A stretch of DNA of 61,120 nucleotides, the filler included, from Hausera hauseri (Eukaryota), in assembly GCA_046269625.1 (NCBI GenBank). It is 11 parts of 11 records of this genome, joined end to end, with 100 filler letters (N's around TTAATTAATTAA, not from the genome) between each part and the next. Parts side by side here need not be neighbours in the genome. Positions count along the whole stretch, not along the records: positions 9,923 to 16,063 come from JBJURY010134317.1; positions 16,164 to 21,193 come from JBJURY010355932.1; positions 21,294 to 26,205 come from JBJURY010393257.1; positions 26,306 to 34,860 come from JBJURY010602110.1; positions 34,961 to 40,793 come from JBJURY010181750.1; positions 40,894 to 47,127 come from JBJURY010121872.1; positions 47,228 to 51,746 come from JBJURY010544119.1; positions 51,847 to 56,510 come from JBJURY010418033.1; 3 more parts are not named here. One strand, 5' to 3'. Below are positions 1 through 61,120 of this stretch, piece by piece. The notes under the pieces were generated by a model that did not search any database, was not told the DNA's origin, and saw only the letters and a program-made list of their open reading frames with translations. The translations under genes and the position numbers were made by a program. The first letter of the stretch is position 1. Each line of letters opens with the position of its first letter.

Positions 1-559
1 AAACATGGCGTCTGAATTGCAGGCGGGTACCGTCGCTGCAGCAGAAAAGGACTTGACTGTCGGGTATGTCTGTTTCGTTTGCACCTTTTCCGATAATTAC
101 AGAAGTCATCGTAGTAATTCGGCTCACATATTAAAGTTTCGCAGACATATAAGGCGTGTTTTCACGAGGAAGACCGTTAGCAGAGCAGTTAGCTAACAAA
201 TGATAGCTGTGCACACGAGCTACCAAAATGAAACAACAAAGCTAATTTTCTGAAAGCACAAAACGTGCCTACACCTTGTTTACTGATGGTTAAATGTCGT
301 TTCTCTTGGCACTAAGCATGTGAACTCTGCAAAGTCCAAGCGTGACAGTTTATATTTGTTAAACCTGTAAATTCTGAATAGCAGTAAAGGGTGTGTTTGT
401 GTTTCTATGCAATGCTGTAATTTAATGTGTTACGTGTCCAAATTACTAATAAAAATTTAAATTAAACTAGACGCAATTTAAGCAAATTTTTATAATTCAT
501 TATGTTTTCAACATCTTCCCTTCCGAAAGCAAGTCGCCATATCTATTTGGCGATCTTCG

Positions 560-1735
560 TGTTCGCGACGTTTGCAGTACGGCGTTATCCTGTTCGTCGG
601 CTTCTCCTGATTGAGCTAGCTGATTACGGCTAGCTAGCGTCATCGGAAACCGTTTGTCCATAATTCAGGATGTGTTCCTTTCCTTTGGCATTATAAATGT
701 CACTTCTCTGACATCTTTGTCCTTTGAGGAATGGTATAGAGCCGTTTCACCTTGTGAGAATTTTGAAACTGCCAATGCCCTTATCGCTCTACCGAATACA
801 ATCTGCGGGAGAGGCCCCTTTGGTCCTCGTGAATATCCTGTGAGGAAACAGAATTTTTTGTAGAAATTATTCAAAATTAATTTTCATTCCATGTCTTTGC
901 TGTCTGTTTTACAGTCTGGACAGCCCGTTTGGCTGCTCCATTAGATCTGGGGTTACATGAGGGTTTCCATCCTTGACGCTGCTTGGTTCTGTTGCCATGC
1001 GTTGAGTCTTGCACTCACAAATTCCGGACCATTGTCCGATACCACAATTAGGGAAACTCCAGAAACTGTTCGGAGACATTTTATAACGGTGTCTGTAGAG
1101 TGCTCGTTACAGCGAAATGCTTCAATCCAACATCTTTCTGCGTCCACGATGATTAGCACGTTCTCAATATCTGTTATATGTGCCCAATCCATGTGTATTT
1201 TTCAAATGGAGCTCCTTTCGGCTGTGTCCGTGTTCTTGTCACATTGAGGTCTGATTTTTTGGCACTCCTTGCAATCTCGTATTTGCCTGTACAGAAATTC
1301 CATTATATTTAGCCACCACGCCACCATTTGTAATCTTTGTAACGTTGATTGCATTCCGGAATGATTATCTCTGAGTCAGATTAAATATTTTACTCTTTAG
1401 TCTGGCCAGTATCACTAACTTGGTACCATTATACAACAAGCGATCTTCGATGGTTAACTTTCCCCCGATTCTCTTGTAGGGCAATTCCGCCTGAGAACAC
1501 TTATCCCATTTTCTTTGACGAATACGATTGATTTTGTTTTTTAGAATTTTGTCTCTTTTCAATTCCTCTTGCACTTCCTTCTCATCTAAGACGGAACGTT
1601 CAAAGTGGACCGGATCAGCGTAAAATAACGTCATTGTTTTCTCCTCTTCTGAATCCCCATTTACTTTGTTTCGATATTTTAATCGTGACAATGCATTCAC
1701 ATGAGGTATAGATTTTTCTGGTACAAATTGTATGT
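560..1735 (-). mobile_element. Decayed Ty3/Gypsy pol fragment (RNase H C-terminus, integrase zinc finger and core)
   Basis: Translations include IQFVPEKSIPHVNALSRL, H-H-C-C region HSGMQSTLQR...WW...CKECQK, and integrase core HMDWAHI..VLIIVDA..WIEAF..VVSDNGPEFVS. Frameshifts and stops are present. Confidence 0.85.
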
Positions 1736-1744
1736 AACCGCCTT

Positions 1745-2085
1745 AAACAATTCTTACTGTGAAAAGAATTTGTAGTCCTAACAGAAAACCGCTACAACAT
1801 TTATTTTCAAAAGTATCAGAAACTACTACGGATATATCACCAAGACTATGCAAATGGTGTCTTAAATTGGTGACATATGACTTTGACATACAATTTGTAC
1901 CAGGAAAATCTATACCTCATGTGGATGCATTGTCACTATTAAAATATCGAAAAAAAGTAAATGAGGATTCAGAAGAAGAGAAAACAATGACGTTATTTTA
2001 CGCTGATCCGGTCCACTTTGAACGTTCCGTCTTAGATGAAAAGGAAGTTCAAGAGGAATTGAAAAGAGACAAAATTCTAAAAAAC
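1745..2085 (+). mobile_element. Gypsy RNase H fragment; inverted duplicate of 1536-1735
   Basis: ORF 1759-2118 contains KPLQHLF..SPRLCKWCLKLVTYDFDIQFVPGKSIPHVDALS. Bases 1886-2085 are the near-identical reverse complement of 1536-1735. Confidence 0.85.
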
Positions 2086-2543
2086 GGTTACATGACAGTT
2101 GAACACAAGTACAGTTGAACACAGCAACAATTGAACACAAGTACAGTTGAACACAGCAACCATTGAACACAAATAAAATTGAACACAAGTACAGTTGAAC
2201 AAATTTTATTGACACAAATATCTACAAAAAACAATTGTTTCACTGGATGTTAGCTATTTTTCTCAGATATTTCATATTATCCTGTTCATTGGCATAACCT
2301 AGAACAACAGACATTACCTTTCTCATCAATATCTCATACTTCCTTTTTGGTTCTGGATTGCCAATCTCTGCATCAACCAATTCCATTTTCTACCTCAACT
2401 GAATTTGTAAATTTAGAATTATTGATCAAAGAAAATTATGTGTACCTAATTTATTATCTGATAACAGAAAAGGCAACAATTAGTGTTCAATTTTATTTGT
2501 GTTCAATGGTTGCTGTGTTCAACTGTACTTGTGTTCAATTGTA
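2085..2543. repeat. Foldback/MITE-like element with inverted arrays of a ~16-bp unit (CAGTTGAACACAAGTA-like)
   Basis: Tandem TTGAACAC units at ~2095-2200. About 60 bp of this array (2127-2186) recurs as the reverse complement at ~2484-2543. Confidence 0.7.
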
Positions 2544-5214
2544 ATATTGTTATTTTTCGGGTGTTATGTTTCGAACCCACCGAAACATAACATATATTCA
2601 GTAGAGTTACAACAATATCAAACTCTTATCTATTTCAATTTTATCTAGCTAGGATATGCAATACTTACATAAACAAGCAAATGATATAGGACTATTGAAA
2701 TTTTAAATTTGATTTCAAAATTGTGCAAAAATTCAACAAAAGTTGAAATAAAGAATATTTATCTAGTACAATCTGTCCAAAACAATTCGAAATTTAAATA
2801 CTGCCAGGTCACACAGTGTGTTACATTGATACCAGGTAATGGTTAGTTCAGCAGATTACATTTGTTCAAGTACGAAATGCATTTTAATGAGACAAAGGTT
2901 TTACATTCTTAATTTTTGTTAATCGTCTTATCGGTACTTTGGAATAAATCATTTCGTCAGTGGTCAAAATTATAAAAAAAATTTCATATTTTTTATTGAC
3001 AGCAGATTTAATTCTTTCGGTTTATGTTCTCCATTGTATTGCACATCTCACGGTACTTCTCAGTTATCCTCTGCCATGAATCAATAGCTTTATTTTTGTA
3101 GATATACATATATATACCATATTTACATTGTTATATTAATTTACGAATTCAGTCACTGAAATGTTCTTTTAGTTAGACGTTGCTGTGAGTTGTGGTAAAA
3201 TGAAAATCATGTTAGGTGTATGTGAACGGTAGATAAAGCGTCTATCCATATCGGTACTAATAGCTGAAAAAGAATGCGTTTTCAAATTAGCATAGCTGAA
3301 AACGGACGGATTCATGTGGCGGAGGTTAAATTAAAAGTATTATTTTAATAATATAAAAGGTTAAATGTTTCAATTAGACTCTTGTCTAGGATATTAGACA
3401 AAGGCTCCCAGGTATTGTATGTAAATTATATATTACATTTGAATCAAATATGACTGAAATTACTTTTCATCCCAATCCTTCCATTTGATGAAATATAGCG
3501 GTTCCTTATTCTAAAAGTTGAAAAAAAACCTGTAAGAAAACTACTTCAAAATGAATGATTTAATCATGTACATAAATCACAAAACTACTTCTTCAATTTT
3601 CCCCAAAACGTTATGAAATAACAAAATCTAACATAACAAGCCATCGTTCAGGGGTACAGTTGATATTTATATAGAATGAAAAAATTTTATTGATTTATTT
3701 TATTGTTTTACTTTACTTCATCCCGGGAGGGTGGGTGAATTTCAGATTAATCAGAAATAAAAAATGCATGTTCTGTCAAGGGAAGGGATTGCTCTTACCA
3801 TTACCTTTGGATCTGCTACTGAATTCTTCATGCGAAATATGACAAAACCTTTTATTGAAATGCCAATGATTCATGACGTTATTGGACTTCTCAGCCGTCC
3901 ATTTACTGTGCAAATCATATTCAATACTTACGACCATATTGGTTTTACAACCAGATTATACTTGTTACAAAGCACCTGTATCATTAGTAACTGTGAGTGA
4001 ATTTTACGGAATTTATCGTAGTATAAAAGTTAACGATTGTTGAAACTTTATAGCAACAATTTCTCTCACGTTTGTAATAAGCAAACTATCGCAACGTTTT
4101 TTTTTTCAATATCACTACAGGCATTGGGTAATAAAATGATTTGTTTTTAATTAAATTTTATGCTGGTCTAAATTCCGATACTCAAAGAATTGAAAACGTC
4201 CGATACATGTAATATAAAACGTTACAAGAATGCATTATAGTCAGAAAATCGATTATCCAGTTGAAAGTTACACATCTAAGTTTGTTCAAATTACCTGTAA
4301 TAATAATTATAATTGGTATCACAGTTTTTACCTCGATTTTTTGGTTGTCGTTGTTTCTAACTGCTATAATTAACTATCAATTATCTGATTGGTTGTTGGC
4401 CATTGTACAAATGAATGCAGTACCAGTTACTGTGCAACAAACTAATGTTGGTCTCAGCTTTCATATATCAATCAATGATGCGAATAAAATAGCCACACGT
4501 TTTAATCTTATCAAAACAGTTTGAAAATATGTAGATACTGATAAATTTCGATTTGCAACAAAGGTGAGTTAAAAACATGGATTTTCAATGCATATAATAT
4601 TGAAAAATGGTATTTAATAAAACAAATAGTCAGAGAGATGCAAAATTTTCATTACTTTTCTCGAGCTAAAATTATCCTTTATGTTCTGACGAAATAAAAA
4701 ATATCCATCTATAGTCAGTCAAATTTATAAATCTGGCGAATACATTTTAGGTTATTTTAACATGAAGAAAACACTTAAAGATAAACGACACACATGTTAG
4801 TCAAATCGTTAAATGGTAATTAATATGACACCCTAGCAACTTTTATCAGAAAGATAGCCGATATCAGATATGATGCCAATTTATTCATGAAGTAACAAAT
4901 TTTTGGGGCATATTTTAAAACAAATGAAAACTTCTGTTGCGAAATATTTTCCATTTACGAGAGTTATTGGGTGAGTTTAAATTGATAAAAAATGAAAATA
5001 TATTTATTCTATATTGCTAAAGAAAATTATATGAAAATCATTTCCAATGGGGAAAACTGCTTTAGTTCACGTTCCTATGTCAAACATAGAATAAAGTCAA
5101 CAAAAATCAATTAAAAAGTAGTTTAAAAGAATTAAAAATATAGACTGAATCACGTTTTAAAGCACAAATACATTTATTTAGTCAGATGTACGTTTCGTTG
5201 CAAAAAAGAACCTC

Positions 5215-5314
5215 NNNNNNNNNNNNNNNNNNNNNNNNNNNNNNNNNNNNNNNNNNNNTTAATTAATTAANNNNNNNNNNNNNNNNNNNNNNNNNNNNNN
5301 NNNNNNNNNNNNNN
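5215..5314. other. Artificial contig-join linker (N44-TTAATTAATTAA-N44, stops in all six frames)
   Basis: Identical 100-nt linkers at 5215-5314, 9823-9922, 16064-16163, 21194-21293, 26206-26305, 34861-34960, 40794-40893, 47128-47227, 51747-51846 and 56511-56610. Separate 10-N gaps occur at 35401-35410 and 56928-56937. Confidence 0.97.
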
Positions 5315-5739
5315 TTTAATGTCGCCTTCGTTTTATTTTCTGTCGAGTTTTGGCCATCAATGGATAACCGTACAATAAATGACCAAATTATAAACCTAAA
5401 CCCTGGAAATAATACTGGTGTCAGAAGCCAACATCTGTACACAGTCGCTGCACAACGAGCAAAAGTCCAATATTTTTTAATGGTCACCGATCCAGCAGGA
5501 CCAACCGTTTCCCATCAACCAGTTAATCCAAGAGAGACTGGTTGTCTCGTAATCGAAGGACAACAGTAAAAATTTAACATCCCATATCTACATCTCGGCG
5601 AAATCCAGGAATTATTTTACTTCTCCATCAACGACGCAGTCGACACAACGGATACTGTCAGTGCTGCTCCCGTCCATCCGAATAAAATGCCAAAAACCAA
5701 CGATTGCTCAAGCAATCCTCATCCCTCTCACTCACCAGA

Positions 5740-6680
5740 ATACAGTTGTCACGATATTGAAGGATCCAATACACACACTCTTTTGAAATCGCCATGTGAT
5801 TTGCCTAAAGCACTTTGTAATCTCACCCAAGGAGGGATTGTCGAACAGTTTACTACCTATATCCAGAGTTTATCAGATCGTCATTTGCAAAATCCACAAG
5901 TACATTGGAAAGAAAAGGACTGTGCACTGCTGTTCATTAATTCCATGGCATCACGTGGCGGTACCGAAAGATACGGCATTACGAATACGACCTTCGTTGA
6001 CATTGCTGCTCTCTATAAGAGTCACGTGTTGCCGGAATTATCTGGTAAAATCGGCGATAATGCAGTCGTTAAAGCCAACCGTATCAAGTATCTTATGGCA
6101 TTCCGTAATATCATCTCCCACGACGAACTGAGATCATCGATAAATTTGCTATCACAATTTGCCTGTAATCAACCTCACGTTATCCACACACATACAGCTG
6201 CTGCCGTTAATAAATCATTGACAGTTCGTTATCCGTCGTCACCCAATGTCATCAGTACTGCGGCAGATGTTAACGAAACGATGCTGTTTCGGTTGTGCGA
6301 TGCATTTCAGATCGAAGGATCAGAAGAGAATGACTATACTATGCAGGCCATTATGCGTGGTTTGAGTTTGTTGAAAACTAGTCAGCTGCCGTTGGATAAA
6401 ATTCTGCCGTTCTCACTATGAAAATTGGATTTAGCCGTTAAAAATCCGAAGAAACCACGATTTAATAATTTCCTAATGGAATCTATTGCGCTGTGCATAA
6501 AAATCGTGTTCAACAACAATCTCAATTACGTCAGTGAACTTGAAACTGCACTGGCACTGACATTCGAAGCGGTCTCTCAAAAAGAAGTCGAACATTTCTG
6601 ACCGTATATATTTTAGTTGCTGAGTCTCTTTCTAGGTCACAGTCCACCGACATGTTGGTCACCAGAAGATTCGCGCTGAA
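5740..6680 (+). pseudogene. CSE1L: Exportin-2 (CSE1/CAS) internal fragment, pseudogene
   Basis: DIEGSNTHT..CDLPKALC, NPQVHWKEKDCAL, GITNTTFVD, VVKANRIKYLMAFRN and ENDYTMQAIMRGLSLL match Cse1. After the stop at 6419 the frame continues AVKNPKKPRFNNFLMESIALCI..EVEHF*PYIF*LLSLFL with more stops. The N-terminus is missing. Confidence 0.85.
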
Positions 6681-7122
6681 TTCCGCCTGGCAAATTTAAT
6701 TTTGCCACGGGGGTGGTGTGGTGCCGTTATTCACCCAGTCGATAATTTGAACAAAAATACAAAAAAAACATTTTCGTGTTTAAAAACTTACAGTTTATTT
6801 ACGACTTGTTTTGAATTTGATATTGGATATTTCTGATTCGCCATTTTTTGGGAATTTTGATTTTCAATCCGGATTTATAACATTCAGAAACTGTTTCTAA
6901 ACCAATAAACCCTGTTTCTCTGAGTTGGAATTTTATTTATCGAGCATACATCGTTCTTACGAGAACTGAAAAATTCAGTATCGTGGCATTTTGGTTTGAT
7001 CTCAAAGACGAATGTTGAAATTTAAACATAATTGGTGTCAGAAAAAAGTAACGTTTCTTTACATTGTTCTTTAATTACATGGTTATTGTCTTCACAAAAC
7101 TATTGTTTTATAATTGCATGAT

Positions 7123-9514
7123 ATGGATTCCAAACGAGCCACAGTTAGCCTTTTTAATAAAGAACATAGCATTGCCAGGCATCATTTGGATTCATTTAAC
7201 CACTTTGTAGAAGTCGAAATGAAAGATATCGTGAAGAAAAATGGTACTATAAAGCAAGATAATAAGTGGTATCTAGAATTGAGTAATTGCGAATTGGAAA
7301 TTCCCAGTCACGAAGATCAAGCTTATGCGAAAGTTACTATCAAGCCAATGGAATGTCGATTACGAAATATCACATATGCTGCGGATATTGTTGTTTCAGT
7401 TCGGTTTGAAATGCAACATGGCTCAAATAAACCAGTGAAAGTAGAAGATCGAGTTGTTATTGGAAAATTACCGGTGATGGTAAAATCAAAACGCTGTTAT
7501 TTATATGAGAAATCTGATGAACAATTAATTCGGGATTACAACGAATGTATTTACGATGTTGGTGGATATTTTATTATTAAAGGAAAAGAAAAGGTTTTTC
7601 TTATGCAAGAGCAGATGTCAAAAAATCGAATGATTCTCGAAAGTAAGAAAATAACACGAAAAGGCGGAAAGAAATTGAAACTCTACGAAAAAATTCCTGA
7701 CAAGAATATTTGTTGTTTTGTCGTCAGTGCATCGGTTGAGAACAACATTCGGAATACGGTTTTCCGCAAATCGGGCTATTTTTATTTCTCGAATACGTTG
7801 TTTACGGAAGAAATTCCTATATTCACTTTATTTGCAGCAATGAACATGCCGGCACATTATGATATTTATCGGTCTGTCGGATTGACAAGAGACTTGCACA
7901 ACGAATTAGAAAATAGCACATTTGAAGCAGCTGAATTTGGTATTTTTTCCCAACGACAGGCACTCTTTTGGTTGATTCCCCGAATGAAATTGGATCGATG
8001 TAAAGAGTTCAAAATAAAGTCCAAACCGACGTCTCAAGAAGAAGAAGAAGCCAGTCTATATTATGCCAAACAGCTGATTGCGACCAATATATTGCACAAC
8101 GTACCCGGTACACCGGATAATCTTATCAGTCGGGCAAAATATTTGGGTCTGATGATTCGACGGATTATTCTCGCAGAGAAAGGCCAAGTGGCTTTGGATG
8201 ATAAGGATTTCTACGGTGTTAAACGTATCGATCTCGTTGGTCAATATTTGTCATTGGCATTTGTGGACAAATTCCGCACGTTTATGGGTTGTTTGGAAAA
8301 ACGAATTATCAACGCAATGCAACAAAAGAAAGCAGCACCGTTCAACATTCTGAAATTAATTGAAACCCGATGCATTACTGAAGGAATGGAATTTCATTTG
8401 CATTCAGGAAATTGGGATTTGAAGCGGTTTGCTATGTCGCGGTCGGGTGTTACACAGCATCTGGAAAGACAGGGATATTTATCAGCAATCGGACATTTGA
8501 CGCGTATCAACAGTCAGTTCTTGAAAGTCCGTAACATATCCGGTGCACGTGCAATTCATACCAGTCAGTACGGGTACGTCTGTCCCGCTGACACACCGGA
8601 AGGTGGCGATTGCGGTCTTGTGAAGAATCTCACATTTCTCGTTGAAATTACGCTGGACATGCCAGTAGAACCGCTGATCGAGCTCATTAAAAGCCGATCA
8701 AGTTTCGGTGAAGGTCTTCAATCGTATCAGAGTGACGAAGGTAAAGCATTAGTGAATGTGAATGGTGTGCCGATCGGATGGACGAAAGAACCGAGAGAAC
8801 TCGTACAACAGTTACGGACAATTCGTCGTCAACAGCCGATTATGAAACACGTCGGTGTATACTACGTGGAAGATGATGAAATGCTCTACGTTTCTTGTGA
8901 CAGTGGCCGAATGGTTCGTCCGTATATTATCGTTGAGAATGGATGCAGCAAATTGACACCAGCTGTCATATCAGGAATTGAGAACAATCGTGTCAATTGG
9001 GAATTTCTACTGGTGAACGGTATCGTTGAGTATCTCGACGCCAAAGAAGCGTTCACCGACAGTTTGGTAGCTGCCGACGAGAAATCTGTGACCCAGAAAC
9101 ACACACATTTGGATATTGATTCATCGACGATACTGGGATTGACCGCTAGTATCATTCCTTTCGCGAATCACAATCAGAGTCCTCGTAACACTTACCAATG
9201 CGCTATGGGTAAGCAGGCATTGGGTGTCATTGCCAGCAACCAACATATTCGTTTCGATGGACTCCAACATACCCTGTTTTATCCGCAACGTCCGTTGACG
9301 CTCAGTCGTGTTGGTGAACTCATCAACTACTCGAAATTGCCCGCCGGTTGCAACGCAATCGTTGCCATAACGTGTTTCGGTGGTCATGACATAGAAGATG
9401 CACTTATCATCAACAAAGCATCGTTGGAACGTGGTCTGTTTCGCAGTAGCACGAAACGTTGTTTCTGTGAAAGTATTGAAGAAAATGACGTTCTCGGTGT
9501 GCAAACTGAACGAG
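7123..9514 (+). CDS. POLR3B: RNA polymerase III second-largest subunit (RPC2), N-terminal ~800 aa in one exon; remainder not recognised in this contig
   Basis: Motifs HHLDSFNHFV, ECRLRNITYAA, GGYFIIKGKEKV, QEQMSKNR, DDKDFYGVKRIDLVGQ, GNWDLKRF, CPADTPEGGDCGLVKNL, HNQSPRNTYQCAMGKQA and GHDIEDALIINKASLERG. The GNWxLKRF and QCAMGKQA variants favour RPC2 over RPB2. First ATG is at 7123; similarity stops at a likely donor GAG|GTAATT (9514/9515). Confidence 0.85.
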
Positions 9515-9922
9515 GTAATTCGTTAATTGTTTATTTATGTCCTATTTTGATTAGAATTTCCACTGAATTTATTTTAAACTATGATTAAATATTATATTTC
9601 TTGTAACCAATTATTTATTCAATGATCTCGACTGCTGGCTTTGATTTTTAATAATTTAATGAAGCTCAAACGGACGACAAGAACTAACAAATAACGTAAG
9701 AGAAATGCAAAATATAATAGTGATTAATAATATGACAAAAAATTCGGCCAATGAAGGCAAAAAAACGCGCAATTGGAGCTTTTAAACGTGACAGCATTTC
9801 TCACTTGTTCAACTCCCCCCCCNNNNNNNNNNNNNNNNNNNNNNNNNNNNNNNNNNNNNNNNNNNNTTAATTAATTAANNNNNNNNNNNNNNNNNNNNNN
9901 NNNNNNNNNNNNNNNNNNNNNN

Positions 9923-10340
9923 ACTTCAACATTGTTTATAGATGTAGATGCCACAGGTAGGTACATTGGATTATCGAGCTTGACAGTGACATTGTCGCCA
10001 GCAGTATACTTGCTGCTTTCTGGATAAATTGCGCGGAGTAGCGGTACACGTACTCCACCGACCAAAATCGGTTCGATGACGTTCACGTAAATGTACATTT
10101 GACTTATACCAGTTTTCAGTTTAGGTTTTAGTGTTGCAACATGTGCCGTCTTCGTATTTGATGCCTGAAACTGATGTTTTTCAAAACCCAATACCATGGC
10201 CAAAGCTTTGTCCAATGAAATGTTGACAATATCTTTAGTCAGTTCAAATTTAATGTACCCATTTGCATCTGACTTGAAGACTTTAAATATCTTCTTGTAC
10301 TTTTGATCTGAAGAAGTGTTGACAGAGATGTGCTACAGAT
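9923..10340 (-). CDS. Polinton/adintovirus minor capsid protein (penton-like), partial
   Basis: LAMVLGF...GISQMYIYVNVIEPILVGGVRVPLLRAI...VKLDNPMYLPVASTSINNVE fits the Polinton minor capsid pattern (lYvYxdivEpqlVGdxxvPLLRxv...fdnPxYvPv...IEI). The 3' end is cut by a linker and the 5' limit is approximate. Confidence 0.75.
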
Positions 10341-10467
10341 TCGCAATTGACATTGTCTCCAATCGATATGTATGACGTTGACACCCTTTCTGTTTTATAG
10401 GTTAATTTCACCGTTGTCTGGTAATATACGGACTTAATTTTGGGCCAACTACATATTCATTTTTAAT

Positions 10468-10822
10468 ATGTTTACTTTTGTACTCTGTATTTTGAATGCA
10501 AATTTGTGCGCCATCTCAGAAGACTCAAAGGTAACAGTAAATTCAAAACCCTAACCGCTTGCATACATATTCGATCCACTGTTATGTGGAATCAGTTAGC
10601 ATTGAATATACAATACTTCACATTAAAGATCAAATTGACGGACAAAAGTTTACACAACTCCGTTCACACTTTCTGGAGCTGCGAATGACGACGTATTCAA
10701 CATCGAACAGCTCGCTGGCTGTGGTACCTGACAATATTAGATGTCCGTATCATGATCATGGATCGCATTGTGCTTACAAAAAATGTCTACGGATTTGTAT
10801 TGACTATATTTCATGCAAATAA
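10468..10822 (+). pseudogene. Small orphan ORF with hydrophobic N-terminus and Cys-rich C-terminus (one frameshift assumed)
   Basis: MFTFVLCILNANLCAISEDS... from ATG 10468 joins, with a +1 shift, ORF 10559-10822 ending RCPYHDHGSHCAYKKCLRICIDYISCK. It lies between the penton and RING genes. Confidence 0.3.
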
Positions 10823-10934
10823 ATAATTGTATTTCGCTGTTTCTTTTTTTTCTTTACCTAAATAAGGTCCGTCGTATTGGTCAGTTGAATAATTCAAAAA
10901 CTATAAATACGAGTAGGAAATAATATTAATCATC

Positions 10935-11408
10935 ATGGAAATAGTTAATCATTTGAAGCAATTACAAAATTTTGATGGATTATCAATTTCAGACATGGTA
11001 CGATGATGTCAAGTACTTGATAGTGATCTGGTTGCGAGCGCAGCAGGTGATTTTGGATTTAAAGATTTAGCGTCAATAGCATTGGTGACAGCAACAACAA
11101 CAGATTGCAGCTCTATAGAAGCTCTAATTATTGTGTTAAATCAAATGTACATTTACCAATTTTATGATACAAATTACTTTAATACTGTTGAAAATGTAAG
11201 AGGTGAATTAACGAACTTGAAAGAGAAAATAATACACAAGGTACGAAACTGTCAGTTGATGTGTGTACTAGTAAACAAAGAAAAGTAGATACGGTATTCT
11301 TAATGTGCGGCCATCTTGTTGTTTGAAATGTGTTTCACCAAAGTAACAACCCACCGATGTTCAGAATGTAAATGTATTATAATTGGAATTGTACACATTT
11401 ATTACTAA
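10935..11408 (+). pseudogene. C-terminal RING-finger (C3HC4, IAP/MDM2-like) protein, decayed
   Basis: TATAAATA at 10902 and ATG at 10935, in frame with ORF 11082-11288 across one TGA. Repairing two small deletions gives CVL[C]KQRKVDTVFLMCGHLVV[C]EMCFTKVTTHRCSECKCIIIGIVHIYY*. Confidence 0.7.
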
Positions 11409-11415
11409 TGAACAG

Positions 11416-11657
11416 AGACGTGGAGGTAATTTGTATCATTCTGATGAGAATACTCACAAAGTAAATCTCTTGTTTACAATGAAATATTTCTTGTTCACAT
11501 TTATTACGAATGCCTTCAATAGCGGGATGAAACAGTGTAATGGGCTTCAATGATATGGAGGTAATTTTAACTAGTATGTATCATTGTGATTACACAATAT
11601 GTATAATTGTGATGAGACAATACTCACAAAGTAAATGTCTATTGTTTACAATGAAAA
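11416..11657 (+). repeat. Imperfect direct repeat, 2 copies
   Basis: TGGAGGTAATTT...GTATCATT...GATGAGA..ATACTCACAAAGTAAAT..TTGTTTACAATGAAA at ~11416-11484 and ~11552-11657. Confidence 0.7.
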
Positions 11658-11722
11658 CAAACCGGTATGAACAAATTTGATATAGAGATGTAATTTCATT
11701 TCACTTTTGTCTTATTTAAACA

Positions 11723-12173
11723 ATGTCTTTGGAAAACAATTCAGCAGGTCACAGTCTCTCAAAAAAGCCACGGTACAGCGAATATTCGCTCAAATTCCCG
11801 ATTGTAAAATGGATACAACTTACATTATCTGCGCAACGCTATTCAATTGCCATTGATGCAAACGGTCAAAATCAAAACGGTGAAATATGGTCCATTGGTG
11901 AAAAAGATCAGCGACGATGATTTGGATACAATGGAAGACACAATTTGAAAAGTTGACAGTGGTTTGGCGTTGAGTAACGATATCGGAGATACATCGTCGA
12001 TTCTTCTCAAAGGAAATATGGCGAAAATTGTCAGTTCACATAGCGGCGAAGCAGCAGAAGTTTTGTCACCGGAAGGAGCTAAAGGCTACTTGACACTGAA
12101 GCTCAAAGGATACAAGGAAAGGAGCGGCGTCAAATCTCCATTATGGAAAATGGGGACGTTTACTATGATTTAA
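11723..12173 (+). pseudogene. Family-A element conserved ~150-aa ORF ('MSLENN', putative OB-fold/SSB), copy 1, frameshifted
   Basis: ORFs 11723-11920 and 11964-12173 together match ORF 40278-40736 and 51853-52191. Convergent with the pPolB 3' end. Confidence 0.75.
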
Positions 12174-12449
12174 CTGACCTACTTTGTGTTTTGTGATTTT
12201 AGGTTTTCTCCGATCAATAAATAAATGTATTTATGTTACATATTTTGTTTTCTCGTGCAAAGTTATTGTTTTACATTTACTTCTATCTTAAAAATAATAG
12301 GTTAAATAAGTAACCGAAAATAAAACACAAGACTAAACGAAATACGTTATTGAAATATAAGAAACAATATACATCGGATTATTGTCAATGATTGTCACAG
12401 TAACTGAACTGAACTGAATCGACAGAGCACCGATTATTTTGACGTGCGT

Positions 12450-15259
12450 TTATTTCAGTTGCCAATGTTCATACGCCCAACTCTTATTTCGCCCCACCCA
12501 CTTTAGCTTATCATCGTTACATGACAAAGCGACTTTCGCACTAGTTATTGTGTACAGCTGGCGCTCAATTGATCGGATGATAGTTTCAGACACAACAACC
12601 ACTGATTGTTCTCCTTCTGCTGCTGCTGCTGCTTCATATATACGGTGATAATCACCATGGCCGATTTCCGTCTGCTTCAGCTGGACTCCTTTTGCTCGCA
12701 TTTTGCTATCCACAGTCCGTCAGAAGACTGTAGCACTGGGCGTAGGAATATCCATTCCCGATACTGAACCCGACCTTCACTTTTATCCTTGAAGCAGCCG
12801 ATTTTGTTGGATATCGCGCTGCTGTACAACGGATAGTGGGTAGTTGGACGTGTCCAATAATCCATCTAACTGCATTTGCTGCAGTAGCTGTTCGCGATTG
12901 ACCTTTTTTCAGCCACAGGAAAAAACTGTGTCACCGGCAATTATACTAATGTTATGGCCGTCAAACATTTGCCGGTAACGTGCTAAGTCGCGATACTGTA
13001 GCTCATTTATCCGCATCTTGCTCAGGTCCAATACCACTTGTCCGATGTAACTTGTTCGGCCCAGAACGACTTCTTTCCGGTTTAACAACACCGTAACCAA
13101 TCCATCGGCAATGTGCATTGACCGCCGAAACTGTGCCTTGCTGGTATACGTAACCAGCCGCTTTTCGCTGTTGCATAGGCGTACGTTGAACCGCTTTTTC
13201 AGGTCCTCCACTGTTTTTCCGTACAGTGAATTGTTTTTGAGCTTGTGATAGTCCTTTTCGAACTTTGTACAAGCTGCGGCTCCTTTATCCGAATTTCCAT
13301 CTATGTACACCTTGAATATGAGAGCCTGAGCAAATCGGATTTTGCGATGTAGCCGTTTGACTCGTACACCCAACTGTATGTAAAATTGCAACACACGTTA
13401 ATGAACTATGCAATTTTGCTTGGGTTCATGCGTATTGAGAAGTTTCTTCACTTTTGAGCCTGGTGGACATTGATTAAATGGTGCGACGTCATGCAGCTCA
13501 TCTGGTATCTCGAGATCGACCTCCATCAGGTATCCGACTGAGCCTGCCATGTCTGCTCGTGGTAGGTTGACCATTATGTCGTCCAGATCTTGTCTGTCGA
13601 CTACTCATTCGAATGAACCATACGGCTAGGGTTGCGAAAGCGCCCAGTCGTACAGGTTATTAATATCAATATATAGCAGTGATGTGGTATCTGTAGCACT
13701 GATCTGATGTTTGTTGACAAATGTCATGCCACCTCGAATACCAACATCAAACAGACGGTATATTTCCGGGTCTTTCAGCAGCTTAATGTCTAGATCCAGT
13801 GACATTAGAGCTGACGCCTAACTCACTCCCGATATGGAATAAAAATTGAGTGGCTCCAGCCTATCTTCAGCCAACGCTTTCGACCGAAACGCCTGGAACA
13901 CATCGGCCAATAAGTACACATCCAGTTTCAGATACTGAAGCATGTGCTTCATCATGTTTCTGCAATCGAGTTCTGTCCAACACCTCTGTGCTTTTCGGTA
14001 TTCATGTTCTGCGATACCTGTCCATCGCCGCGGTAATTCCTCTGCTGTGCGGAGTCGCTCATATGATGTTGCAAAGTCATACGGGAATATGCCTTTGCTA
14101 CGCGCAGTGTGGGAAATTGCGTCAATGTTATCGGCACATTCGGCAAGGCATTTACGAGCTTTACTAGAGACTCATTAAGAAATTGCAATGATTCGAGGAA
14201 GCGTACCTGGAACCGGTTTATGCTTGCTGACAGGGACAGGTAGTTCTTCATTGTTGTTGGGATTACTGTCAGTTTTCAGTGGGGAAATCCATTAATGGCC
14301 CATTTTTGTATATTGTGACAATCATAACCTCGAAAATTATGAAAGACCACCGGTAAGAATGGCTGCACACGCCTTGCCAAATTGCATGAATTACATGCTG
14401 CTCCCAGATGCCGACCAGTAAAATGATCGTAATCCGGTACGAGCTGTTCCAGTGCGTCAAACGGTAATATTTTATGGCACAGTTAACATTCATCTGTGAC
14501 TGCAAACGTCAGGCGTTCATCTTCATCTGTTTACATCAAGAGTTTATTGCTATTTCTACTGTACCATGGTGCGATTTCAGTTTCCGCTATGGTTTGCAAC
14601 TGCTGCAGAAAATCATGTACGCAATTCCAGCCGTGAAAGGCGTAATACTGCGGCTGACCGACCGCTTTTATCGGGCCAACTAACATACTAACGGCGATTG
14701 GAACGTGTTTTTATCATACACGTTGTGCAGTGTAGAATTCCCTCAATATCGGCATATACCACATATGCCGGACTGTCCGTTTTCGACCAGTCACTAAATC
14801 GGAACTCCTTTTTGAGTAGCATGACGTACATGGTTGTTCCCGTTGAATTCTGATCGTACAGCGTCACATCTTTCTCCCATATTGTTTTGGACCTGAATCA
14901 ATGCAGACATACAGGACACCATTTGCATCGTATTCGCTTTTTGATGAACTGGTCATGTTCCATGTTCAACAGTCTATTCAGATTTATCATTGCCACGTAA
15001 TGAAAATTTTCTGCCTGCTCCAACAGCAACAAATTTACCGACTGCGATAAATTTTGTCCACATTGGGGTTCTTATAAATTTCTTCGTCTTCCGGTATTTC
15101 AATTATTGTCTTGTACCCGAAAACGTTGATTGACAGCGTCGGATTACGACGTTCAAAAGCCGGAATGGTTTTCAGTTTCATCGGCATCCAGCATTCATCA
15201 AATTGCAATTCAGAAAAATACTGCCGATACTGATTTGGACGATTTGCATGATATCTGTT
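12450..15259 (-). pseudogene. Polinton-type protein-primed DNA polymerase B, family A copy 1 (5'-truncated, decayed)
   Basis: RFQVRFLESLQFLNESL, GIRGGMTF, LLYIDINNLY (motif A), KLKNNSLYGKTVE (motif B), IIAGDT (motif C), IGCFKD and ALSCNDDK. Many frameshifts. Confidence 0.9.
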
Positions 15260-16163
15260 AGGTAGGTAGATGTGAGTGCATTGCCCCAACCCCCTGGGAA
15301 GGAAGGAAAGATGTGGATAGGTATGAATCATGGGGTAGAAAAAACGATACAAACATACACGGATAATAGTGCTGAGAGAAGAGCCACACAGTTATGAAAG
15401 TGATACACACAAGCACGTGTACTGCATGGATTCGAAGTGGTTTAAAAAATTTGAATTTGGCGCGAAAAAAATTTTTGTTTAAATTTTGGTGGTAGGGTAT
15501 AAATATAGGTGTGCAAATAGCATGGCGCTGTTTGAACAAATAGTGTGACAAATGGTATGTTTTTAAGTATGTTCTCGTCAATTAGTAAAATATATATGAC
15601 AATAGTGCATTTATATGCATGCGTTTGTCTATTTCTGATTGTGTGTATCTAAAATTTGATTGGCTGAATATTACTATAAATAAAGTATTGAAATTACTTT
15701 TTTCAAAATATGATTTTACTTCTCAAAATAATGTTTTATTACTTTATTTTTATTTTATCATATTTTAGAATTACAACTACAAATATTGAACAAACCAACT
15801 TCACACACAAGATAATTGTGACAAAGTAATGCAGAAATATTATGGCGTTCAGCTGGATGGATCACAATTTTACGTATATCCAAAGTTCGAAGTCATTTCT
15901 GCTCTATAATTTTTTTTCTACTCAATTCAAAAAACAACATCAGCACCTATCATATTTCAAGAAATCAAAAAAAGCAATCCTGACAAATCACACGGATATG
16001 ATAAAAATGGCCAGACAATTCGTAGCAGACCAACAATTGCCAACAACATCATCCCATCAACAANNNNNNNNNNNNNNNNNNNNNNNNNNNNNNNNNNNNN
16101 NNNNNNNTTAATTAATTAANNNNNNNNNNNNNNNNNNNNNNNNNNNNNNNNNNNNNNNNNNNN

Positions 16164-16870
16164 TGTCCAGCTCTGGAGATAAAGTTAGGAGCAGACTGCT
16201 CTATCTGACTGGGTTTTGAGCTTTCAGAAGGTTAAATTCATCTGAGAAACTGGTTTCTCGGGCCCTCTTAATGATAAGAACTTCTGCTTGACGGTAGTCC
16301 TCTATTTCTGCTACACAAGAGCCGACAAAAACTTTGAAGTGGCATGACTCTGATCGCAGCCAAGTCAGCACGGTTGTAGAGTCTGTCCACATTACAGTCT
16401 TCTCAATCTGCAATGTGAGTTCATTTTGAAGGAGCTTGGAAAGCTGTGCTCCTGTTAGTGCTGCGCACAGTTCCAGTCTTGGGATGGAGTGCAGGCATTT
16501 AGGAGCTACCCTGGAGCGTGCCATGACAAAGTCAACATGTACCTTTCCATCTTGTCCCAATGTCCTTAGGTATGCCACTGCATCGAAGACTTGCTCGAAT
16601 ATGTGAAACTCTCTCACTTTCACTCCAGTGTTCAGGCTTTCAGTGGGCAGATATGGTCGGGGTAAAAAGATCTCAAGAAGGAACTGGAGCTCCTCTTCCC
16701 AAAGACACCATTCCCGTAAGAGGTCAGGTGGAAGCTGGTGGTCATCCCAGGCTCTATTTTTGTCCCACAAACGTGTCACCAGCATTTTGGCTCTCGTTGT
16801 GTAAGGTAAGATGAGACCCAGTGGGTCGAACTGACTGGCGAGTACTTTATAAATGCTACGCATTGTAGGA
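16164..16870 (-). mobile_element. BEL/Pao LTR retrotransposon pol fragment (Pao peptidase A17/RNase H-like region), fish-like
   Basis: YKVLASQFDPLGLILPYTTRAK...WDD..., AVAYLR...FVMARSRVAPK..SIPRLELCAAL and WTDSTTVLTWL...FKVFV are hallmark BEL/Pao motifs. Confidence 0.9.
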
Positions 16871-16874
16871 GCAT

Positions 16875-19800
16875 GATGTATAAATATATATTTTGGGTGT
16901 TCTCTGATTTGTATTAATCTTTGTTAAATGTGTTTATCTCTTTGAAAGAAATGTTGTTCGCATCCCTGGAAGTCTGGGAGACATCCACACTGTTTTGAGA
17001 ACATGCCCTTGATAATGTCATACCCCCGGAATGCCTGGGAGCAGGATTTGGCCCATCTTGCTCACATGTGATCCATGCTTTGAATGATATAAAAGAGGAC
17101 GAGTCTGAGCTCCGAGCAGAGTCTGCTGAGGGTACGTACGGACGCCCAGCTAATTGATGCTTACTCTGATCGGACTGAAAGTCTCTCCAGTCCAGTGTCA
17201 CGGTGAGAGTAATCAATGATTTGTATCTGAAGCATCAATGTTGTTTGTGTGATGTGAATTGCTTGCTGTAATCTGTGGGGAATAAACTTGACACATTTGT
17301 TCTAGCAGTTACAGTGTATTAGAGCTTGCTGCTTGTTGTAATCTGTGGGGGATGAAGGACATAATCCTAGCAGAAAATACAGCCTGTGTGTGTTGTTTGT
17401 TCAGTTTTGCTGTTGTTCTGTTGTGGGATGAAGGATATAAATCCCAGCAGAAAATACGGCCTGTGTTGGTTTGTTTGTTTGTTTGTTTATTTTAGCTTGT
17501 GAGTGTTGTTCTTTTACATTGTGCTGACTTTCTTCCGAATCTGCATAGGAAAAAACAAGTAACAGGAAAGGAAGAAGAGACACCGGTTGTAGGTGGAAAA
17601 GTTAAGATTGTGCCGGGATGGGAAAATCCCTGTTATCAGTGTTATTAGTCAATAGTGCTTAGTTTAAGGGACGGGCCACTGCAGGCAGGGGCTGATAATC
17701 CGTCCACTCTGTTAGAGGTCTTGGAATCAGCTGAGGTGAAAAAGAGAACTCCTGTTGACGATCTTCAGAGGCACAAGTGGGTCTGTGCCGTTGCTTGCCG
17801 AAGACAGTATGAAAAAAAAATCAATCAACAGACTCAGACAGAAGCTTTAAGAAAAAAAAAGGTACTAGAAGAAGCTGAGCTAGTTTTTTTAGTACGTCAG
17901 CATGTGAAACTGTTGACCGCACAGTTAGAAAACATGACTCGAGTCACTGAAGGAGCAGTGGCTCAAGTGTGCTTGTTGAAAAGACAGAAAAAGAGAAAGA
18001 AAAAACGTGAGGTATCTCCCAGATGAGTGTGTGCTTTCGTTTCTGAACTCCCAGCGGGGTGGAACCCTCCCCGCTGGGACGGTGAGGATGACAGCACCTG
18101 CTGAAAAGCAGGAGAAAGAGAGCGGAGGGAGTGGAGAACCTTTTTCTTATTCTTAGTTTTATTTATGGTGACAGAACTGATTGGGTGTTGGTTATTTGGT
18201 GTTATTTATTGTTTTTTAAACTAGCGGAGGCTCTGACATGGTAAAAATATTGAAATTGAAGTTTTGGAAGAAATCAGAAAAACTTGAAGAAGAAGCAGTA
18301 AGATTGCTCTGTGCGTCCATGTGCCTGCGGGGTGATGGGAATTATGGATGGTCCGTGCAAGTTGACATGTATGTAATTGTATAGATCTGTAATGTTGACT
18401 GTGATGTTGGGTGCTCAAGAGGTTACCGCAGTCAGATTATGGAGTTTGGGACGTTGGGGGATTGGAGTTCAGGAAAAGTAGAAAAACAAGACTAGGGTTC
18501 TCAACATGTGGGTCGTGGGCCAAAAAGGGACGGCCAAAATAACACACAGGGACCCACTTGCTCTGCTTTATGGAGAGTTTTAATACAGTCTAGGGACCCA
18601 CCATCTGAAATAGATGGGTGACCAATAGAAGAGTTAAGAAAACAATGTTAGAAAAAGGGATTAAAGGTCCAGTGTGGTAGATTTGACATGGGAAATTTGA
18701 CTCAAGCATTAAGAGATGTTTTTTTTTTTTTTTTCAAATAGAAAGACTGCTCGAGTGGTTGAAGTTTCTGATTTTGAGTCCTCTGAGGGGGAAGAAGTTG
18801 TGAGAATGAAAACAGTGAAGCAGAAGGAAAAAAAAGGGAGAAATAAAGAGAGAAAATCAAAACTGTACACTGATTTATCAGACCTGCTGAATTTTGAATA
18901 GGAAACAGGGCAAGCCCCATAAATAAGACACTGGGGCTGAGGCCACACTTATTCATGGCAACCCAAACAAAATTAAAGGACCTGTGGTTCCACTCTCAGG
19001 TTTGGGGGGGAAATATGATTTTTGGAAAAAAGGAACAGTACCCTTTAAAAAAAAATTGGAAATGCGGCCATTAAAATTTTTAAGTTTTGGTAACTAATGA
19101 ATATTGGGCCACTATTAAAGATTATGTGGATGCTGGAGTACTTAAAACATGTACTACAGCCTGGAATACTTATTAGTAAATGTTACCTCAGAGAAAACTA
19201 ACCAAATTTTTCTCTTCTGTGAAAAGTCCTTTGTTTATTTTCAGAATTAATGTTTCCTTGGTATCCATTGGTGGGGAGACCAGGGGTAACCAGACAACAA
19301 CAGGACCAGCCATGGGCGTCGCCCAGAGGGTTGTGCTGGATCTGGGGCCATCACGTTCCTTGTCATTGGTGCCATGGTGCTGCTGAACAACCTCTCCTCC
19401 CAACCCCGAGACGTGTCCTGAGAGTAGAGGGACCTCTCGTGCCAGGAGTGAGGTGGAGGGATGCCACGCACCGCAGCAAGATGACTACGTATGTCCAGCA
19501 CACCAACCTTGTGTGGTGGCCAACATGACCAGCGATTGCCCCTTTTTACTCCTGTGATGGATGTCGCAGGGGACACGAGGTTTCAGTGCTGGTAACGGGA
19601 TGTGTGATCTCCATCAAGGCTCTTTTGAATGTGTGCCAGCTGCGATCATTCAAAAGTAAGACATGGATCGAAGGAAGTAATCAACAGGTTCTGCATGTGA
19701 GAATGCAGATGGAAAGTTTCCAAAGGGGGGTGACCACTCATAACCATCGTGAGTGGCGAAGATTGTGGAACATCCATTGGTTAACGTTAACATCTGAAAT

Positions 19801-21193
19801 AATGAAATGGTGAGGACAATGTTGTCTAATACTGGACAGCATGCTTCACTGGCTGTTCATCAAGTTGTACTTTGGATGCCCTCCTCAGTAGCTACACAGA
19901 CTGAAACTGCTGATATTTTTTGGAAAGAGATAAACTGGCAAACAAAAATGTGGGGCGCTACAGAAAAGCTGCTCGTCAACATCACAAATGCTTTGAATTG
20001 GACTACGTGTAACTTGCAGGTGTTACATGTAAAAATGCAAATGGAACGGTTCCAGAGAGTGATGACCACTCATAATCCTCATGAGTGGAAACGGTTGTGG
20101 AACATTTCTAATGATCAATGGTTATCCTTAAAACCTGAAATGACAAAATGTAATGATCAAGCTTGTGAAGGTCATTATGTTCAACATCAAGTTAGCGATG
20201 TTATTACTGTGTGTCGTTATCATGTGCTGCCTGTGATAACAATTACAGGATTTTGGTTTTTGAAACTTCAAGGGAATTGGTTTGACCCCAAAACCAATCT
20301 GACCTATGATTTGCAACTGTGCGAGACTGCTGATAAAGGTATGGTATGTATGTTACAGACAGGTTTTGTTAATCCATGCTTAACCAGAGACAAGGTGTTG
20401 TGTGAGTGGACCTTTGAACAACCTAGAGACATGCTATGGCAGATTGGCCCACATACTCTGTGCGTAGCTACCATTAATAGCCATCCTCAACTACCTAAGG
20501 CTCCTTTTTCTGGGTGTCTGTATGATGTTCACATGTGGCATTGGAACAACCTGACCTATCAATTGACTAATTTTTCCTCTGATTCTCGCCTGACACAGGT
20601 ACAATGGAACGTTCTCCGGGTACCTTGGCGAGTCTCTCTTGATCGTTTCAGAGGCGCCCTGAATCAGTCAAGAGAGCTAAAGAAAATAATTGAATCTCAT
20701 AGGTCTAATGTGTCTGATCTCACGGTGTCCACATACGTCACACAGGGGGAGGTGTTGCATGCTGCAAACCTTATTCAACAAGATTCTGCTAATCACTGGT
20801 GGAATATTTTTTCTGGTATGAGTTCAACAGTGAGACAATATTTTGTACCACCCTTACTTGCTTTGTTTATTTGCTTTATCATTTTAGCTTTAATTAATGT
20901 GTGCACTTGTCTTTACATACGTAAAATAAATAAGTCAATGAATAAGAAACTTTATAACGCTGCCCTAAGATGAAGGTGACATTAAAAATCAGAAATGAAC
21001 TAAGTAACCCTTGGAGAGTGTTTGGAACTATGTACATATATGTTTAACCCTGATTGTCCTTTGTGGTGGGATCATGTTGATGGTAATGGGTTTATTAATT
21101 AATCATAGCCCATAGGAAGAAAATAAATATGTTCTTTAATTAATGTACATTTAAATAAATATGTTCTTTGATTAATGTCATGTTGATGGTATT
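16875..21193 (+). mobile_element. Defective endogenous retrovirus-like element (gag relic, short pol relic, env), probably teleost
   Basis: Leader with tandem repeats at ~17230-17480. Gag-like relic at ~17600-18090 ending VCAFVSELPAGWNPPRWDG, similar to class III gag WDPxxWDG. RT-start relic DYVDAGVLKTCTTAWNT at ~19120-19170. Env ORF downstream. LTR limits not resolved. Confidence 0.65.
19807..20973 (+). CDS. Envelope/fusion glycoprotein, C-terminal 388 aa
   Basis: Several NxS/T sequons (NIT, NWT, NIS, NLT, NFS, NQS, NVS), a Cys-rich ectodomain, a heptad-like region, HWWNIFSGMS, a TM helix (LLALFICFIILALINVCTCLYI) and a short basic tail. The 5' part (~19230-19806) is disrupted and contains a partial duplicate. 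Confidence 0.75.
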   Translation: MVRTMLSNTGQHASLAVHQVVLWMPSSVATQTETADIFWKEINWQTKMWGATEKLLVNITNALNWTTCNLQVLHVKMQMERFQRVMTTHNPHEWKRLWNISNDQWLSLKPEMTKCNDQACEGHYVQHQVSDVITVCRYHVLPVITITGFWFLKLQGNWFDPKTNLTYDLQLCETADKGMVCMLQTGFVNPCLTRDKVLCEWTFEQPRDMLWQIGPHTLCVATINSHPQLPKAPFSGCLYDVHMWHWNNLTYQLTNFSSDSRLTQVQWNVLRVPWRVSLDRFRGALNQSRELKKIIESHRSNVSDLTVSTYVTQGEVLHAANLIQQDSANHWWNIFSGMSSTVRQYFVPPLLALFICFIILALINVCTCLYIRKINKSMNKKLYNAALR

Positions 21194-21293
21194 NNNNNNN
21201 NNNNNNNNNNNNNNNNNNNNNNNNNNNNNNNNNNNNNTTAATTAATTAANNNNNNNNNNNNNNNNNNNNNNNNNNNNNNNNNNNNNNNNNNNN

Positions 21294-23051
21294 AGTTCGT
21301 CATTGGATGGTTTAGTGAAGCATCTCCCTGCAGAAGACTCAAGGAGACGAAACGGTTCTTCCCCACTGCATTTGACCTCGTCAAGAGGAAAGGCGTGTTT
21401 CCTTATGACTACTCAACCTCATGTGAAACACTGGATAAGACCTCATTGCCGGAGAAGAAGGAATTTTACAGTATTCTCTCTGATTGCGATATCAGTGATG
21501 CTGACTACCAGCATGCCCAGAATGTCTGGCATTATTCCAATGCCGAACATTAGGGGAATACAACGACATATACTCAAGGCGGACGTGCTGCTGCTCACAG
21601 ATATCTTTGAGAGTTTCAGGGATGTCACAATGAAGAGCCATGCATTGGATCCGGCTCATTTCTTTACAGCTCCAGGGATGAGCTGGGCAGCAATGATGAG
21701 ATATACCGGCATAAGGCTGCAGATCATTAAGGATTACGACATCATCCTTATGATCGAGAGAGGCATTAGAGGTGGAATATGCCAGGCCATTCACTGGTAT
21801 AGCGAGGCCAACAACAAGTATATGGCCCAGTATGATGCATCCTAGGAATCCTCATATATCATACCTGAATGCCGACAACTTGTATGGATATGCAATGAGC
21901 GCCCCATAGCCGTATGATAACTTCAAAAGGGTCGAAAATCCTGAAAAATCCCTATATCGGACCTGGATCCCACTGGAGATACGGGATACATACTGGAGGT
22001 GAATATGGAATATCCTGCTCCCATCCACGCAAGGCATCAACAACTGCCTTTCTTCCCTGAAAGCAGGCCTCCGCCCCACGGAAAGCAGAGAAAGCTACTC
22101 TGTCATCTGGGTAATAGGGAGAGGTATGTAGTTCACTACATCAATCTCCAGTAGGCACTTAGGAATAGACTTTGTATTATCAAGATCCATAAAGCCCTCC
22201 AGTTCAGCCAGTCCATGCGGCTGCAGCCTTACATAGATCGCAATACCAAGCTGTGGACAAATGCCAAGAACGATTTTGAGAAGGACCAGTTCAAGCTTTA
22301 CAACAACTCGGTCTTTGGCAAGACCATGAAGAATATCCGGAACAGGATGAACATCGAACTGGTATGTGACTGGAAGCGAGCAAAGAAGCTTATTTCCTAG
22401 CCTCACTTACACAGCAGCATCATACATGCTGAGAACTTGGTCAACATCCATATGCTAAAAACGTCCTTTGTATTCAACAAGCCCATATGTATGGGTATTT
22501 CAATCCTCGACATGTCAAAGACCCTGATGTATCATTTCCACTAAGACATCACGGTCCCCAAGTTCAAGTCCATGCAGCTGATGTATATGAATACTAATAG
22601 TTTCATCTATGAGATCCATACAGAGGACATTTATGAGGACTTTGCCCAGTTAGCAGAGCATATGGATACCTCGGACTATCCGAAGGATCATCCGATCTAT
22701 TCAAGTGTCAACAAAAAGGTCCTAGGGAAATTCAAAGACGAGGTGAAATGGCCAATAATTTCGAGATTTGTGGCTCTCAGGTCTAAAATGTATGCTCTAG
22801 ACGTATGTGGATAAGTAAAGAAGCGGGCAAAAGGGGTTCAAAGGGCTACATTGGCCAAGATCAGTTTTCAAGATTATGTGACAGTTCTGCAAGAACAGAC
22901 TCACATTATATTGGAAATGAAAAGGATCCAATCTAGGGATCATAACATCCAAACTGTTACCTTACAGAAAAGCCTAGATTGGATGGACGACAAGAGACAG
23001 ATCCTGAGCGATGGAATCAACACAGTACCTCATGGACATGTGGCATTGTAA
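21294..23051 (+). pseudogene. Polinton-type pPolB, family B copy 1 (C-terminal half, decayed)
   Basis: LKADVLLLTDIFESFR, IERGIRGGICQ, YLNADNLYGYAM (motif A), FKLYNNSVFGKTM (motif B), LMYMNTNSFIY (motif C relic), NKKVLGKFKDE, LRSKMY and DDKR..DGINTVPHGH. Confidence 0.9.
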
Positions 23052-23239
23052 ATATTGTTAATCTTTTGTTTAATAAACGTTGTATAAAATATCGTGTTGT
23101 CTTCTTGATCAAGTAATGTGGGATATAGGATAAGGCCAAGTAAAACTAAGTAAGTACTATATAGGATAAGGCCAACAAATTTCACAACAAATTTATTTCA
23201 TAACAATATAACTTTGGCATAACGCTAAACACTTTCATA

Positions 23240-23557
23240 GTGTGTGTGTATTTAAATGTGGGTAAAATGAAGTAACTTGAGAAATGAATTGGCTATAATA
23301 TATCTTCTAAGTGAGTTTGTGTGCGTATGTTTGTGTGAGTAAAGGCGAATGACTTGAGAAATAAATTATTAAGATATATGGTGTGCATGCGCATGTCTGT
23401 GCTTGTAAAATATAAGTAACCTGAGAAAAGGTATAGCTTAGATATAAAGTATGCTTGTCTATGCATATAAATTGCTCCTAACTTGGGAAAATTTATATTT
23501 CATATTTATATATCTGTTCGCGGCAATGAGATTTTCGCCCCCTACCACTCAGAGACT
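23240..23557 (+). repeat. Subterminal degenerate tandem repeats and possible element end
   Basis: Four copies of an AxTAAC(T/C)TG(A/G)GAAA-like core spaced ~65-75 bp apart, then ...TTTTCGCCCCCTACCACTCAGAGACT directly abutting the truncated family B copy 2. Confidence 0.4.
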
Positions 23558-26205
23558 AGTACGATGTTGATCCTCTTGCGGATATTCTCCATGGTCTTTC
23601 AAACAAAGCTGTTGTTATAAAGCTTGAATTGGTCCTCCTCAAAGTCGTTATTTACATTTGTCCATAACTTTGTTTTGAGGTCTTTGTAGGGCTGCAGCTA
23701 ATTGGACTGGCTGAACTGCAGGGCCCGATAAATCTTAGTAATGAGGAGTCCATCACTGACCGCCTGATGGAGATTTCTCTAGTGAACAACATACCTATCC
23801 CTACTATCCAGATGGCAGAGCAGCTTTCTATGCTCTCCATTGGGCAGAGGCTTGCGCTCGGAGAGGAAAGGCAGCTGTTGATGCATTGTGTGGATAGAAG
23901 CCGGATATTCCATATCTACCACTAGTATGTATCCCCTATCTCCAGTGGGATCTAGGTCTAGTATAGGGATGTTTGCAGGATGCTTGACTTACTTGAAGTT
24001 ATCATATGGAAATTGGACGCTCATTTTCCGTCCATGCAAGTTGTTGACATTCAGGTATGATATATATGATGATTCCTTAGATGGATCATAGTGGGCAATA
24101 TACTTGTTGTTGGCCTTGCTATACTGGTGGATGGCCTGGCATATTCCGCCTCTAATGCCTCTCTCAATCATGAGGATAATGTCGTAATCCTTTATTATCT
24201 GCAGATGAACACCTGTATATCTCAGCATAGCTGCTAAACTCATCTTTAAAGCCGTAAAGAAATGAGCGGGGTCCAAATCATAGTTCTTTATCGTAACATC
24301 CCTAAAACTCTCAAAGACATACATCAGAAGCAGCACGTCCGTTTTGATGTATATGGCGCTGTATTCTCCTAATGTTCGGCATTGGAATGCATGCCAGACG
24401 TTCTGAGCATAGTGGTAGTCCATATCACTGATATCGCAATCAGATAAGATATTGTAAAAGTCCTTCTTGGCCGGCATTGAGGTCTCATCCAGTGTTTTCC
24501 ATGAAATTATATAGTCATAGGGAAACACGCCTTTCCACTTGACGAGGTCAAATGCAGTGTGAAAGAACCTCCTCGTGTCCTTAAGTTCTCTGCAGGGAGA
24601 TTCTTCACTAAACTGTCAGGTGAAGACGACATGAAACAAAAACTGTCTACGAAGCGAAGCGTGATTTTTCCAACATGTTTGGTAAAAGTGATGTACTTTT
24701 CCTCACTATTAGGGATCACCTCAATGTTTCTTTTAATGCTGCCCAGGTCCCGAACAATGAAATGGAAATCATAGCCGCTGAGATTATGGAACACTACAGG
24801 CACATATGTACATGTTTTTCAGTGTAGATTGCACTTGTTGAATGCCGCTCCCCGATATGTGTCTGTAAAATGTCAATGATCCCTTACTTTATAATGATCC
24901 TTAGTGAATGATTTGGAGCACAAGTAATATGGTGTTGCCTTGCGCCATTCCTCATCTTGCTACTTCGACAAGTTCATGTCGTCCTTATGCTGCTGCTGCA
25001 TATCTCCAATCCTATGAGTTATATCTTTACGTCGTTTCGTGAAATATGCTGTTGCGCCTCGACCTCTGAATAGATATGGTTTACTGTCCAGTCCTTTGAC
25101 ATACATGCAATATGATGAAAGTTCATTATATTGGTATGCCGTTATGCTGCTATGTTGGGGATTAGGACTTCAACTTTAAACTGGGCACAGAATAGCCTCA
25201 AAGTCGCAATAGATAACTATTGGGACCTTGATCTTCTTCTCGAACTCCTTGAATTCAATGTAGTTCTCCTAGGGAAATTCTGGCCTGATACAATACTTTT
25301 TGTTGCAGTACATCGTGTGCTATTTCAGTTTCAATGCAGCTACATCGCCGCTGAAATGGGACAAGCATCGTTTACATATTTCTATTTGTTCATGATGTTT
25401 CATAATTTGTGATCTGTCTAGCCGCTCAAAGTCTTTGATCTAAACATAATGTTTCTTTTTGCCATTGTCTAGTAGGAGCAGATCGCTATGATCTTCCAAT
25501 TCAGCATCGCATATCTGCAGGTGATAGAATTTATCATCCTCATCCAATCCCTAGATATTGAAGGACACGTTATTGACTTTTCCGAATTTTTTAATTTCTT
25601 CTACGGATGGAGGGAAATTGATACATTAGAAGTCATAGTTGTGCTACACATCCTTATATAGCCAAACTCGTGAAGCATTATTTTGATCCGTTACGAGTTT
25701 TGATAGAATGGCAAACATGAAACACATGTTGTCGTTATTATGTACATTGACACATGCTTTTGTATTACCGATCCAATCAGGGAGCTCAATATATGAACTG
25801 CACCACATGGGAGAGTACTTGTCAACATACACAATCAATCTCTTAATGGTGGCCAGAGACCTTCCACTCTTCTTATCCTAACTCTCCCCGGCTTCACAGA
25901 TTAGCTTCTCGTGCGCCTCTTGCATCCATTCTACAATACTGATGTTTTCCAAAATGGGTTTATTTTTGATCTTGAAGGCCCCATTGGATTCTTTGCCATC
26001 AAAATTGATGTATGTGGCTTCCACTTTTATATTCACCTTAAGGGCTTTGAGTTCAGCCATGTTGTACTGAATAATCCCCTCTGTCTCGTCCTTTGTGTAT
26101 AAGAGGAAGTCTTGGAGGGTTGTTTGACCAGTTGCCTCAATAACATATCTGCGGCATTTTCTCTTTAATGCTGCCGCATCAACTGGCCGCTGTCTTTGGC
26201 TTTTT
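23555..26205 (-). pseudogene. Polinton-type pPolB, family B copy 2 (N-terminal TP/vOTU-like region through motif B, decayed)
   Basis: SSYIELPDWI..KACVNVHNNDNMCFMFAIL, KKHYV, CKRCL..F, PVVFHNLSGYDFHFIV, RFVDSF, FPYDY, KTDVLLLMYVFESFR, GIRGGICQ and YLNVNNLHG. Truncated just after motif B. Confidence 0.9.
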
Positions 26206-26379
26206 NNNNNNNNNNNNNNNNNNNNNNNNNNNNNNNNNNNNNNNNNNNNTTAATTAATTAANNNNNNNNNNNNNNNNNNNNNNNNNNNNNNNNNNNNNNN
26301 NNNNNTTTGCCACCTATTTGGTAGGTTTACGTTTTACAATTGATTTCTGGAAATTATCCATTTTGTTTCACTATTACTA

Positions 26380-27033
26380 TCATATCGATTTCCGAATTTG
26401 TTTATAGACATACACAGCTTTCGGATTGAAAATGTCTGTTCGTACGCGCATGTCATTTGGACACTATTGTGTAAAGTCAATGAACAGATATCCGTGCGGC
26501 TTGCACGTAGCTTCATGGTATGCGTCTATCAAGTAGGTCCGGTTGCGAGGAAATGCTTGTCTAGCACTATAATCTATGATAGTCTGTTCAATGGGATTTT
26601 TGAACAACACCACATAATGTACGTTTAGATTTCTCTGATGGAACACCCTGATGGAACATGTTTTGCGTAATGAAAGTCACAGTCACACCACAGTGTGGTG
26701 AAATCTTCGCAAATAGATTGTTGAAGTCGGTTTGTTTCGCGGCTTCCTGGAATAAATCATCACTGACAATAACGTCACTGCTGCGTAATAATCTGGACCA
26801 GTTGTCATTAAACCCATCAATTACCGTTATAGATTTTAATTTACAAAATCCCTGTTGTGTAAGACCGGATTCTCCATCATCATCACCATCGATACCCTGA
26901 TGCCAGTAAATGTGATTGAACCGCGGCGATTGCAATATGTCACTGTAGTTTCGCAATAGTTTACACACAAATGTGTTTTATCACTTCCACTGGGGCCTAC
27001 AATTTGAAAAATCGCCTTATTCTGCATATTCAT
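26380..27033 (-). pseudogene. Polinton packaging ATPase (A32/FtsK-HerA-like), decayed
   Basis: Walker A IVGPSGS[D]KT, Walker B DVIVSDDL, LFAKISPHCGVTVTFITQNMF, LNVHYVVLFKNP, ARQAFP, AYHEATCKPHGYLFIDF and RVRTDIF. Frameshifts and a stop are present. Confidence 0.9.
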
Positions 27034-27092
27034 GTTAATAATAATAAAACACCTTTTGTCACATGTTTTTGTTTTTATTCACGCCACACACA

Positions 27093-27100
27093 TATATAAA
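27093..27100 (+). promoter_or_regulatory. TATA box in the divergent ATPase/TBP-like promoter
   Basis: TATATAAA about 30 nt upstream of ATG 27130, in the ~95-bp gap between the two divergent genes. Confidence 0.45.
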
Positions 27101-27129
27101 TATTGCTACAGTATGAACACGTTTCCATA

Positions 27130-27590
27130 ATGTTAGCCAATATCAACTATCGCGGATATGTTACATATTGAATTGACGCATTACCATTTAATCAATTGAA
27201 ACCGAGGCAGTATGTACACACATGTCCACCAGATTTTACGTGCATCATATTTCAGTCGGACAAGTGTCATATTGTGGGTTGTCGCAAACCAGCCAAAGCT
27301 AAAAACAGTAAACAACAACTACCATTCAAAATTGTCATTGCTCGAATTCAGTAAATAATGGTAACGACTCAGTTAGATTTCTTGTCAATCAACCTGTACA
27401 AATTGGCAATGGTTACCAAGTGCATTTATGAGCCCGAACTGTTTCCCGCAATGAAATTAACAGTCTCGTCCACTTTGTGTCAATGCGATTAGCAGTGTAT
27501 AAATTGTCATACTCGGTATTCCGACAATGGACTATGAAACGACAGTTAATAAAAATAAAAATCATGTAAATGCTTTAGTGAATCAAAATA
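27130..27590 (+). pseudogene. TATA-binding-protein-like (two TBP repeats), element-encoded, decayed
   Basis: One frame from ATG 27130 reads MLANINYRG...KPRQYVHTCPPDFTCIIFQSDKCHIVGCRKP...RIQ*IMVTTQLDFLSINLYKLA...IYEPELFPAMKL. After a frameshift it reads RPLCVNAISSV*IVILGI. These match TBP repeat 1 (TALIFxSGKxVxTG) and repeat 2 (YEPELFPGL...IFxSGKVVLTG). Not in the ORF track. Confidence 0.75.
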
Positions 27591-27604
27591 ATGTACTCTA
27601 CACA

Positions 27605-27843
27605 ATGAGTTATAAATACCACTCTCACGTTCGTTCGAACATTTCTATGGAAAATGGCGATAAAACGATATTACTTAATGGTGGCAGTGAACAAGATCAG
27701 AGTTCATATTGGTCATGGTTGTCTGGTGACAAGAAGGACAATATGGAAGTTCTGGAACCGAAAACAGAACTTGTCCAGCAATCAGTAACAGAATCGTTGA
27801 TAAAACAGCACGTGGGAATGATTGGTAGTGGAGTAATACGTAA
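27605..27843 (+). pseudogene. Truncated orphan ORF with LNGG and MIGSG motifs
   Basis: MSYKYHSHVRSN...ILLNGGSEQ...VGMIGSGVI, then fused directly to the cut 3' end of pPolB copy A2. Confidence 0.35.
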
Positions 27844-30800
27844 ACCCACTTACGCTTATCATCATTGCATGATAAAGCGACTTTTGTATTGGTCACCGTA
27901 TGCACCTGGTGCTCAGTTGATCTGATGATCGTTTCAAACACAACAGCCTTTGATTGTCCTTTTCCGTCTTCTACTTCATAGACACGGCAATGATCACCGT
28001 GGTTTATTTCCGCATGAGTCAACTAAACTTCTTTTTCGCGAATTTTCGGTCCACAGTCAGTTAAAAGGTTATAAAATTTTGGCCGCAGAAATATGCATTC
28101 CCAATACTGAACCCGACTTTCGCTTTCATCCTTGAAACAGCCGATTTTGTTTGTAATGGCATTGCTGTACGATGAATGATTCTGCAGGTAGTTTGACGTG
28201 TCCATTAAACCGTCTGCAATCATTTTTCGTAGCAGTTCTTCGCGATTGACATTTTCCAGTTCCAAGAAACACCTATCTGTGTTACCGGCAATTATATTGA
28301 TCCTGTACCCTCCAAACATTTTCCGGTAACGTGCCAAATCGCGATACTGCAACTCATACATATAACTTGGCCGGTACAGTACGACTTCTTCCTAGTGTAA
28401 AAGCACGGCAACTAATCCATCTGCAATGTGCATTGATCTCCTGAACTGCGCCTTGCTCATGTACGCGACCAACTGCTTTTCGTTATTGCATAAGAGTACA
28501 TAGAGCCGCTTTTTCAAATTCTCTACTCTTTTTCCGTACTGAGAATTGTTTTTCAGTTTGTAAGAGTCCTTTGCAAACTTTGTATAAGCTGCAGCTCGTT
28601 TTCCGAATACCCTCTGATGCACACCTTGAATATCGGAGCATGTGCGAATCGGAATGCGCGATGTACTTGTGCGGAACGTACACCCAACTGCATGTAAAAT
28701 TGCAACAAACGACAATGAAGTATGTAATTCTGCTTAAGTTTATGCGTCATAAGCATCTTCGTCACCTTCGACCCCGGCGGACATGGGCTAATTGATGCTA
28801 CTGGTAATTCGTCTAGAAAGTCATTCAGCTCATCTGGTGCCACGAGATCGACTTCCATCAGGTATCCGACTGAGCTGTTTTCTGTTGTGTCTGCTCTTGA
28901 AAAATTTTCCAGTATTGTGTCCTGGTCCTGTTTGTCGACTATCCATTCGAATGAATCGTACGACAAGGGTTGCGAAAGCGCCAAGCCGTATAGGTTATTA
29001 ATGTTGATATACAACAGTGATGTGGTATCATCAATGGTAGCAGCAACAGCATTAGCATGGCGCTTGTTGACAAATGACATGCCGCCACGAATACCAACAT
29101 CAAACATTCGTACATTTCCGGGTTTTGCAATAACTCGATATCCCGATCCAGTGGCACCAGAGCTGATGCCAAACTCATTCCAGCTATTGAGTAAACGTTT
29201 AGTGACTGCAGCCTATCTTCTGCAAACGCTTTAGCTCGAAATGTCTAAAACAGATCGGCTAATAAGTATACGTCCAGTTTCAGATACTGAAGCATGTAGT
29301 CCAAAAGGTTTCTGCAGCCGATTTCTGTCCAAAACGACCGTGCTTTGTAATATTTTTTTCTATTATACCGATCCATTTCGGTGGTAATTAGTCTGTCGTC
29401 TGCAGCCGCTAGTACGATATCGCAAAGTCATATGGGAATATGCCTTTTTCTACTTTCAATATGTGTAGAGAACTGCGGCAATGTTAGCGCACATGTAGTA
29501 AGGCTTTGCCATAGATTCATTGAGAAATTGCAATGAATCAAAAAAGCGTACCTGGAACCGGTTTATATGAGCAGACAAGGACAGATAGTTCTCCATCGTA
29601 GTCGGAACGACAGACAGTTCCCAATGAGGAAATCCGTTAATGGCCCATTTTAAAATATGGTGACAATCATAGCGACAGAAGTTACGAAAGATAAACGGTA
29701 GGAATAGCCTCACACGCCTTATCAAATTGCATGAATTGCATGGTGCTCGCAAGTATCAACCGGTAAGGTGATGATGATCCGGTACGAGCCACTCCTTTGT
29801 ATCAAACGGTAATATTTTGTGACACAGGTAATACTTCCGTTTCTACTATTTTTTCCAACTGCTACAGGAAATCGTGCATGCAGGTTCAACCGTGAAAAAT
29901 GTAGTACTGCGGTTGGTGAGTTGCTTTTATTGGGACCACAACATATCGACAGTGATTGGAACGTGTTTTTGATCGAATACATTGTGCCGTGGTAGAACGG
30001 CTTTGATACCTGGATATACCACGTATGCCGGACTGTCAAGCTTTGACCAGTCACTGAATCTCAGCTCCTTTTGACTGGCATGACGTACATTATTTTTTCC
30101 GATGAATTTTTTCTGCATAGTGTCGCATGTTTCGTCCATATTGTTTCGACCAGAATCCATGCAGATATATAGGTCACCATTTATACCATATTTGTTTTTT
30201 GATGAACTGGTCATGGTCCATATTAAATAGTCTGTCCAAATTTGTCACGGCCATATAATGGAATTTTTCCTCCTACCTTTGCTCTAACATCAACAAATTT
30301 ACCGGGCGTCCATTTGAGTTCCAACATCTACAGATTATGCCCACGTGAGTGTTCTTGTAAATCTCTTCGTCTGCCGGTATTTCTACAATTATATTGCACC
30401 GGAACACGTTGATTGACAGTGTTGAATTACGCCGTTCAAACGTCGGGATGGTTTTTAGTTTCATCGGCATCCACTATTCATCAAAGTCCAATTTGGAAAA
30501 GTACTGCCAATATTGATTTGGATGATTTGCATGATCTGTGTCTACTTGGTCATATTTTAATACGGCCAAAATAGTGTAAAGAAAACGGTATTCATCATTA
30601 TTATTTTTTACATTCACTACCGCACCAAACTGCTTTAAAGCGTCAGGTGTTGGTATAAATGATCGTCCAGATAAGTAAATTATATCACTCGGCTTTGTAA
30701 TGATAAAGGCGAGAGTGACAAGTTTTACAATTCGCCAATCACTACCCTTTTCGGTATAGTTGGCGATTTTTTCATGCAGCTTTTCTCCTACATCGGCAAG

Positions 30801-31652
30801 AAAATCGTCGGAATACGGTTCGGCTCGATGTGACAAGTACCATTGTTTTCTATCACCTTCAAAATTTTCAAATTCTGCCAGTGCATAATACTGCACTTTG
30901 CAGTGATGGTAGTGGTGGTTGTAGTGAAATTTCTTCATTTCTGATCGAACCGGTTGTGTACACTCTACGGCACATTCTTTAATTGCATTGTTGCTTTCGA
31001 CAACATGTCCACTTTAATGTCCACATATGGTCTGTTTAGATCGTACTTGACAGTTATGGGAAGGACAGGTTTATGCTGCTGCTGTTGCTCCTGTTGCTGA
31101 TACCGTTGTTGTGTTTGCTGTTGTTTTGTATGTTTTCGTCAAGCCTTGTAGATGCTTGACGTTTTCTTTTTGTTGATGGAATGTTACTTGTTGAGGGATG
31201 CTTTTTTCGGCTGCGACCATCATTATTTGCTTTTTGGACCACTGAAATTTGTTCAAGTGGTCCTCGTGCTGTTTATAAAATTGTTCATAGTTGATATGCG
31301 CTTTAACTGTAGAACATCCGGGAGAAACTTAGGCCCGTTTACCGTGTACCGTTGTGGTGCTAGAGTACTGCTCCAATAAACTATGGCATCCTTCAACGTC
31401 ATGTATTCTACTATTACAGTAGCGTGGATACGTGAGGCAGTGCACAATCATCATCTACTTAGACAGCGTTAACGGACCAAGATGATCCTTGTGCATTTCA
31501 TAAAAGTCGGGGTATAAACAGAGGGTTGGAATATTACATGTCGGACACAATTATGTGTCCCTGCCCGCTGCGTATTATTTCACCATCTGTTTATGGCACT
31601 GATCTGCCTCATGTCTGGGCAAAACGCAATACATTGGATATTCATTGCATTT
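27844..31652 (-). pseudogene. Polinton-type pPolB, family A copy 2, with N-terminal Cys/His modules
   Basis: KVQYYALAEFEN..KQWYLSHRA, EKGSDWRI, GRSFIPTP..VVNVKN..Y(C)FLYTIL, APCNSCNL, GIRGGMSF, LLYININNLYG, YKLKNNSQYGK, IIAGNTD and IGCFKDE. Ends at DDKRKWV. Confidence 0.9.
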
Positions 31653-31832
31653 CTAAATGAAATAAATTAACACTTGTTAAATTTAATTTAAAAATAAAAT
31701 AAATTCAGGTAAATACAGAAAAATAAATAAAAGTGTAACTTGTTTCCTTCATTAATAGACTACAACATATTTAATTTATGCATCTATAAACATCGCAGCA
31801 GTACTACTGCTAATATTAAAGCTACGGATCAA

Positions 31833-32109
31833 ATGGAACAGTACATTAAAAGTGAGATTGAGAAATTGACCGATGACATAATCACTGGACACGTATTTCA
31901 TGTTGAATTTTTATTTGAACTTGCAGAAAGGAGAATAATAAACAGGTAAGAATATATTTAATTAAGTCAGATCTCTCTTCCTAAAACGTATCAAAAATGA
32001 ATTGAAACGAAAACGGCAACAACGACAGTGGATTAATTTCCTCCTCATTGAACTTGTATTTTCTGCTTCGCTTTGTGTTATAATGAAAAAGTTGATTGAC
32101 CGTATTTAA
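31833..32109 (+). pseudogene. Family-A ~92-aa ORF with C-terminal transmembrane helix, decayed copy
   Basis: MEQYIKSEIEKLTDDIITGHVFHVEFL...INR*... then LVFSASLCVIMKKLIDRI*. Homologous to 35747-36022 and 56990-57271. Confidence 0.7.
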
Positions 32110-32251
32110 TCACATTTGTACATTAGACATGGATATTATTTTGTTATATGTTTGTTGCATTTGTTTTTGTAAATCGATATCATTTATTCACTATGTCTTT
32201 ATTACATTTCAGTATAAACACTTGTGCTTCTTTACTGCGTGACATTACTAC

Positions 32252-32671
32252 ATGTCTCATTTATCGAAACTCCTTCGTTTATACTACTCCTTCGATGGTC
32301 TCCGGAGTCACCTTTAAAATCTCGATTGACCTTTACATGATGCACGATGCTTTTCTCCCGAAGAGATACTCCTGCATGCTGAGGAGAATCGGAGGGTACG
32401 AGAATATCATCTACGACATACGAAGCAGCATTTTGGTGACATGGATATGATATTCGGCCACATGTTTCGCATTTGGTAGAAATTGGCGGATTATTATGCG
32501 TTGGATGACAATCCACATCAAATACGTTTTGTGGAGGATTTTGTTAAAGGCGATCAGATTGGTGATTACATTCCAACGTGGCAGTCAGCGGATCGGATTT
32601 GTTTCAAGCAACATTGCAATGTAACTAATTCCGATTGACTCGTTCATTCTCCTACGGAATTGGTTAACTAA
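32252..32671 (+). pseudogene. Family-A orphan ORF ('MSHL', ~125-139 aa), with stops
   Basis: TATAAA at 32213, then MSHLSKLLRLYYSFDGLRSHL*NLD*PLHDARCFSPEEILLHAEENRRVREYHLRHTKQHFGDMDMIFG... It aligns codon-for-codon with 56882-56611 (minus). Confidence 0.65.
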
Positions 32672-33208
32672 TGTGGTTTGTGTGCTCCTAACATTTATTA
32701 AAAACGATTTAATTTTTGGTATTGTTGTTGTTGTTGCTGTACAAAACAAAGGGAACTAAATGTTCGATTCAGATTGGACTTGTCGATATACCTGATTGTT
32801 ATAGCCAGCCAGACAGGTATGGTCCGACTATGAGTCATTAATAAAAATTAATAATAAAAAGAAAAATTATTAAAATATTAAAATTAATAATAAAATAGTA
32901 TAAAAAATTGTTAAGACAAAAAAAACTAACATTCACTGGGTGATCCATCTTCGGTTGTCGCAAATTTTCGAAATGACGATAAACTAAGTGACATGGAATT
33001 TTATGTATGTGTGTGTGTAGTGGTCACATTTTATTGACAAACATTGTTGATTTTGAAAACACTGCTTCCAAAAAACAACAGTCTCGACTTCAAATCCAAT
33101 ATTTCAGGATTGAACTTTAGAGTAAATAGCGAACAAATCATGAGAAATAATATATTTTCATTAATATGAGCTTCACAATATCTCTGTTACACATTTGGTG
33201 GTGGTAAG

Positions 33209-33314
33209 ATTTTTCCCAACTCAACTCGTTGCGGTGAGTCCGAATATGCAGGTGTCCGGAACTGGATCAGTCCAAAATTTTTCCGACTCAACTCGTTGCG
33301 GTGAGTCTGAATAT
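33209..33314 (+). repeat. Two ~38-bp direct repeats, each with an internal ACTCA...TGAGT inverted pair
   Basis: ATTTTTCC(C)(A/G)ACTCAACTCGTTGCGGTGAGTC(C/T)GAATAT at 33209-33247 and 33277-33314. Confidence 0.8.
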
Positions 33315-34579
33315 TCTCGTGGTAATTTGTGCGATCGGTTTTAAATGTCGTCGTCGTTGTACAAAATAAAATTCACCATTTTACGACGATGACATTTTAA
33401 CAATGCGTTTTTCGATATCATTTTTCACCCGGATCCGTTGGTATGATCGCGAGGAGGTTATAATATGAAATTTTCCCAAACTTATGGGCAATGTACGAGA
33501 CCCATTTCCATCACCGGCAGACTTGAACATGGGGAAATTTTACCCGACGGAAATTTTCCCAACCTGTTTTCCCCATGTTCCCTTGGTCGGACGACGACGA
33601 AACCGTGTCCATTCGACTTGTCAACATCAATTTTACCTCTGTACAAAATTTCGGTATGCCAGCAACATGTGTTGCGTTGCCAGTTGCACATTGACCGTTT
33701 TTCTTCTTCCGCCTCCTGTGCCGCCGGGTTACATTTTCCGGCTTCGCGTCGCTGTTAACTTTTGTTCGACTTGTCCGTCTCGACCGATTGGTCTTGGTTC
33801 AAAGTTCATTGCTCGACCTTCTTCTTTCCCTGGGGAGGGGGTCTCTGACCTCGAGACATGAAATGCTCAGAATTGCGAGATATGTGGGGAAAACTAGGTC
33901 CGAGGTCGATCTGAACACTTTTGGGAAAGTGGGGTGGAGCCCACACTTCTATCTACTTACATGGCAAACAGAAAATCTTCGTGAAGAAATAAGTTAATTT
34001 CGACCAAATGATGTTTTTAATGTAAATGAAACTAATCACTAATATAAAACTAATTCAACACCAATAAAACATTACCATTTAAAGATGGACGCTGTATAAC
34101 ATGAAAAAGCAAAGATCGCACAATCATTCTTATTGTCACTATTACGATTGTGTCTGGAAAATTGTTTTTGATAATTATCGATAAAATATGTTACAAAATG
34201 CTACATAATTTCGCACTTGTCCAATTTTTTCCCACATACACAGAAATTTTGAAATTTTATAAAATTTTCCTTTCATTTTTTAAGCCCTTATTTTACTAAA
34301 GTCGGATTTCTAATTTGTCGTTCATGTTATATCCGTCTATAATGTATTCGTCTAATTATCATTCACGTCAACAAATATTTTTCCTTCTATACAATTATTT
34401 GCTTTACACATAATCGATTGCACATTATAAGCCAAATATTAGACAGATATTTATTATGTTACCAAAACATCAAAAAACACAATTAGTCAAATTTTAGTGA
34501 TCGAAAAATGGCAAAAATGTTGCTAATTCATAAAATTCTTCCGCATGTTAGGAGGAAAATTGAAAATGTGCAAAATTAT

Positions 34580-34860
34580 CAGTGGTTCTCAACCTTTTTT
34601 GTCGCGAACCCTTTTGGCTGCCAATTATTGGTTGTAACATAAATTCGTTCGTATTTTTATCATTTATTCAATTAAATACAATACATGAATGGGTGAAAAC
34701 TGGTTTTATGTGTTTGTTTTAGTTTGTTGTTACTAGTTGTGGTGTACAATTGTGTATAAAATATTAGTGCATAACTTAGTAAATTTAGTTATTTAGTTTG
34801 CGACTTAGCATGATATGAATAAGAAAAATTGGAATTTTGAGCATATTATGTTTGTTAGGA
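34580..34860 (+). mobile_element. hAT (Charlie/Buster-type) transposon end, cut by linker
   Basis: CAGTGGTTCTCAACCTTTTT is a typical hAT-Charlie terminal inverted repeat start. The partner end is not in the contig. Confidence 0.55.
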
Positions 34861-34960
34861 NNNNNNNNNNNNNNNNNNNNNNNNNNNNNNNNNNNNNNNN
34901 NNNNTTAATTAATTAANNNNNNNNNNNNNNNNNNNNNNNNNNNNNNNNNNNNNNNNNNNN

Positions 34961-35637
34961 ATTTTCTCTTTGATTTGTTCGATGCTTTTTTCGTCACTGT
35001 GGTAGATTTCCTTTCTCATTTTTGGATTGTCGCAACAGTGAATCATTAATTCCTCTGTTAGAGCTTCCGCTGTTATTTTGTGGCTATAATGCCCTTCAAC
35101 AGCTGTTTGATTTTGTTGAAGTAGGCGTCCTGTTCTGCACCATTCATTCTGTATTCCAATGCTTCCCGCAGATCTCCGCACAGCATTGTGGGATTTGCAA
35201 AGGCTTTTCTCAACCGGTTTTGGTAACCTTTCACCTTCTGGCTCACGAAATGGTATTTTTCATGTGCCTCGTCCGCCAATAGGCACAGGACCGACATTTC
35301 CTGATCCGTCTCCGACATCTTTATGAAGTTGAAGTATCTCTCGCATTTTCCAATAAAGGTTTTCACGTTTTCACCTTTCTGGAATTCTTTTGGCATCAAT
35401 NNNNNNNNNNAGTAGATCGCATCTATACCATCCCGACTTCAACCTGACTTGATGATTGTAAGATTGATTTGTCCATAAGATATTTATTATAAAAGTTTAT
35501 ATAACATTTATCTCATTCATTCGGGAAATGAGCCTTATTTTTCTTCTTTTTTGATTTCCTGACTTTCTGTTGGCTGTTTTCTGATTTATCTTTGAATTAA
35601 ATTTAAACTTTAATATCCGCTTCAATTCCTCCGCGCA
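34961..35637 (-). mobile_element. LTR retrotransposon 5' end (putative ~180-bp LTR plus gag start)
   Basis: Putative LTR 35637-35457 (TG...CA, contains AATAAA), followed by gag-like MPKEFQKGENVKTFIGKCERYFNF..LCLLADEAHEKY (35399-35073). It replaces the MSHL ORF seen in other family-A copies. Confidence 0.55.
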
Positions 35638-35746
35638 GTCATGCCGTAACAAAGCACAAGTATTTATACTGAAATGTAACAACAAAGGAAGGCGAAATAA
35701 ATTATACTAATTCACAAAAACAAATATAGAAAAATAATATATGCGA

Positions 35747-36022
35747 TTAAATACGGTCAATTAACATTTCAGTTACAATACAAAGCAAAGCAGAAAATAC
35801 AAGTCCAATGAGGAAATTAATCCGTCGTTGTTGTTGCCGTTTTTGTTTCATTTCATTTTTGATACATTGTATGAATAGAGATCTGACAAATAATTCAATA
35901 TATTTCCGTTGGCTAATTATTCTGGTTTCTGCGAGCTCACACAAAAACCGAACATCAAACATATGTCCAGTCAAAATGACATCGGCCAATTTCTTAATCT
36001 CGCTTTCAATGTACTGTTCCAT
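35747..36022 (-). CDS. Family-A 91-aa tail-anchored-type membrane protein (intact)
   Basis: MEQYIESEIKKLAD...KRQQQRRINFLIGLVFSALLCIVTEMLIDRI: a basic stretch then one C-terminal hydrophobic helix. Three copies, all divergent from pPolB. Confidence 0.75.
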   Translation of the reverse strand: MEQYIESEIKKLADVILTGHMFDVRFLCELAETRIISQRKYIELFVRSLFIQCIKNEMKQKRQQQRRINFLIGLVFSALLCIVTEMLIDRI

Positions 36023-36187
36023 GTGATTTTATTTGTTGTTGTTGTTGTAGCGTTTAGAATAATTGTTTATAAGGGAGTAACGAAACTTGTTTTTTTTTCT
36101 GAAGACCGACAAATAAGTTGTCATATTTCAAGTTATAATATTTATAACTTAATATAAAACATTTATTTTATTTTGTTTTCCATTCAG

Positions 36188-39100
36188 AAGTGTACTATTA
36201 GTCCTATGTATTGCGTCGTGCGCATGCATGTGGAGCAGGGGGCCATAGGAGCAACTCATATTTGTGCCTATCGTGAAGTAGTATTTTGCCCCCTTGTCCA
36301 TACCCCGAGTTTTATGCCATGCAAAAACATCATCTTGGCACGTTTAAGCGTGCAAAGAAGATGACGGTTGTACATTGCTCCACATACCGCGATGCTGTAG
36401 TAGTAGAGTGCCTGACGTTGATAGTTGCCATAGTGTAATGCAGCAGTACTATGGCGCCACAACGGTGCATAGTAAACGGGCCTACGTTTGTCCCCGTTGT
36501 TCTATAGTTGATGAAATCAACTATGAACAATTTTATAACCAGCACAAGGACCACTTGAACCAGTTTCAGCGGTCCAAAAAGGAAATAGTGATGGCAACAA
36601 GAAAAACCAGTATTCTCTCAACAAGCAAGAAACGTCAGGCGTCAACAAGTCTTGACGACTTAATTTGAAACAGTACCGAACAGTAGTAGCAGAAGCAGAA
36701 GCAGATGCAACAGCAGGAACCTTCCATTACTTTCAAGTACGATCTAAACAAATCGTACATGGACGTGAAAGTAAACATGTCGAAAACAACAACACTACAG
36801 CTGAGGCATGTTCCGCCCAGTGTGCGCAGCCGCTTGGAATTAGAGAAGGAGAAATTCAAACTCAACAAATGCAAAGTGCAATATTATGCATGTGCAGAAA
36901 TTGAAAACGTTGAAGGTGACAGGAAACAATAATACCTGTCACATTGAGCCGGACCGTATTCGGAAGATTTTATTGCCGATGTAGGCGAAAAGTGGGATGA
37001 AAAATTCGCCAACTATACCGAAAAGGCTAGTGGATGGCAAATTATACAAAATGTCACACTCGGCTTTATCATAACAAAGTCGAGTGACGTAGTATATTTG
37101 TCTGGACCGTCATTCATACCGTCACCTGCATCTCCAAAGAAGTCCTTGGCGGTAGTGAATGTACAAAATACTGACAACGAATACTGTTTTCAGTACAGTA
37201 TTCTGGCTGTATTGAAGTACAGCGAAGTGAACAGATATCATGTAAATCGTCCAAATCAGTATCATCAGTATTTTTCCGAATTGCAATTTGATGAATGCTG
37301 GATGTCGGTAAAACTGAAAACCATTCCGGCTTTTAAACGGCGAAATCCGATGCTGTCAATCAACGTTTTTCAGTACAACACAGTAGTTGAAATACCGGAA
37401 GACGAAGAAATTTATAAAAACCCCATGTGGACATAATTTATCGTAGTGGCAACCCGAATAAACGCTCGGTAAATTTGATGCTGTTGGAGCAGTCAGAAAA
37501 ATTTCATTACGTGGCAGTGACAAATCTGGATAGACTGTTGAACATGCAGCATGACCAGTTCATCAAAAAGAGAATACGATGCAAATGATGTCCTGTATGT
37601 CTGCATGAATTCAGATCGGAAACAACGTGGGAGAAACATGTCACGCTATGCAAGTAAAACGCATCAGGGACAATAATGTACGTTATGCCGTCAAAAAGGA
37701 GCTCAGATTCAGTGATTGGTCTAAAACGGACAGTCTGGCATATGTGGTGTATGCCAATATAGAAGCAATTCTACCACGGCACAATGTATACGATCAAAAG
37801 CACGTTCAAATTACCGTCGGTATGTTGCTATTACCAACAAAAGCCGCAGGACAACCGCAGTATTACGTTTTCGATGGTTGGAACGTCATTTCCCGAAGCA
37901 GTTAATTGTATCGCAATAATTGCAATAAGCTATTAATTTGGGCAGAAGAATATCAACCGTTGCTTTTCGCTGTCACCGATGAATGCTATCTGTGCCACAA
38001 AATAATACCGTTTGATGGACAGGAACGGCTCGTACCGGATCACAACCATTTCACCGGTCGATACTTAGGAGCAGCATGTAATTCATGCAATTTAGCAAGG
38101 CGAGTGCAATCATTCCTGTCGGTGATCTTTCATAATTTTCAAGGTTATAACTGTCACAATATTCTCAAATGGGCCATTAACGGCTTTCAGAACTGGGAAC
38201 TGTCCACAATCCCAACGACAATGGAAAAATATCTACTGCTGCCAGCACAAGTAAACCGATTCCAGGTACGCTTCCTTGATTTATAGTAATTTCTAAATGA
38301 ATCATTGGCAAAGCTGGTAAATGCTTTGCCAGATGTGGCGATAGCACTGACGCAGTTACCCGCACATATTGCACCATATGACCTTGAAACATCATATGAG
38401 CGACTCCGGATGCAGAGGAATTACCGCCGCGATTGAAAGGTATCGCAGAAGATGAATATCAAAGAGCAAAAGAATATTGGACAGAACTGGGATGAAGAAA
38501 CATGTTGGATTACATGCTCCGGTATCTTAAACTGAAGGTCTACTTATTAGCCGACGTGTTAGAAGCATTTCGGACCAAAGCGCTGGCGGAAGATAGATTG
38601 GAGTCACTCAACTTTTATTCCATACCGGGAATGAGTTAGGCGTCAGCTCTAATGTCACTAAATCGAGACATTGAAATGCTGCAAGATACGGAAATGCACC
38701 GAATGTTTAATGTTGGTGTTCGAGGCGACATGACATTTGCCAACAAGCATCAGATCAGTGCTACCGATATAACATCACTGCTGTACATTGATATTAATAA
38801 CCTGTACTGCTGGGCGCTTTCGCAACCCTTGCCGTACGTTTCATTTGACTGGATTGTCGACAGACAAGCAGATATGGCAGGCTCAGTCGGATACCTGATG
38901 AAGGTCGATCTGGTGGTACGAAATGTGCTGCATTACGTTTTGCACGATTTACCAGTCGCACCATTTAACCAATGTCCGTCAGGCTCAAAATGTGACGAAA
39001 CTGCTCATGACGCATGAACCGAAGCTGAATGACGTGGTCCATTGGCGCCTGCTTCAGCTCTACATGTTGCTCGGTGTAAGCGTCACACAGCTGCATCGTG

Positions 39101-39995
39101 CAATCCGATTTGCTCAGGCTCCCATATTCAAGGCGATAATAGATGAAAATTCGGAGAAACGAGCCGCAGCTTGTACAAAGTTCGAAAAGGACTACTATAA
39201 GCTGAGAAACAATTCCTTGTACGGAAGAACAGTGGAGAATCTGAAAATGCGGTTCAATGGACGCTTATGCAGCAGCGAAAAGCGGTTGGTCAGGAACACG
39301 TGTAAGGCACAGTTTCGGCAGTCAGTAAACATTACCGATGGATTGGTTGCGGTGCTATTAAAAACAGAGAAGTTGTTCTGGACTGGCCAAGTTACATCGG
39401 ACAAGTGGTATTGGATCTGAGCAAGTTGCGGATGTATGAGCTACAGTATCGCGATTTGGCAGGTTACCGGCAAATGTTTGACGGCTGTGACAATAGTATA
39501 ATTTCCGGTGACACAGACAGATTTTTCCTGAGGCTGAAAAAAGTCAATTGTGAACAGCTACTGCAGCAAATGCAGTCAAATGGATTACTGGATACGTCCA
39601 ACTATCTACCGGATCATCCTTTGTACAGCAGCGTGAATACCAACAAAATCGGCTGCTTCAAGGATGAAGGTTAAGGCCGTGTCCGGTATCGGGAATGGAT
39701 ATTCTTACGCCCAAAGTGCTACAGTCTTCTGACGGACTGTGGACCGAAAATGCAGGCGAAAGTAGTCCAACTGAGACAGATGGAAATCGACCACAGTGAT
39801 TATCGCCGTATATATGAAGAAGCAGCAGAAGGAGGACAATCAGTGGCTGTTGTGTCTCAAACGATCATCCGATCAATTGAACACCAGCTGTACACAATAA
39901 CTAGTGAGAAAGTCTCTTTTTCATGTTACGATGATAAGCGAAAGTGGGTGGGACGAAATAAGAGTTGGGCGTATAAACATTTGAGGTTAAAATAA
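36188..39995 (+). pseudogene. Polinton-type pPolB, family A copy 3 (full span, decayed)
   Basis: In order: Cys/His modules, polyQ linker, TP-like region, vOTU-like VVNVQNTDNEYCFQYSIL...FHYVAV, CxxC finger, exonuclease VVYANIEAIL, HNH/EndoVII-like CYLCHK..PDHNHFTGRYLGAACNSCNL, LLYIDINNLY, YKLRNNSLYGRT, ISGDTD and DDKRKW. Confidence 0.92.
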
Positions 39996-40277
39996 AACAC
40001 GCTTGATAGTGTCAGATCAGATCAGATACAGGCAATTCAATCTGGTCTGGATATTGTGACAATTATTGACAATGATTATCTTTTGTACACTGTTTTATTT
40101 CAGTGTTAATAATGTACTTTGTTCAGTGTCTTTTGTGTTTTGTTTATTATTAAGTAAGATAGAAGTAAAAGTAAAACAATAATCTTGTTCGAGAAAACAA
40201 AATGTGTAACACGAATACATTTATCTATTGATCGGCGAAAAACTAAAATCACAAAAACACAAAGTAAGTCTGTTAAA

Positions 40278-40736
40278 TCATAGTAAACTTCCCATTTTCC
40301 ATATTGTGGATTTGACGCCGCTGCTTTTCTTCAATCCTTTGAGCTTCAGTGCCAGGTAGCCTTTAGCTCCTTCCGGTTGCAAAACAGTTTCTGCTGTTTC
40401 TCCGCCATGTGATCTGACAATTTTTGCCATATTTTCTTTGAAAAAAATAGACGATGTATCTCGGATATCGTTACTCAACACCAAATCACTGTCAACTTTT
40501 CTAATCGTATCTTCCATTGTATCCAGATCATCATCGCTGATCTTTTTCAACAATAGACCATATTTTACCGGTTTGATTCTGACCGTTTGCGTAAATGGCG
40601 ATTGAATAGCGTTGCCCAGATAATGTAAGTTGTATCCATTATACAACCGGGAATTTCTGAGCGAATATTCTATGTACCGTGGCTTTTTTGACAAACTCGC
40701 GGAACTGTCACATGCTGAATTGTTTTCCAAAGACAT
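40278..40736 (-). CDS. Family-A conserved 152-aa ORF ('MSLENN', putative OB-fold/SSB), copy 2
   Basis: Essentially intact ORF convergent with pPolB. TATAAATA lies ~40 nt upstream (minus strand ~40775-40782). NLS-like SKKPR near the N-terminus. Confidence 0.8.
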   Translation of the reverse strand: MSLENNSACDSSASLSKKPRYIEYSLRNSRLYNGYNLHYLGNAIQSPFTQTVRIKPVKYGLLLKKISDDDLDTMEDTIRKVDSDLVLSNDIRDTSSIFFKENMAKIVRSHGGETAETVLQPEGAKGYLALKLKGLKKSSGVKSTIWKMGSLL

Positions 40737-41649
40737 TTTTTAAATAAGACAAACGTAAAATGAAATTGCATCCATATTTATATCAAATTTGTTNNNNNNN
40801 NNNNNNNNNNNNNNNNNNNNNNNNNNNNNNNNNNNNNTTAATTAATTAANNNNNNNNNNNNNNNNNNNNNNNNNNNNNNNNNNNNNNNNNNNNTTTATGG
40901 ATCAAGAGAGCACAGTGTGTACTATCGATCGGCACATGTGCAAAATCGATTTATCGATTACCCCCCCCCCCCCCGGGGTGGGGCAGAACCGTCATTTTCC
41001 CCCTGCTATCAAATATTTTATCATATCCAAGTGCCCGTATCTACAGGCTATGAACAATATTGTTTCTCCTACTTGATTTTTAATTCATAATTTTACATTG
41101 GAAAAATATCCAACAACATGTATTATTTTCAACGTTCACCGATTCAATTCTGTTGCAAATTCTTAAAATTTGTTTCGTGATGGCCGTGGATTATCTTTAA
41201 GCCATTTTTCAAGTTGCTTCACATCTTCAGCTACAAAAGTCACTCGATTTCGAACTTTTCCTTTCTCGGTTTTCGCTCTGTCCAAGAAATGATTTTGATA
41301 AATACCCAAGGACGAAAACTGGGCTATGGAAAACCCGGTAGAAGTTTCTGATTTCTGATATGTAAAATTTTCATCTCAAAATCTTCCATCGATAGTAGAA
41401 ATTTTATCGCCCTCATTGAATGATTATTCTGCTTTAATTTTCATCAAAGCATTTTGTCTCACCGAATCACAAAACCTTCCTAGTGACGAATGTGACGCAT
41501 CGGGATTTAATGAACTCTTTTAAAATTTCCCATAACTGCTTGTCAATTTTTTTAAAACTGTTGAATTGATTCAGGGATTATTAGAGGAAAGGCAATACTA
41601 AATGTTCATTGTTGTCATTCGAATTTCAAATAGTCGGTATCATGGATAC

Positions 41650-44290
41650 TTTTTCGAGGTGGAAAATGGGGCTCGACTATGGCCCGCCGCGGCGGCGGCG
41701 GACGCCCGGCCGTGCCCAACCAAATAGGCCAGAGGGCGCCGGCCGTTGTGGGAACCACATCACCCTCCCCGTGGCAAAGTAAAACTATAAAAGTTAAAAG
41801 CGACAGAGAGTAAAAACCGCAAAACGAAAAAGTGTCTATGTCAGTCGGTCAGTGTGGCAAGACGTTAGGTGCCTTATAGTGATTTTTTCCTGCTATACTT
41901 GCTGAATGTGACTCTGCGTGTTTTGTCTTTATGCTGTGTGCTTGTTTGCAGAGGTTGAAATTGTGGAAAAATTGTCGGATGTTATGGTGAGTGTTATGTC
42001 GTGCAAAGACGAATCAGAATGAAGAGAAGAAGAAGGTGAAGGAGAAAAAACGTTTGTTGAAGACGGATGGTTAAAGGTATTCAAGAAAGTGTTGGAAGAT
42101 GGAGTGATGATAAAAGGTGTAGTGGCGGATAAAGGAAGAGAAAGAGAAGTTGGAGTAGAGGTTGGAATTGAATTGTTTGAGAATGGAAGTAAAAGATGAA
42201 ACTGAAGTAGTGGTTGAGAGAGGACAGGGCAAAGAGGTACAAAATGGAAGAAAACAAGAAGATGGAGAAGAGAAAGGAGAGTAGTTGGAAAGTTGTATGC
42301 AAGAGATTTGAATCATGAAATGGATGGATGGAGAGATTGGTGAAGTCGAAATGGTGTTTGGTGGAGGAAGTATTACAAAAGGCGAAGGCAGGTTATTATA
42401 AGGGGGTGAAAGAGGTGTGAGAAGGCTTGAAGGTGCAGAATCGAGTGCGAAGAAAGAGGCTGAATTGTGAGAAGAAATTGAAGTGGAAGTTTTGGAAAAA
42501 ACCTAGGGGAAAGTGGATTAAGACATTGAGCAGAGATGGAAAGTGAATTGTTGGATTGCTGCGCATCGTAAAAAGATGTTGGTGGAGAAGTGACTTCGAT
42601 GGGAGACGTATCATCAATGAAGAAGGCAGGCTTAGCGTTGTTGATGTAAACTGCTACTTCTTTGTCGTCTTTGAGAATGATGATGTTGTGGGAGTGTAGG
42701 CGAATTACTTTGTAAGTGCCAAAATACTGAGGACAAAAACCACACGGTGTCTGATTCTTTAACCAAACGAACTTGGCAGTATATAAATCGTCGGGTATGT
42801 AGGGTTTATTTGCGTGTAACAATCTGCAAAATGAGTCTTTGCTGATCTCAACGTAGTGTCTCTGTGCCGCTTGTATGGTTTCGTCTGTAGGAGTATTGTC
42901 CAGCTCAGTCAGCTCGAATAATGATTTGATATATGTGCCAAATAATTCTTCTGCAGGTGAACAGCCTGTAGAAGTAGATGGTGTGTTCCGCCAACCAAGC
43001 AGAACGTACGGAAGGGGTGTAGTCCAACTGCGATTGGACTAAGCAAAGATTTTAAGAGACGTTTTCATCGTTCGGTGAAATTGTTCGAGAAGGCCATTCG
43101 ATTGGGGATGATGTGGTGACATGTGAATGTGGTTAATTCCCAATCGATTGACAAGAGCTTTAAAGAAGTTGGATTCGAACTGTGGACCTTGGTCCGAAAT
43201 GATGTGGCGAGGTGATCCAAACCTGCTGACCCAAGCTCGGATGAAAACGTCTGTGATGGTTTCTGTGTTGGTGCTCCAAAGCGGGACGGCCTCTGGCCAT
43301 CGAGGGGAACGGTCCATCATTGTGAGGATGAAGTGATGGCCCTTGTCTAAGGGTAATGGGCCTACAATGTCAATGTGAACAGATTCAAAACGAGACGTGC
43401 AGGGAATATGATATAGCGGTGGCTTTAGGTGTTTAGTAACTTTGTATTTTTGGCATGCCACACACTGCCTAACCCATGCCTGCACGTCAGAGCGCATCGA
43501 CAGCCATACTACTTGGCATTGTAAAAGGCCAAAAGTGGCCTTGGCACCGGGATGGTGCAACGAATGGATGCTGTTGAATGCTTCTTTTTGAAGCAATTTA
43601 GAAAGGATGACTTTAGGATTATTAGGTTTGGAAGTGTCGAAGGCCAGACCGTGGATGGTTTTGCACGATTTGAAAGATTTCAGGATGTCAGGAGGTGGCT
43701 GGTTTTGCTGAAGTTTGGATTGAGTAAAAACTGGTGTGAAATCAATCGAGTTGACTGATCGGGACAAAAAGTCAGCTACTAAATTGTCGACTCCGTTTAG
43801 GTGCTGGATTACAAAATTAAATGTGGACAAATACGATATTTGCCTCTCCTGACGTGGAGAAGGCGATTTCATAATGAGAATTTGGAGCAAGGGCTTGTGG
43901 TCCGTTTGTATGGTAAAAGTTCGTGCATTTAGTATGTTTAAAGTGTTCTACAGCAAGGATCATTGCAAGCAACTCTTGGTCAAAGCTGGAATATCTTTGC
44001 TCTTGTGCTGTGAATTTTCGAGAAAAGAATTCGAATGGCTCATGTGATCCATTTTTGACTTGATGGAGGACAGCAGCTGCAGGTGTTGTGGATGCGTCCG
44101 TGGTTAAGAAGAGTTCTGCATGGGAGTGTGGATAGGCCAGGATTTCTACGGTTTTTAAATTGTCTTTGAGGTGATCGAAAGCGTTGACTAGCTTCGCAGA
44201 CCACTTCTGACACCAATTGTTATTTTCTCCATAAACTTGTGAAACCTCAGACACAGTTGTCCCTTGCAAAAAACTTCTGGTAAAGTTCAC
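41650..44290 (-). mobile_element. Ty3/Gypsy (CsRn1-like) element: RNase H, integrase, 3' UTR, PPT and start of 3' LTR
   Basis: LTTDASTTPAAAVLHQ..FFSRK..YSSFDQELLA; SPRQERQISYLSTF..DNLVADFLSR; HSLHHPG..CVACQ; RFESVHIDIVGPLP..RWPEAVPL..SDQGPQFES..HPQSNGLLEQFHR. PPT GGGGAGGGTGA (41770-41760) is followed by TGTGG at 41759. Confidence 0.9.
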
Positions 44291-45199
44291 GAACTTCTTA
44301 CGGTCATTTTTTTCTGTGTCTTATTATAGTCTTAAAGGAAGTAATTCTGATGATTCTGTGAGCGAGATTCCTCTTTACGACAATTACAAAAAATTGGGCA
44401 CCACAGGATATCCTCAACAAAGGCAATTCAAAACCTTTGAAAATAGTCACAAAATGATGACGGCAATAGGAAATTTCAAAATGTTGGAATCACAGTTAGA
44501 GAGAACGAAATCGTAAAATTCAAAAATTAAATCCAAATTGAAATGCAAGTTGTATTTAAATATCGAAATCTTTGAATAGAGAGAAAACTAACATTTAATA
44601 TGGTCAAAAAGCTTTTTTTCTAGAAAATTTCATTCGATAATAAACTTGATCAAAATATGGATAATCAGCAGTGGTTGCTAAAACGAAATCGAAAGCCTTT
44701 TATCAATAATAAAATGTCCAAAATATCTCTTTGTTTCTGGCCATGAGGAATATTTAAACAAAATTTATATACATATGTACATCTACAATAGGCCGGGTAA
44801 TTCCAGTAATTACTAACTCCCGGCAATATCATGATTTGGCAATTTTGGTTGACCTTGTCGACGAATAAAAATTGAACAATCTTACATATGGATTTAACAA
44901 TAAAAATCTGATATGAGGGCAAATCAATCGAACTAATCACAAATACATATGGAAATAGGGACGAGATATCAGCGTGAATGAAGGACTGAGCGACAGTAAT
45001 TTAATTCAAATCCTGATAATCACCGTTTACGAATTAGTCTTTTTAGATTTAATGTTTGACTGAATTAATGTTTTCTATCTTTCCCCTTTGATTTCTAAAT
45101 CACAACATTCGGTATTATGAATCGACAAACATAGAACATTCTTTCGTTTGGTATCGGTGCAAATATTGGTAATTTACTTTCCTTTCTGTCTATGCGCAG

Positions 45200-45818
45200 T
45201 AAATTTAATGTCTGTTTTTCAGATAAGTAATCTTGAGTTACGAAATCGTGCAAAAGCAGTATTTCCGCAGTTGGTCGTCACCGCTCATTTTTGATCAGTG
45301 CATATTTAAGGAAGAAATGAAATCTTGGTGACCAGGATTCTTTTTTCTGAAGTTTTGGTGGTGAATACAATCTCTGGGCCAAAATCTGCAAGGCTTTCGT
45401 AGGATGTAAATCAAATAATAATGATTGTAGTTCTGAATATTCAATAGCAGTAATACCAACTGCCCAGACGTCACAACGTTCGTCGTATCCACTTGATCTG
45501 TTGTTCACTGCAGCAACTTCCGGTATCATCCAGTACGGAGTTCCTATTAACGTGTTTCTTTCGACATAGGTGGAAGACCATTTCGCTGAGATTCCAACGT
45601 CAGCTATTTTCACTTCTCCAGTATCAGTAAGAGGGATATTAACACCTTTGATATCTCTATGAATATGATTCTTTTTGTGCATATACTCAAGACCTATGAG
45701 TGTTTTTCTCGAAATAAATGCAATCGTATTCTCTTCAATGTTCCGTCGGAGATTGAGATAAATATCTTGCATTGACTGACCACCGCAAAACTCCATACAA
45801 ATCCAGAGTTTTGAATTT
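45200..45818 (-). pseudogene. STE20/GCK-I (MAP4K1/2/3/5-like) kinase exon, probably pseudogene
   Basis: Acceptor TTTCTAG at 45820/45819, then KLWICMEFCGGQSMQDIY, HRDIKG, KIADVG (DFG altered), IGTPYWMIPEVAAV, CDVWAVGITAIE and PPKL..WS..FH.FLK.AL. Premature stop in KNER*RPTAE. Confidence 0.8.
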
Positions 45819-47227
45819 CTAGAAATAATATTATCGACGATATTTGCAACAGTTATTTACAAATAAAACAAATCATGTCAAATTAAACTAATTTTCATTA
45901 TAGTTTTGTTATTACAAATCTAGACCTCACTATAGTTTATCTACGCAAATTGTATATTTATAGACCGTACACGATTGAAATGTCCACATATTTTACAATT
46001 AAAGCTTCAACGTTATGCAGATGCAAAACACTGAATATAAACAAATCCTGTGTACCCGAAATAATTCTTACTAGTTACAGTTTTATTATTGAACTACATT
46101 CCGGCCGATGTCGGAATTTTAACTATTGACGGAAAAGACGCATAGAAGAAAAATATTAAAATGATCCAGTAATATCAATATTGTTTTTCAATTAAATGAA
46201 CAAGAGGAACAACTAAAATAAAAATAAAAAATACTGAATGACATAGAGGAAACTTTTTGTTGCTTTTGACATACTATGGTTCATTTAATTTAATTACAAT
46301 AGATAATGTCTCTGGATGTCACGGGGAAGAGCGTTAAGAGGTTAATATAAAGTGAACAAAATAAACTCAAAATCGCGAGGTAACCCTCATTTTTAATGAA
46401 ATATGATAAATAAATTTCTTATGCAATTATTTCATAAGAAATTTCTGTAGTTAAACCTATCATTTTGAAGAACGTAACAAAAGTAGAAAGCATCGGAAGC
46501 TTTTTGTTAATGTTGAAAAAATAGAAAAAAGCAAGTAATCGTAAAATTTCTACCTGATGAATAAAAAGTTTCTAAACTATAATACAGATCGATATACCTC
46601 GTCAAGACGCATTAAATGATACCTAGAATTTTGTAAATTTTTGAGTGGTATGGTTAGGGGAACCCTTCCAAAAGTTGAAAAAGAACTATTATCAAAAAGA
46701 ATTTTAACTACGTCAATTATCTCAACAGTGTATCAATCTGCTGGTTTTGAGCATTATTGTACCATAGTGTTTATTCCAAATTTAGTAAAGGACCAACCAA
46801 CTGTCTTAGTCTTATTATACCATCCCAACTTTCGAATATTAACATACCTATGTCAGGAATCATTCAAGACGTCTCAAATTCTATATCGATTTGTATTATT
46901 CAAACATTCAAACTCCACAGTTCAGGACGTAAATGTTCAGAAGTGATTATTGGTATTTATTCTGCAGCTGGAGAACCAAACCCAAAACCAGTCCTGAATA
47001 AAAATTGTATTGATCAAAAGACCATTGTAGGATTTTTGTAGTGATTTCTTGGTGATTTGTATTGGTGAAAGGTGCTATAGAAATAACATTTGCTCAGCTA
47101 TAACTTACTGGAATGATGGTGGCAAACNNNNNNNNNNNNNNNNNNNNNNNNNNNNNNNNNNNNNNNNNNNNTTAATTAATTAANNNNNNNNNNNNNNNNN
47201 NNNNNNNNNNNNNNNNNNNNNNNNNNN

Positions 47228-48064
47228 TGGAATTAAATTGGCCGATTGATTGTAATCACCCATCATAGACCTTAACATTCCTTTACTTATTGCGGCGATG
47301 AGCCCTGTGGCTGCATTAAAGTTATCAACCCAGCCCGGAAAAGGCTCAGACACAGATGATCCAATAATAGATGATCGGGCTATGACAATCGGCAATGTGT
47401 CAATGTTCTGACTGATGACGTACTCTGCTAATTGTTTTGTGAACGTATACGTGTTTGGTTTGTTTCCCAATAATCGTGGAGTGATCATATCGAGTACATC
47501 CTCTCCAAGGCATTGGGTAACTTCAACGAGTTTGTACGGATCTATTGGCGGTGGATAGACAAATTCGTGGATAATTTTCTCAACGCAGTTAGCATAGGCA
47601 GTCGACACGTAAACTATGACCTCAAGACGTTCCATCTTTTTTGCCAAACTGACCAGTCTTATTACCGGTAACAAATTCATATCTATGGCGAATTTCAACG
47701 GCTCATTAAATTTAACCGTAGCAGCAGAATGGATCACAATGGACACATCATTCATCAATACGGCCATATCAGCATCGTTAAGGCCCAAATTTTCTTCTTC
47801 AACATTTCCCTTGAATACTTTTAATTTGCTCAAAACCGATGGATTTTCTTCCAATAATAAATTGAATACTTCGGATTTCATTAAACTAGCAAGCCGTTCC
47901 TGAACAGTTGCACCTCGCTTTGGACGAATAAGCACATAAATGCATTTGATGCCCGGACATGAACGTAATAATTTTTCTATCACAGACTTACCAAGAAGAC
48001 CAGTGGCTCCAGTGATAAATATATTTTTATTGGCATAAAACTGACTGATTGTCTTTTCCAACAT
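47228..48064 (-). CDS. Fatty acyl-CoA reductase (NAD-binding domain), 3' end cut by linker
   Basis: FYANKNIFITGATGLLGKSVIEKLLRSCPGI..IYVLIRPKRG, IHSAATVKFNEPL, YVSTAYANC, PNTYTFTKQLAE and EPFPGWVDN. The ORF is uninterrupted. Confidence 0.93.
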
Positions 48065-49163
48065 GTAAAATTCAAATAACTGGCTAACTGATGATAAGTA
48101 AATAAGTTAAGTATTTTGTCATACGATTTTTTACTCAAATAAACACGTTCGCAATTGTGATAAAGGCTCAAGTATAATACTATATAGATTTCTAAATTTC
48201 GATATTTAACTGCTGGTGCGTTTTAAAGAAATAGTTGAAAATTAGGTTAAATCTGTCGATATCGGCAAATACATATGTCACTAAATTGATATTACCTTTA
48301 ATGATGTATTATGAATCATATTTTATGATGTAGTATGAATAAGTACATTTGGATTTTCTTTAGTAGATACATTGCCTTGTAATATTTTTATAATATTAAC
48401 GTTTTAAGCATATTTCGACTTGTCCTCATAATTCTATACATTTTATGTGTGCGAAATTTTTCAGGTTTATTGATATCATGACAAGTTGAATGACGTTAAA
48501 AATTGCAATTTTATGTTACACAGTATGGAGTAATAAAACGGCAGCTTTAAATTTAATAAAGGAATTACAATTCACAACGTTTTATTGTAATATTAAATTT
48601 TGTATGTATTTTAGTTAAGAAAATAATAAAAGGAATTTTTAAACTTTCCACTTTACTGTGGTGGAAAGGCAAGAGACAATTGAAAATCAATAGAAATATG
48701 ACTGTCTGAGAAATTGCCACCTTTTGTCATAATCACCATATATTATACCACTTTGCATCAGTTTTCTTTATAACTACACTATATCTCCACGGGAGTAGAT
48801 TAATTAAAGGTCGAGATTAAAGGGTTGAATTAATTGAAGTATGAAAATAAAACCAGAAAATCAACCTTTCATTATACGAGTTGTTACGATGAAATTATTT
48901 TAAACTAAAAACAGTATTAAAATTATACGAATAACCAAAATAAAATTATGCATGCTGTATTCTTGAAATTAAGTCATAACGCACATTGTTCATTCGTGGG
49001 GATGCGACACAATTGCTTTGGAATCATATTCTAAATTCAAGCTTTGTTTTATTCAATAGAATAAGTTTTTAAAAGGTATTTTCATTTAAATGATTCATTA
49101 GTTTGTGTTGTTTATATAATTTTATCGCCCCTGTAAATAATCATTGAAATTAATAAAATTTTA

Positions 49164-49528
49164 ATGGATTCTGAAGAGCATGTGCAAAATCTTAGACACA
49201 ATCACAATACTAAGGAAAAGGGTTTCTTTGTTGTGTTATTAAAATAATAATAATCCGCTTTTATCAAGACTATCCAGCATATCTCAATGGAAAGATAGTA
49301 AAGCATCAGAAAAGCGAAATAAATATAGCAATCCCGAAAGATATCCAATTACAAGGCATTTCTTCACCGACAAAGTTGTCTAAACGTTTGTACTCAAGAC
49401 AGAGGCGAAATGCCATTTGTGAAAGTACGATATTGTCTAAAGAATTAAAGGCATTTCTAGTGAATGCTCAGTTGAAAGATCTGTCAGAAAATTTGTCTTG
49501 TGTAATGAGTATAGCAAATACTGATTAG
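49164..49528 (+). CDS. Putative small two-exon gene (~105 aa)
   Basis: Exon 1 49164-49221 (MDSEEHVQNLRHNHNTKEK+G), a 47-nt AT-rich GT..AG intron (49222-49268) that keeps the phase, and exon 2 open to TAG 49528. The donor (GTTTCT) is weak. Confidence 0.35.
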
Positions 49529-50914
49529 ATTAAGAAATTGTAATGCTTTATTATTTACGAATGTTAGAGATTTTTATTAATTTTGTGTTGCATTTAAGTA
49601 TTTCACATTTCAGTACAATATATTTCCACTTTTGTTATTGAAATGTCATTAGTATTTATTGGCTTTTATTGTAAAAGTTTTTCTTATTAATGAACTTGGT
49701 ATTGTGTTTAAGAACCTTTTCAAAGTGGATTTCTAGTACAAATTAGATTTCATGTGGTTAGTTTGAAAGATTATCTAAAGAACAATTTGATAAAATTTCT
49801 AATGAAACATTAGAAAAACTTAACAATCATTTTGAAGACATCGGCTAGAATTTCAAAAAATTATTAATGAGTCTTCAATAAACATCAAATGAGTTTACGT
49901 TAATTTATTTCAGATGTTTGTTTTCTATTTGTTGTTAAGGAATTCCAGTTTTTTTCAGAATTAACTAGCTTGAAAGTTTGAATCAGATTACCCGATGGTT
50001 CTGATCACATTTGATTAAAATTTTTATTCAATGCGTTTTTGTGTTCTAATTCTTTGAAGTAAAATTAAAATTATTTTCAAATCTCTAAATGCCCGATATG
50101 GTTCAAAATGACCCATGAGTACATACTGGTAAAGATTTTACTGTCTTACAAGGTCATGGTTTGTTTGTTAAGTCTATGAAAATTTCGTTGGTAAGGACTA
50201 ATAGTCTTAAATCCATAATTTTTATTTGTACAGAGAAGATTTTGTATTATATATATATTTCGATTATTCACATTTATATGTAATTCATTTTAGTATGTAT
50301 CCATTAAAATAAGAAAAGAAATTGTAAATACTGAAAATCTTAACAATATCATTAACAAAATGTGGGTATATTAATCATACGTCTGTATGTGTCTACATGT
50401 AAAAATTGGAGAAATTTTAACAAAAATTTGTGGCTTCAGAAAGAATTCTTTTTGAGTAAGATTGATTAAAATAAGACAAAAACCGGAAATTAAAAGCAAT
50501 TTGTCAAATATTATATATAGATATTTATTAGGTGGACAAAACTTATTTCAGTTAGTCTTCCCTGCTTGTATTATAGGGGGAAATTCGAATAAGTGCATTT
50601 TTTAGACTAAGTGTACTTCAATGAACAAAACTAGGCATTAAATGTTTTAGACCACACTGCATTGCAAAATACTCACTTTGACCATGCACATTAGTAACTA
50701 TAAAAAGGCCAGCCAGAATACTTTATGAACTATAGTATCTTTTTGTATTCTTTATTGTAAACCATTGTTTTAAGAAGGAAATAATTAGACATCTGTGTTC
50801 TCCTCCCTCGTCTTTGTCCCATCAGAGGACACGCCTCTCCAGGTGCAGATCTCAGCCTCCTCGTTGTTTCGTCACTCACGCTGCTCTCTTCTGTCTCTCA
50901 CTTTGTGTTTTCAG

Positions 50915-50993
50915 TCTAAGATGCCCTGAGGGGAGAAGGGAAATGTAAATGGCTTCCAAAGTTAAAGATGCTGTGGTGTGGTACCAGAAAAAG
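50915..50993 (+). CDS. phtf2: First coding exon of vertebrate putative homeodomain transcription factor 2 (CDS 50949-50993)
   Basis: Acceptor TTTGTGTTTTCAG, then ATG 50949 encoding MASKVKDAVVWYQKK, then donor GTAAGG. Matches the vertebrate PHTF2 N-terminus as I recall it (MASKVTDAIVWYQKK). Confidence 0.75.
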
Positions 50994-51574
50994 GTAAGGC
51001 TCGCTTCTCTTACAACATATACAGAAATATTTTCCCTTTGACCGAAGGCCAATTTTATAGAATAAGTGCTTGTCAATTTATTGGTCATTATGTCTGCTTG
51101 TATACGCGTGTGTGACTGGGATTGCAGTATATTTATTATCCCTTGATAAATATTTATGAATCTAAATTACTTATACAAACAGTACTTATTGTGACTCGCA
51201 GTTTACATGTACTAAAATTGTCTGTTAATGAAGTTTTCCGTTGCCTTGTAATAACAGTTATGGACAACACAAGCAAACAAAACGGGTTTTAATTATGGCA
51301 TTCTTGACAGACTGCATGTCGTGCAACTTGTAATCAACTAGTCACTGATACATATGACAGCCTTACTCCTTATGTTTATGTGCATTATTAGCGAGTGTAC
51401 CTATTACTAACATAGTGTTTTTAAAAACAGTTAAAACTGACAAACTCTGAAAAATATACATTTTAAGTAAATTTAACTAATTTAGACTTAGAGAGGAGCA
51501 GCGCTTACCATCAAGTCATCCAGGACCTGTTACTGTGAAATATCGTCTCTGCTGCCAAGATCATTAGTCTGCTA

Positions 51575-51731
51575 TACAGCAACAGTCAGAGGCTTCTTTA
51601 GATTTGCTACAAGAGATCCTTCCTACCCACAGCCATCAGCATCTAGAACAACTCAATGATACCAGGATGATGAGCTACAACAATATTTAATTTCCCTTTG
51701 GGATCAATAAAGTATTTTGAATTGAATTGAA
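51575..51731 (+). mobile_element. Rex1/Babar non-LTR retrotransposon 3' end (teleost-type)
   Basis: ORF-end relic SQRLL*IC..YKRSFLPTAISI and 3' tail AATTTCCCTTTGGGATCAATAAAGTATTTTGAATTGAATTGAA. Confidence 0.65.
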
Positions 51732-51846
51732 TCAATACATCCATACNNNNNNNNNNNNNNNNNNNNNNNNNNNNNNNNNNNNNNNNNNNNTTAATTAATT
51801 AANNNNNNNNNNNNNNNNNNNNNNNNNNNNNNNNNNNNNNNNNNNN

Positions 51847-52191
51847 TTACCTGTGAACCCCCATTCTAGTGCAATTATCAACACCGATCAAATGAAACAG
51901 ATAAAATATGGCCTGTTGGCAAAGAAAGTAGGTGACAGTGACTGGGATGCATTGGAGGAAACAATGAAAAAAGTGGACAATGATTCGATGTTGTCTAATG
52001 ATATTTTGGACACATCCTCGCTTTTCCATAAAGGCAACATGGCGAAAATTGTGAGTGTAAGTGGACAGACAGCAGTTTTGCCAACGGAAGGGGTAAAAGG
52101 ATACCTGACAATGAATCCAAAAGGATATAAGGAACTGCGTGGTATTAAATCGCCAATGTGGAAGTTTGGGATGTTTACCCTAATGAATTGA
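51847..52191 (+). CDS. Family-A conserved ORF ('MSLENN' family), copy 3, 5' end cut by linker
   Basis: QIKYGLLAKKVGDSDWDALEETMKKVD..LSNDILDTSSLFHKGNMAKIV..EGVKGYLTM..GYKE..GIKSPMWK. Convergent with pPolB copy 4. Confidence 0.8.
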   Translation, partial: LPVNPHSSAIINTDQMKQIKYGLLAKKVGDSDWDALEETMKKVDNDSMLSNDILDTSSLFHKGNMAKIVSVSGQTAVLPTEGVKGYLTMNPKGYKELRGIKSPMWKFGMFTLMN

Positions 52192-52501
52192 CTTTAGATT
52201 TTGGTGTTTTTATGTTATGATTTGTAATAAAATTTATTTGAGTTTTTGGTGTTGTGTTGTGTTGTATTGTGTTGGTAAAAGTATTTGAGTTTTTGAGTAA
52301 TATGAGATTTTTTTTTCGATAACCCAACTTAAGCTCCATTTCCTTGTTATAAAACAGAAGACAAAAACTAGTGTACAAATACGTTATTGATCACATGTAT
52401 AGCCGGTGAATGTAAAACAAAGATCACAAATGTCAATGATCTGGCTGGCCTGAATTGAATCTTTGTACTGAACTGTTTTGTTATTGAGTAATGAGCATGT
52501 G

Positions 52502-55500
52502 TTATCTCAAACGCCAATGTTCTTACGCCCAACTCTTCCTTCGTCCCACCCACTTTCGCTTGTCATCGTTGTATGGCAAAGCAAGATTTTTATTTGTGAT
52601 GGTATACAGCTGGCGCTGAATTGATCGTATGGTTGTTTGACACACAACAAACTTTTCTTCTTCGTCTTCACCGTCTTATTGTCCATCATAAATACGGCGA
52701 TAATCATCGTAATTTATTTCCGTATGTTTCAGCTGGAACCCTTTTGCCCTCATTTTCGGCCCACAATCCGTCAGAAGACCGTAACACTGGGCGAAAAAAT
52801 ATCCATTCCCTGTATTGAATCCGGCCCTCACTTTCCTTCTTGAAGCAGTCGATTTTGTTTGTTATCGCGCTGCTGTACAGTGGATGGTTCTATGGGTAGT
52901 TGGATATGTCCAGTAGTCCATCTGCCATCATTTGTCGGAGCAGCTGGTCTCGATTCATGTTTTTCAGCTCCAGGAAAAAGCTGTCTGTATCACCAGCAAC
53001 CATGCTGATCTCACAGCCGCCGCCACCGCCGCCGCTTCCGAACATTTGCTGGTAACGTACCATGTCGCGATACTGGAGCTTGTACATTCGCAACTTGCGG
53101 AGGTCCAATACCACTTGTCCAATGTAGAATGGTCGGTGAAGTACGACTTCTTTCTTTAGAAGCATGGCGACCAATCCATCGGCAGTGTGCATTGACCGCC
53201 TGAACTGAGCCTTGCTGGTTTACATAACCAGTCGTTTTTCGTTGTTGCACAGGCGCACATTGAGCCGCTTTTTCAGATTCTATACTGGTTTTCCATACAG
53301 TAAATTGTTTTTTCAGATTGTAATAGTCATTTTCAAAATTTGTACAAGCTGCGGCTTGTTTCTCTGAATTTCCATTAATGTACGCCTTGAATATCAGCGC
53401 CTGATTGAAGCGAATTGCACGATGTAGCTGTGTGACGCATACACCGAGCTACATGTAAAACTGCAGTAGACGCCAATGAACCACGTAATTCGATTTGAGT
53501 TCATGCGTCATAAGCAGTTTCTTTAGTTTTGAGCCACGTGGTGGACATTGGCTGATTAATGCCACGGGTAATACGTCCAGAGCGTCATATAGCTCATCCG
53601 GTACCACAAAATCAACTTCCATTAGGTAGCCGACTGAGCTGCTTTCTGTCGTGTTTGCTGCTGCTACTGCTGCTGGCAGACTGTCCAGCAATGTATCCAG
53701 TTCTTGTTTGTCCATTATCCATTCAAATGTACTGTACGGTAAGGGTTGCAGAAGTGCCCAGCCGTACAGGTTATTAATATCGATGTACAACATTGACGTT
53801 GTATCATCGTTATCACAGGTTACTTGATGCTTATAGACAAATGTCATGCCACCGCGAATACCAACATCAAACAGCCGGTACATTTCCGGGTCTTGCAGTA
53901 GCTTAATATCCCGATCCAGTGACATCAGAGCTGACGCCCAACTCATTCGTGGTATTGAGTAAAAGTTTAGTGGCTCCAGCCTATCTTGTGCCAACGCTTT
54001 AGCTCGAAATGTCTGAAACACATCTGCTAACAGGTACACGTCCGATTTCAGATACTGAAGCATGTAGTCCAACAGGTTTCTGCAGCCGATCTCTGCCAAA
54101 AATGATTGTGATTTGTGATATTCTTCTTTTTCTTCTGTGATACCGGGCCATTGCGGTGGTAATTCGTCTGTCGTCTGGAGCCGCTCGTACGATATCGCAG
54201 AGTCATACGGGAATATGCCTTTGCTGCGTGCAATATGCATGGAAAACTGTGACAGTGTTAGCGGCACATCCGGCAAGGCATTTACTAGCTTTGCTAGATA
54301 CTCACTGAGAAATTGTAATAAGTCAAGGAATCGCACCTGGAACTGGTTTATGCGTGCCGACAGAGACAGGTATTTCTCCATTGTTGTTGGAATTATGTGC
54401 AGTTCCCAGTGTGGAAATCCATTAATGGCCCATTTCAGAATATGGTGACAGTCATAACCAATGAAGTCATGAAATATCACAGGCAGGAATGGCCTCACCT
54501 GTCTTGCCAAATTGCATCAATTGCAATCTGCTCCCAAGTATCGACCAGTGAAATGATTGTGATTCTTTAAAAGCCGTTCCTATGTATCGAACGGCAATAT
54601 TTTGTGCCACAGGTAACATTCGTCAGTGGCAGCGAAAAGCAGAGGTTCATATGTGTCTGCCCAGACCAAGGGTTTAGTGCGATTATTCCGATACCACGGC
54701 GCGATTTCCGTTTCCACTATAGTCTCTAACAATTCCATCCGTGGAAAAAGTAGTATTGCGGTTGTCCGTCTTCTTTAATGGGCACAACAAGCATGCCGAC
54801 GGCGATTGGAACATGCTTCTGGTCACACACGCTGTGCTATGGTAGAAGTGCTTTGATATAGGCATACGACGTATGACGGACTGTCCGTTTCTGACCAGTC
54901 ACTGAATCTTAGAGCTTTTTTGACGGGCATGACGTATATTGTTGTTCCTAAGCAATGTTGTCTACACATCGTCACATGCTTTTCCAATGTAGTTTCTGAT
55001 CTGAATTCATGTAAACATACAAGACACCATTTACATTGTATTCGTTTTTTGATGAACTGGTCATGTGCCATGTTCACTAGTCTGTCTAGATTTGTCACTG
55101 CAGCGTAATGGAACTTTTCTTTCTGCTCCAACAACAAAAAATATATTGGCTGTCCATTCAGGTTTCGATAGCGGTAGATTATATCCACATGTGGATTTTT
55201 GTATATCTCTTCATCTGCCGGTATTTTTATTATTGTGTTGTACAGGAACATGTTGATTACCAATGTCGGATTACGCCGTTCAAATGTTGCAATTGTTTTT
55301 AGTTTCATCGGCATCCAGCTTTTATCAAAATCCAGTTCCGAAAAATACTGCAGACACTGACTTGGACAATTTGCATGTTACCTGGACACTTCGTTATATC
55401 TTAATACCGCTAGAATACTGTATAGAAAACAGTATTCATCATCAATATTTTTCATATTCACTATCTCATGTGAGTGTTTCAGAGCCTCATGTGTCGGTAA

Positions 55501-56485
55501 GAATGAACGTCCGGACAGGTAAATTGTCACTCAACTTTGTTATAATAAAGCCGAGGGTGACAATTTTGATTATTCGCCATCCACTGCCTTTTTCCGCATA
55601 GTTAACGATTTTTTCTTCTAGCTTTTCGCCTACGTCGCCAATAAAATTATCTGAATAGTGCACAGCTCGATGTGACAGGTACCATTGTTTCCTATCACCT
55701 TGCACGTTCTCAAATTCTGCAAGTGCATAATACTGCACTCTGCAGTGTTTGAATTTCCCCACTTCAGCTTCCAGTCGGTTTCGCACACTGGACGGGACAT
55801 GACTCAATTGCGTTTTTGTGTTCGCGGACATGTCCACCTTCATGTCCACGTACGATTTGTTTAGATCGTACTTGACAATAATGTGTGGTTCCTCCTTTTC
55901 CTCCTGATGTTCCTGATGTTGCTACTGCTGCTTACTGATGCTGCTTTGCGCGTGGATGCTTGACGTTTCCTTCTTGTTGTTGTTGTTGTTGTTGTTGCTG
56001 CTGAGAGGATGTTGTTGTCATTGTTGTTGCTTTTTTGCGTACATGAGTTTCTGTTTTTTCGATCGCTTAAACTGGTTCAAGTGGTCCTTGTGCTAATTAT
56101 AGAATTGTTCATAGTTGATTTGATCATCATAAACTATAAAACAATCGGGACATACACAGGTCCGTTTACCGCACAGCGTTGTGGTTGTGCCATGGTATTG
56201 CTCCATTGCAGTATGGCAAACAGCAACATTATGCACTCTACTAGTACAGTAACGTGGGTATGTGGGGCAATGCGCAAGCATCATCTTCTTAAACCGCGTA
56301 AACGGCCCGAGATGATGCGTGTGCATCTCACAAAAGTTGGGGTACGGACACTGCGTTGAAGTATCGCACGTGGGACATAGATATGTGCCCGTCTCAATAA
56401 TGTAATACTTCGTCATCTGTTGATGGCACTGTTCCTGATCTACGTGAATGCGAGATACTCAATATACGGGATAATGTTTGCATTT
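52502..56485 (-). pseudogene. Polinton-type pPolB, family A copy 4 (full span, decayed)
   Basis: A 353-aa ORF piece has PVIFHDFIGYDCHHIL, KGIFPYD, YLKSDVYLLADVFQTFR, GIRGG and LYIDINNLYGWAL. Also MVAGDTDSFF, the N-terminal Cys/His modules and the TP/vOTU-like region. Confidence 0.92.
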
Positions 56486-56610
56486 CTGAATGAGAAACAA
56501 ATTAAAGTATNNNNNNNNNNNNNNNNNNNNNNNNNNNNNNNNNNNNNNNNNNNNTTAATTAATTAANNNNNNNNNNNNNNNNNNNNNNNNNNNNNNNNNN
56601 NNNNNNNNNN

Positions 56611-56882
56611 ATTTGACAAGGATTGCTATCTAACGCATAGTAGTCCGTCAATTTCTGATAGGTGCAAAGCAAAGGACCGAATATTATATCCATGTCACCA
56701 ACAACCTGCTTCATATGTCGTAGATAGGGTTCGCGTACCCTCCAATTCTCCTCAGCACGCCGGAGTATCTCTTCGGAATAACTGTATCATGCATCATGCA
56801 AAAGTCGATCAAGATTGTAAAGGTAACTCCGAAGACCGTCGAACGAGTGATATAAACGAATGAGTTCTGTTAAATGGGACAT
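56611..56882 (-). pseudogene. Family-A orphan ORF ('MSHL'), copy 2, cut by linker
   Basis: TATAAATA upstream, then MSHLTELIRLYHSFDGLRSYLYNLDRLLHDA*YSYSEEILRRAEENWRVREPYLRHMKQVVGDMDIIFG..KLTDYYALDSNP. Confidence 0.65.
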
Positions 56883-56989
56883 GTTATAATGTAATACCTT
56901 AAAGAAGCGCAAGTATTTATACTGAAANNNNNNNNNNAAATTATATTGATTCACGAAAACAAAAATAGCAAAATAATACATATTTGTGA

Positions 56990-57271
56990 TTAAATACGGT
57001 CATTCAACCTTTTTATTACAATACAGAGCGAAACAGTAAATACAAGTCCAATGAGGAAATTAATCCGTTGTCGTTGTCGTTGTTGTCGTTTTCGTCTTAT
57101 TTCATCCTCGATACGTTTTACAAAGAGCGATTTGAATATCAAATAAATATACTCTCGCTTACTCATTATTCTCGTTTCTGTATTCTCACATAAAAACTGT
57201 ACATCAAACACATCTCCGGTCAAAATGTCATCGGTCAATCTCTGAATTTCACTTTTAATATACTCTACCAT
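56990..57271 (-). CDS. Family-A 93-aa tail-anchored-type membrane protein (intact)
   Basis: MVEYIKSEIQRLTDDILTGDVFDVQFLCE...RRKRQQRQRQRINFLIGLVFTVSLCIVIKRLNDRI. Confidence 0.75.
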   Translation of the reverse strand: MVEYIKSEIQRLTDDILTGDVFDVQFLCENTETRIMSKREYIYLIFKSLFVKRIEDEIRRKRQQRQRQRINFLIGLVFTVSLCIVIKRLNDRI

Positions 57272-57331
57272 TTGATTCAGAGTAGTGGTAGTAGTAGTAA
57301 TGTTGATGCACGTTTATAGCCAAATTAGGCA

Positions 57332-60300
57332 ATGCCTGAGACTACAGTAAGGGGAATAATTTAGGGTGTATTGTACCTAAATTTATTTAGTTATAATTAA
57401 TACATTTTTATTTGTGTTTACTTTAATTTGTTTATCACTCAGAAATGTTCACAATATCAAATGTATTGCGTCTCCCGCATACATAAGGGCGGACAATGCC
57501 ACAAATAAACGGCCAAGTATTATTCAGTGGCCAAGGACACGTACCCGTGTCCCGTCTGTTTTATTCAAAACACATGCCTTTACGCCGACTTTTCATCTCG
57601 GTCCGTTCAAGCGGTCCAAGAAGATGATGATTGTGCACTGCCCCACATATACGCAATATTGTAGTAGTAATAGAGTGCATGACGTTGCTGGTTTCCATAG
57701 TGCAGTGGAGCAGTATTATGGCGCCACAAAGGTGCATGGTAAACGGGCCTACGTTTGCCCCGGTTGTTCTATAGTTGAGACGCAAGTCAACTATGAACAA
57801 TCCTACAACAATCACAAGGACCACTTGAACCAGTTTTAGAGGTCCAAAGGAAATATTAATGGATGCAGCAAGAAGCAGCAAGAAACGCCAAGCATCAACA
57901 AGCCTTGACGTATATTTTCAAATCAACAGAAGTCAAAAACAGCAGCAGCAGCAGGAACGTGAACCGCCCATTACTGTCAAGTACGACATGAACAAATCAT
58001 ACGTGGACATGAAGGTGGACATGTCGGCGAAAACAGCAACACAATTGAAGGATGTACCTGCTAATGTGCGTAACCATTTGGAATCAGAGGTGGCCAAATT
58101 CCAACAAAACCACTGCAAAGTGCAATATTATGCACTTGCAGAATTTGAAAATCTGCAGGGTGACAGGAAACAATGGTACCTGTAACATTGAGCCGTACCA
58201 TACTCTGAGGATTTTATTGCCGATGTAGGCGAAAGCTTGGCATAAAAATTGCCAACTACACCGAAAAGGGTAGTGGTTGGCGAATTGTAAGGATTGTCAC
58301 TCTCGGATTTATTCTGATCAATACGAGTGACACGATTTACCTGTTTGGGCATTCATTCATACCGACACCTACATCCTTGAAGCAGTCTCTGGAGGTAGTG
58401 AATGCACAAAATACTATCGACGAATACTGCTTTATTTACAGAATTCTGGCCATATTGAAATATGATCAAGTGTCCAGATATCATACAAATTGTCCAAAGC
58501 AGTACAGTAAATATTTCTCAGAATTGTACTACGAGTGTTTGATACCGATGAAACTCAAAACCATTCCGGATTTTGAACGGCATAATCCGACACTGGCAAT
58601 CAACGTGTTCCGGTACAACACAATCGTAGAAATACCAGCAGAAGAGATACAAAAACCTACACTTGGATATAATTTATCGCAGTCGGAACCCGAATGGACG
58701 CTCGGTAAATTTGTTGCTGTTGAAGCAAGCAGATAAATTTCACTACGTGGCAGTAACCAATTTGGGCAGACTGCTGAACATGGATCACCATCGATTCATC
58801 AAAAAGCGTATAAATTGTAAATGGTGCCCTACATGTCTGCATGGTTTCAGGTCAAAAACGACATGGGAAAAACATGTGGCGCTGTGCAGACAAAATCCAT
58901 CGGGGACAACAATGTACGTCATGCCAGTCAGAAAGGAGCTGAGATTCAGTGATATGTTGAAAACAGACAGTCCGGCATGTGTGGTATATGCCGATATCGA
59001 GGCAATCCTACTGCGGCACAACGTATACGACCAAAAGCACATTCCATTCGCCGTCGGTATGTTGGTTGTTCCAATAAAAGCCGCCGGACAACTGCAATAT
59101 TACGTTTTTCATGGCTGGAACTGTATACGCAACAGTTGGAAACGATAGTGAAAACGGAAATCGCACCGTGGTACAGTAACAATAGCACTAAGTCCTTGAT
59201 ATGGACTGCTGCTTTTCGTTGCCACCGATGAATGTTACCTCTGCCACAAAATATTGCCTTTTGATGCAAACGAACGCCTCTTACCGGACCACGATCATTT
59301 CACCGGTCGATACCTGGGAGCAGCATGCAACGCATGAAATTTAACAAGGCGTGCGCGGCCATTCCTCCAGGTGACCTTTTATAATTTCCAAGGTTATGAT
59401 TGTCACCATGTACTGAAATGAACCATCAACGGATTTCCGCACTGGGAATTATCCATTATCCAAACAATAATGGAGAAGTACCCGTCCCTGTCAGCACGCA
59501 TAAAGCGGTTTCAGGTACGCTTCCTTGATTCATTGCAATTTCTCAATGAATCATTGGCGAAGCTGGTAAATGCCTTGCCGGATATGCCGATAACCCCAAC
59601 GCAGTTCCCCACGCATTACACGCAGCAAAGGCATATTTTCATATGACTGCAACATCATGAGCGACTCCAGACAGCAGAGGAATTACCGCCGCGACGGACA
59701 GGCATCACAGAAGATGAATATCGGAGAGCACAAGAATCTTGGACAGAACTAGGCTGTAGAAACATGTTGGATTACATGCTCCAATCAACTTTTATTCAAT
59801 ACCCGGAATGAGTTGGGCATCAGCTCTGATGTCACTGGATCGGGATATCGAGCTATTGCAAGACCCGGAAATGTACCAAATGTTTGATGTTGGTATTCGT
59901 GGCTGCATGACATTTGTAAACAGGCACCACGTAACCAGTGATGATACCACATCACCGTTATATATCGACATTAATAACCTGTACGGCTGGGCATTTTTAC
60001 AACCCTTGCCGTTGGTTCATCCGAATAGGTAGTCGACAAACAGGACCTGGACACAATACTGAAAAATGTGTCGAGAGCAGACACGTGGTACCAGACTCGT
60101 GGTACCAGATGAGCTGCATGACTTTTCGGATGAACTGCCGATCGCACTAATTAACCAATGTCCGCCGGGCTCGAAGGTGAAGAAGTTACTTCTGACGCAT
60201 GAACCAAAGCAAAATGACATAGTTCATTGGAGTCTGTTGCAATTTTACATGTAGTTGGGTGTACATGTCACACGGCTACATCGAGAAATCCGATTTTTTC

Positions 60301-61120
60301 AGGATCCAATATTCAAGGCGTACATAGAAGGAAATTAGGAGGAACGAGCCGCAGATTGTACAATGTTCGAAAAGGACTACTACACGCTGAAAAAAAATTC
60401 CCTGTACGGAGATACAGTGGAGAATCTGAAAAGGCGGCTCCATGTACTCCTATGCAATAGCAAAAAGTGGTTGATCACGTACATTAGTAAAGGGCAGTTT
60501 CGGCGGTCAATGCACATTGCAGATGGATTTGTTTCCATGCTTTTAAACAGAAAAGAAGTCGTTCTGGACCGGCCAAGTTACATCGGATAAGTGGTATTGG
60601 ACCTGAACAAGTTGCGGATGTATAAGCTGCAGTATCGCGATTTGGCACGTTGCCGGAAAATGTTGGGCGGCGGACGCAGGATCAATATAATTGCCGGTGA
60701 CACAGATAGTTTTTTCTTGGAACTTGAATACGTCAATCACGAACAACTACTGCAGCAAATGATAGCAAACGGATTACTGGACACGTCCAATTACTCACAG
60801 AATCACCGTTGTACAGCAGCGCCATCACAAACAAAATCGGCTGCTTCAGGGATGAAAGTGAAGATCTGATTTAGTATCGGGAATGGGTATTTCTACGTCC
60901 AAAATGTTATAGCCTTTTAACTGACTGTGGACCGAAAATGTGCGCCAAAGGAGTTTAGTTGGCTCAGACGGAAATAAATCGCGGTGATTGTCGCCGTGTC
61001 TATGAAGAAGGAGGATAATCAAAGATTGTTGTGTCTCAAACGATCACCCAATCTATTGAGCACCAGCTGTATACGATGATCAATACAAAAGTCGCTTTAT
61101 CATGCAATGATGATAAGTGT
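57332..61120 (+). pseudogene. Polinton-type pPolB, family A copy 5 (putative leader exon 57332-57346, intron 57347-57442), runs off window
   Basis: Same domain order as copies 2-4: VVYADIEAIL, LYIDINNLYGWA, YTLKKNSLYGDT and IIAGDTDSFF. Internal deletion near 59783. Confidence 0.92.

Follow-up and report, generated by a model that had tools for sequence, protein, structure and literature searches.

A shortened TBP-like gene and a [CT]ATAAAC promoter box in a virus-like Polinton clade with decayed copies in Hausera hauseri suggest a possible self-encoded late-gene switch

Giant viruses and mirusviruses have captured TBP for their own promoters; these TBP-bearing viruses are large and mostly have their own RNA polymerase, and no RNA polymerase was seen in the 15-20 kb integrating element described here. 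In the excerpts of the herpesvirus literature used here, KSHV ORF24 and HCMV UL87 are TBP-fold factors with kept Phe residues and a polar DNA face that select variant TATA (TATT) late promoters (PMC12529657, PMC8360532), and the ORF24 model is incompatible with TFIIB. Among integrating elements, Polintons/Mavericks and alpha adintoviruses (Starrett et al. 2021, PMC8502044) likewise have a pfam03175-type pPolB and an FtsK/A32 ATPase. They share the rve integrase, adenain and PLA2 with the relatives of our element, in which a penton-like gene lies one before a ~410-aa capsid-like gene, as in the Polinton layout excerpted from PMC4028283. Compared to Polintons/adintoviruses, our element has in addition a TBP-like gene, conserved and ~150 aa long, a predicted SSB of the gp2.5 type and a gene-class-specific promoter box. 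The only trace of TBP found in the Polinton literature was the label 'TBP' in legends to figures by Starrett et al., for MELD viruses in the non-animal section, and the same excerpts of that paper held no analysis of TBP alongside the label (PMC8502044).

The window, a stretch of 61,120 nt from the Hausera hauseri assembly, consists of 11 contigs with N44-TTAATTAATTAA-N44 spacers between them. Five contigs (9923-16063, 26306-34860, 34961-40793, 51847-56510 and 56611-61120) were 70-79% identical in DNA over 1.3-3.9 kb, and in each of them lay pPolB pieces with 71-74% identity to P0003, an intact relative, which confirmed that they carry one pPolB family. There were 8-11 in-frame stops per pPolB copy, mostly private, with 4 of 44 stop positions common to more than one copy, as expected from the sequence-only reading that the copies had diverged and decayed independently. 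Both a window piece (of copy 4) and P0003 exceeded the DNA_pol_B_2 cut-off of 25.8 bits (57.4 and 98.2 bits, respectively), as a Polinton/adintovirus pPolB does, and the insert in copy 3 scored 31.3 bits for Endonuclease_7 (cut-off 23.6). The N-terminus of Polinton pPolB is defined by TP-vOTU domains in the excerpted part of PMC11161782. A quick tree placed the window fragment, P0003 and the pPolBs of L025 and L036 in one 15-row clade (SH-aLRT 96), apart from the named coral adintovirus polymerases, to which the clade was 31-35% identical. The ATPase, penton-like, MSLENN and TM ORFs matched profiles of relatives (E 1e-34 to 2e-4). In a search with such profiles, neither a major capsid nor an integrase or protease of the family turned up in the window, in agreement with the first reading, and the sole integrase match belonged to a gypsy element (42901-43347). 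The five decayed copies are a virus-like Polinton (adintovirus-like) family in what is probably an animal genome.

Table 1. Features of the Polinton family located in the window
Feature	Position	Strand	Remarks
Penton-like (minor capsid), 3' part	9925..10568	-	broken; cut by contig end; ~first 100 codons missing
Conserved Polinton gene, 3' half	10583..10822	+	profile positions 93-158 of 159, E 1e-11
RING-finger gene	10935..11405	+	broken, two frames
MSLENN gene	11723..12173	+	broken; profile E 1e-11
pPolB copy 1	12453..15256	-	P0003 residues 292-1235; broken
Packaging ATPase (A32/FtsK-like)	26380..27033	-	broken, three frames
Exact box	26400-26406	.	within 3' end of ATPase
Short TBP-like gene	27130..27616	+	head to head with ATPase; stops and frameshift
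ORF (earlier 'GG/GSG ORF')	27647..27843	+	cut at putative deletion junction with pPolB 3' end
pPolB copy 2	27844..31652	-	broken; last ~14 codons gone at junction
Exact TATAAAC box	31785..31791	+	48 nt before TM ORF
TM ORF (small, hydrophobic C-terminus)	31833..32109	+	broken; profile of 10 relatives, E 2e-4
Exact box and MSHL ORF	32213..32638	+	box 32213-32219; ORF 32252-32638, broken
Candidate non-coding right arm	32640..33957	.	very abundant ~57-68 nt repeat at 33206-33314
TM ORF copy and exact box	35747..36071	-	ORF 35747-36022; box 36065-36071
pPolB copy 3	36295..39995	+	endonuclease VII insert; broken
MSLENN/SSB-like copy	40278..40736	-	open frame; E 9e-10
MSLENN/SSB-like copy	51847..52191	+	cut by contig start
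pPolB copy 4	52505..56458	-	broken; longest open piece (355 aa)
MSHL copy, TM ORF copy, exact box	56611..57318	-	MSHL start 56882, cut; TM 56990-57271; box 57312-57318
pPolB copy 5	57419..61120	+	broken; cut by window end

The assignment of the ATPase/TBP block to the pPolB clade was borne out by two intact metagenome contigs, L025 and L036, each of which holds TBP, ATPase, rve integrase, penton-like, capsid-like and pPolB genes; ATPase and TBP are also head to head in L038 and L044. A Polinton core gene was present in 13 of 15 TBP loci of at least 5 kb and in 26 of 36 of at least 3 kb. A member of the nearest TBP cluster (P0283) lies on a contig that ENA gives as 10,114 nt long, which is also the size listed for the contig of P0003, the nearest pPolB, and P0281 and P0008 both lie on contigs of 10,226 nt; from the matching sizes only, we infer that the members of each pair share a contig. 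Among 80 related loci, an rve integrase was found in 16 (those of L025 and L036 exceed the Pfam rve cut-off) and an adenain protease in 8 (L048 passes Peptidase_C5; none was called in L025 or L036), and PLA2 also occurs among these relatives. A 403-427 aa capsid-like gene, with no match in PDB, Pfam or PHROGs, was at the expected place in 11 of the 80. Polintons/adintoviruses are also recognised by terminal inverted repeats and a 6-bp target duplication, and no complete element was present among five long related loci. An improbable alternative is that the TBP/ATPase block of 26306-34860 comes from another Polinton strain or a misjoin and that the family has no TBP. The join is in one copy only, the identical contig of run X1 (which may itself be the assembly's source) reaches 29 nt past it where at least 31 are needed for a bridge, and the P0001 cluster (87% to P0002) apparently goes with a pPolB that shares only 51% identity with P0003, and modules therefore move. 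Against this, the ATPase, penton-like, SSB-like, TM, TBP and pPolB genes have their best matches, among the loci compared, in the same locus group, and the nearest TBP and nearest pPolB are on contigs of that same size, 10,114 nt.

The window does contain the cut pPolB end at 27843/27844, the gene stopping at residue 1221 of the 1235 of P0003. The order penton, small ORF, RING, MSLENN, pPolB, TM, MSHL was not upheld as native, since the adjacency at ~10570-10600, where the penton-like gene and the conserved-ORF half meet back to back, is rearranged too. Both junctions, at ~10,575 and at 27,843, have the look of internal deletions, and the printed gene order would therefore not be native. A single parent layout and two deletions would account for both odd junctions, if virion genes and ATPase were on the pPolB strand and TBP, conserved ORF, RING and SSB on the opposite strand. 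The 'small ORF' is no gene of its own and covers no more than positions ~93-158 of a conserved Polinton gene that has 159 positions and whose family occurs in 26 of 80 TBP loci; it matched unnamed clusters (0.95-0.96) and Maelstrom (0.85) in the Atlas, a lead only towards a Maelstrom/DEDD-like family. The first part of the 'GG/GSG ORF' turned out to be the TBP C-terminus (P0001 residues 98-160 match 27434-27616), and what remains is an ORF from 27647 with no homolog among the related loci compared and no match to the canonical QYGSG core gene profile.

The remaining genes were assigned through relatives. The penton-like gene matched a profile of 17 relatives' ORFs (E 1e-34, positions 197-319) and is 30-42% identical to relatives, in which its homologue directly precedes the capsid-like gene; we presume the candidate label 'penton' from position and size in relatives. 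In Polintons/adintoviruses the penton is a single jelly-roll protein. The ATPase pieces (profile E 1e-33 and 8e-30) were 52-62% identical to their nearest relatives and matched relatives that pass Pfam Pox_A32, as an FtsK/A32 ATPase does. The RING piece was weak (Pfam zf-C3HC4_3 E 0.038, below cut-off; tblastn E 0.009 to the L051 RING, which passes Pfam). The other two TM ORF copies matched at E 8e-12 and 4e-12, and no homolog of the MSHL ORF was found among the relatives compared. MSLENN, whose window copies were aligned to relatives, is predicted to be a T7 gp2.5-type OB-fold ssDNA-binding protein. The model of the L025 relative (pLDDT 92) had a gp2.5-type OB fold, and its top three VIA matches were Enc34 SSB, DUF2815 and T7 gp2.5 (Z 8.0-8.4, rmsd 2.6-2.9 A over 101-105 residues), with ASFV CP312R at Z 6.7 and the next unrelated match at Z 5.5. 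Compared to the T7 gp2.5 group, the modelled SSB would be ~115 aa, ~10% identical and without an acidic tail. These results supported an expanded endogenous Polinton/adintovirus lineage with accessory genes for transcription (TBP) and replication (SSB) and, more weakly supported, for ubiquitin (RING). The first description of the accessory genes as unusual is to be qualified, as they recur across a widespread Polinton group; a TBP profile found 142 clusters at 50% identity (E<=1e-10), some of them cellular-type TBPs.

The TBP-like gene proved real. It scored 30.2 bits for Pfam TBP (cut-off 22.9), was 62-68% identical to the intact P0001 and had a TATAWAW 35-37 nt upstream. The P0001 model (pLDDT 95.6) showed the TBP saddle fold; all 44 matches at E<=0.001, among those listed, were TBPs, and the comparison with TBP gave a Foldseek E of 2e-8 and a TM of 0.6-0.7. 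Compared to cellular TBP (PF00352), the fold is the same, the second repeat is nearly whole and three of four intercalating Phe are kept, whereas the first repeat is shortened and without both helices, the first Phe is not recognisable and the DNA face is polar; two complete repeats with four intercalating Phe are thus not found. The viral protein is accordingly a derived TBP rather than the orthologue of the host's. Counted over 79 distinct TBPs from the loci, the kept Phe were F40 (76), F101 (77) and F117 (77), and the stirrup Glu of the EPE motif were E97 (76) and E99 (77). Polar positions were R105 (65), C113 (57, with S in 16), N115 (77), R46 (75) and S72 (72), so that polar residues occupy the equivalents of yeast I194, V203, L205, V122 and N159. 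R105, C113 and N115 align to I194, V203 (ambiguous by one residue) and L205; according to the excerpt of PMC1636458, it is at these three positions that TBPm3 has its altered specificity. KSHV ORF24 is large and multidomain in a six-member viral complex, whereas the viral TBP here is a ~150-aa stand-alone gene with no partner complex evident, and unlike ORF24 it can be aligned to cellular TBP and keeps the EPE stirrup. It is not the large mimic in a six-protein complex that defines a herpesvirus vTBP/vPIC, and the likeness is by analogy.

A promoter box, a feature beyond the claims of the sequence-only reading, was counted as [CT]ATAAAC 25-60 nt before genes in the 80 TBP-bearing loci, counts that are not independent because of relatedness among the loci, many of which stem from few assemblies. 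The box preceded the ATPase in 19/26, the core gene in 12/16, the capsid-like gene in 6/10, the penton-like gene in 8/16, PLA2 in 10/13 and the conserved ORF in 16/26 cases, compared to a background of 174 in 9,626 windows (1.8%), and showed a 6- to 12-fold enrichment within every one of three layout groups. It was found before 0/71 TBP, 2/19 SSB and 0/3 pPolB genes and was scarce at -25 to -60 of the protease (0/6), GSG core gene (1/6) and integrase (3/15). TATAWAW preceded TBP in 27/71 cases (background 4.6%). Among TBP-less polinton-like controls, which were distant (~25-40% identity) or partial contigs without animal adintoviruses among them, the box was at 1/137 ORFs and 0/12 ATPases in 13 IMG/VR loci and at 0/83 ORFs in six more loci. 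TATAAAC, one base off TATAAAA, resembles a canonical TATA box and may be read by host TBP.

We lean slightly towards the reading that the family's intact relatives encode a shortened TBP that would bind [CT]ATAAAC and thereby switch on the genes for packaging and capsid late in infection. Transcription would begin with the TBP, SSB and pPolB genes, through host TBP and Pol II acting at ordinary TATA boxes, and pPolB and the gp2.5-type SSB would copy the linear DNA in a protein-primed manner. The viral TBP, with its TFIIB-side EPE stirrup kept but both first-repeat helices lost, could then mark the box, recruit host TFIIB/Pol II and escape some host regulators. The integrase would have placed many strains in the germ line, where decay and internal deletions followed. 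It is rather unlikely that, instead, host TBP/TFIID reads the box, with the viral TBP acting as a decoy or inhibitor (titrating TFIIB or blocking host TATA boxes) or as an unspecific general booster. Several late-type genes have no box, the box is a single base from TATAAAA, and a first repeat without both helices could cripple assembly of a normal complex, but the polar DNA-face replacements are nearly invariant in 79 proteins, and the box avoids the TBP gene (0/71) and is near-absent in the TBP-less controls (1/137; 0/83).

Virophages and their helpers have promoter motifs in common, which would fit a viral TBP that serves helper-virus or cytoplasmic transcription in a helper-dependent element whose box mimics a helper late promoter. 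The nearest viral matches of the SSB model are giant-virus proteins, and a more distant TBP relative lies in a 45-kb viral contig (L094). We give this reading little credence, as a helper would bring its own factors, the relatives resemble nuclear, integrase-bearing animal adintoviruses (PLA2, adenain, rve) and a box ~-35 from the ATG fits a Pol II TATA box.

The preferred late-gene switch is best read as analogous to the herpesvirus TBP mimics. We see an even chance that, by this analogy, a widespread clade of small integrating animal DNA viruses independently evolved a herpesvirus-like early-to-late switch out of a single gene, in which a 150-aa altered-specificity TBP would redirect host Pol II to late promoters with [CT]ATAAAC, TBP and promoter forming a naturally orthogonal pair. 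If true, one TBP gene with a matching box at virion genes would be a simple, testable answer to the timing of Polinton expression, would argue that these elements run a real viral programme and would show TBP-DNA recognition re-specified in nature.

Across the whole window the box was at chance level (28 vs 26), and only one-mismatch matches were present before the window ATPase. The exact box preceded the TM ORF in 3/3 window copies, where it was the longest invariant run of the spacer, compared to 0/9 relatives. The window copies are dead relics; their value lies in placing the clade, apparently at high abundance, in the germ line of what is probably an animal, and in showing that the box is conserved between diverged strains. 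At the right arm, depth dropped from 26,507 to 663 between bins 33742-34027 and 34028-34313, and 33957 is a candidate element end.

Pieces of pPolB were present on all five family A contigs and were 71–74% identical to P0003, an intact 1,235-aa ENA protein with DNA_pol_B_2 and endonuclease VII domains. The DNA identity among the five contigs was 70–79%. Each pPolB copy contained 8–11 in-frame stops, with 4 of 44 stop positions common to copies, in agreement with the sequence-only reading of five contigs carrying one pPolB in diverged copies that decayed independently. Between copies, pPolB differed by 17–24% at first, 13–17% at second and 26–37% at third codon positions. The excess at third positions suggests that the active strains from which the copies derive had already diverged; later neutral decay would account for the high second-position value. 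In run X1, the summed contig depth, which does not represent a copy number, ranged from 477 to 94,348 within the element portion of contig 26306–34860 and from 447 to 246,243 over 9923–12600. Contigs identical to the family A copy itself had a depth of only 4.7–8.6, and the far higher summed depths therefore suggest that family A copies are very many in the genome. Family A is a real, decayed and apparently abundant Polinton family that belongs to a widespread clade of TBP-bearing Polintons.

Searching JGI data with the TBP alignment recovered the TBP-bearing clade and confirmed 171 stretches. Among the best 80 of these 171 loci, we counted the ATPase (27/80), the conserved "small ORF" (26/80), the MSLENN family (20/80), integrase (16/80), PLA2 (16/80), the penton-like gene (13/80), the capsid-like gene (11/80), the TM ORF (10/80), protease (8/80) and pPolB (8/80). 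A Polinton core gene was found in 13 of the 15 TBP loci of 5 kb or more. The metagenome loci L025 and L036 each carried TBP, ATPase, integrase, penton-like, capsid-like and pPolB genes; L036 also has two penton-like genes in tandem. The window pPolB was placed, as the sequence-only reading had proposed, in a quick 54-row tree. The fragment was sister to P0003 (support 100) within a 15-row clade (support 96) that included L025 and L036, apart from the named coral adintovirus polymerases. The window ATPase, penton-like, SSB-like and TM genes matched best within this locus group. For both the nearest pPolB and the nearest TBP cluster, the ENA contig is listed as 10,114 nt long, and from this equal size the two probably share one contig. 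A chimeric contig, which we consider very improbable, has to be weighed at junction 27843, where the identical run X1 contig reached 29 nt past the join on the short side, too little to count as an independent bridge. The L025 and L036 linkage, the 15-row clade and the common best-match loci all support the assignment of the ATPase/TBP block to the pPolB family.

The gene order of the sequence-only reading is not supported as the native one, since both odd junctions cut genes and look like internal deletions. Near 10570–10600, the penton-like gene abuts the conserved ORF back to back, each lacking its 5′ end, and at 27843 the junction truncates both an ORF and the end of pPolB. We infer that both junctions are internal deletions from one parent layout, in which the pPolB strand probably also carried the ATPase and virion genes, and the opposite strand TBP, the conserved ORF, RING and SSB. 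The ATPase and TBP genes were head to head also in L038 and L044. An inversion at the penton-like/ORF junction was ranked below the deletions because the ATPase orientation would need a second event. Among the 6 of 659 listed, loose contig ends did not pile up near 10,575, which hints weakly at a junction that is common among copies.

Two intact relatives of the broken window TBP-like gene were found at 63–66%, and a profile built from them matched 142 clusters (E ≤ 1e-10) in a search of 1.84 billion representatives; the best-scoring ones form a distinct family of ~150 aa. An IMG/VR scan with P0001, an intact TBP-like relative, gave no match, and one with the TBP alignment gave one distant locus. 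The structure model of P0001 (pLDDT 95.6) matched TBP structures, and its first repeat was modeled without both helices. In TBP, these helices have roles in binding host regulators. Across 79 distinct locus TBPs, three Phe residues and the EPE stirrup were near-invariant, as were polar residues where cellular TBP has aliphatic ones. Three of these polar positions align to yeast I194, V203 and L205, with V203 ambiguous by one residue. According to the accessible text of PMC1636458, changes at these three yeast residues give TBPm3 its altered specificity, and TBP reads the 5′ half of the box with its C-proximal half and the 3′ half with its N-proximal half.

In an unbiased 7-mer count, each of the three locus groups, defined by rank and layout, had CATAAAC, TATAAAC and ATAAACA among or close to its highest-ranking words. 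We then counted the box, [CT]ATAAAC, at −25 to −60 before each gene with duplicates removed, against a background rate of 1.8%. The box preceded the ATPase in 19/26, core in 12/16, capsid-like in 6/10, penton-like in 8/16, PLA2 in 10/13 and conserved ORF in 16/26 cases. It was seen before integrase in 3/15, the GSG gene in 1/6 and SSB in 2/19 cases, and was absent before TBP (0/71), protease (0/6), TM (0/9) and pPolB (0/3). TATAWAW preceded the TBP gene in 27/71 loci versus a background of 4.6%. The box was found in 1/137 cases in 13 TBP-less polinton-like control loci and in 0/83 in six further control loci, two of which had the ATPase-core-integrase order but were partial; in this comparison the TBP-bearing loci are not independent and the TBP-less controls are distant. 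In the window, an exact box lay 47–49 nt before the TM ORF in 3/3 copies, as the longest invariant run of a spacer with 30% invariant columns, and in one copy an exact box preceded MSHL by 39 nt. Exact boxes were also present in the 3′ ends of the window penton-like and ATPase genes, from where they could act on the gene that follows.

On balance, we lean towards a model in which the viral TBP gene would first be transcribed early from a TATA box read by the host. The TBP would then steer host Pol II to the box-bearing virion genes, while pPolB and SSB would copy the element DNA. Several points count against this reading of the box: over the whole window the motif is at chance level, the window ATPase has only one-mismatch matches upstream, the TM genes of relatives lack the box (0/9) although 3/3 window copies have it, the TBP-bearing loci depend on one another and the controls are remote. 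A viral TBP that is a decoy or non-specific, with the box read by the host, is an unlikely but serious alternative, and dependence of the element on a helper virus we hold to be highly improbable.

Among the accessory genes, MSLENN aligned with a family of ~115-aa proteins, and the model of a relative (pLDDT 92) matched Enc34 SSB, DUF2815 and T7 gp2.5 at Z 8.0–8.4 as well as giant-virus proteins in BFVD. The "small ORF" proved to be a gene but not a complete small one: by profile, it is the 3′ half of a conserved Polinton gene common in TBP loci, with Maelstrom as a lead for the family (score under 0.9). Sequence matches lend weak support to the RING gene. No homolog was found among the TBP-bearing loci examined for the ORF at 27647 or for MSHL, for which none of 6 candidates was significant. 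The capsid-like and penton-like genes had no match in PDB, Pfam or PHROGs. IMG/VR scans gave 13 distant loci with pPolB, all without TBP, 3 distant loci with the ATPase and no match with the capsid-like gene; a GTDB scan gave 3 partial loci. An Rfam search gave no match.

In the accessible text of Starrett et al. (PMC8502044), adintoviruses are defined by PolB, adenain, rve integrase and FtsK ATPase. There and in the bioRxiv version, 'TBP' is named in the legends of figures on MELD viruses, within the non-animal section. A motif search of one supplement gave no match for the capsid-like or penton-like genes. The accessible part of bioRxiv 2026.10.13.758929 does not mention TBP or TATA. The comparison also drew on accessible parts of PMC11161782, PMC4028283 and Jeong et al. 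(bioRxiv 2023.08.22.554363). The herpesvirus TBP mimic (PMC12529657) would be the functional analogue of the viral TBP. The literature search, with subscription journals largely outside its scope, yielded no account of a TBP family in Polintons paired with a corresponding box.

Features of the window and of related loci
Feature	Position	Observation
TBP-like gene, broken	27130–27616	Pfam TBP above cut-off
Penton-like/conserved ORF/RING stretch	9923–11362	Summed depth 28k–246k, ~tenfold above most of the adjoining SSB stretch
Tandem repeat (~57–68 nt), candidate right arm of family A element	33206–33314	Summed depth in run X1 >3 million, well beyond all else compared
Sequence replacing MSHL just before its start, copy 34961–40793	34961–35600	Frame presumed gag-like
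Cys/His motif (CPxC...H), duplicated	56281–56458	Opens the pPolB of this clade, before the usual domains; also in P0003 and P0008 (relatives)
Cargo of relatives: E2 ubiquitin-conjugating enzyme, presumed phosphatase-like ORF, LRR protein, KilA-N	L036:225–719, L019:4008–4316, L043:1265–1804, L085:1–843	
RNA polymerase second-largest subunit	5570–9588	824-codon intronless open frame, ~700 nt after Cse1 fragment
Second pPolB family	21294–26205	Unrelated to family A (~30% identity)
Second pPolB family, two inverted copies	21310–22397, 24613–23522	80% identity
CpG-depleted contig	16164–21193	Ratio 0.37–0.45 vs ~1.0 elsewhere; Pao peptidase piece; 391-aa open frame without Pfam match
Nested inverted repeats	1536–2551	200 nt at 96%, 60 nt at 100%; 16-nt tandem unit; adjoin gypsy-like pieces

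The tenfold depth of the penton-like stretch may mark an amplified deletion derivative, and the replacement of MSHL is probably a retroelement insertion. The window consists of 11 short contigs joined by fixed spacers, and the other contigs contained the RNA polymerase subunit, the Cse1 piece, a fatty acyl reductase, a kinase and retroelements. The best solved relative of the kinase is MAP4K3, which points to an animal host. The CpG-depleted contig, with an open frame that we take to resemble a retroviral envelope, may come from a second, vertebrate-like genome. In the tree, the second pPolB family clustered loosely with polymerases of coral adintoviruses.

Follow-up and report, generated by a model that had tools for sequence, protein, structure and literature searches.

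A short TATA-binding protein gene in a Polinton clade and a TATAAAC box before its virion genes suggest a candidate late-transcription switch

A broken gene with the TATA-binding protein (TBP) fold in DNA of Hausera hauseri belongs to a family of short TBPs carried by Polintons, and in the same clade a seven-base box, TATAAAC, stands before the virion and packaging genes. From the residues that the family has kept and replaced and from the placement of the box, we think that the intact protein is probably a late-gene specificity factor that binds TATAAAC and recruits host TFIIB and RNA polymerase II. What links gene and box is their co-occurrence within one clade. The wider reading is that a widespread Polinton clade runs its own early-to-late switch with a single stripped TBP, its DNA face re-specified for TATAAAC, its TFIIB handle kept and its repressor handles deleted, and that TBP was captured at least twice; we regard this as evenly balanced between true and false.

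The window analyzed here (61,120 nt) strings together contigs that are unrelated to one another, with an artificial linker, N44-TTAATTAATTAA-N44, between them, and the TBP gene's own contig covers positions 26306-34860 only (Table 1). As the first-pass annotation had described, the TBP frame is interrupted by three stops, which lie at 27169-71 (TGA), 27352-54 (TAA) and 27500-02 (TAA), and by a single frameshift near 27460-27467, and the peptides quoted there are present in it. The start of the gene was also placed correctly, 96 bp from the ATPase ATG (about 95 bp had been given), but the proposed end at 27590 falls short of the one indicated by homology. When the 116-aa first piece was scored against PF00352 (Pfam) with X at the stops, it reached 29.8 bits (E 5e-7), above the curated cut-off of 22.9 bits, and all four matches at E<=10 in a PDB sequence search with the broken piece were TBPs. 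Together with the saddle predicted for an intact relative, this bears out the TBP fold. The copy in the window is dead. It has drifted at some positions that are invariant in the short family and still carries the TFIIB glutamate pair, and a family-profile search found no second TBP in the window. One contig of the public run X1 is identical to 27184-27530 and spans three of the four breaks, though X1 may be the window's own source. At a likeness of at least 80%, 14,983 X1 contigs fall on the element, and 22-59 differing contigs cover the listed places in the TBP gene, which marks the element as a high-copy family carrying the gene.

On this contig the TBP gene is accompanied by a packaging ATPase and by pPolB, both broken. 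The presence of pPolB had been noted before, but its "family A" label does not stand, the polymerase being a protein-primed member of family B; a paralogue elsewhere in the window matches PF03175. Integrase, protease and capsid genes are known from related loci; the TBP contig ends after the ATPase and contains at most one element end, and no long inverted repeat was found within 26306-34860. Two further pPolB remnants at 21294-26205, mutually inverted and 80% identical, belong to a subfamily different from that of the TBP contig's pPolB. We also noted an open 92-codon frame at 27647-27925 (+), without a family match, which lies behind a TATAAAT at 27613 and overlaps the pPolB 3' end.

Table 1. 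Features of the TBP contig, of a second window contig and of one control locus. Positions count along the window unless a locus is named.
Feature	Position	Strand	Remark
TATAAAC near penton-like gene 3' end	9934..9940	-	another window contig; same arrangement in related elements
Broken A32-like packaging ATPase	26398..27033	-	ATG at 27033; divergent from TBP gene; upstream TATAAAC not intact in window copy
TATAAAC in final ATPase codons	26400..26406	-	predicted promoter of next gene; likewise in 12/12 related ATPase genes with a match
Canonical TATA-like box TATATAAATA	27093..27102	+	37 nt before TBP ATG; predicted early-type promoter, from sequence and class pattern
Broken short TBP-fold gene	27130..27616	+	start ATG 27130; 3' end (about 27616) by homology
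Broken pPolB, protein-primed family B	27843..~30900	-	same contig as TBP gene
TATAAAC	31785..31791	+	48 nt before small conserved Polinton gene (cluster C10)
Piece of small conserved gene C10	31833..31970	+	C10 adjoins TBP in related elements
TATAAAC	32213..32219	+	33 nt before ATG of short frame without family assignment
Near-canonical 185-aa TBP	L062:11565-12122	-	four Phe and glutamate pair; PF00352 124.7 bits

Intact relatives of the gene were found. An initial search returned five among six candidates, 145-160 aa long and 39-69% identical. With a family profile we obtained 2496 matches among 6035 candidates; the best 120 of the 2496 are 131-192 aa long and at least 44% identical to one intact relative, P0004, giving a family of at least 120 clusters, and an Atlas search with P0004 led to TBP clusters. 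Scanning of metagenome contigs yielded 60 loci (L001-L060) from 96 pattern matches, 58 of which hold the family ORF; because many loci stem from few related samples, counts over them are not independent. By hand count, 22 of the 60 loci contain at least one Polinton hallmark gene, and those without one are mostly short contigs with shared accessory genes. The hallmark genes comprise ATPase (15 loci), integrase and major capsid (8 each), a penton-like gene (7), an adenain-like protease (6) and pPolB (3, namely L008, L030 and L032; it was also found in the control locus L061). Proteins of related loci matched PF04665 (ATPase), rve and Peptidase_C5, and their capsid has the double jelly-roll fold (fold match E 5e-14). 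The head-to-head placement of TBP and ATPase described in the first-pass annotation is not conserved, as it was seen directly in none of the 15 related loci holding both genes; the two share a strand in 13 and lie on opposite strands with genes between them in two, and the position of the TBP gene varies among related elements. Neither the loci examined nor the viral-contig scans contained a same-clade Polinton lacking the TBP gene. Repeated scans of viral contigs gave no Polinton or TBP family member; the sole hit, L065, has a long frame that looks phage-portal-like by eye. Cargo genes beside related elements encode a ubiquitin-conjugating enzyme (L030:222-719), a RING finger (L045:1710-2171), a leucine-rich repeat (L032:1918-3330), which sits behind a TATAAAC late box, and a C2H2 zinc finger (L050:273-1016).

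Over 79 pairs of intact TBP copies the median dN/dS was 0.23 (range 0.05-0.49), and the ATPase gave 0.10 over 7 pairs; judged from these sequence comparisons, the intact TBP relatives are under purifying selection. Compared with an intact short relative, the window gene shows 68% identity (155 columns), as against only 29% (86 columns) with a canonical eukaryotic TBP. A quick tree of 53 rows grouped it with P0003 and P0004 (99 SH-aLRT) inside the short family and set this family apart from cellular-type TBPs (99). Both trees are quick trees with a single eukaryotic TBP of the canonical kind as reference and without any verified TBP from a giant virus; the final tree leaves out L065 and a long branch, P0236.

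An AF2 model of P0004 (pLDDT 89; two of five models confident) predicts the full ten-strand, two-lobed saddle that is shared by eukaryotic TBP/TRF and archaeal TBP (PF00352), with no helix in the N-lobe and none before residue 84. The model aligned with human TBP at VIA Z 13.3 and rmsd 2.2 over 143 residues, compared with Z 6.5 for the next unrelated row, and structure-alignment identity to cellular TBPs was 20-26%. Unlike these proteins, the short Polinton form of about 150 aa appears from the model to lack the N-lobe helices H1 and H2 with their basic regulator patch, and its N-lobe spacer has 21 residues rather than 33.

The DNA-intercalating Phe and the TFIIB contacts, to which the first-pass annotation had pointed, are largely kept. 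Our residue table classed 211 of 255 rows, 171 as short and 40 as long, the remainder being without anchor columns; the long class was set by spacer length and takes in some short-clade members with loop insertions. Aligned against a canonical TBP and given in yeast TBP numbering, the 171 short forms retain, as in cellular TBP, the first Asn (N69, 97%), three of the four DNA-wedging Phe (F116, 99%; F190, 99%; F207, 100%), the Pro after the third Phe (P191, 90%) and both TFIIB-binding glutamates (E186, 95%; E188, 98%). The first intercalating Phe is replaced by Pro (F99 to P) in 97% of the short and 98% of the long forms. In contrast to the cellular proteins, the DNA face is polar with fixed replacements, namely V71 to N (94%), V122 to R (99%), T124 to M (100%), N159 to S (94%), I194 to R (92%) and L205 to N (99%). 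The 40 longer forms carry the same P, R, M and N at 98-100%, and one of them, in L056, adjoins a Polinton ATPase, which makes it likely that the helices were lost after the DNA face had been remodeled.

To describe the promoters, we used de-duplicated 90-nt windows upstream of genes and took expectations from dinucleotide shuffles. TATAAAC was present in 41 of 69 windows before virion and packaging genes (1.8 in shuffles; 0 antisense) and in 3 of 82 windows of the other group (TBP, putative single-strand-binding genes and others; 2.0 in shuffles), this late/early grouping having been set partly after the upstream sequences were viewed. For the subset defined a priori (ATPase, major capsid, penton and protease) the count was 20/30 within 90 nt. 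By gene, the box preceded ATPase in 10/12, major capsid in 6/7, penton in 2/7 and protease in 2/4 cases, as well as several small genes, and TBP in 1/38; intergenic copies lie mostly at -32 to -39. Canonical TATA boxes occur in 44 of the 82 windows of the TBP-containing group, vs 22.7 in shuffles, and in this group TCAYT often immediately precedes the ATG. The P191 position showed no covariation with the box's first base. Thirteen of 38 TBP genes of L001-L060 have a TGTTTT[AC] stretch some 50 nt ahead of the ATG, which often replaces a TATA box. The reverse complement of this stretch is similar to the late box, and it may act as a further early element or as a site of autoregulation.

Where genes overlap, TATAAAC lies within the coding part of the upstream gene, and there it can fall into one or the other of two frames. 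Ile-Asn is written ATA AAC in 24/36 cases near gene ends vs 11/67 elsewhere, and Tyr-Lys uses box-matching codons in 15/22 vs 3/52; judging by this codon usage, the box in coding ends is held at the DNA level and restricts codon choice. The motif YK[QPH] falls within the last 40 residues of 114/120 ATPase homologues vs 2/484 background windows. Presence of the box tracks the downstream gene. After the TBP gene it was found at 6/6 junctions when ATPase, C16 or C27 comes next and at 0/11 when C10, C11 or C14 does, and it was absent before the TBP gene (0/22), from nuclease-to-TBP junctions (0/9) and from convergent TBP/C9 junctions (0/7), which argues against a poly(A) signal; two convergent junctions have a box with no gene identified downstream. 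In the window's lineage the box also stands before C10, at identical spacing in two paralogous window contigs (36071 and 57318, both on the minus strand), vs 0/4 related loci. The window contigs retain it at the ATPase end (26406), at the penton end (9940) and before three copies of C10; in front of the ATPase it is not kept.

Scanning genome contigs for the ATPase provided four loci (L061-L064), one of which, L061, was chosen without regard to TBP. It is a near-whole Polinton of the same clade, with an intact 150-aa mini-TBP (PF00352, 40.6 bits) between protease and nuclease, and the box stands before 7/7 of its virion, packaging and integrase genes; ten sites are on one strand and none on the other (shuffle mean 1.6). 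Polinton L062, with the other pPolB type (PF03175-strong), has the box before 1/7 genes, and its TBP grouped with cellular-type TBPs in the quick tree. Its partial relative L064 has the box before 0/5 genes; L063, an ATPase fragment only, was left out of the counts. Beyond the loci found through TBP, the gene-box pairing has one positive control and two negative ones, a small number, the negatives differing in pPolB type as well. That L062 has a different TBP and lacks the box suggests that Polintons captured TBP on a second occasion. L061-L064 were filed inside bacterial metagenome-assembled genomes, almost surely through eukaryotic contamination of the bins.

In the mechanism that we favor, the TBP gene would be an early gene, served by host TFIID at an ordinary TATA promoter (27093 in the window), and its product would bind TATAAAC ahead of the genes for packaging, capsid, protease and integrase. 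The lobe most altered in the Polinton protein corresponds to that with which cellular TBP contacts the 3' half of the box, the half containing the C. Host TFIIB would then be recruited via the kept glutamate pair, followed by RNA polymerase II, and the loss of the N-lobe helices would permit escape from control by TFIIA, TAF1, Mot1 and Brf. We infer a timing in which the virion genes would be switched on late.

These assignments draw on known TBPs. According to the available text of Ravarani et al. (PMC7221094), the C-lobe glutamate pair binds TFIIB/Brf, and an N-lobe basic patch, with three of its positions on helix H2, binds TFIIA, TAF1, Mot1 and Brf; most viral TBPs show poor conservation of the glutamates and are accompanied by a TFIIB of their own. 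Giant-virus (Nucleocytoviricota) TBP-like proteins share with the Polinton form a virus-encoded TBP fold (24 BFVD matches, E<=0.001) and, in the same partial text, loss of the N-lobe regulator patch, but the Polinton protein keeps the glutamates, and none of the 53 locus proteins scanned matched a TFIIB or RNA polymerase family. Similar in its proposed action is the beta/gammaherpesvirus vTBP (KSHV ORF24, EBV BcRF1, CMV UL87), a viral TBP mimic whose polar face acts on a non-canonical late-gene box, TATTWAA in the case of ORF24, as set out in the available part of PMC12529657; for the Polinton protein the pairing with its box is one of co-occurrence. The same source describes ORF24 as keeping four Phe, lacking the TFIIB glutamates, having its own N-terminal Pol II-binding domain and needing five partner proteins, whereas the Polinton protein is a bare core of about 150 aa that keeps the glutamates. 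BcRF1 was a weak fold match (TMq 0.33), a likeness that does not show sequence kinship. The Polinton protein is thus neither a canonical TBP nor a member of the ORF24 family, although by analogy it may work like ORF24.

Of the two functions named in the first-pass annotation, a basal transcription factor or a decoy of host TBP/TFIID, we prefer the first, since the virion genes carry a non-canonical box to match it. A transcriptional role could also be a more general one, in which host TBP/TFIID reads TATAAAC well enough and the element's protein, a TBP substitute or booster, does no more than sustain transcription from all promoters of the element while host TBP is scarce or under repression. 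TATAAAC is one base from the canonical box, and wild-type plant TBP has been crystallized on a C(-25) variant (1qn3), so that host TBP can bind a TATAAAC-like box; the kept TFIIB glutamates and the near-canonical TBP without the box in a second Polinton lineage would fit as well. Such a role is nevertheless unlikely in our view, as polar residues fixed on the DNA face throughout the family would be difficult to account for if specificity had not changed, and the box is nearly absent from the TBP gene and its early-type neighbors.

A decoy would sequester host TFIIB or block host TATA promoters to dampen host transcription, with the box read by something else. A kept TFIIB stirrup combined with a lost TFIIA/TAF surface would suit such a dominant-negative protein, but early-type genes of the element itself have canonical TATA boxes and would suffer too, and a TFIIB decoy needs no invariant remodeled DNA face; we consider it improbable. 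We give the same low weight to the view that the box serves some other factor, a host Forkhead protein for instance, or is a poly(A) signal, its pairing with the TBP gene reflecting no more than common ancestry. The Forkhead consensus is RYAAAYA, which ATAAACA, the commonest form (45/69), fits, and many boxes do lie at the 3' ends of upstream genes. However, GTAAACA and antisense ATAAACA were each seen in 0/69 windows and ATAAACG in 8, and this strict orientation and choice of bases argue against a Forkhead site; the position is tight, and the box follows the downstream gene rather than the upstream end. Lastly, the intronless and broken state of the gene might suggest a single processed pseudogene, derived from host TBP and lodged in a Polinton by chance, an outcome that the first-pass annotation had named as one that would refute its reading. 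This origin is refuted by the intact relatives amid Polinton genes under selection, the identities and tree grouping, and the many differing X1 contigs over the gene, all of which assign it to the Polinton lineage.

The first-pass annotation had also held that the standard Polinton core lacks a TBP. A label "TBP" in a Polinton-like virus is already in print. It appears in the map of a MELD virus, an element with adintovirus-like PolB, in the Fig. 5 legend of Starrett et al. (PMC8502044; preprint 10.1101/697771); our comparison is with that legend entry, the available text discussing no promoter or function, and no TBP details were found in the supplementary file. According to the part of PMC11131425 available, a subgroup of polintoviruses bears VLTF3, whose gene has kinship with a late transcription factor of viruses; its protein family differs from that of the Polinton TBP. 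We found no description of the Polinton TBP family or the TATAAAC box in the searchable literature, a scope that leaves subscription papers, Repbase and bioRxiv supplements aside, nor by term search in the available text of PMC11131425, PMC11161782, 10.64898/2026.10.13.758929 and 10.1101/2023.08.22.554363.

If the wider reading of an early-to-late switch is true, it would be direct sequence evidence for an autonomous nuclear virus cycle of Polintons, and it bears on how the expression of capsid genes is timed in Polintons and on whether a helper virus is needed for this. To our knowledge, it would then be the smallest viral late-transcription system. The seven-base box could serve as a marker for late genes and for expressed copies in RNA data. 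As a natural minimal TBP, the protein would let one ask whether TFIIB can be recruited and start sites chosen in the absence of the N-lobe helices used by TFIIA, TAF1, Mot1 and Brf, and protein and box might serve as an orthogonal TBP-box pair.

Several minor observations concern other genes. The commonest TBP neighbors in the loci are small proteins of clusters C1, C9 and C14, and mutually related proteins of this kind are encoded in the window at 11799-12158 (+), 40293-40730 (-) and 51877-52167 (+). The last residue of the acidic C9 tail is aromatic, and these proteins are possibly single-strand DNA-binding proteins, for which there is a weak lead; an Atlas search with C9 gave leads, all <0.9, towards giant-virus proteins, with one cluster 12% Pox_I3. 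Some C1 and C11 genes look intron-split, with GT...AG ahead of the called ATG. Elsewhere in the window, an unbroken 824-codon frame at 7114-9588 (+) best matched RNA polymerase III RPC2 (E 7e-160) and lies beside a Cse1-like frame (5570-6421) on a separate contig that is probably host. A higher-GC contig holds a Pao/BEL peptidase frame at 16201-16923 (-) and, at 19798-20973 (+), an intact 391-codon frame that by eye is envelope-like with a C-terminal hydrophobic stretch and has no Pfam match. Other contigs contain Gypsy-like integrase/RNase H remnants (42373-44320, -), a protein kinase frame (45278-45856, -) and a fatty acyl-CoA reductase-like frame (47180-48106, -).
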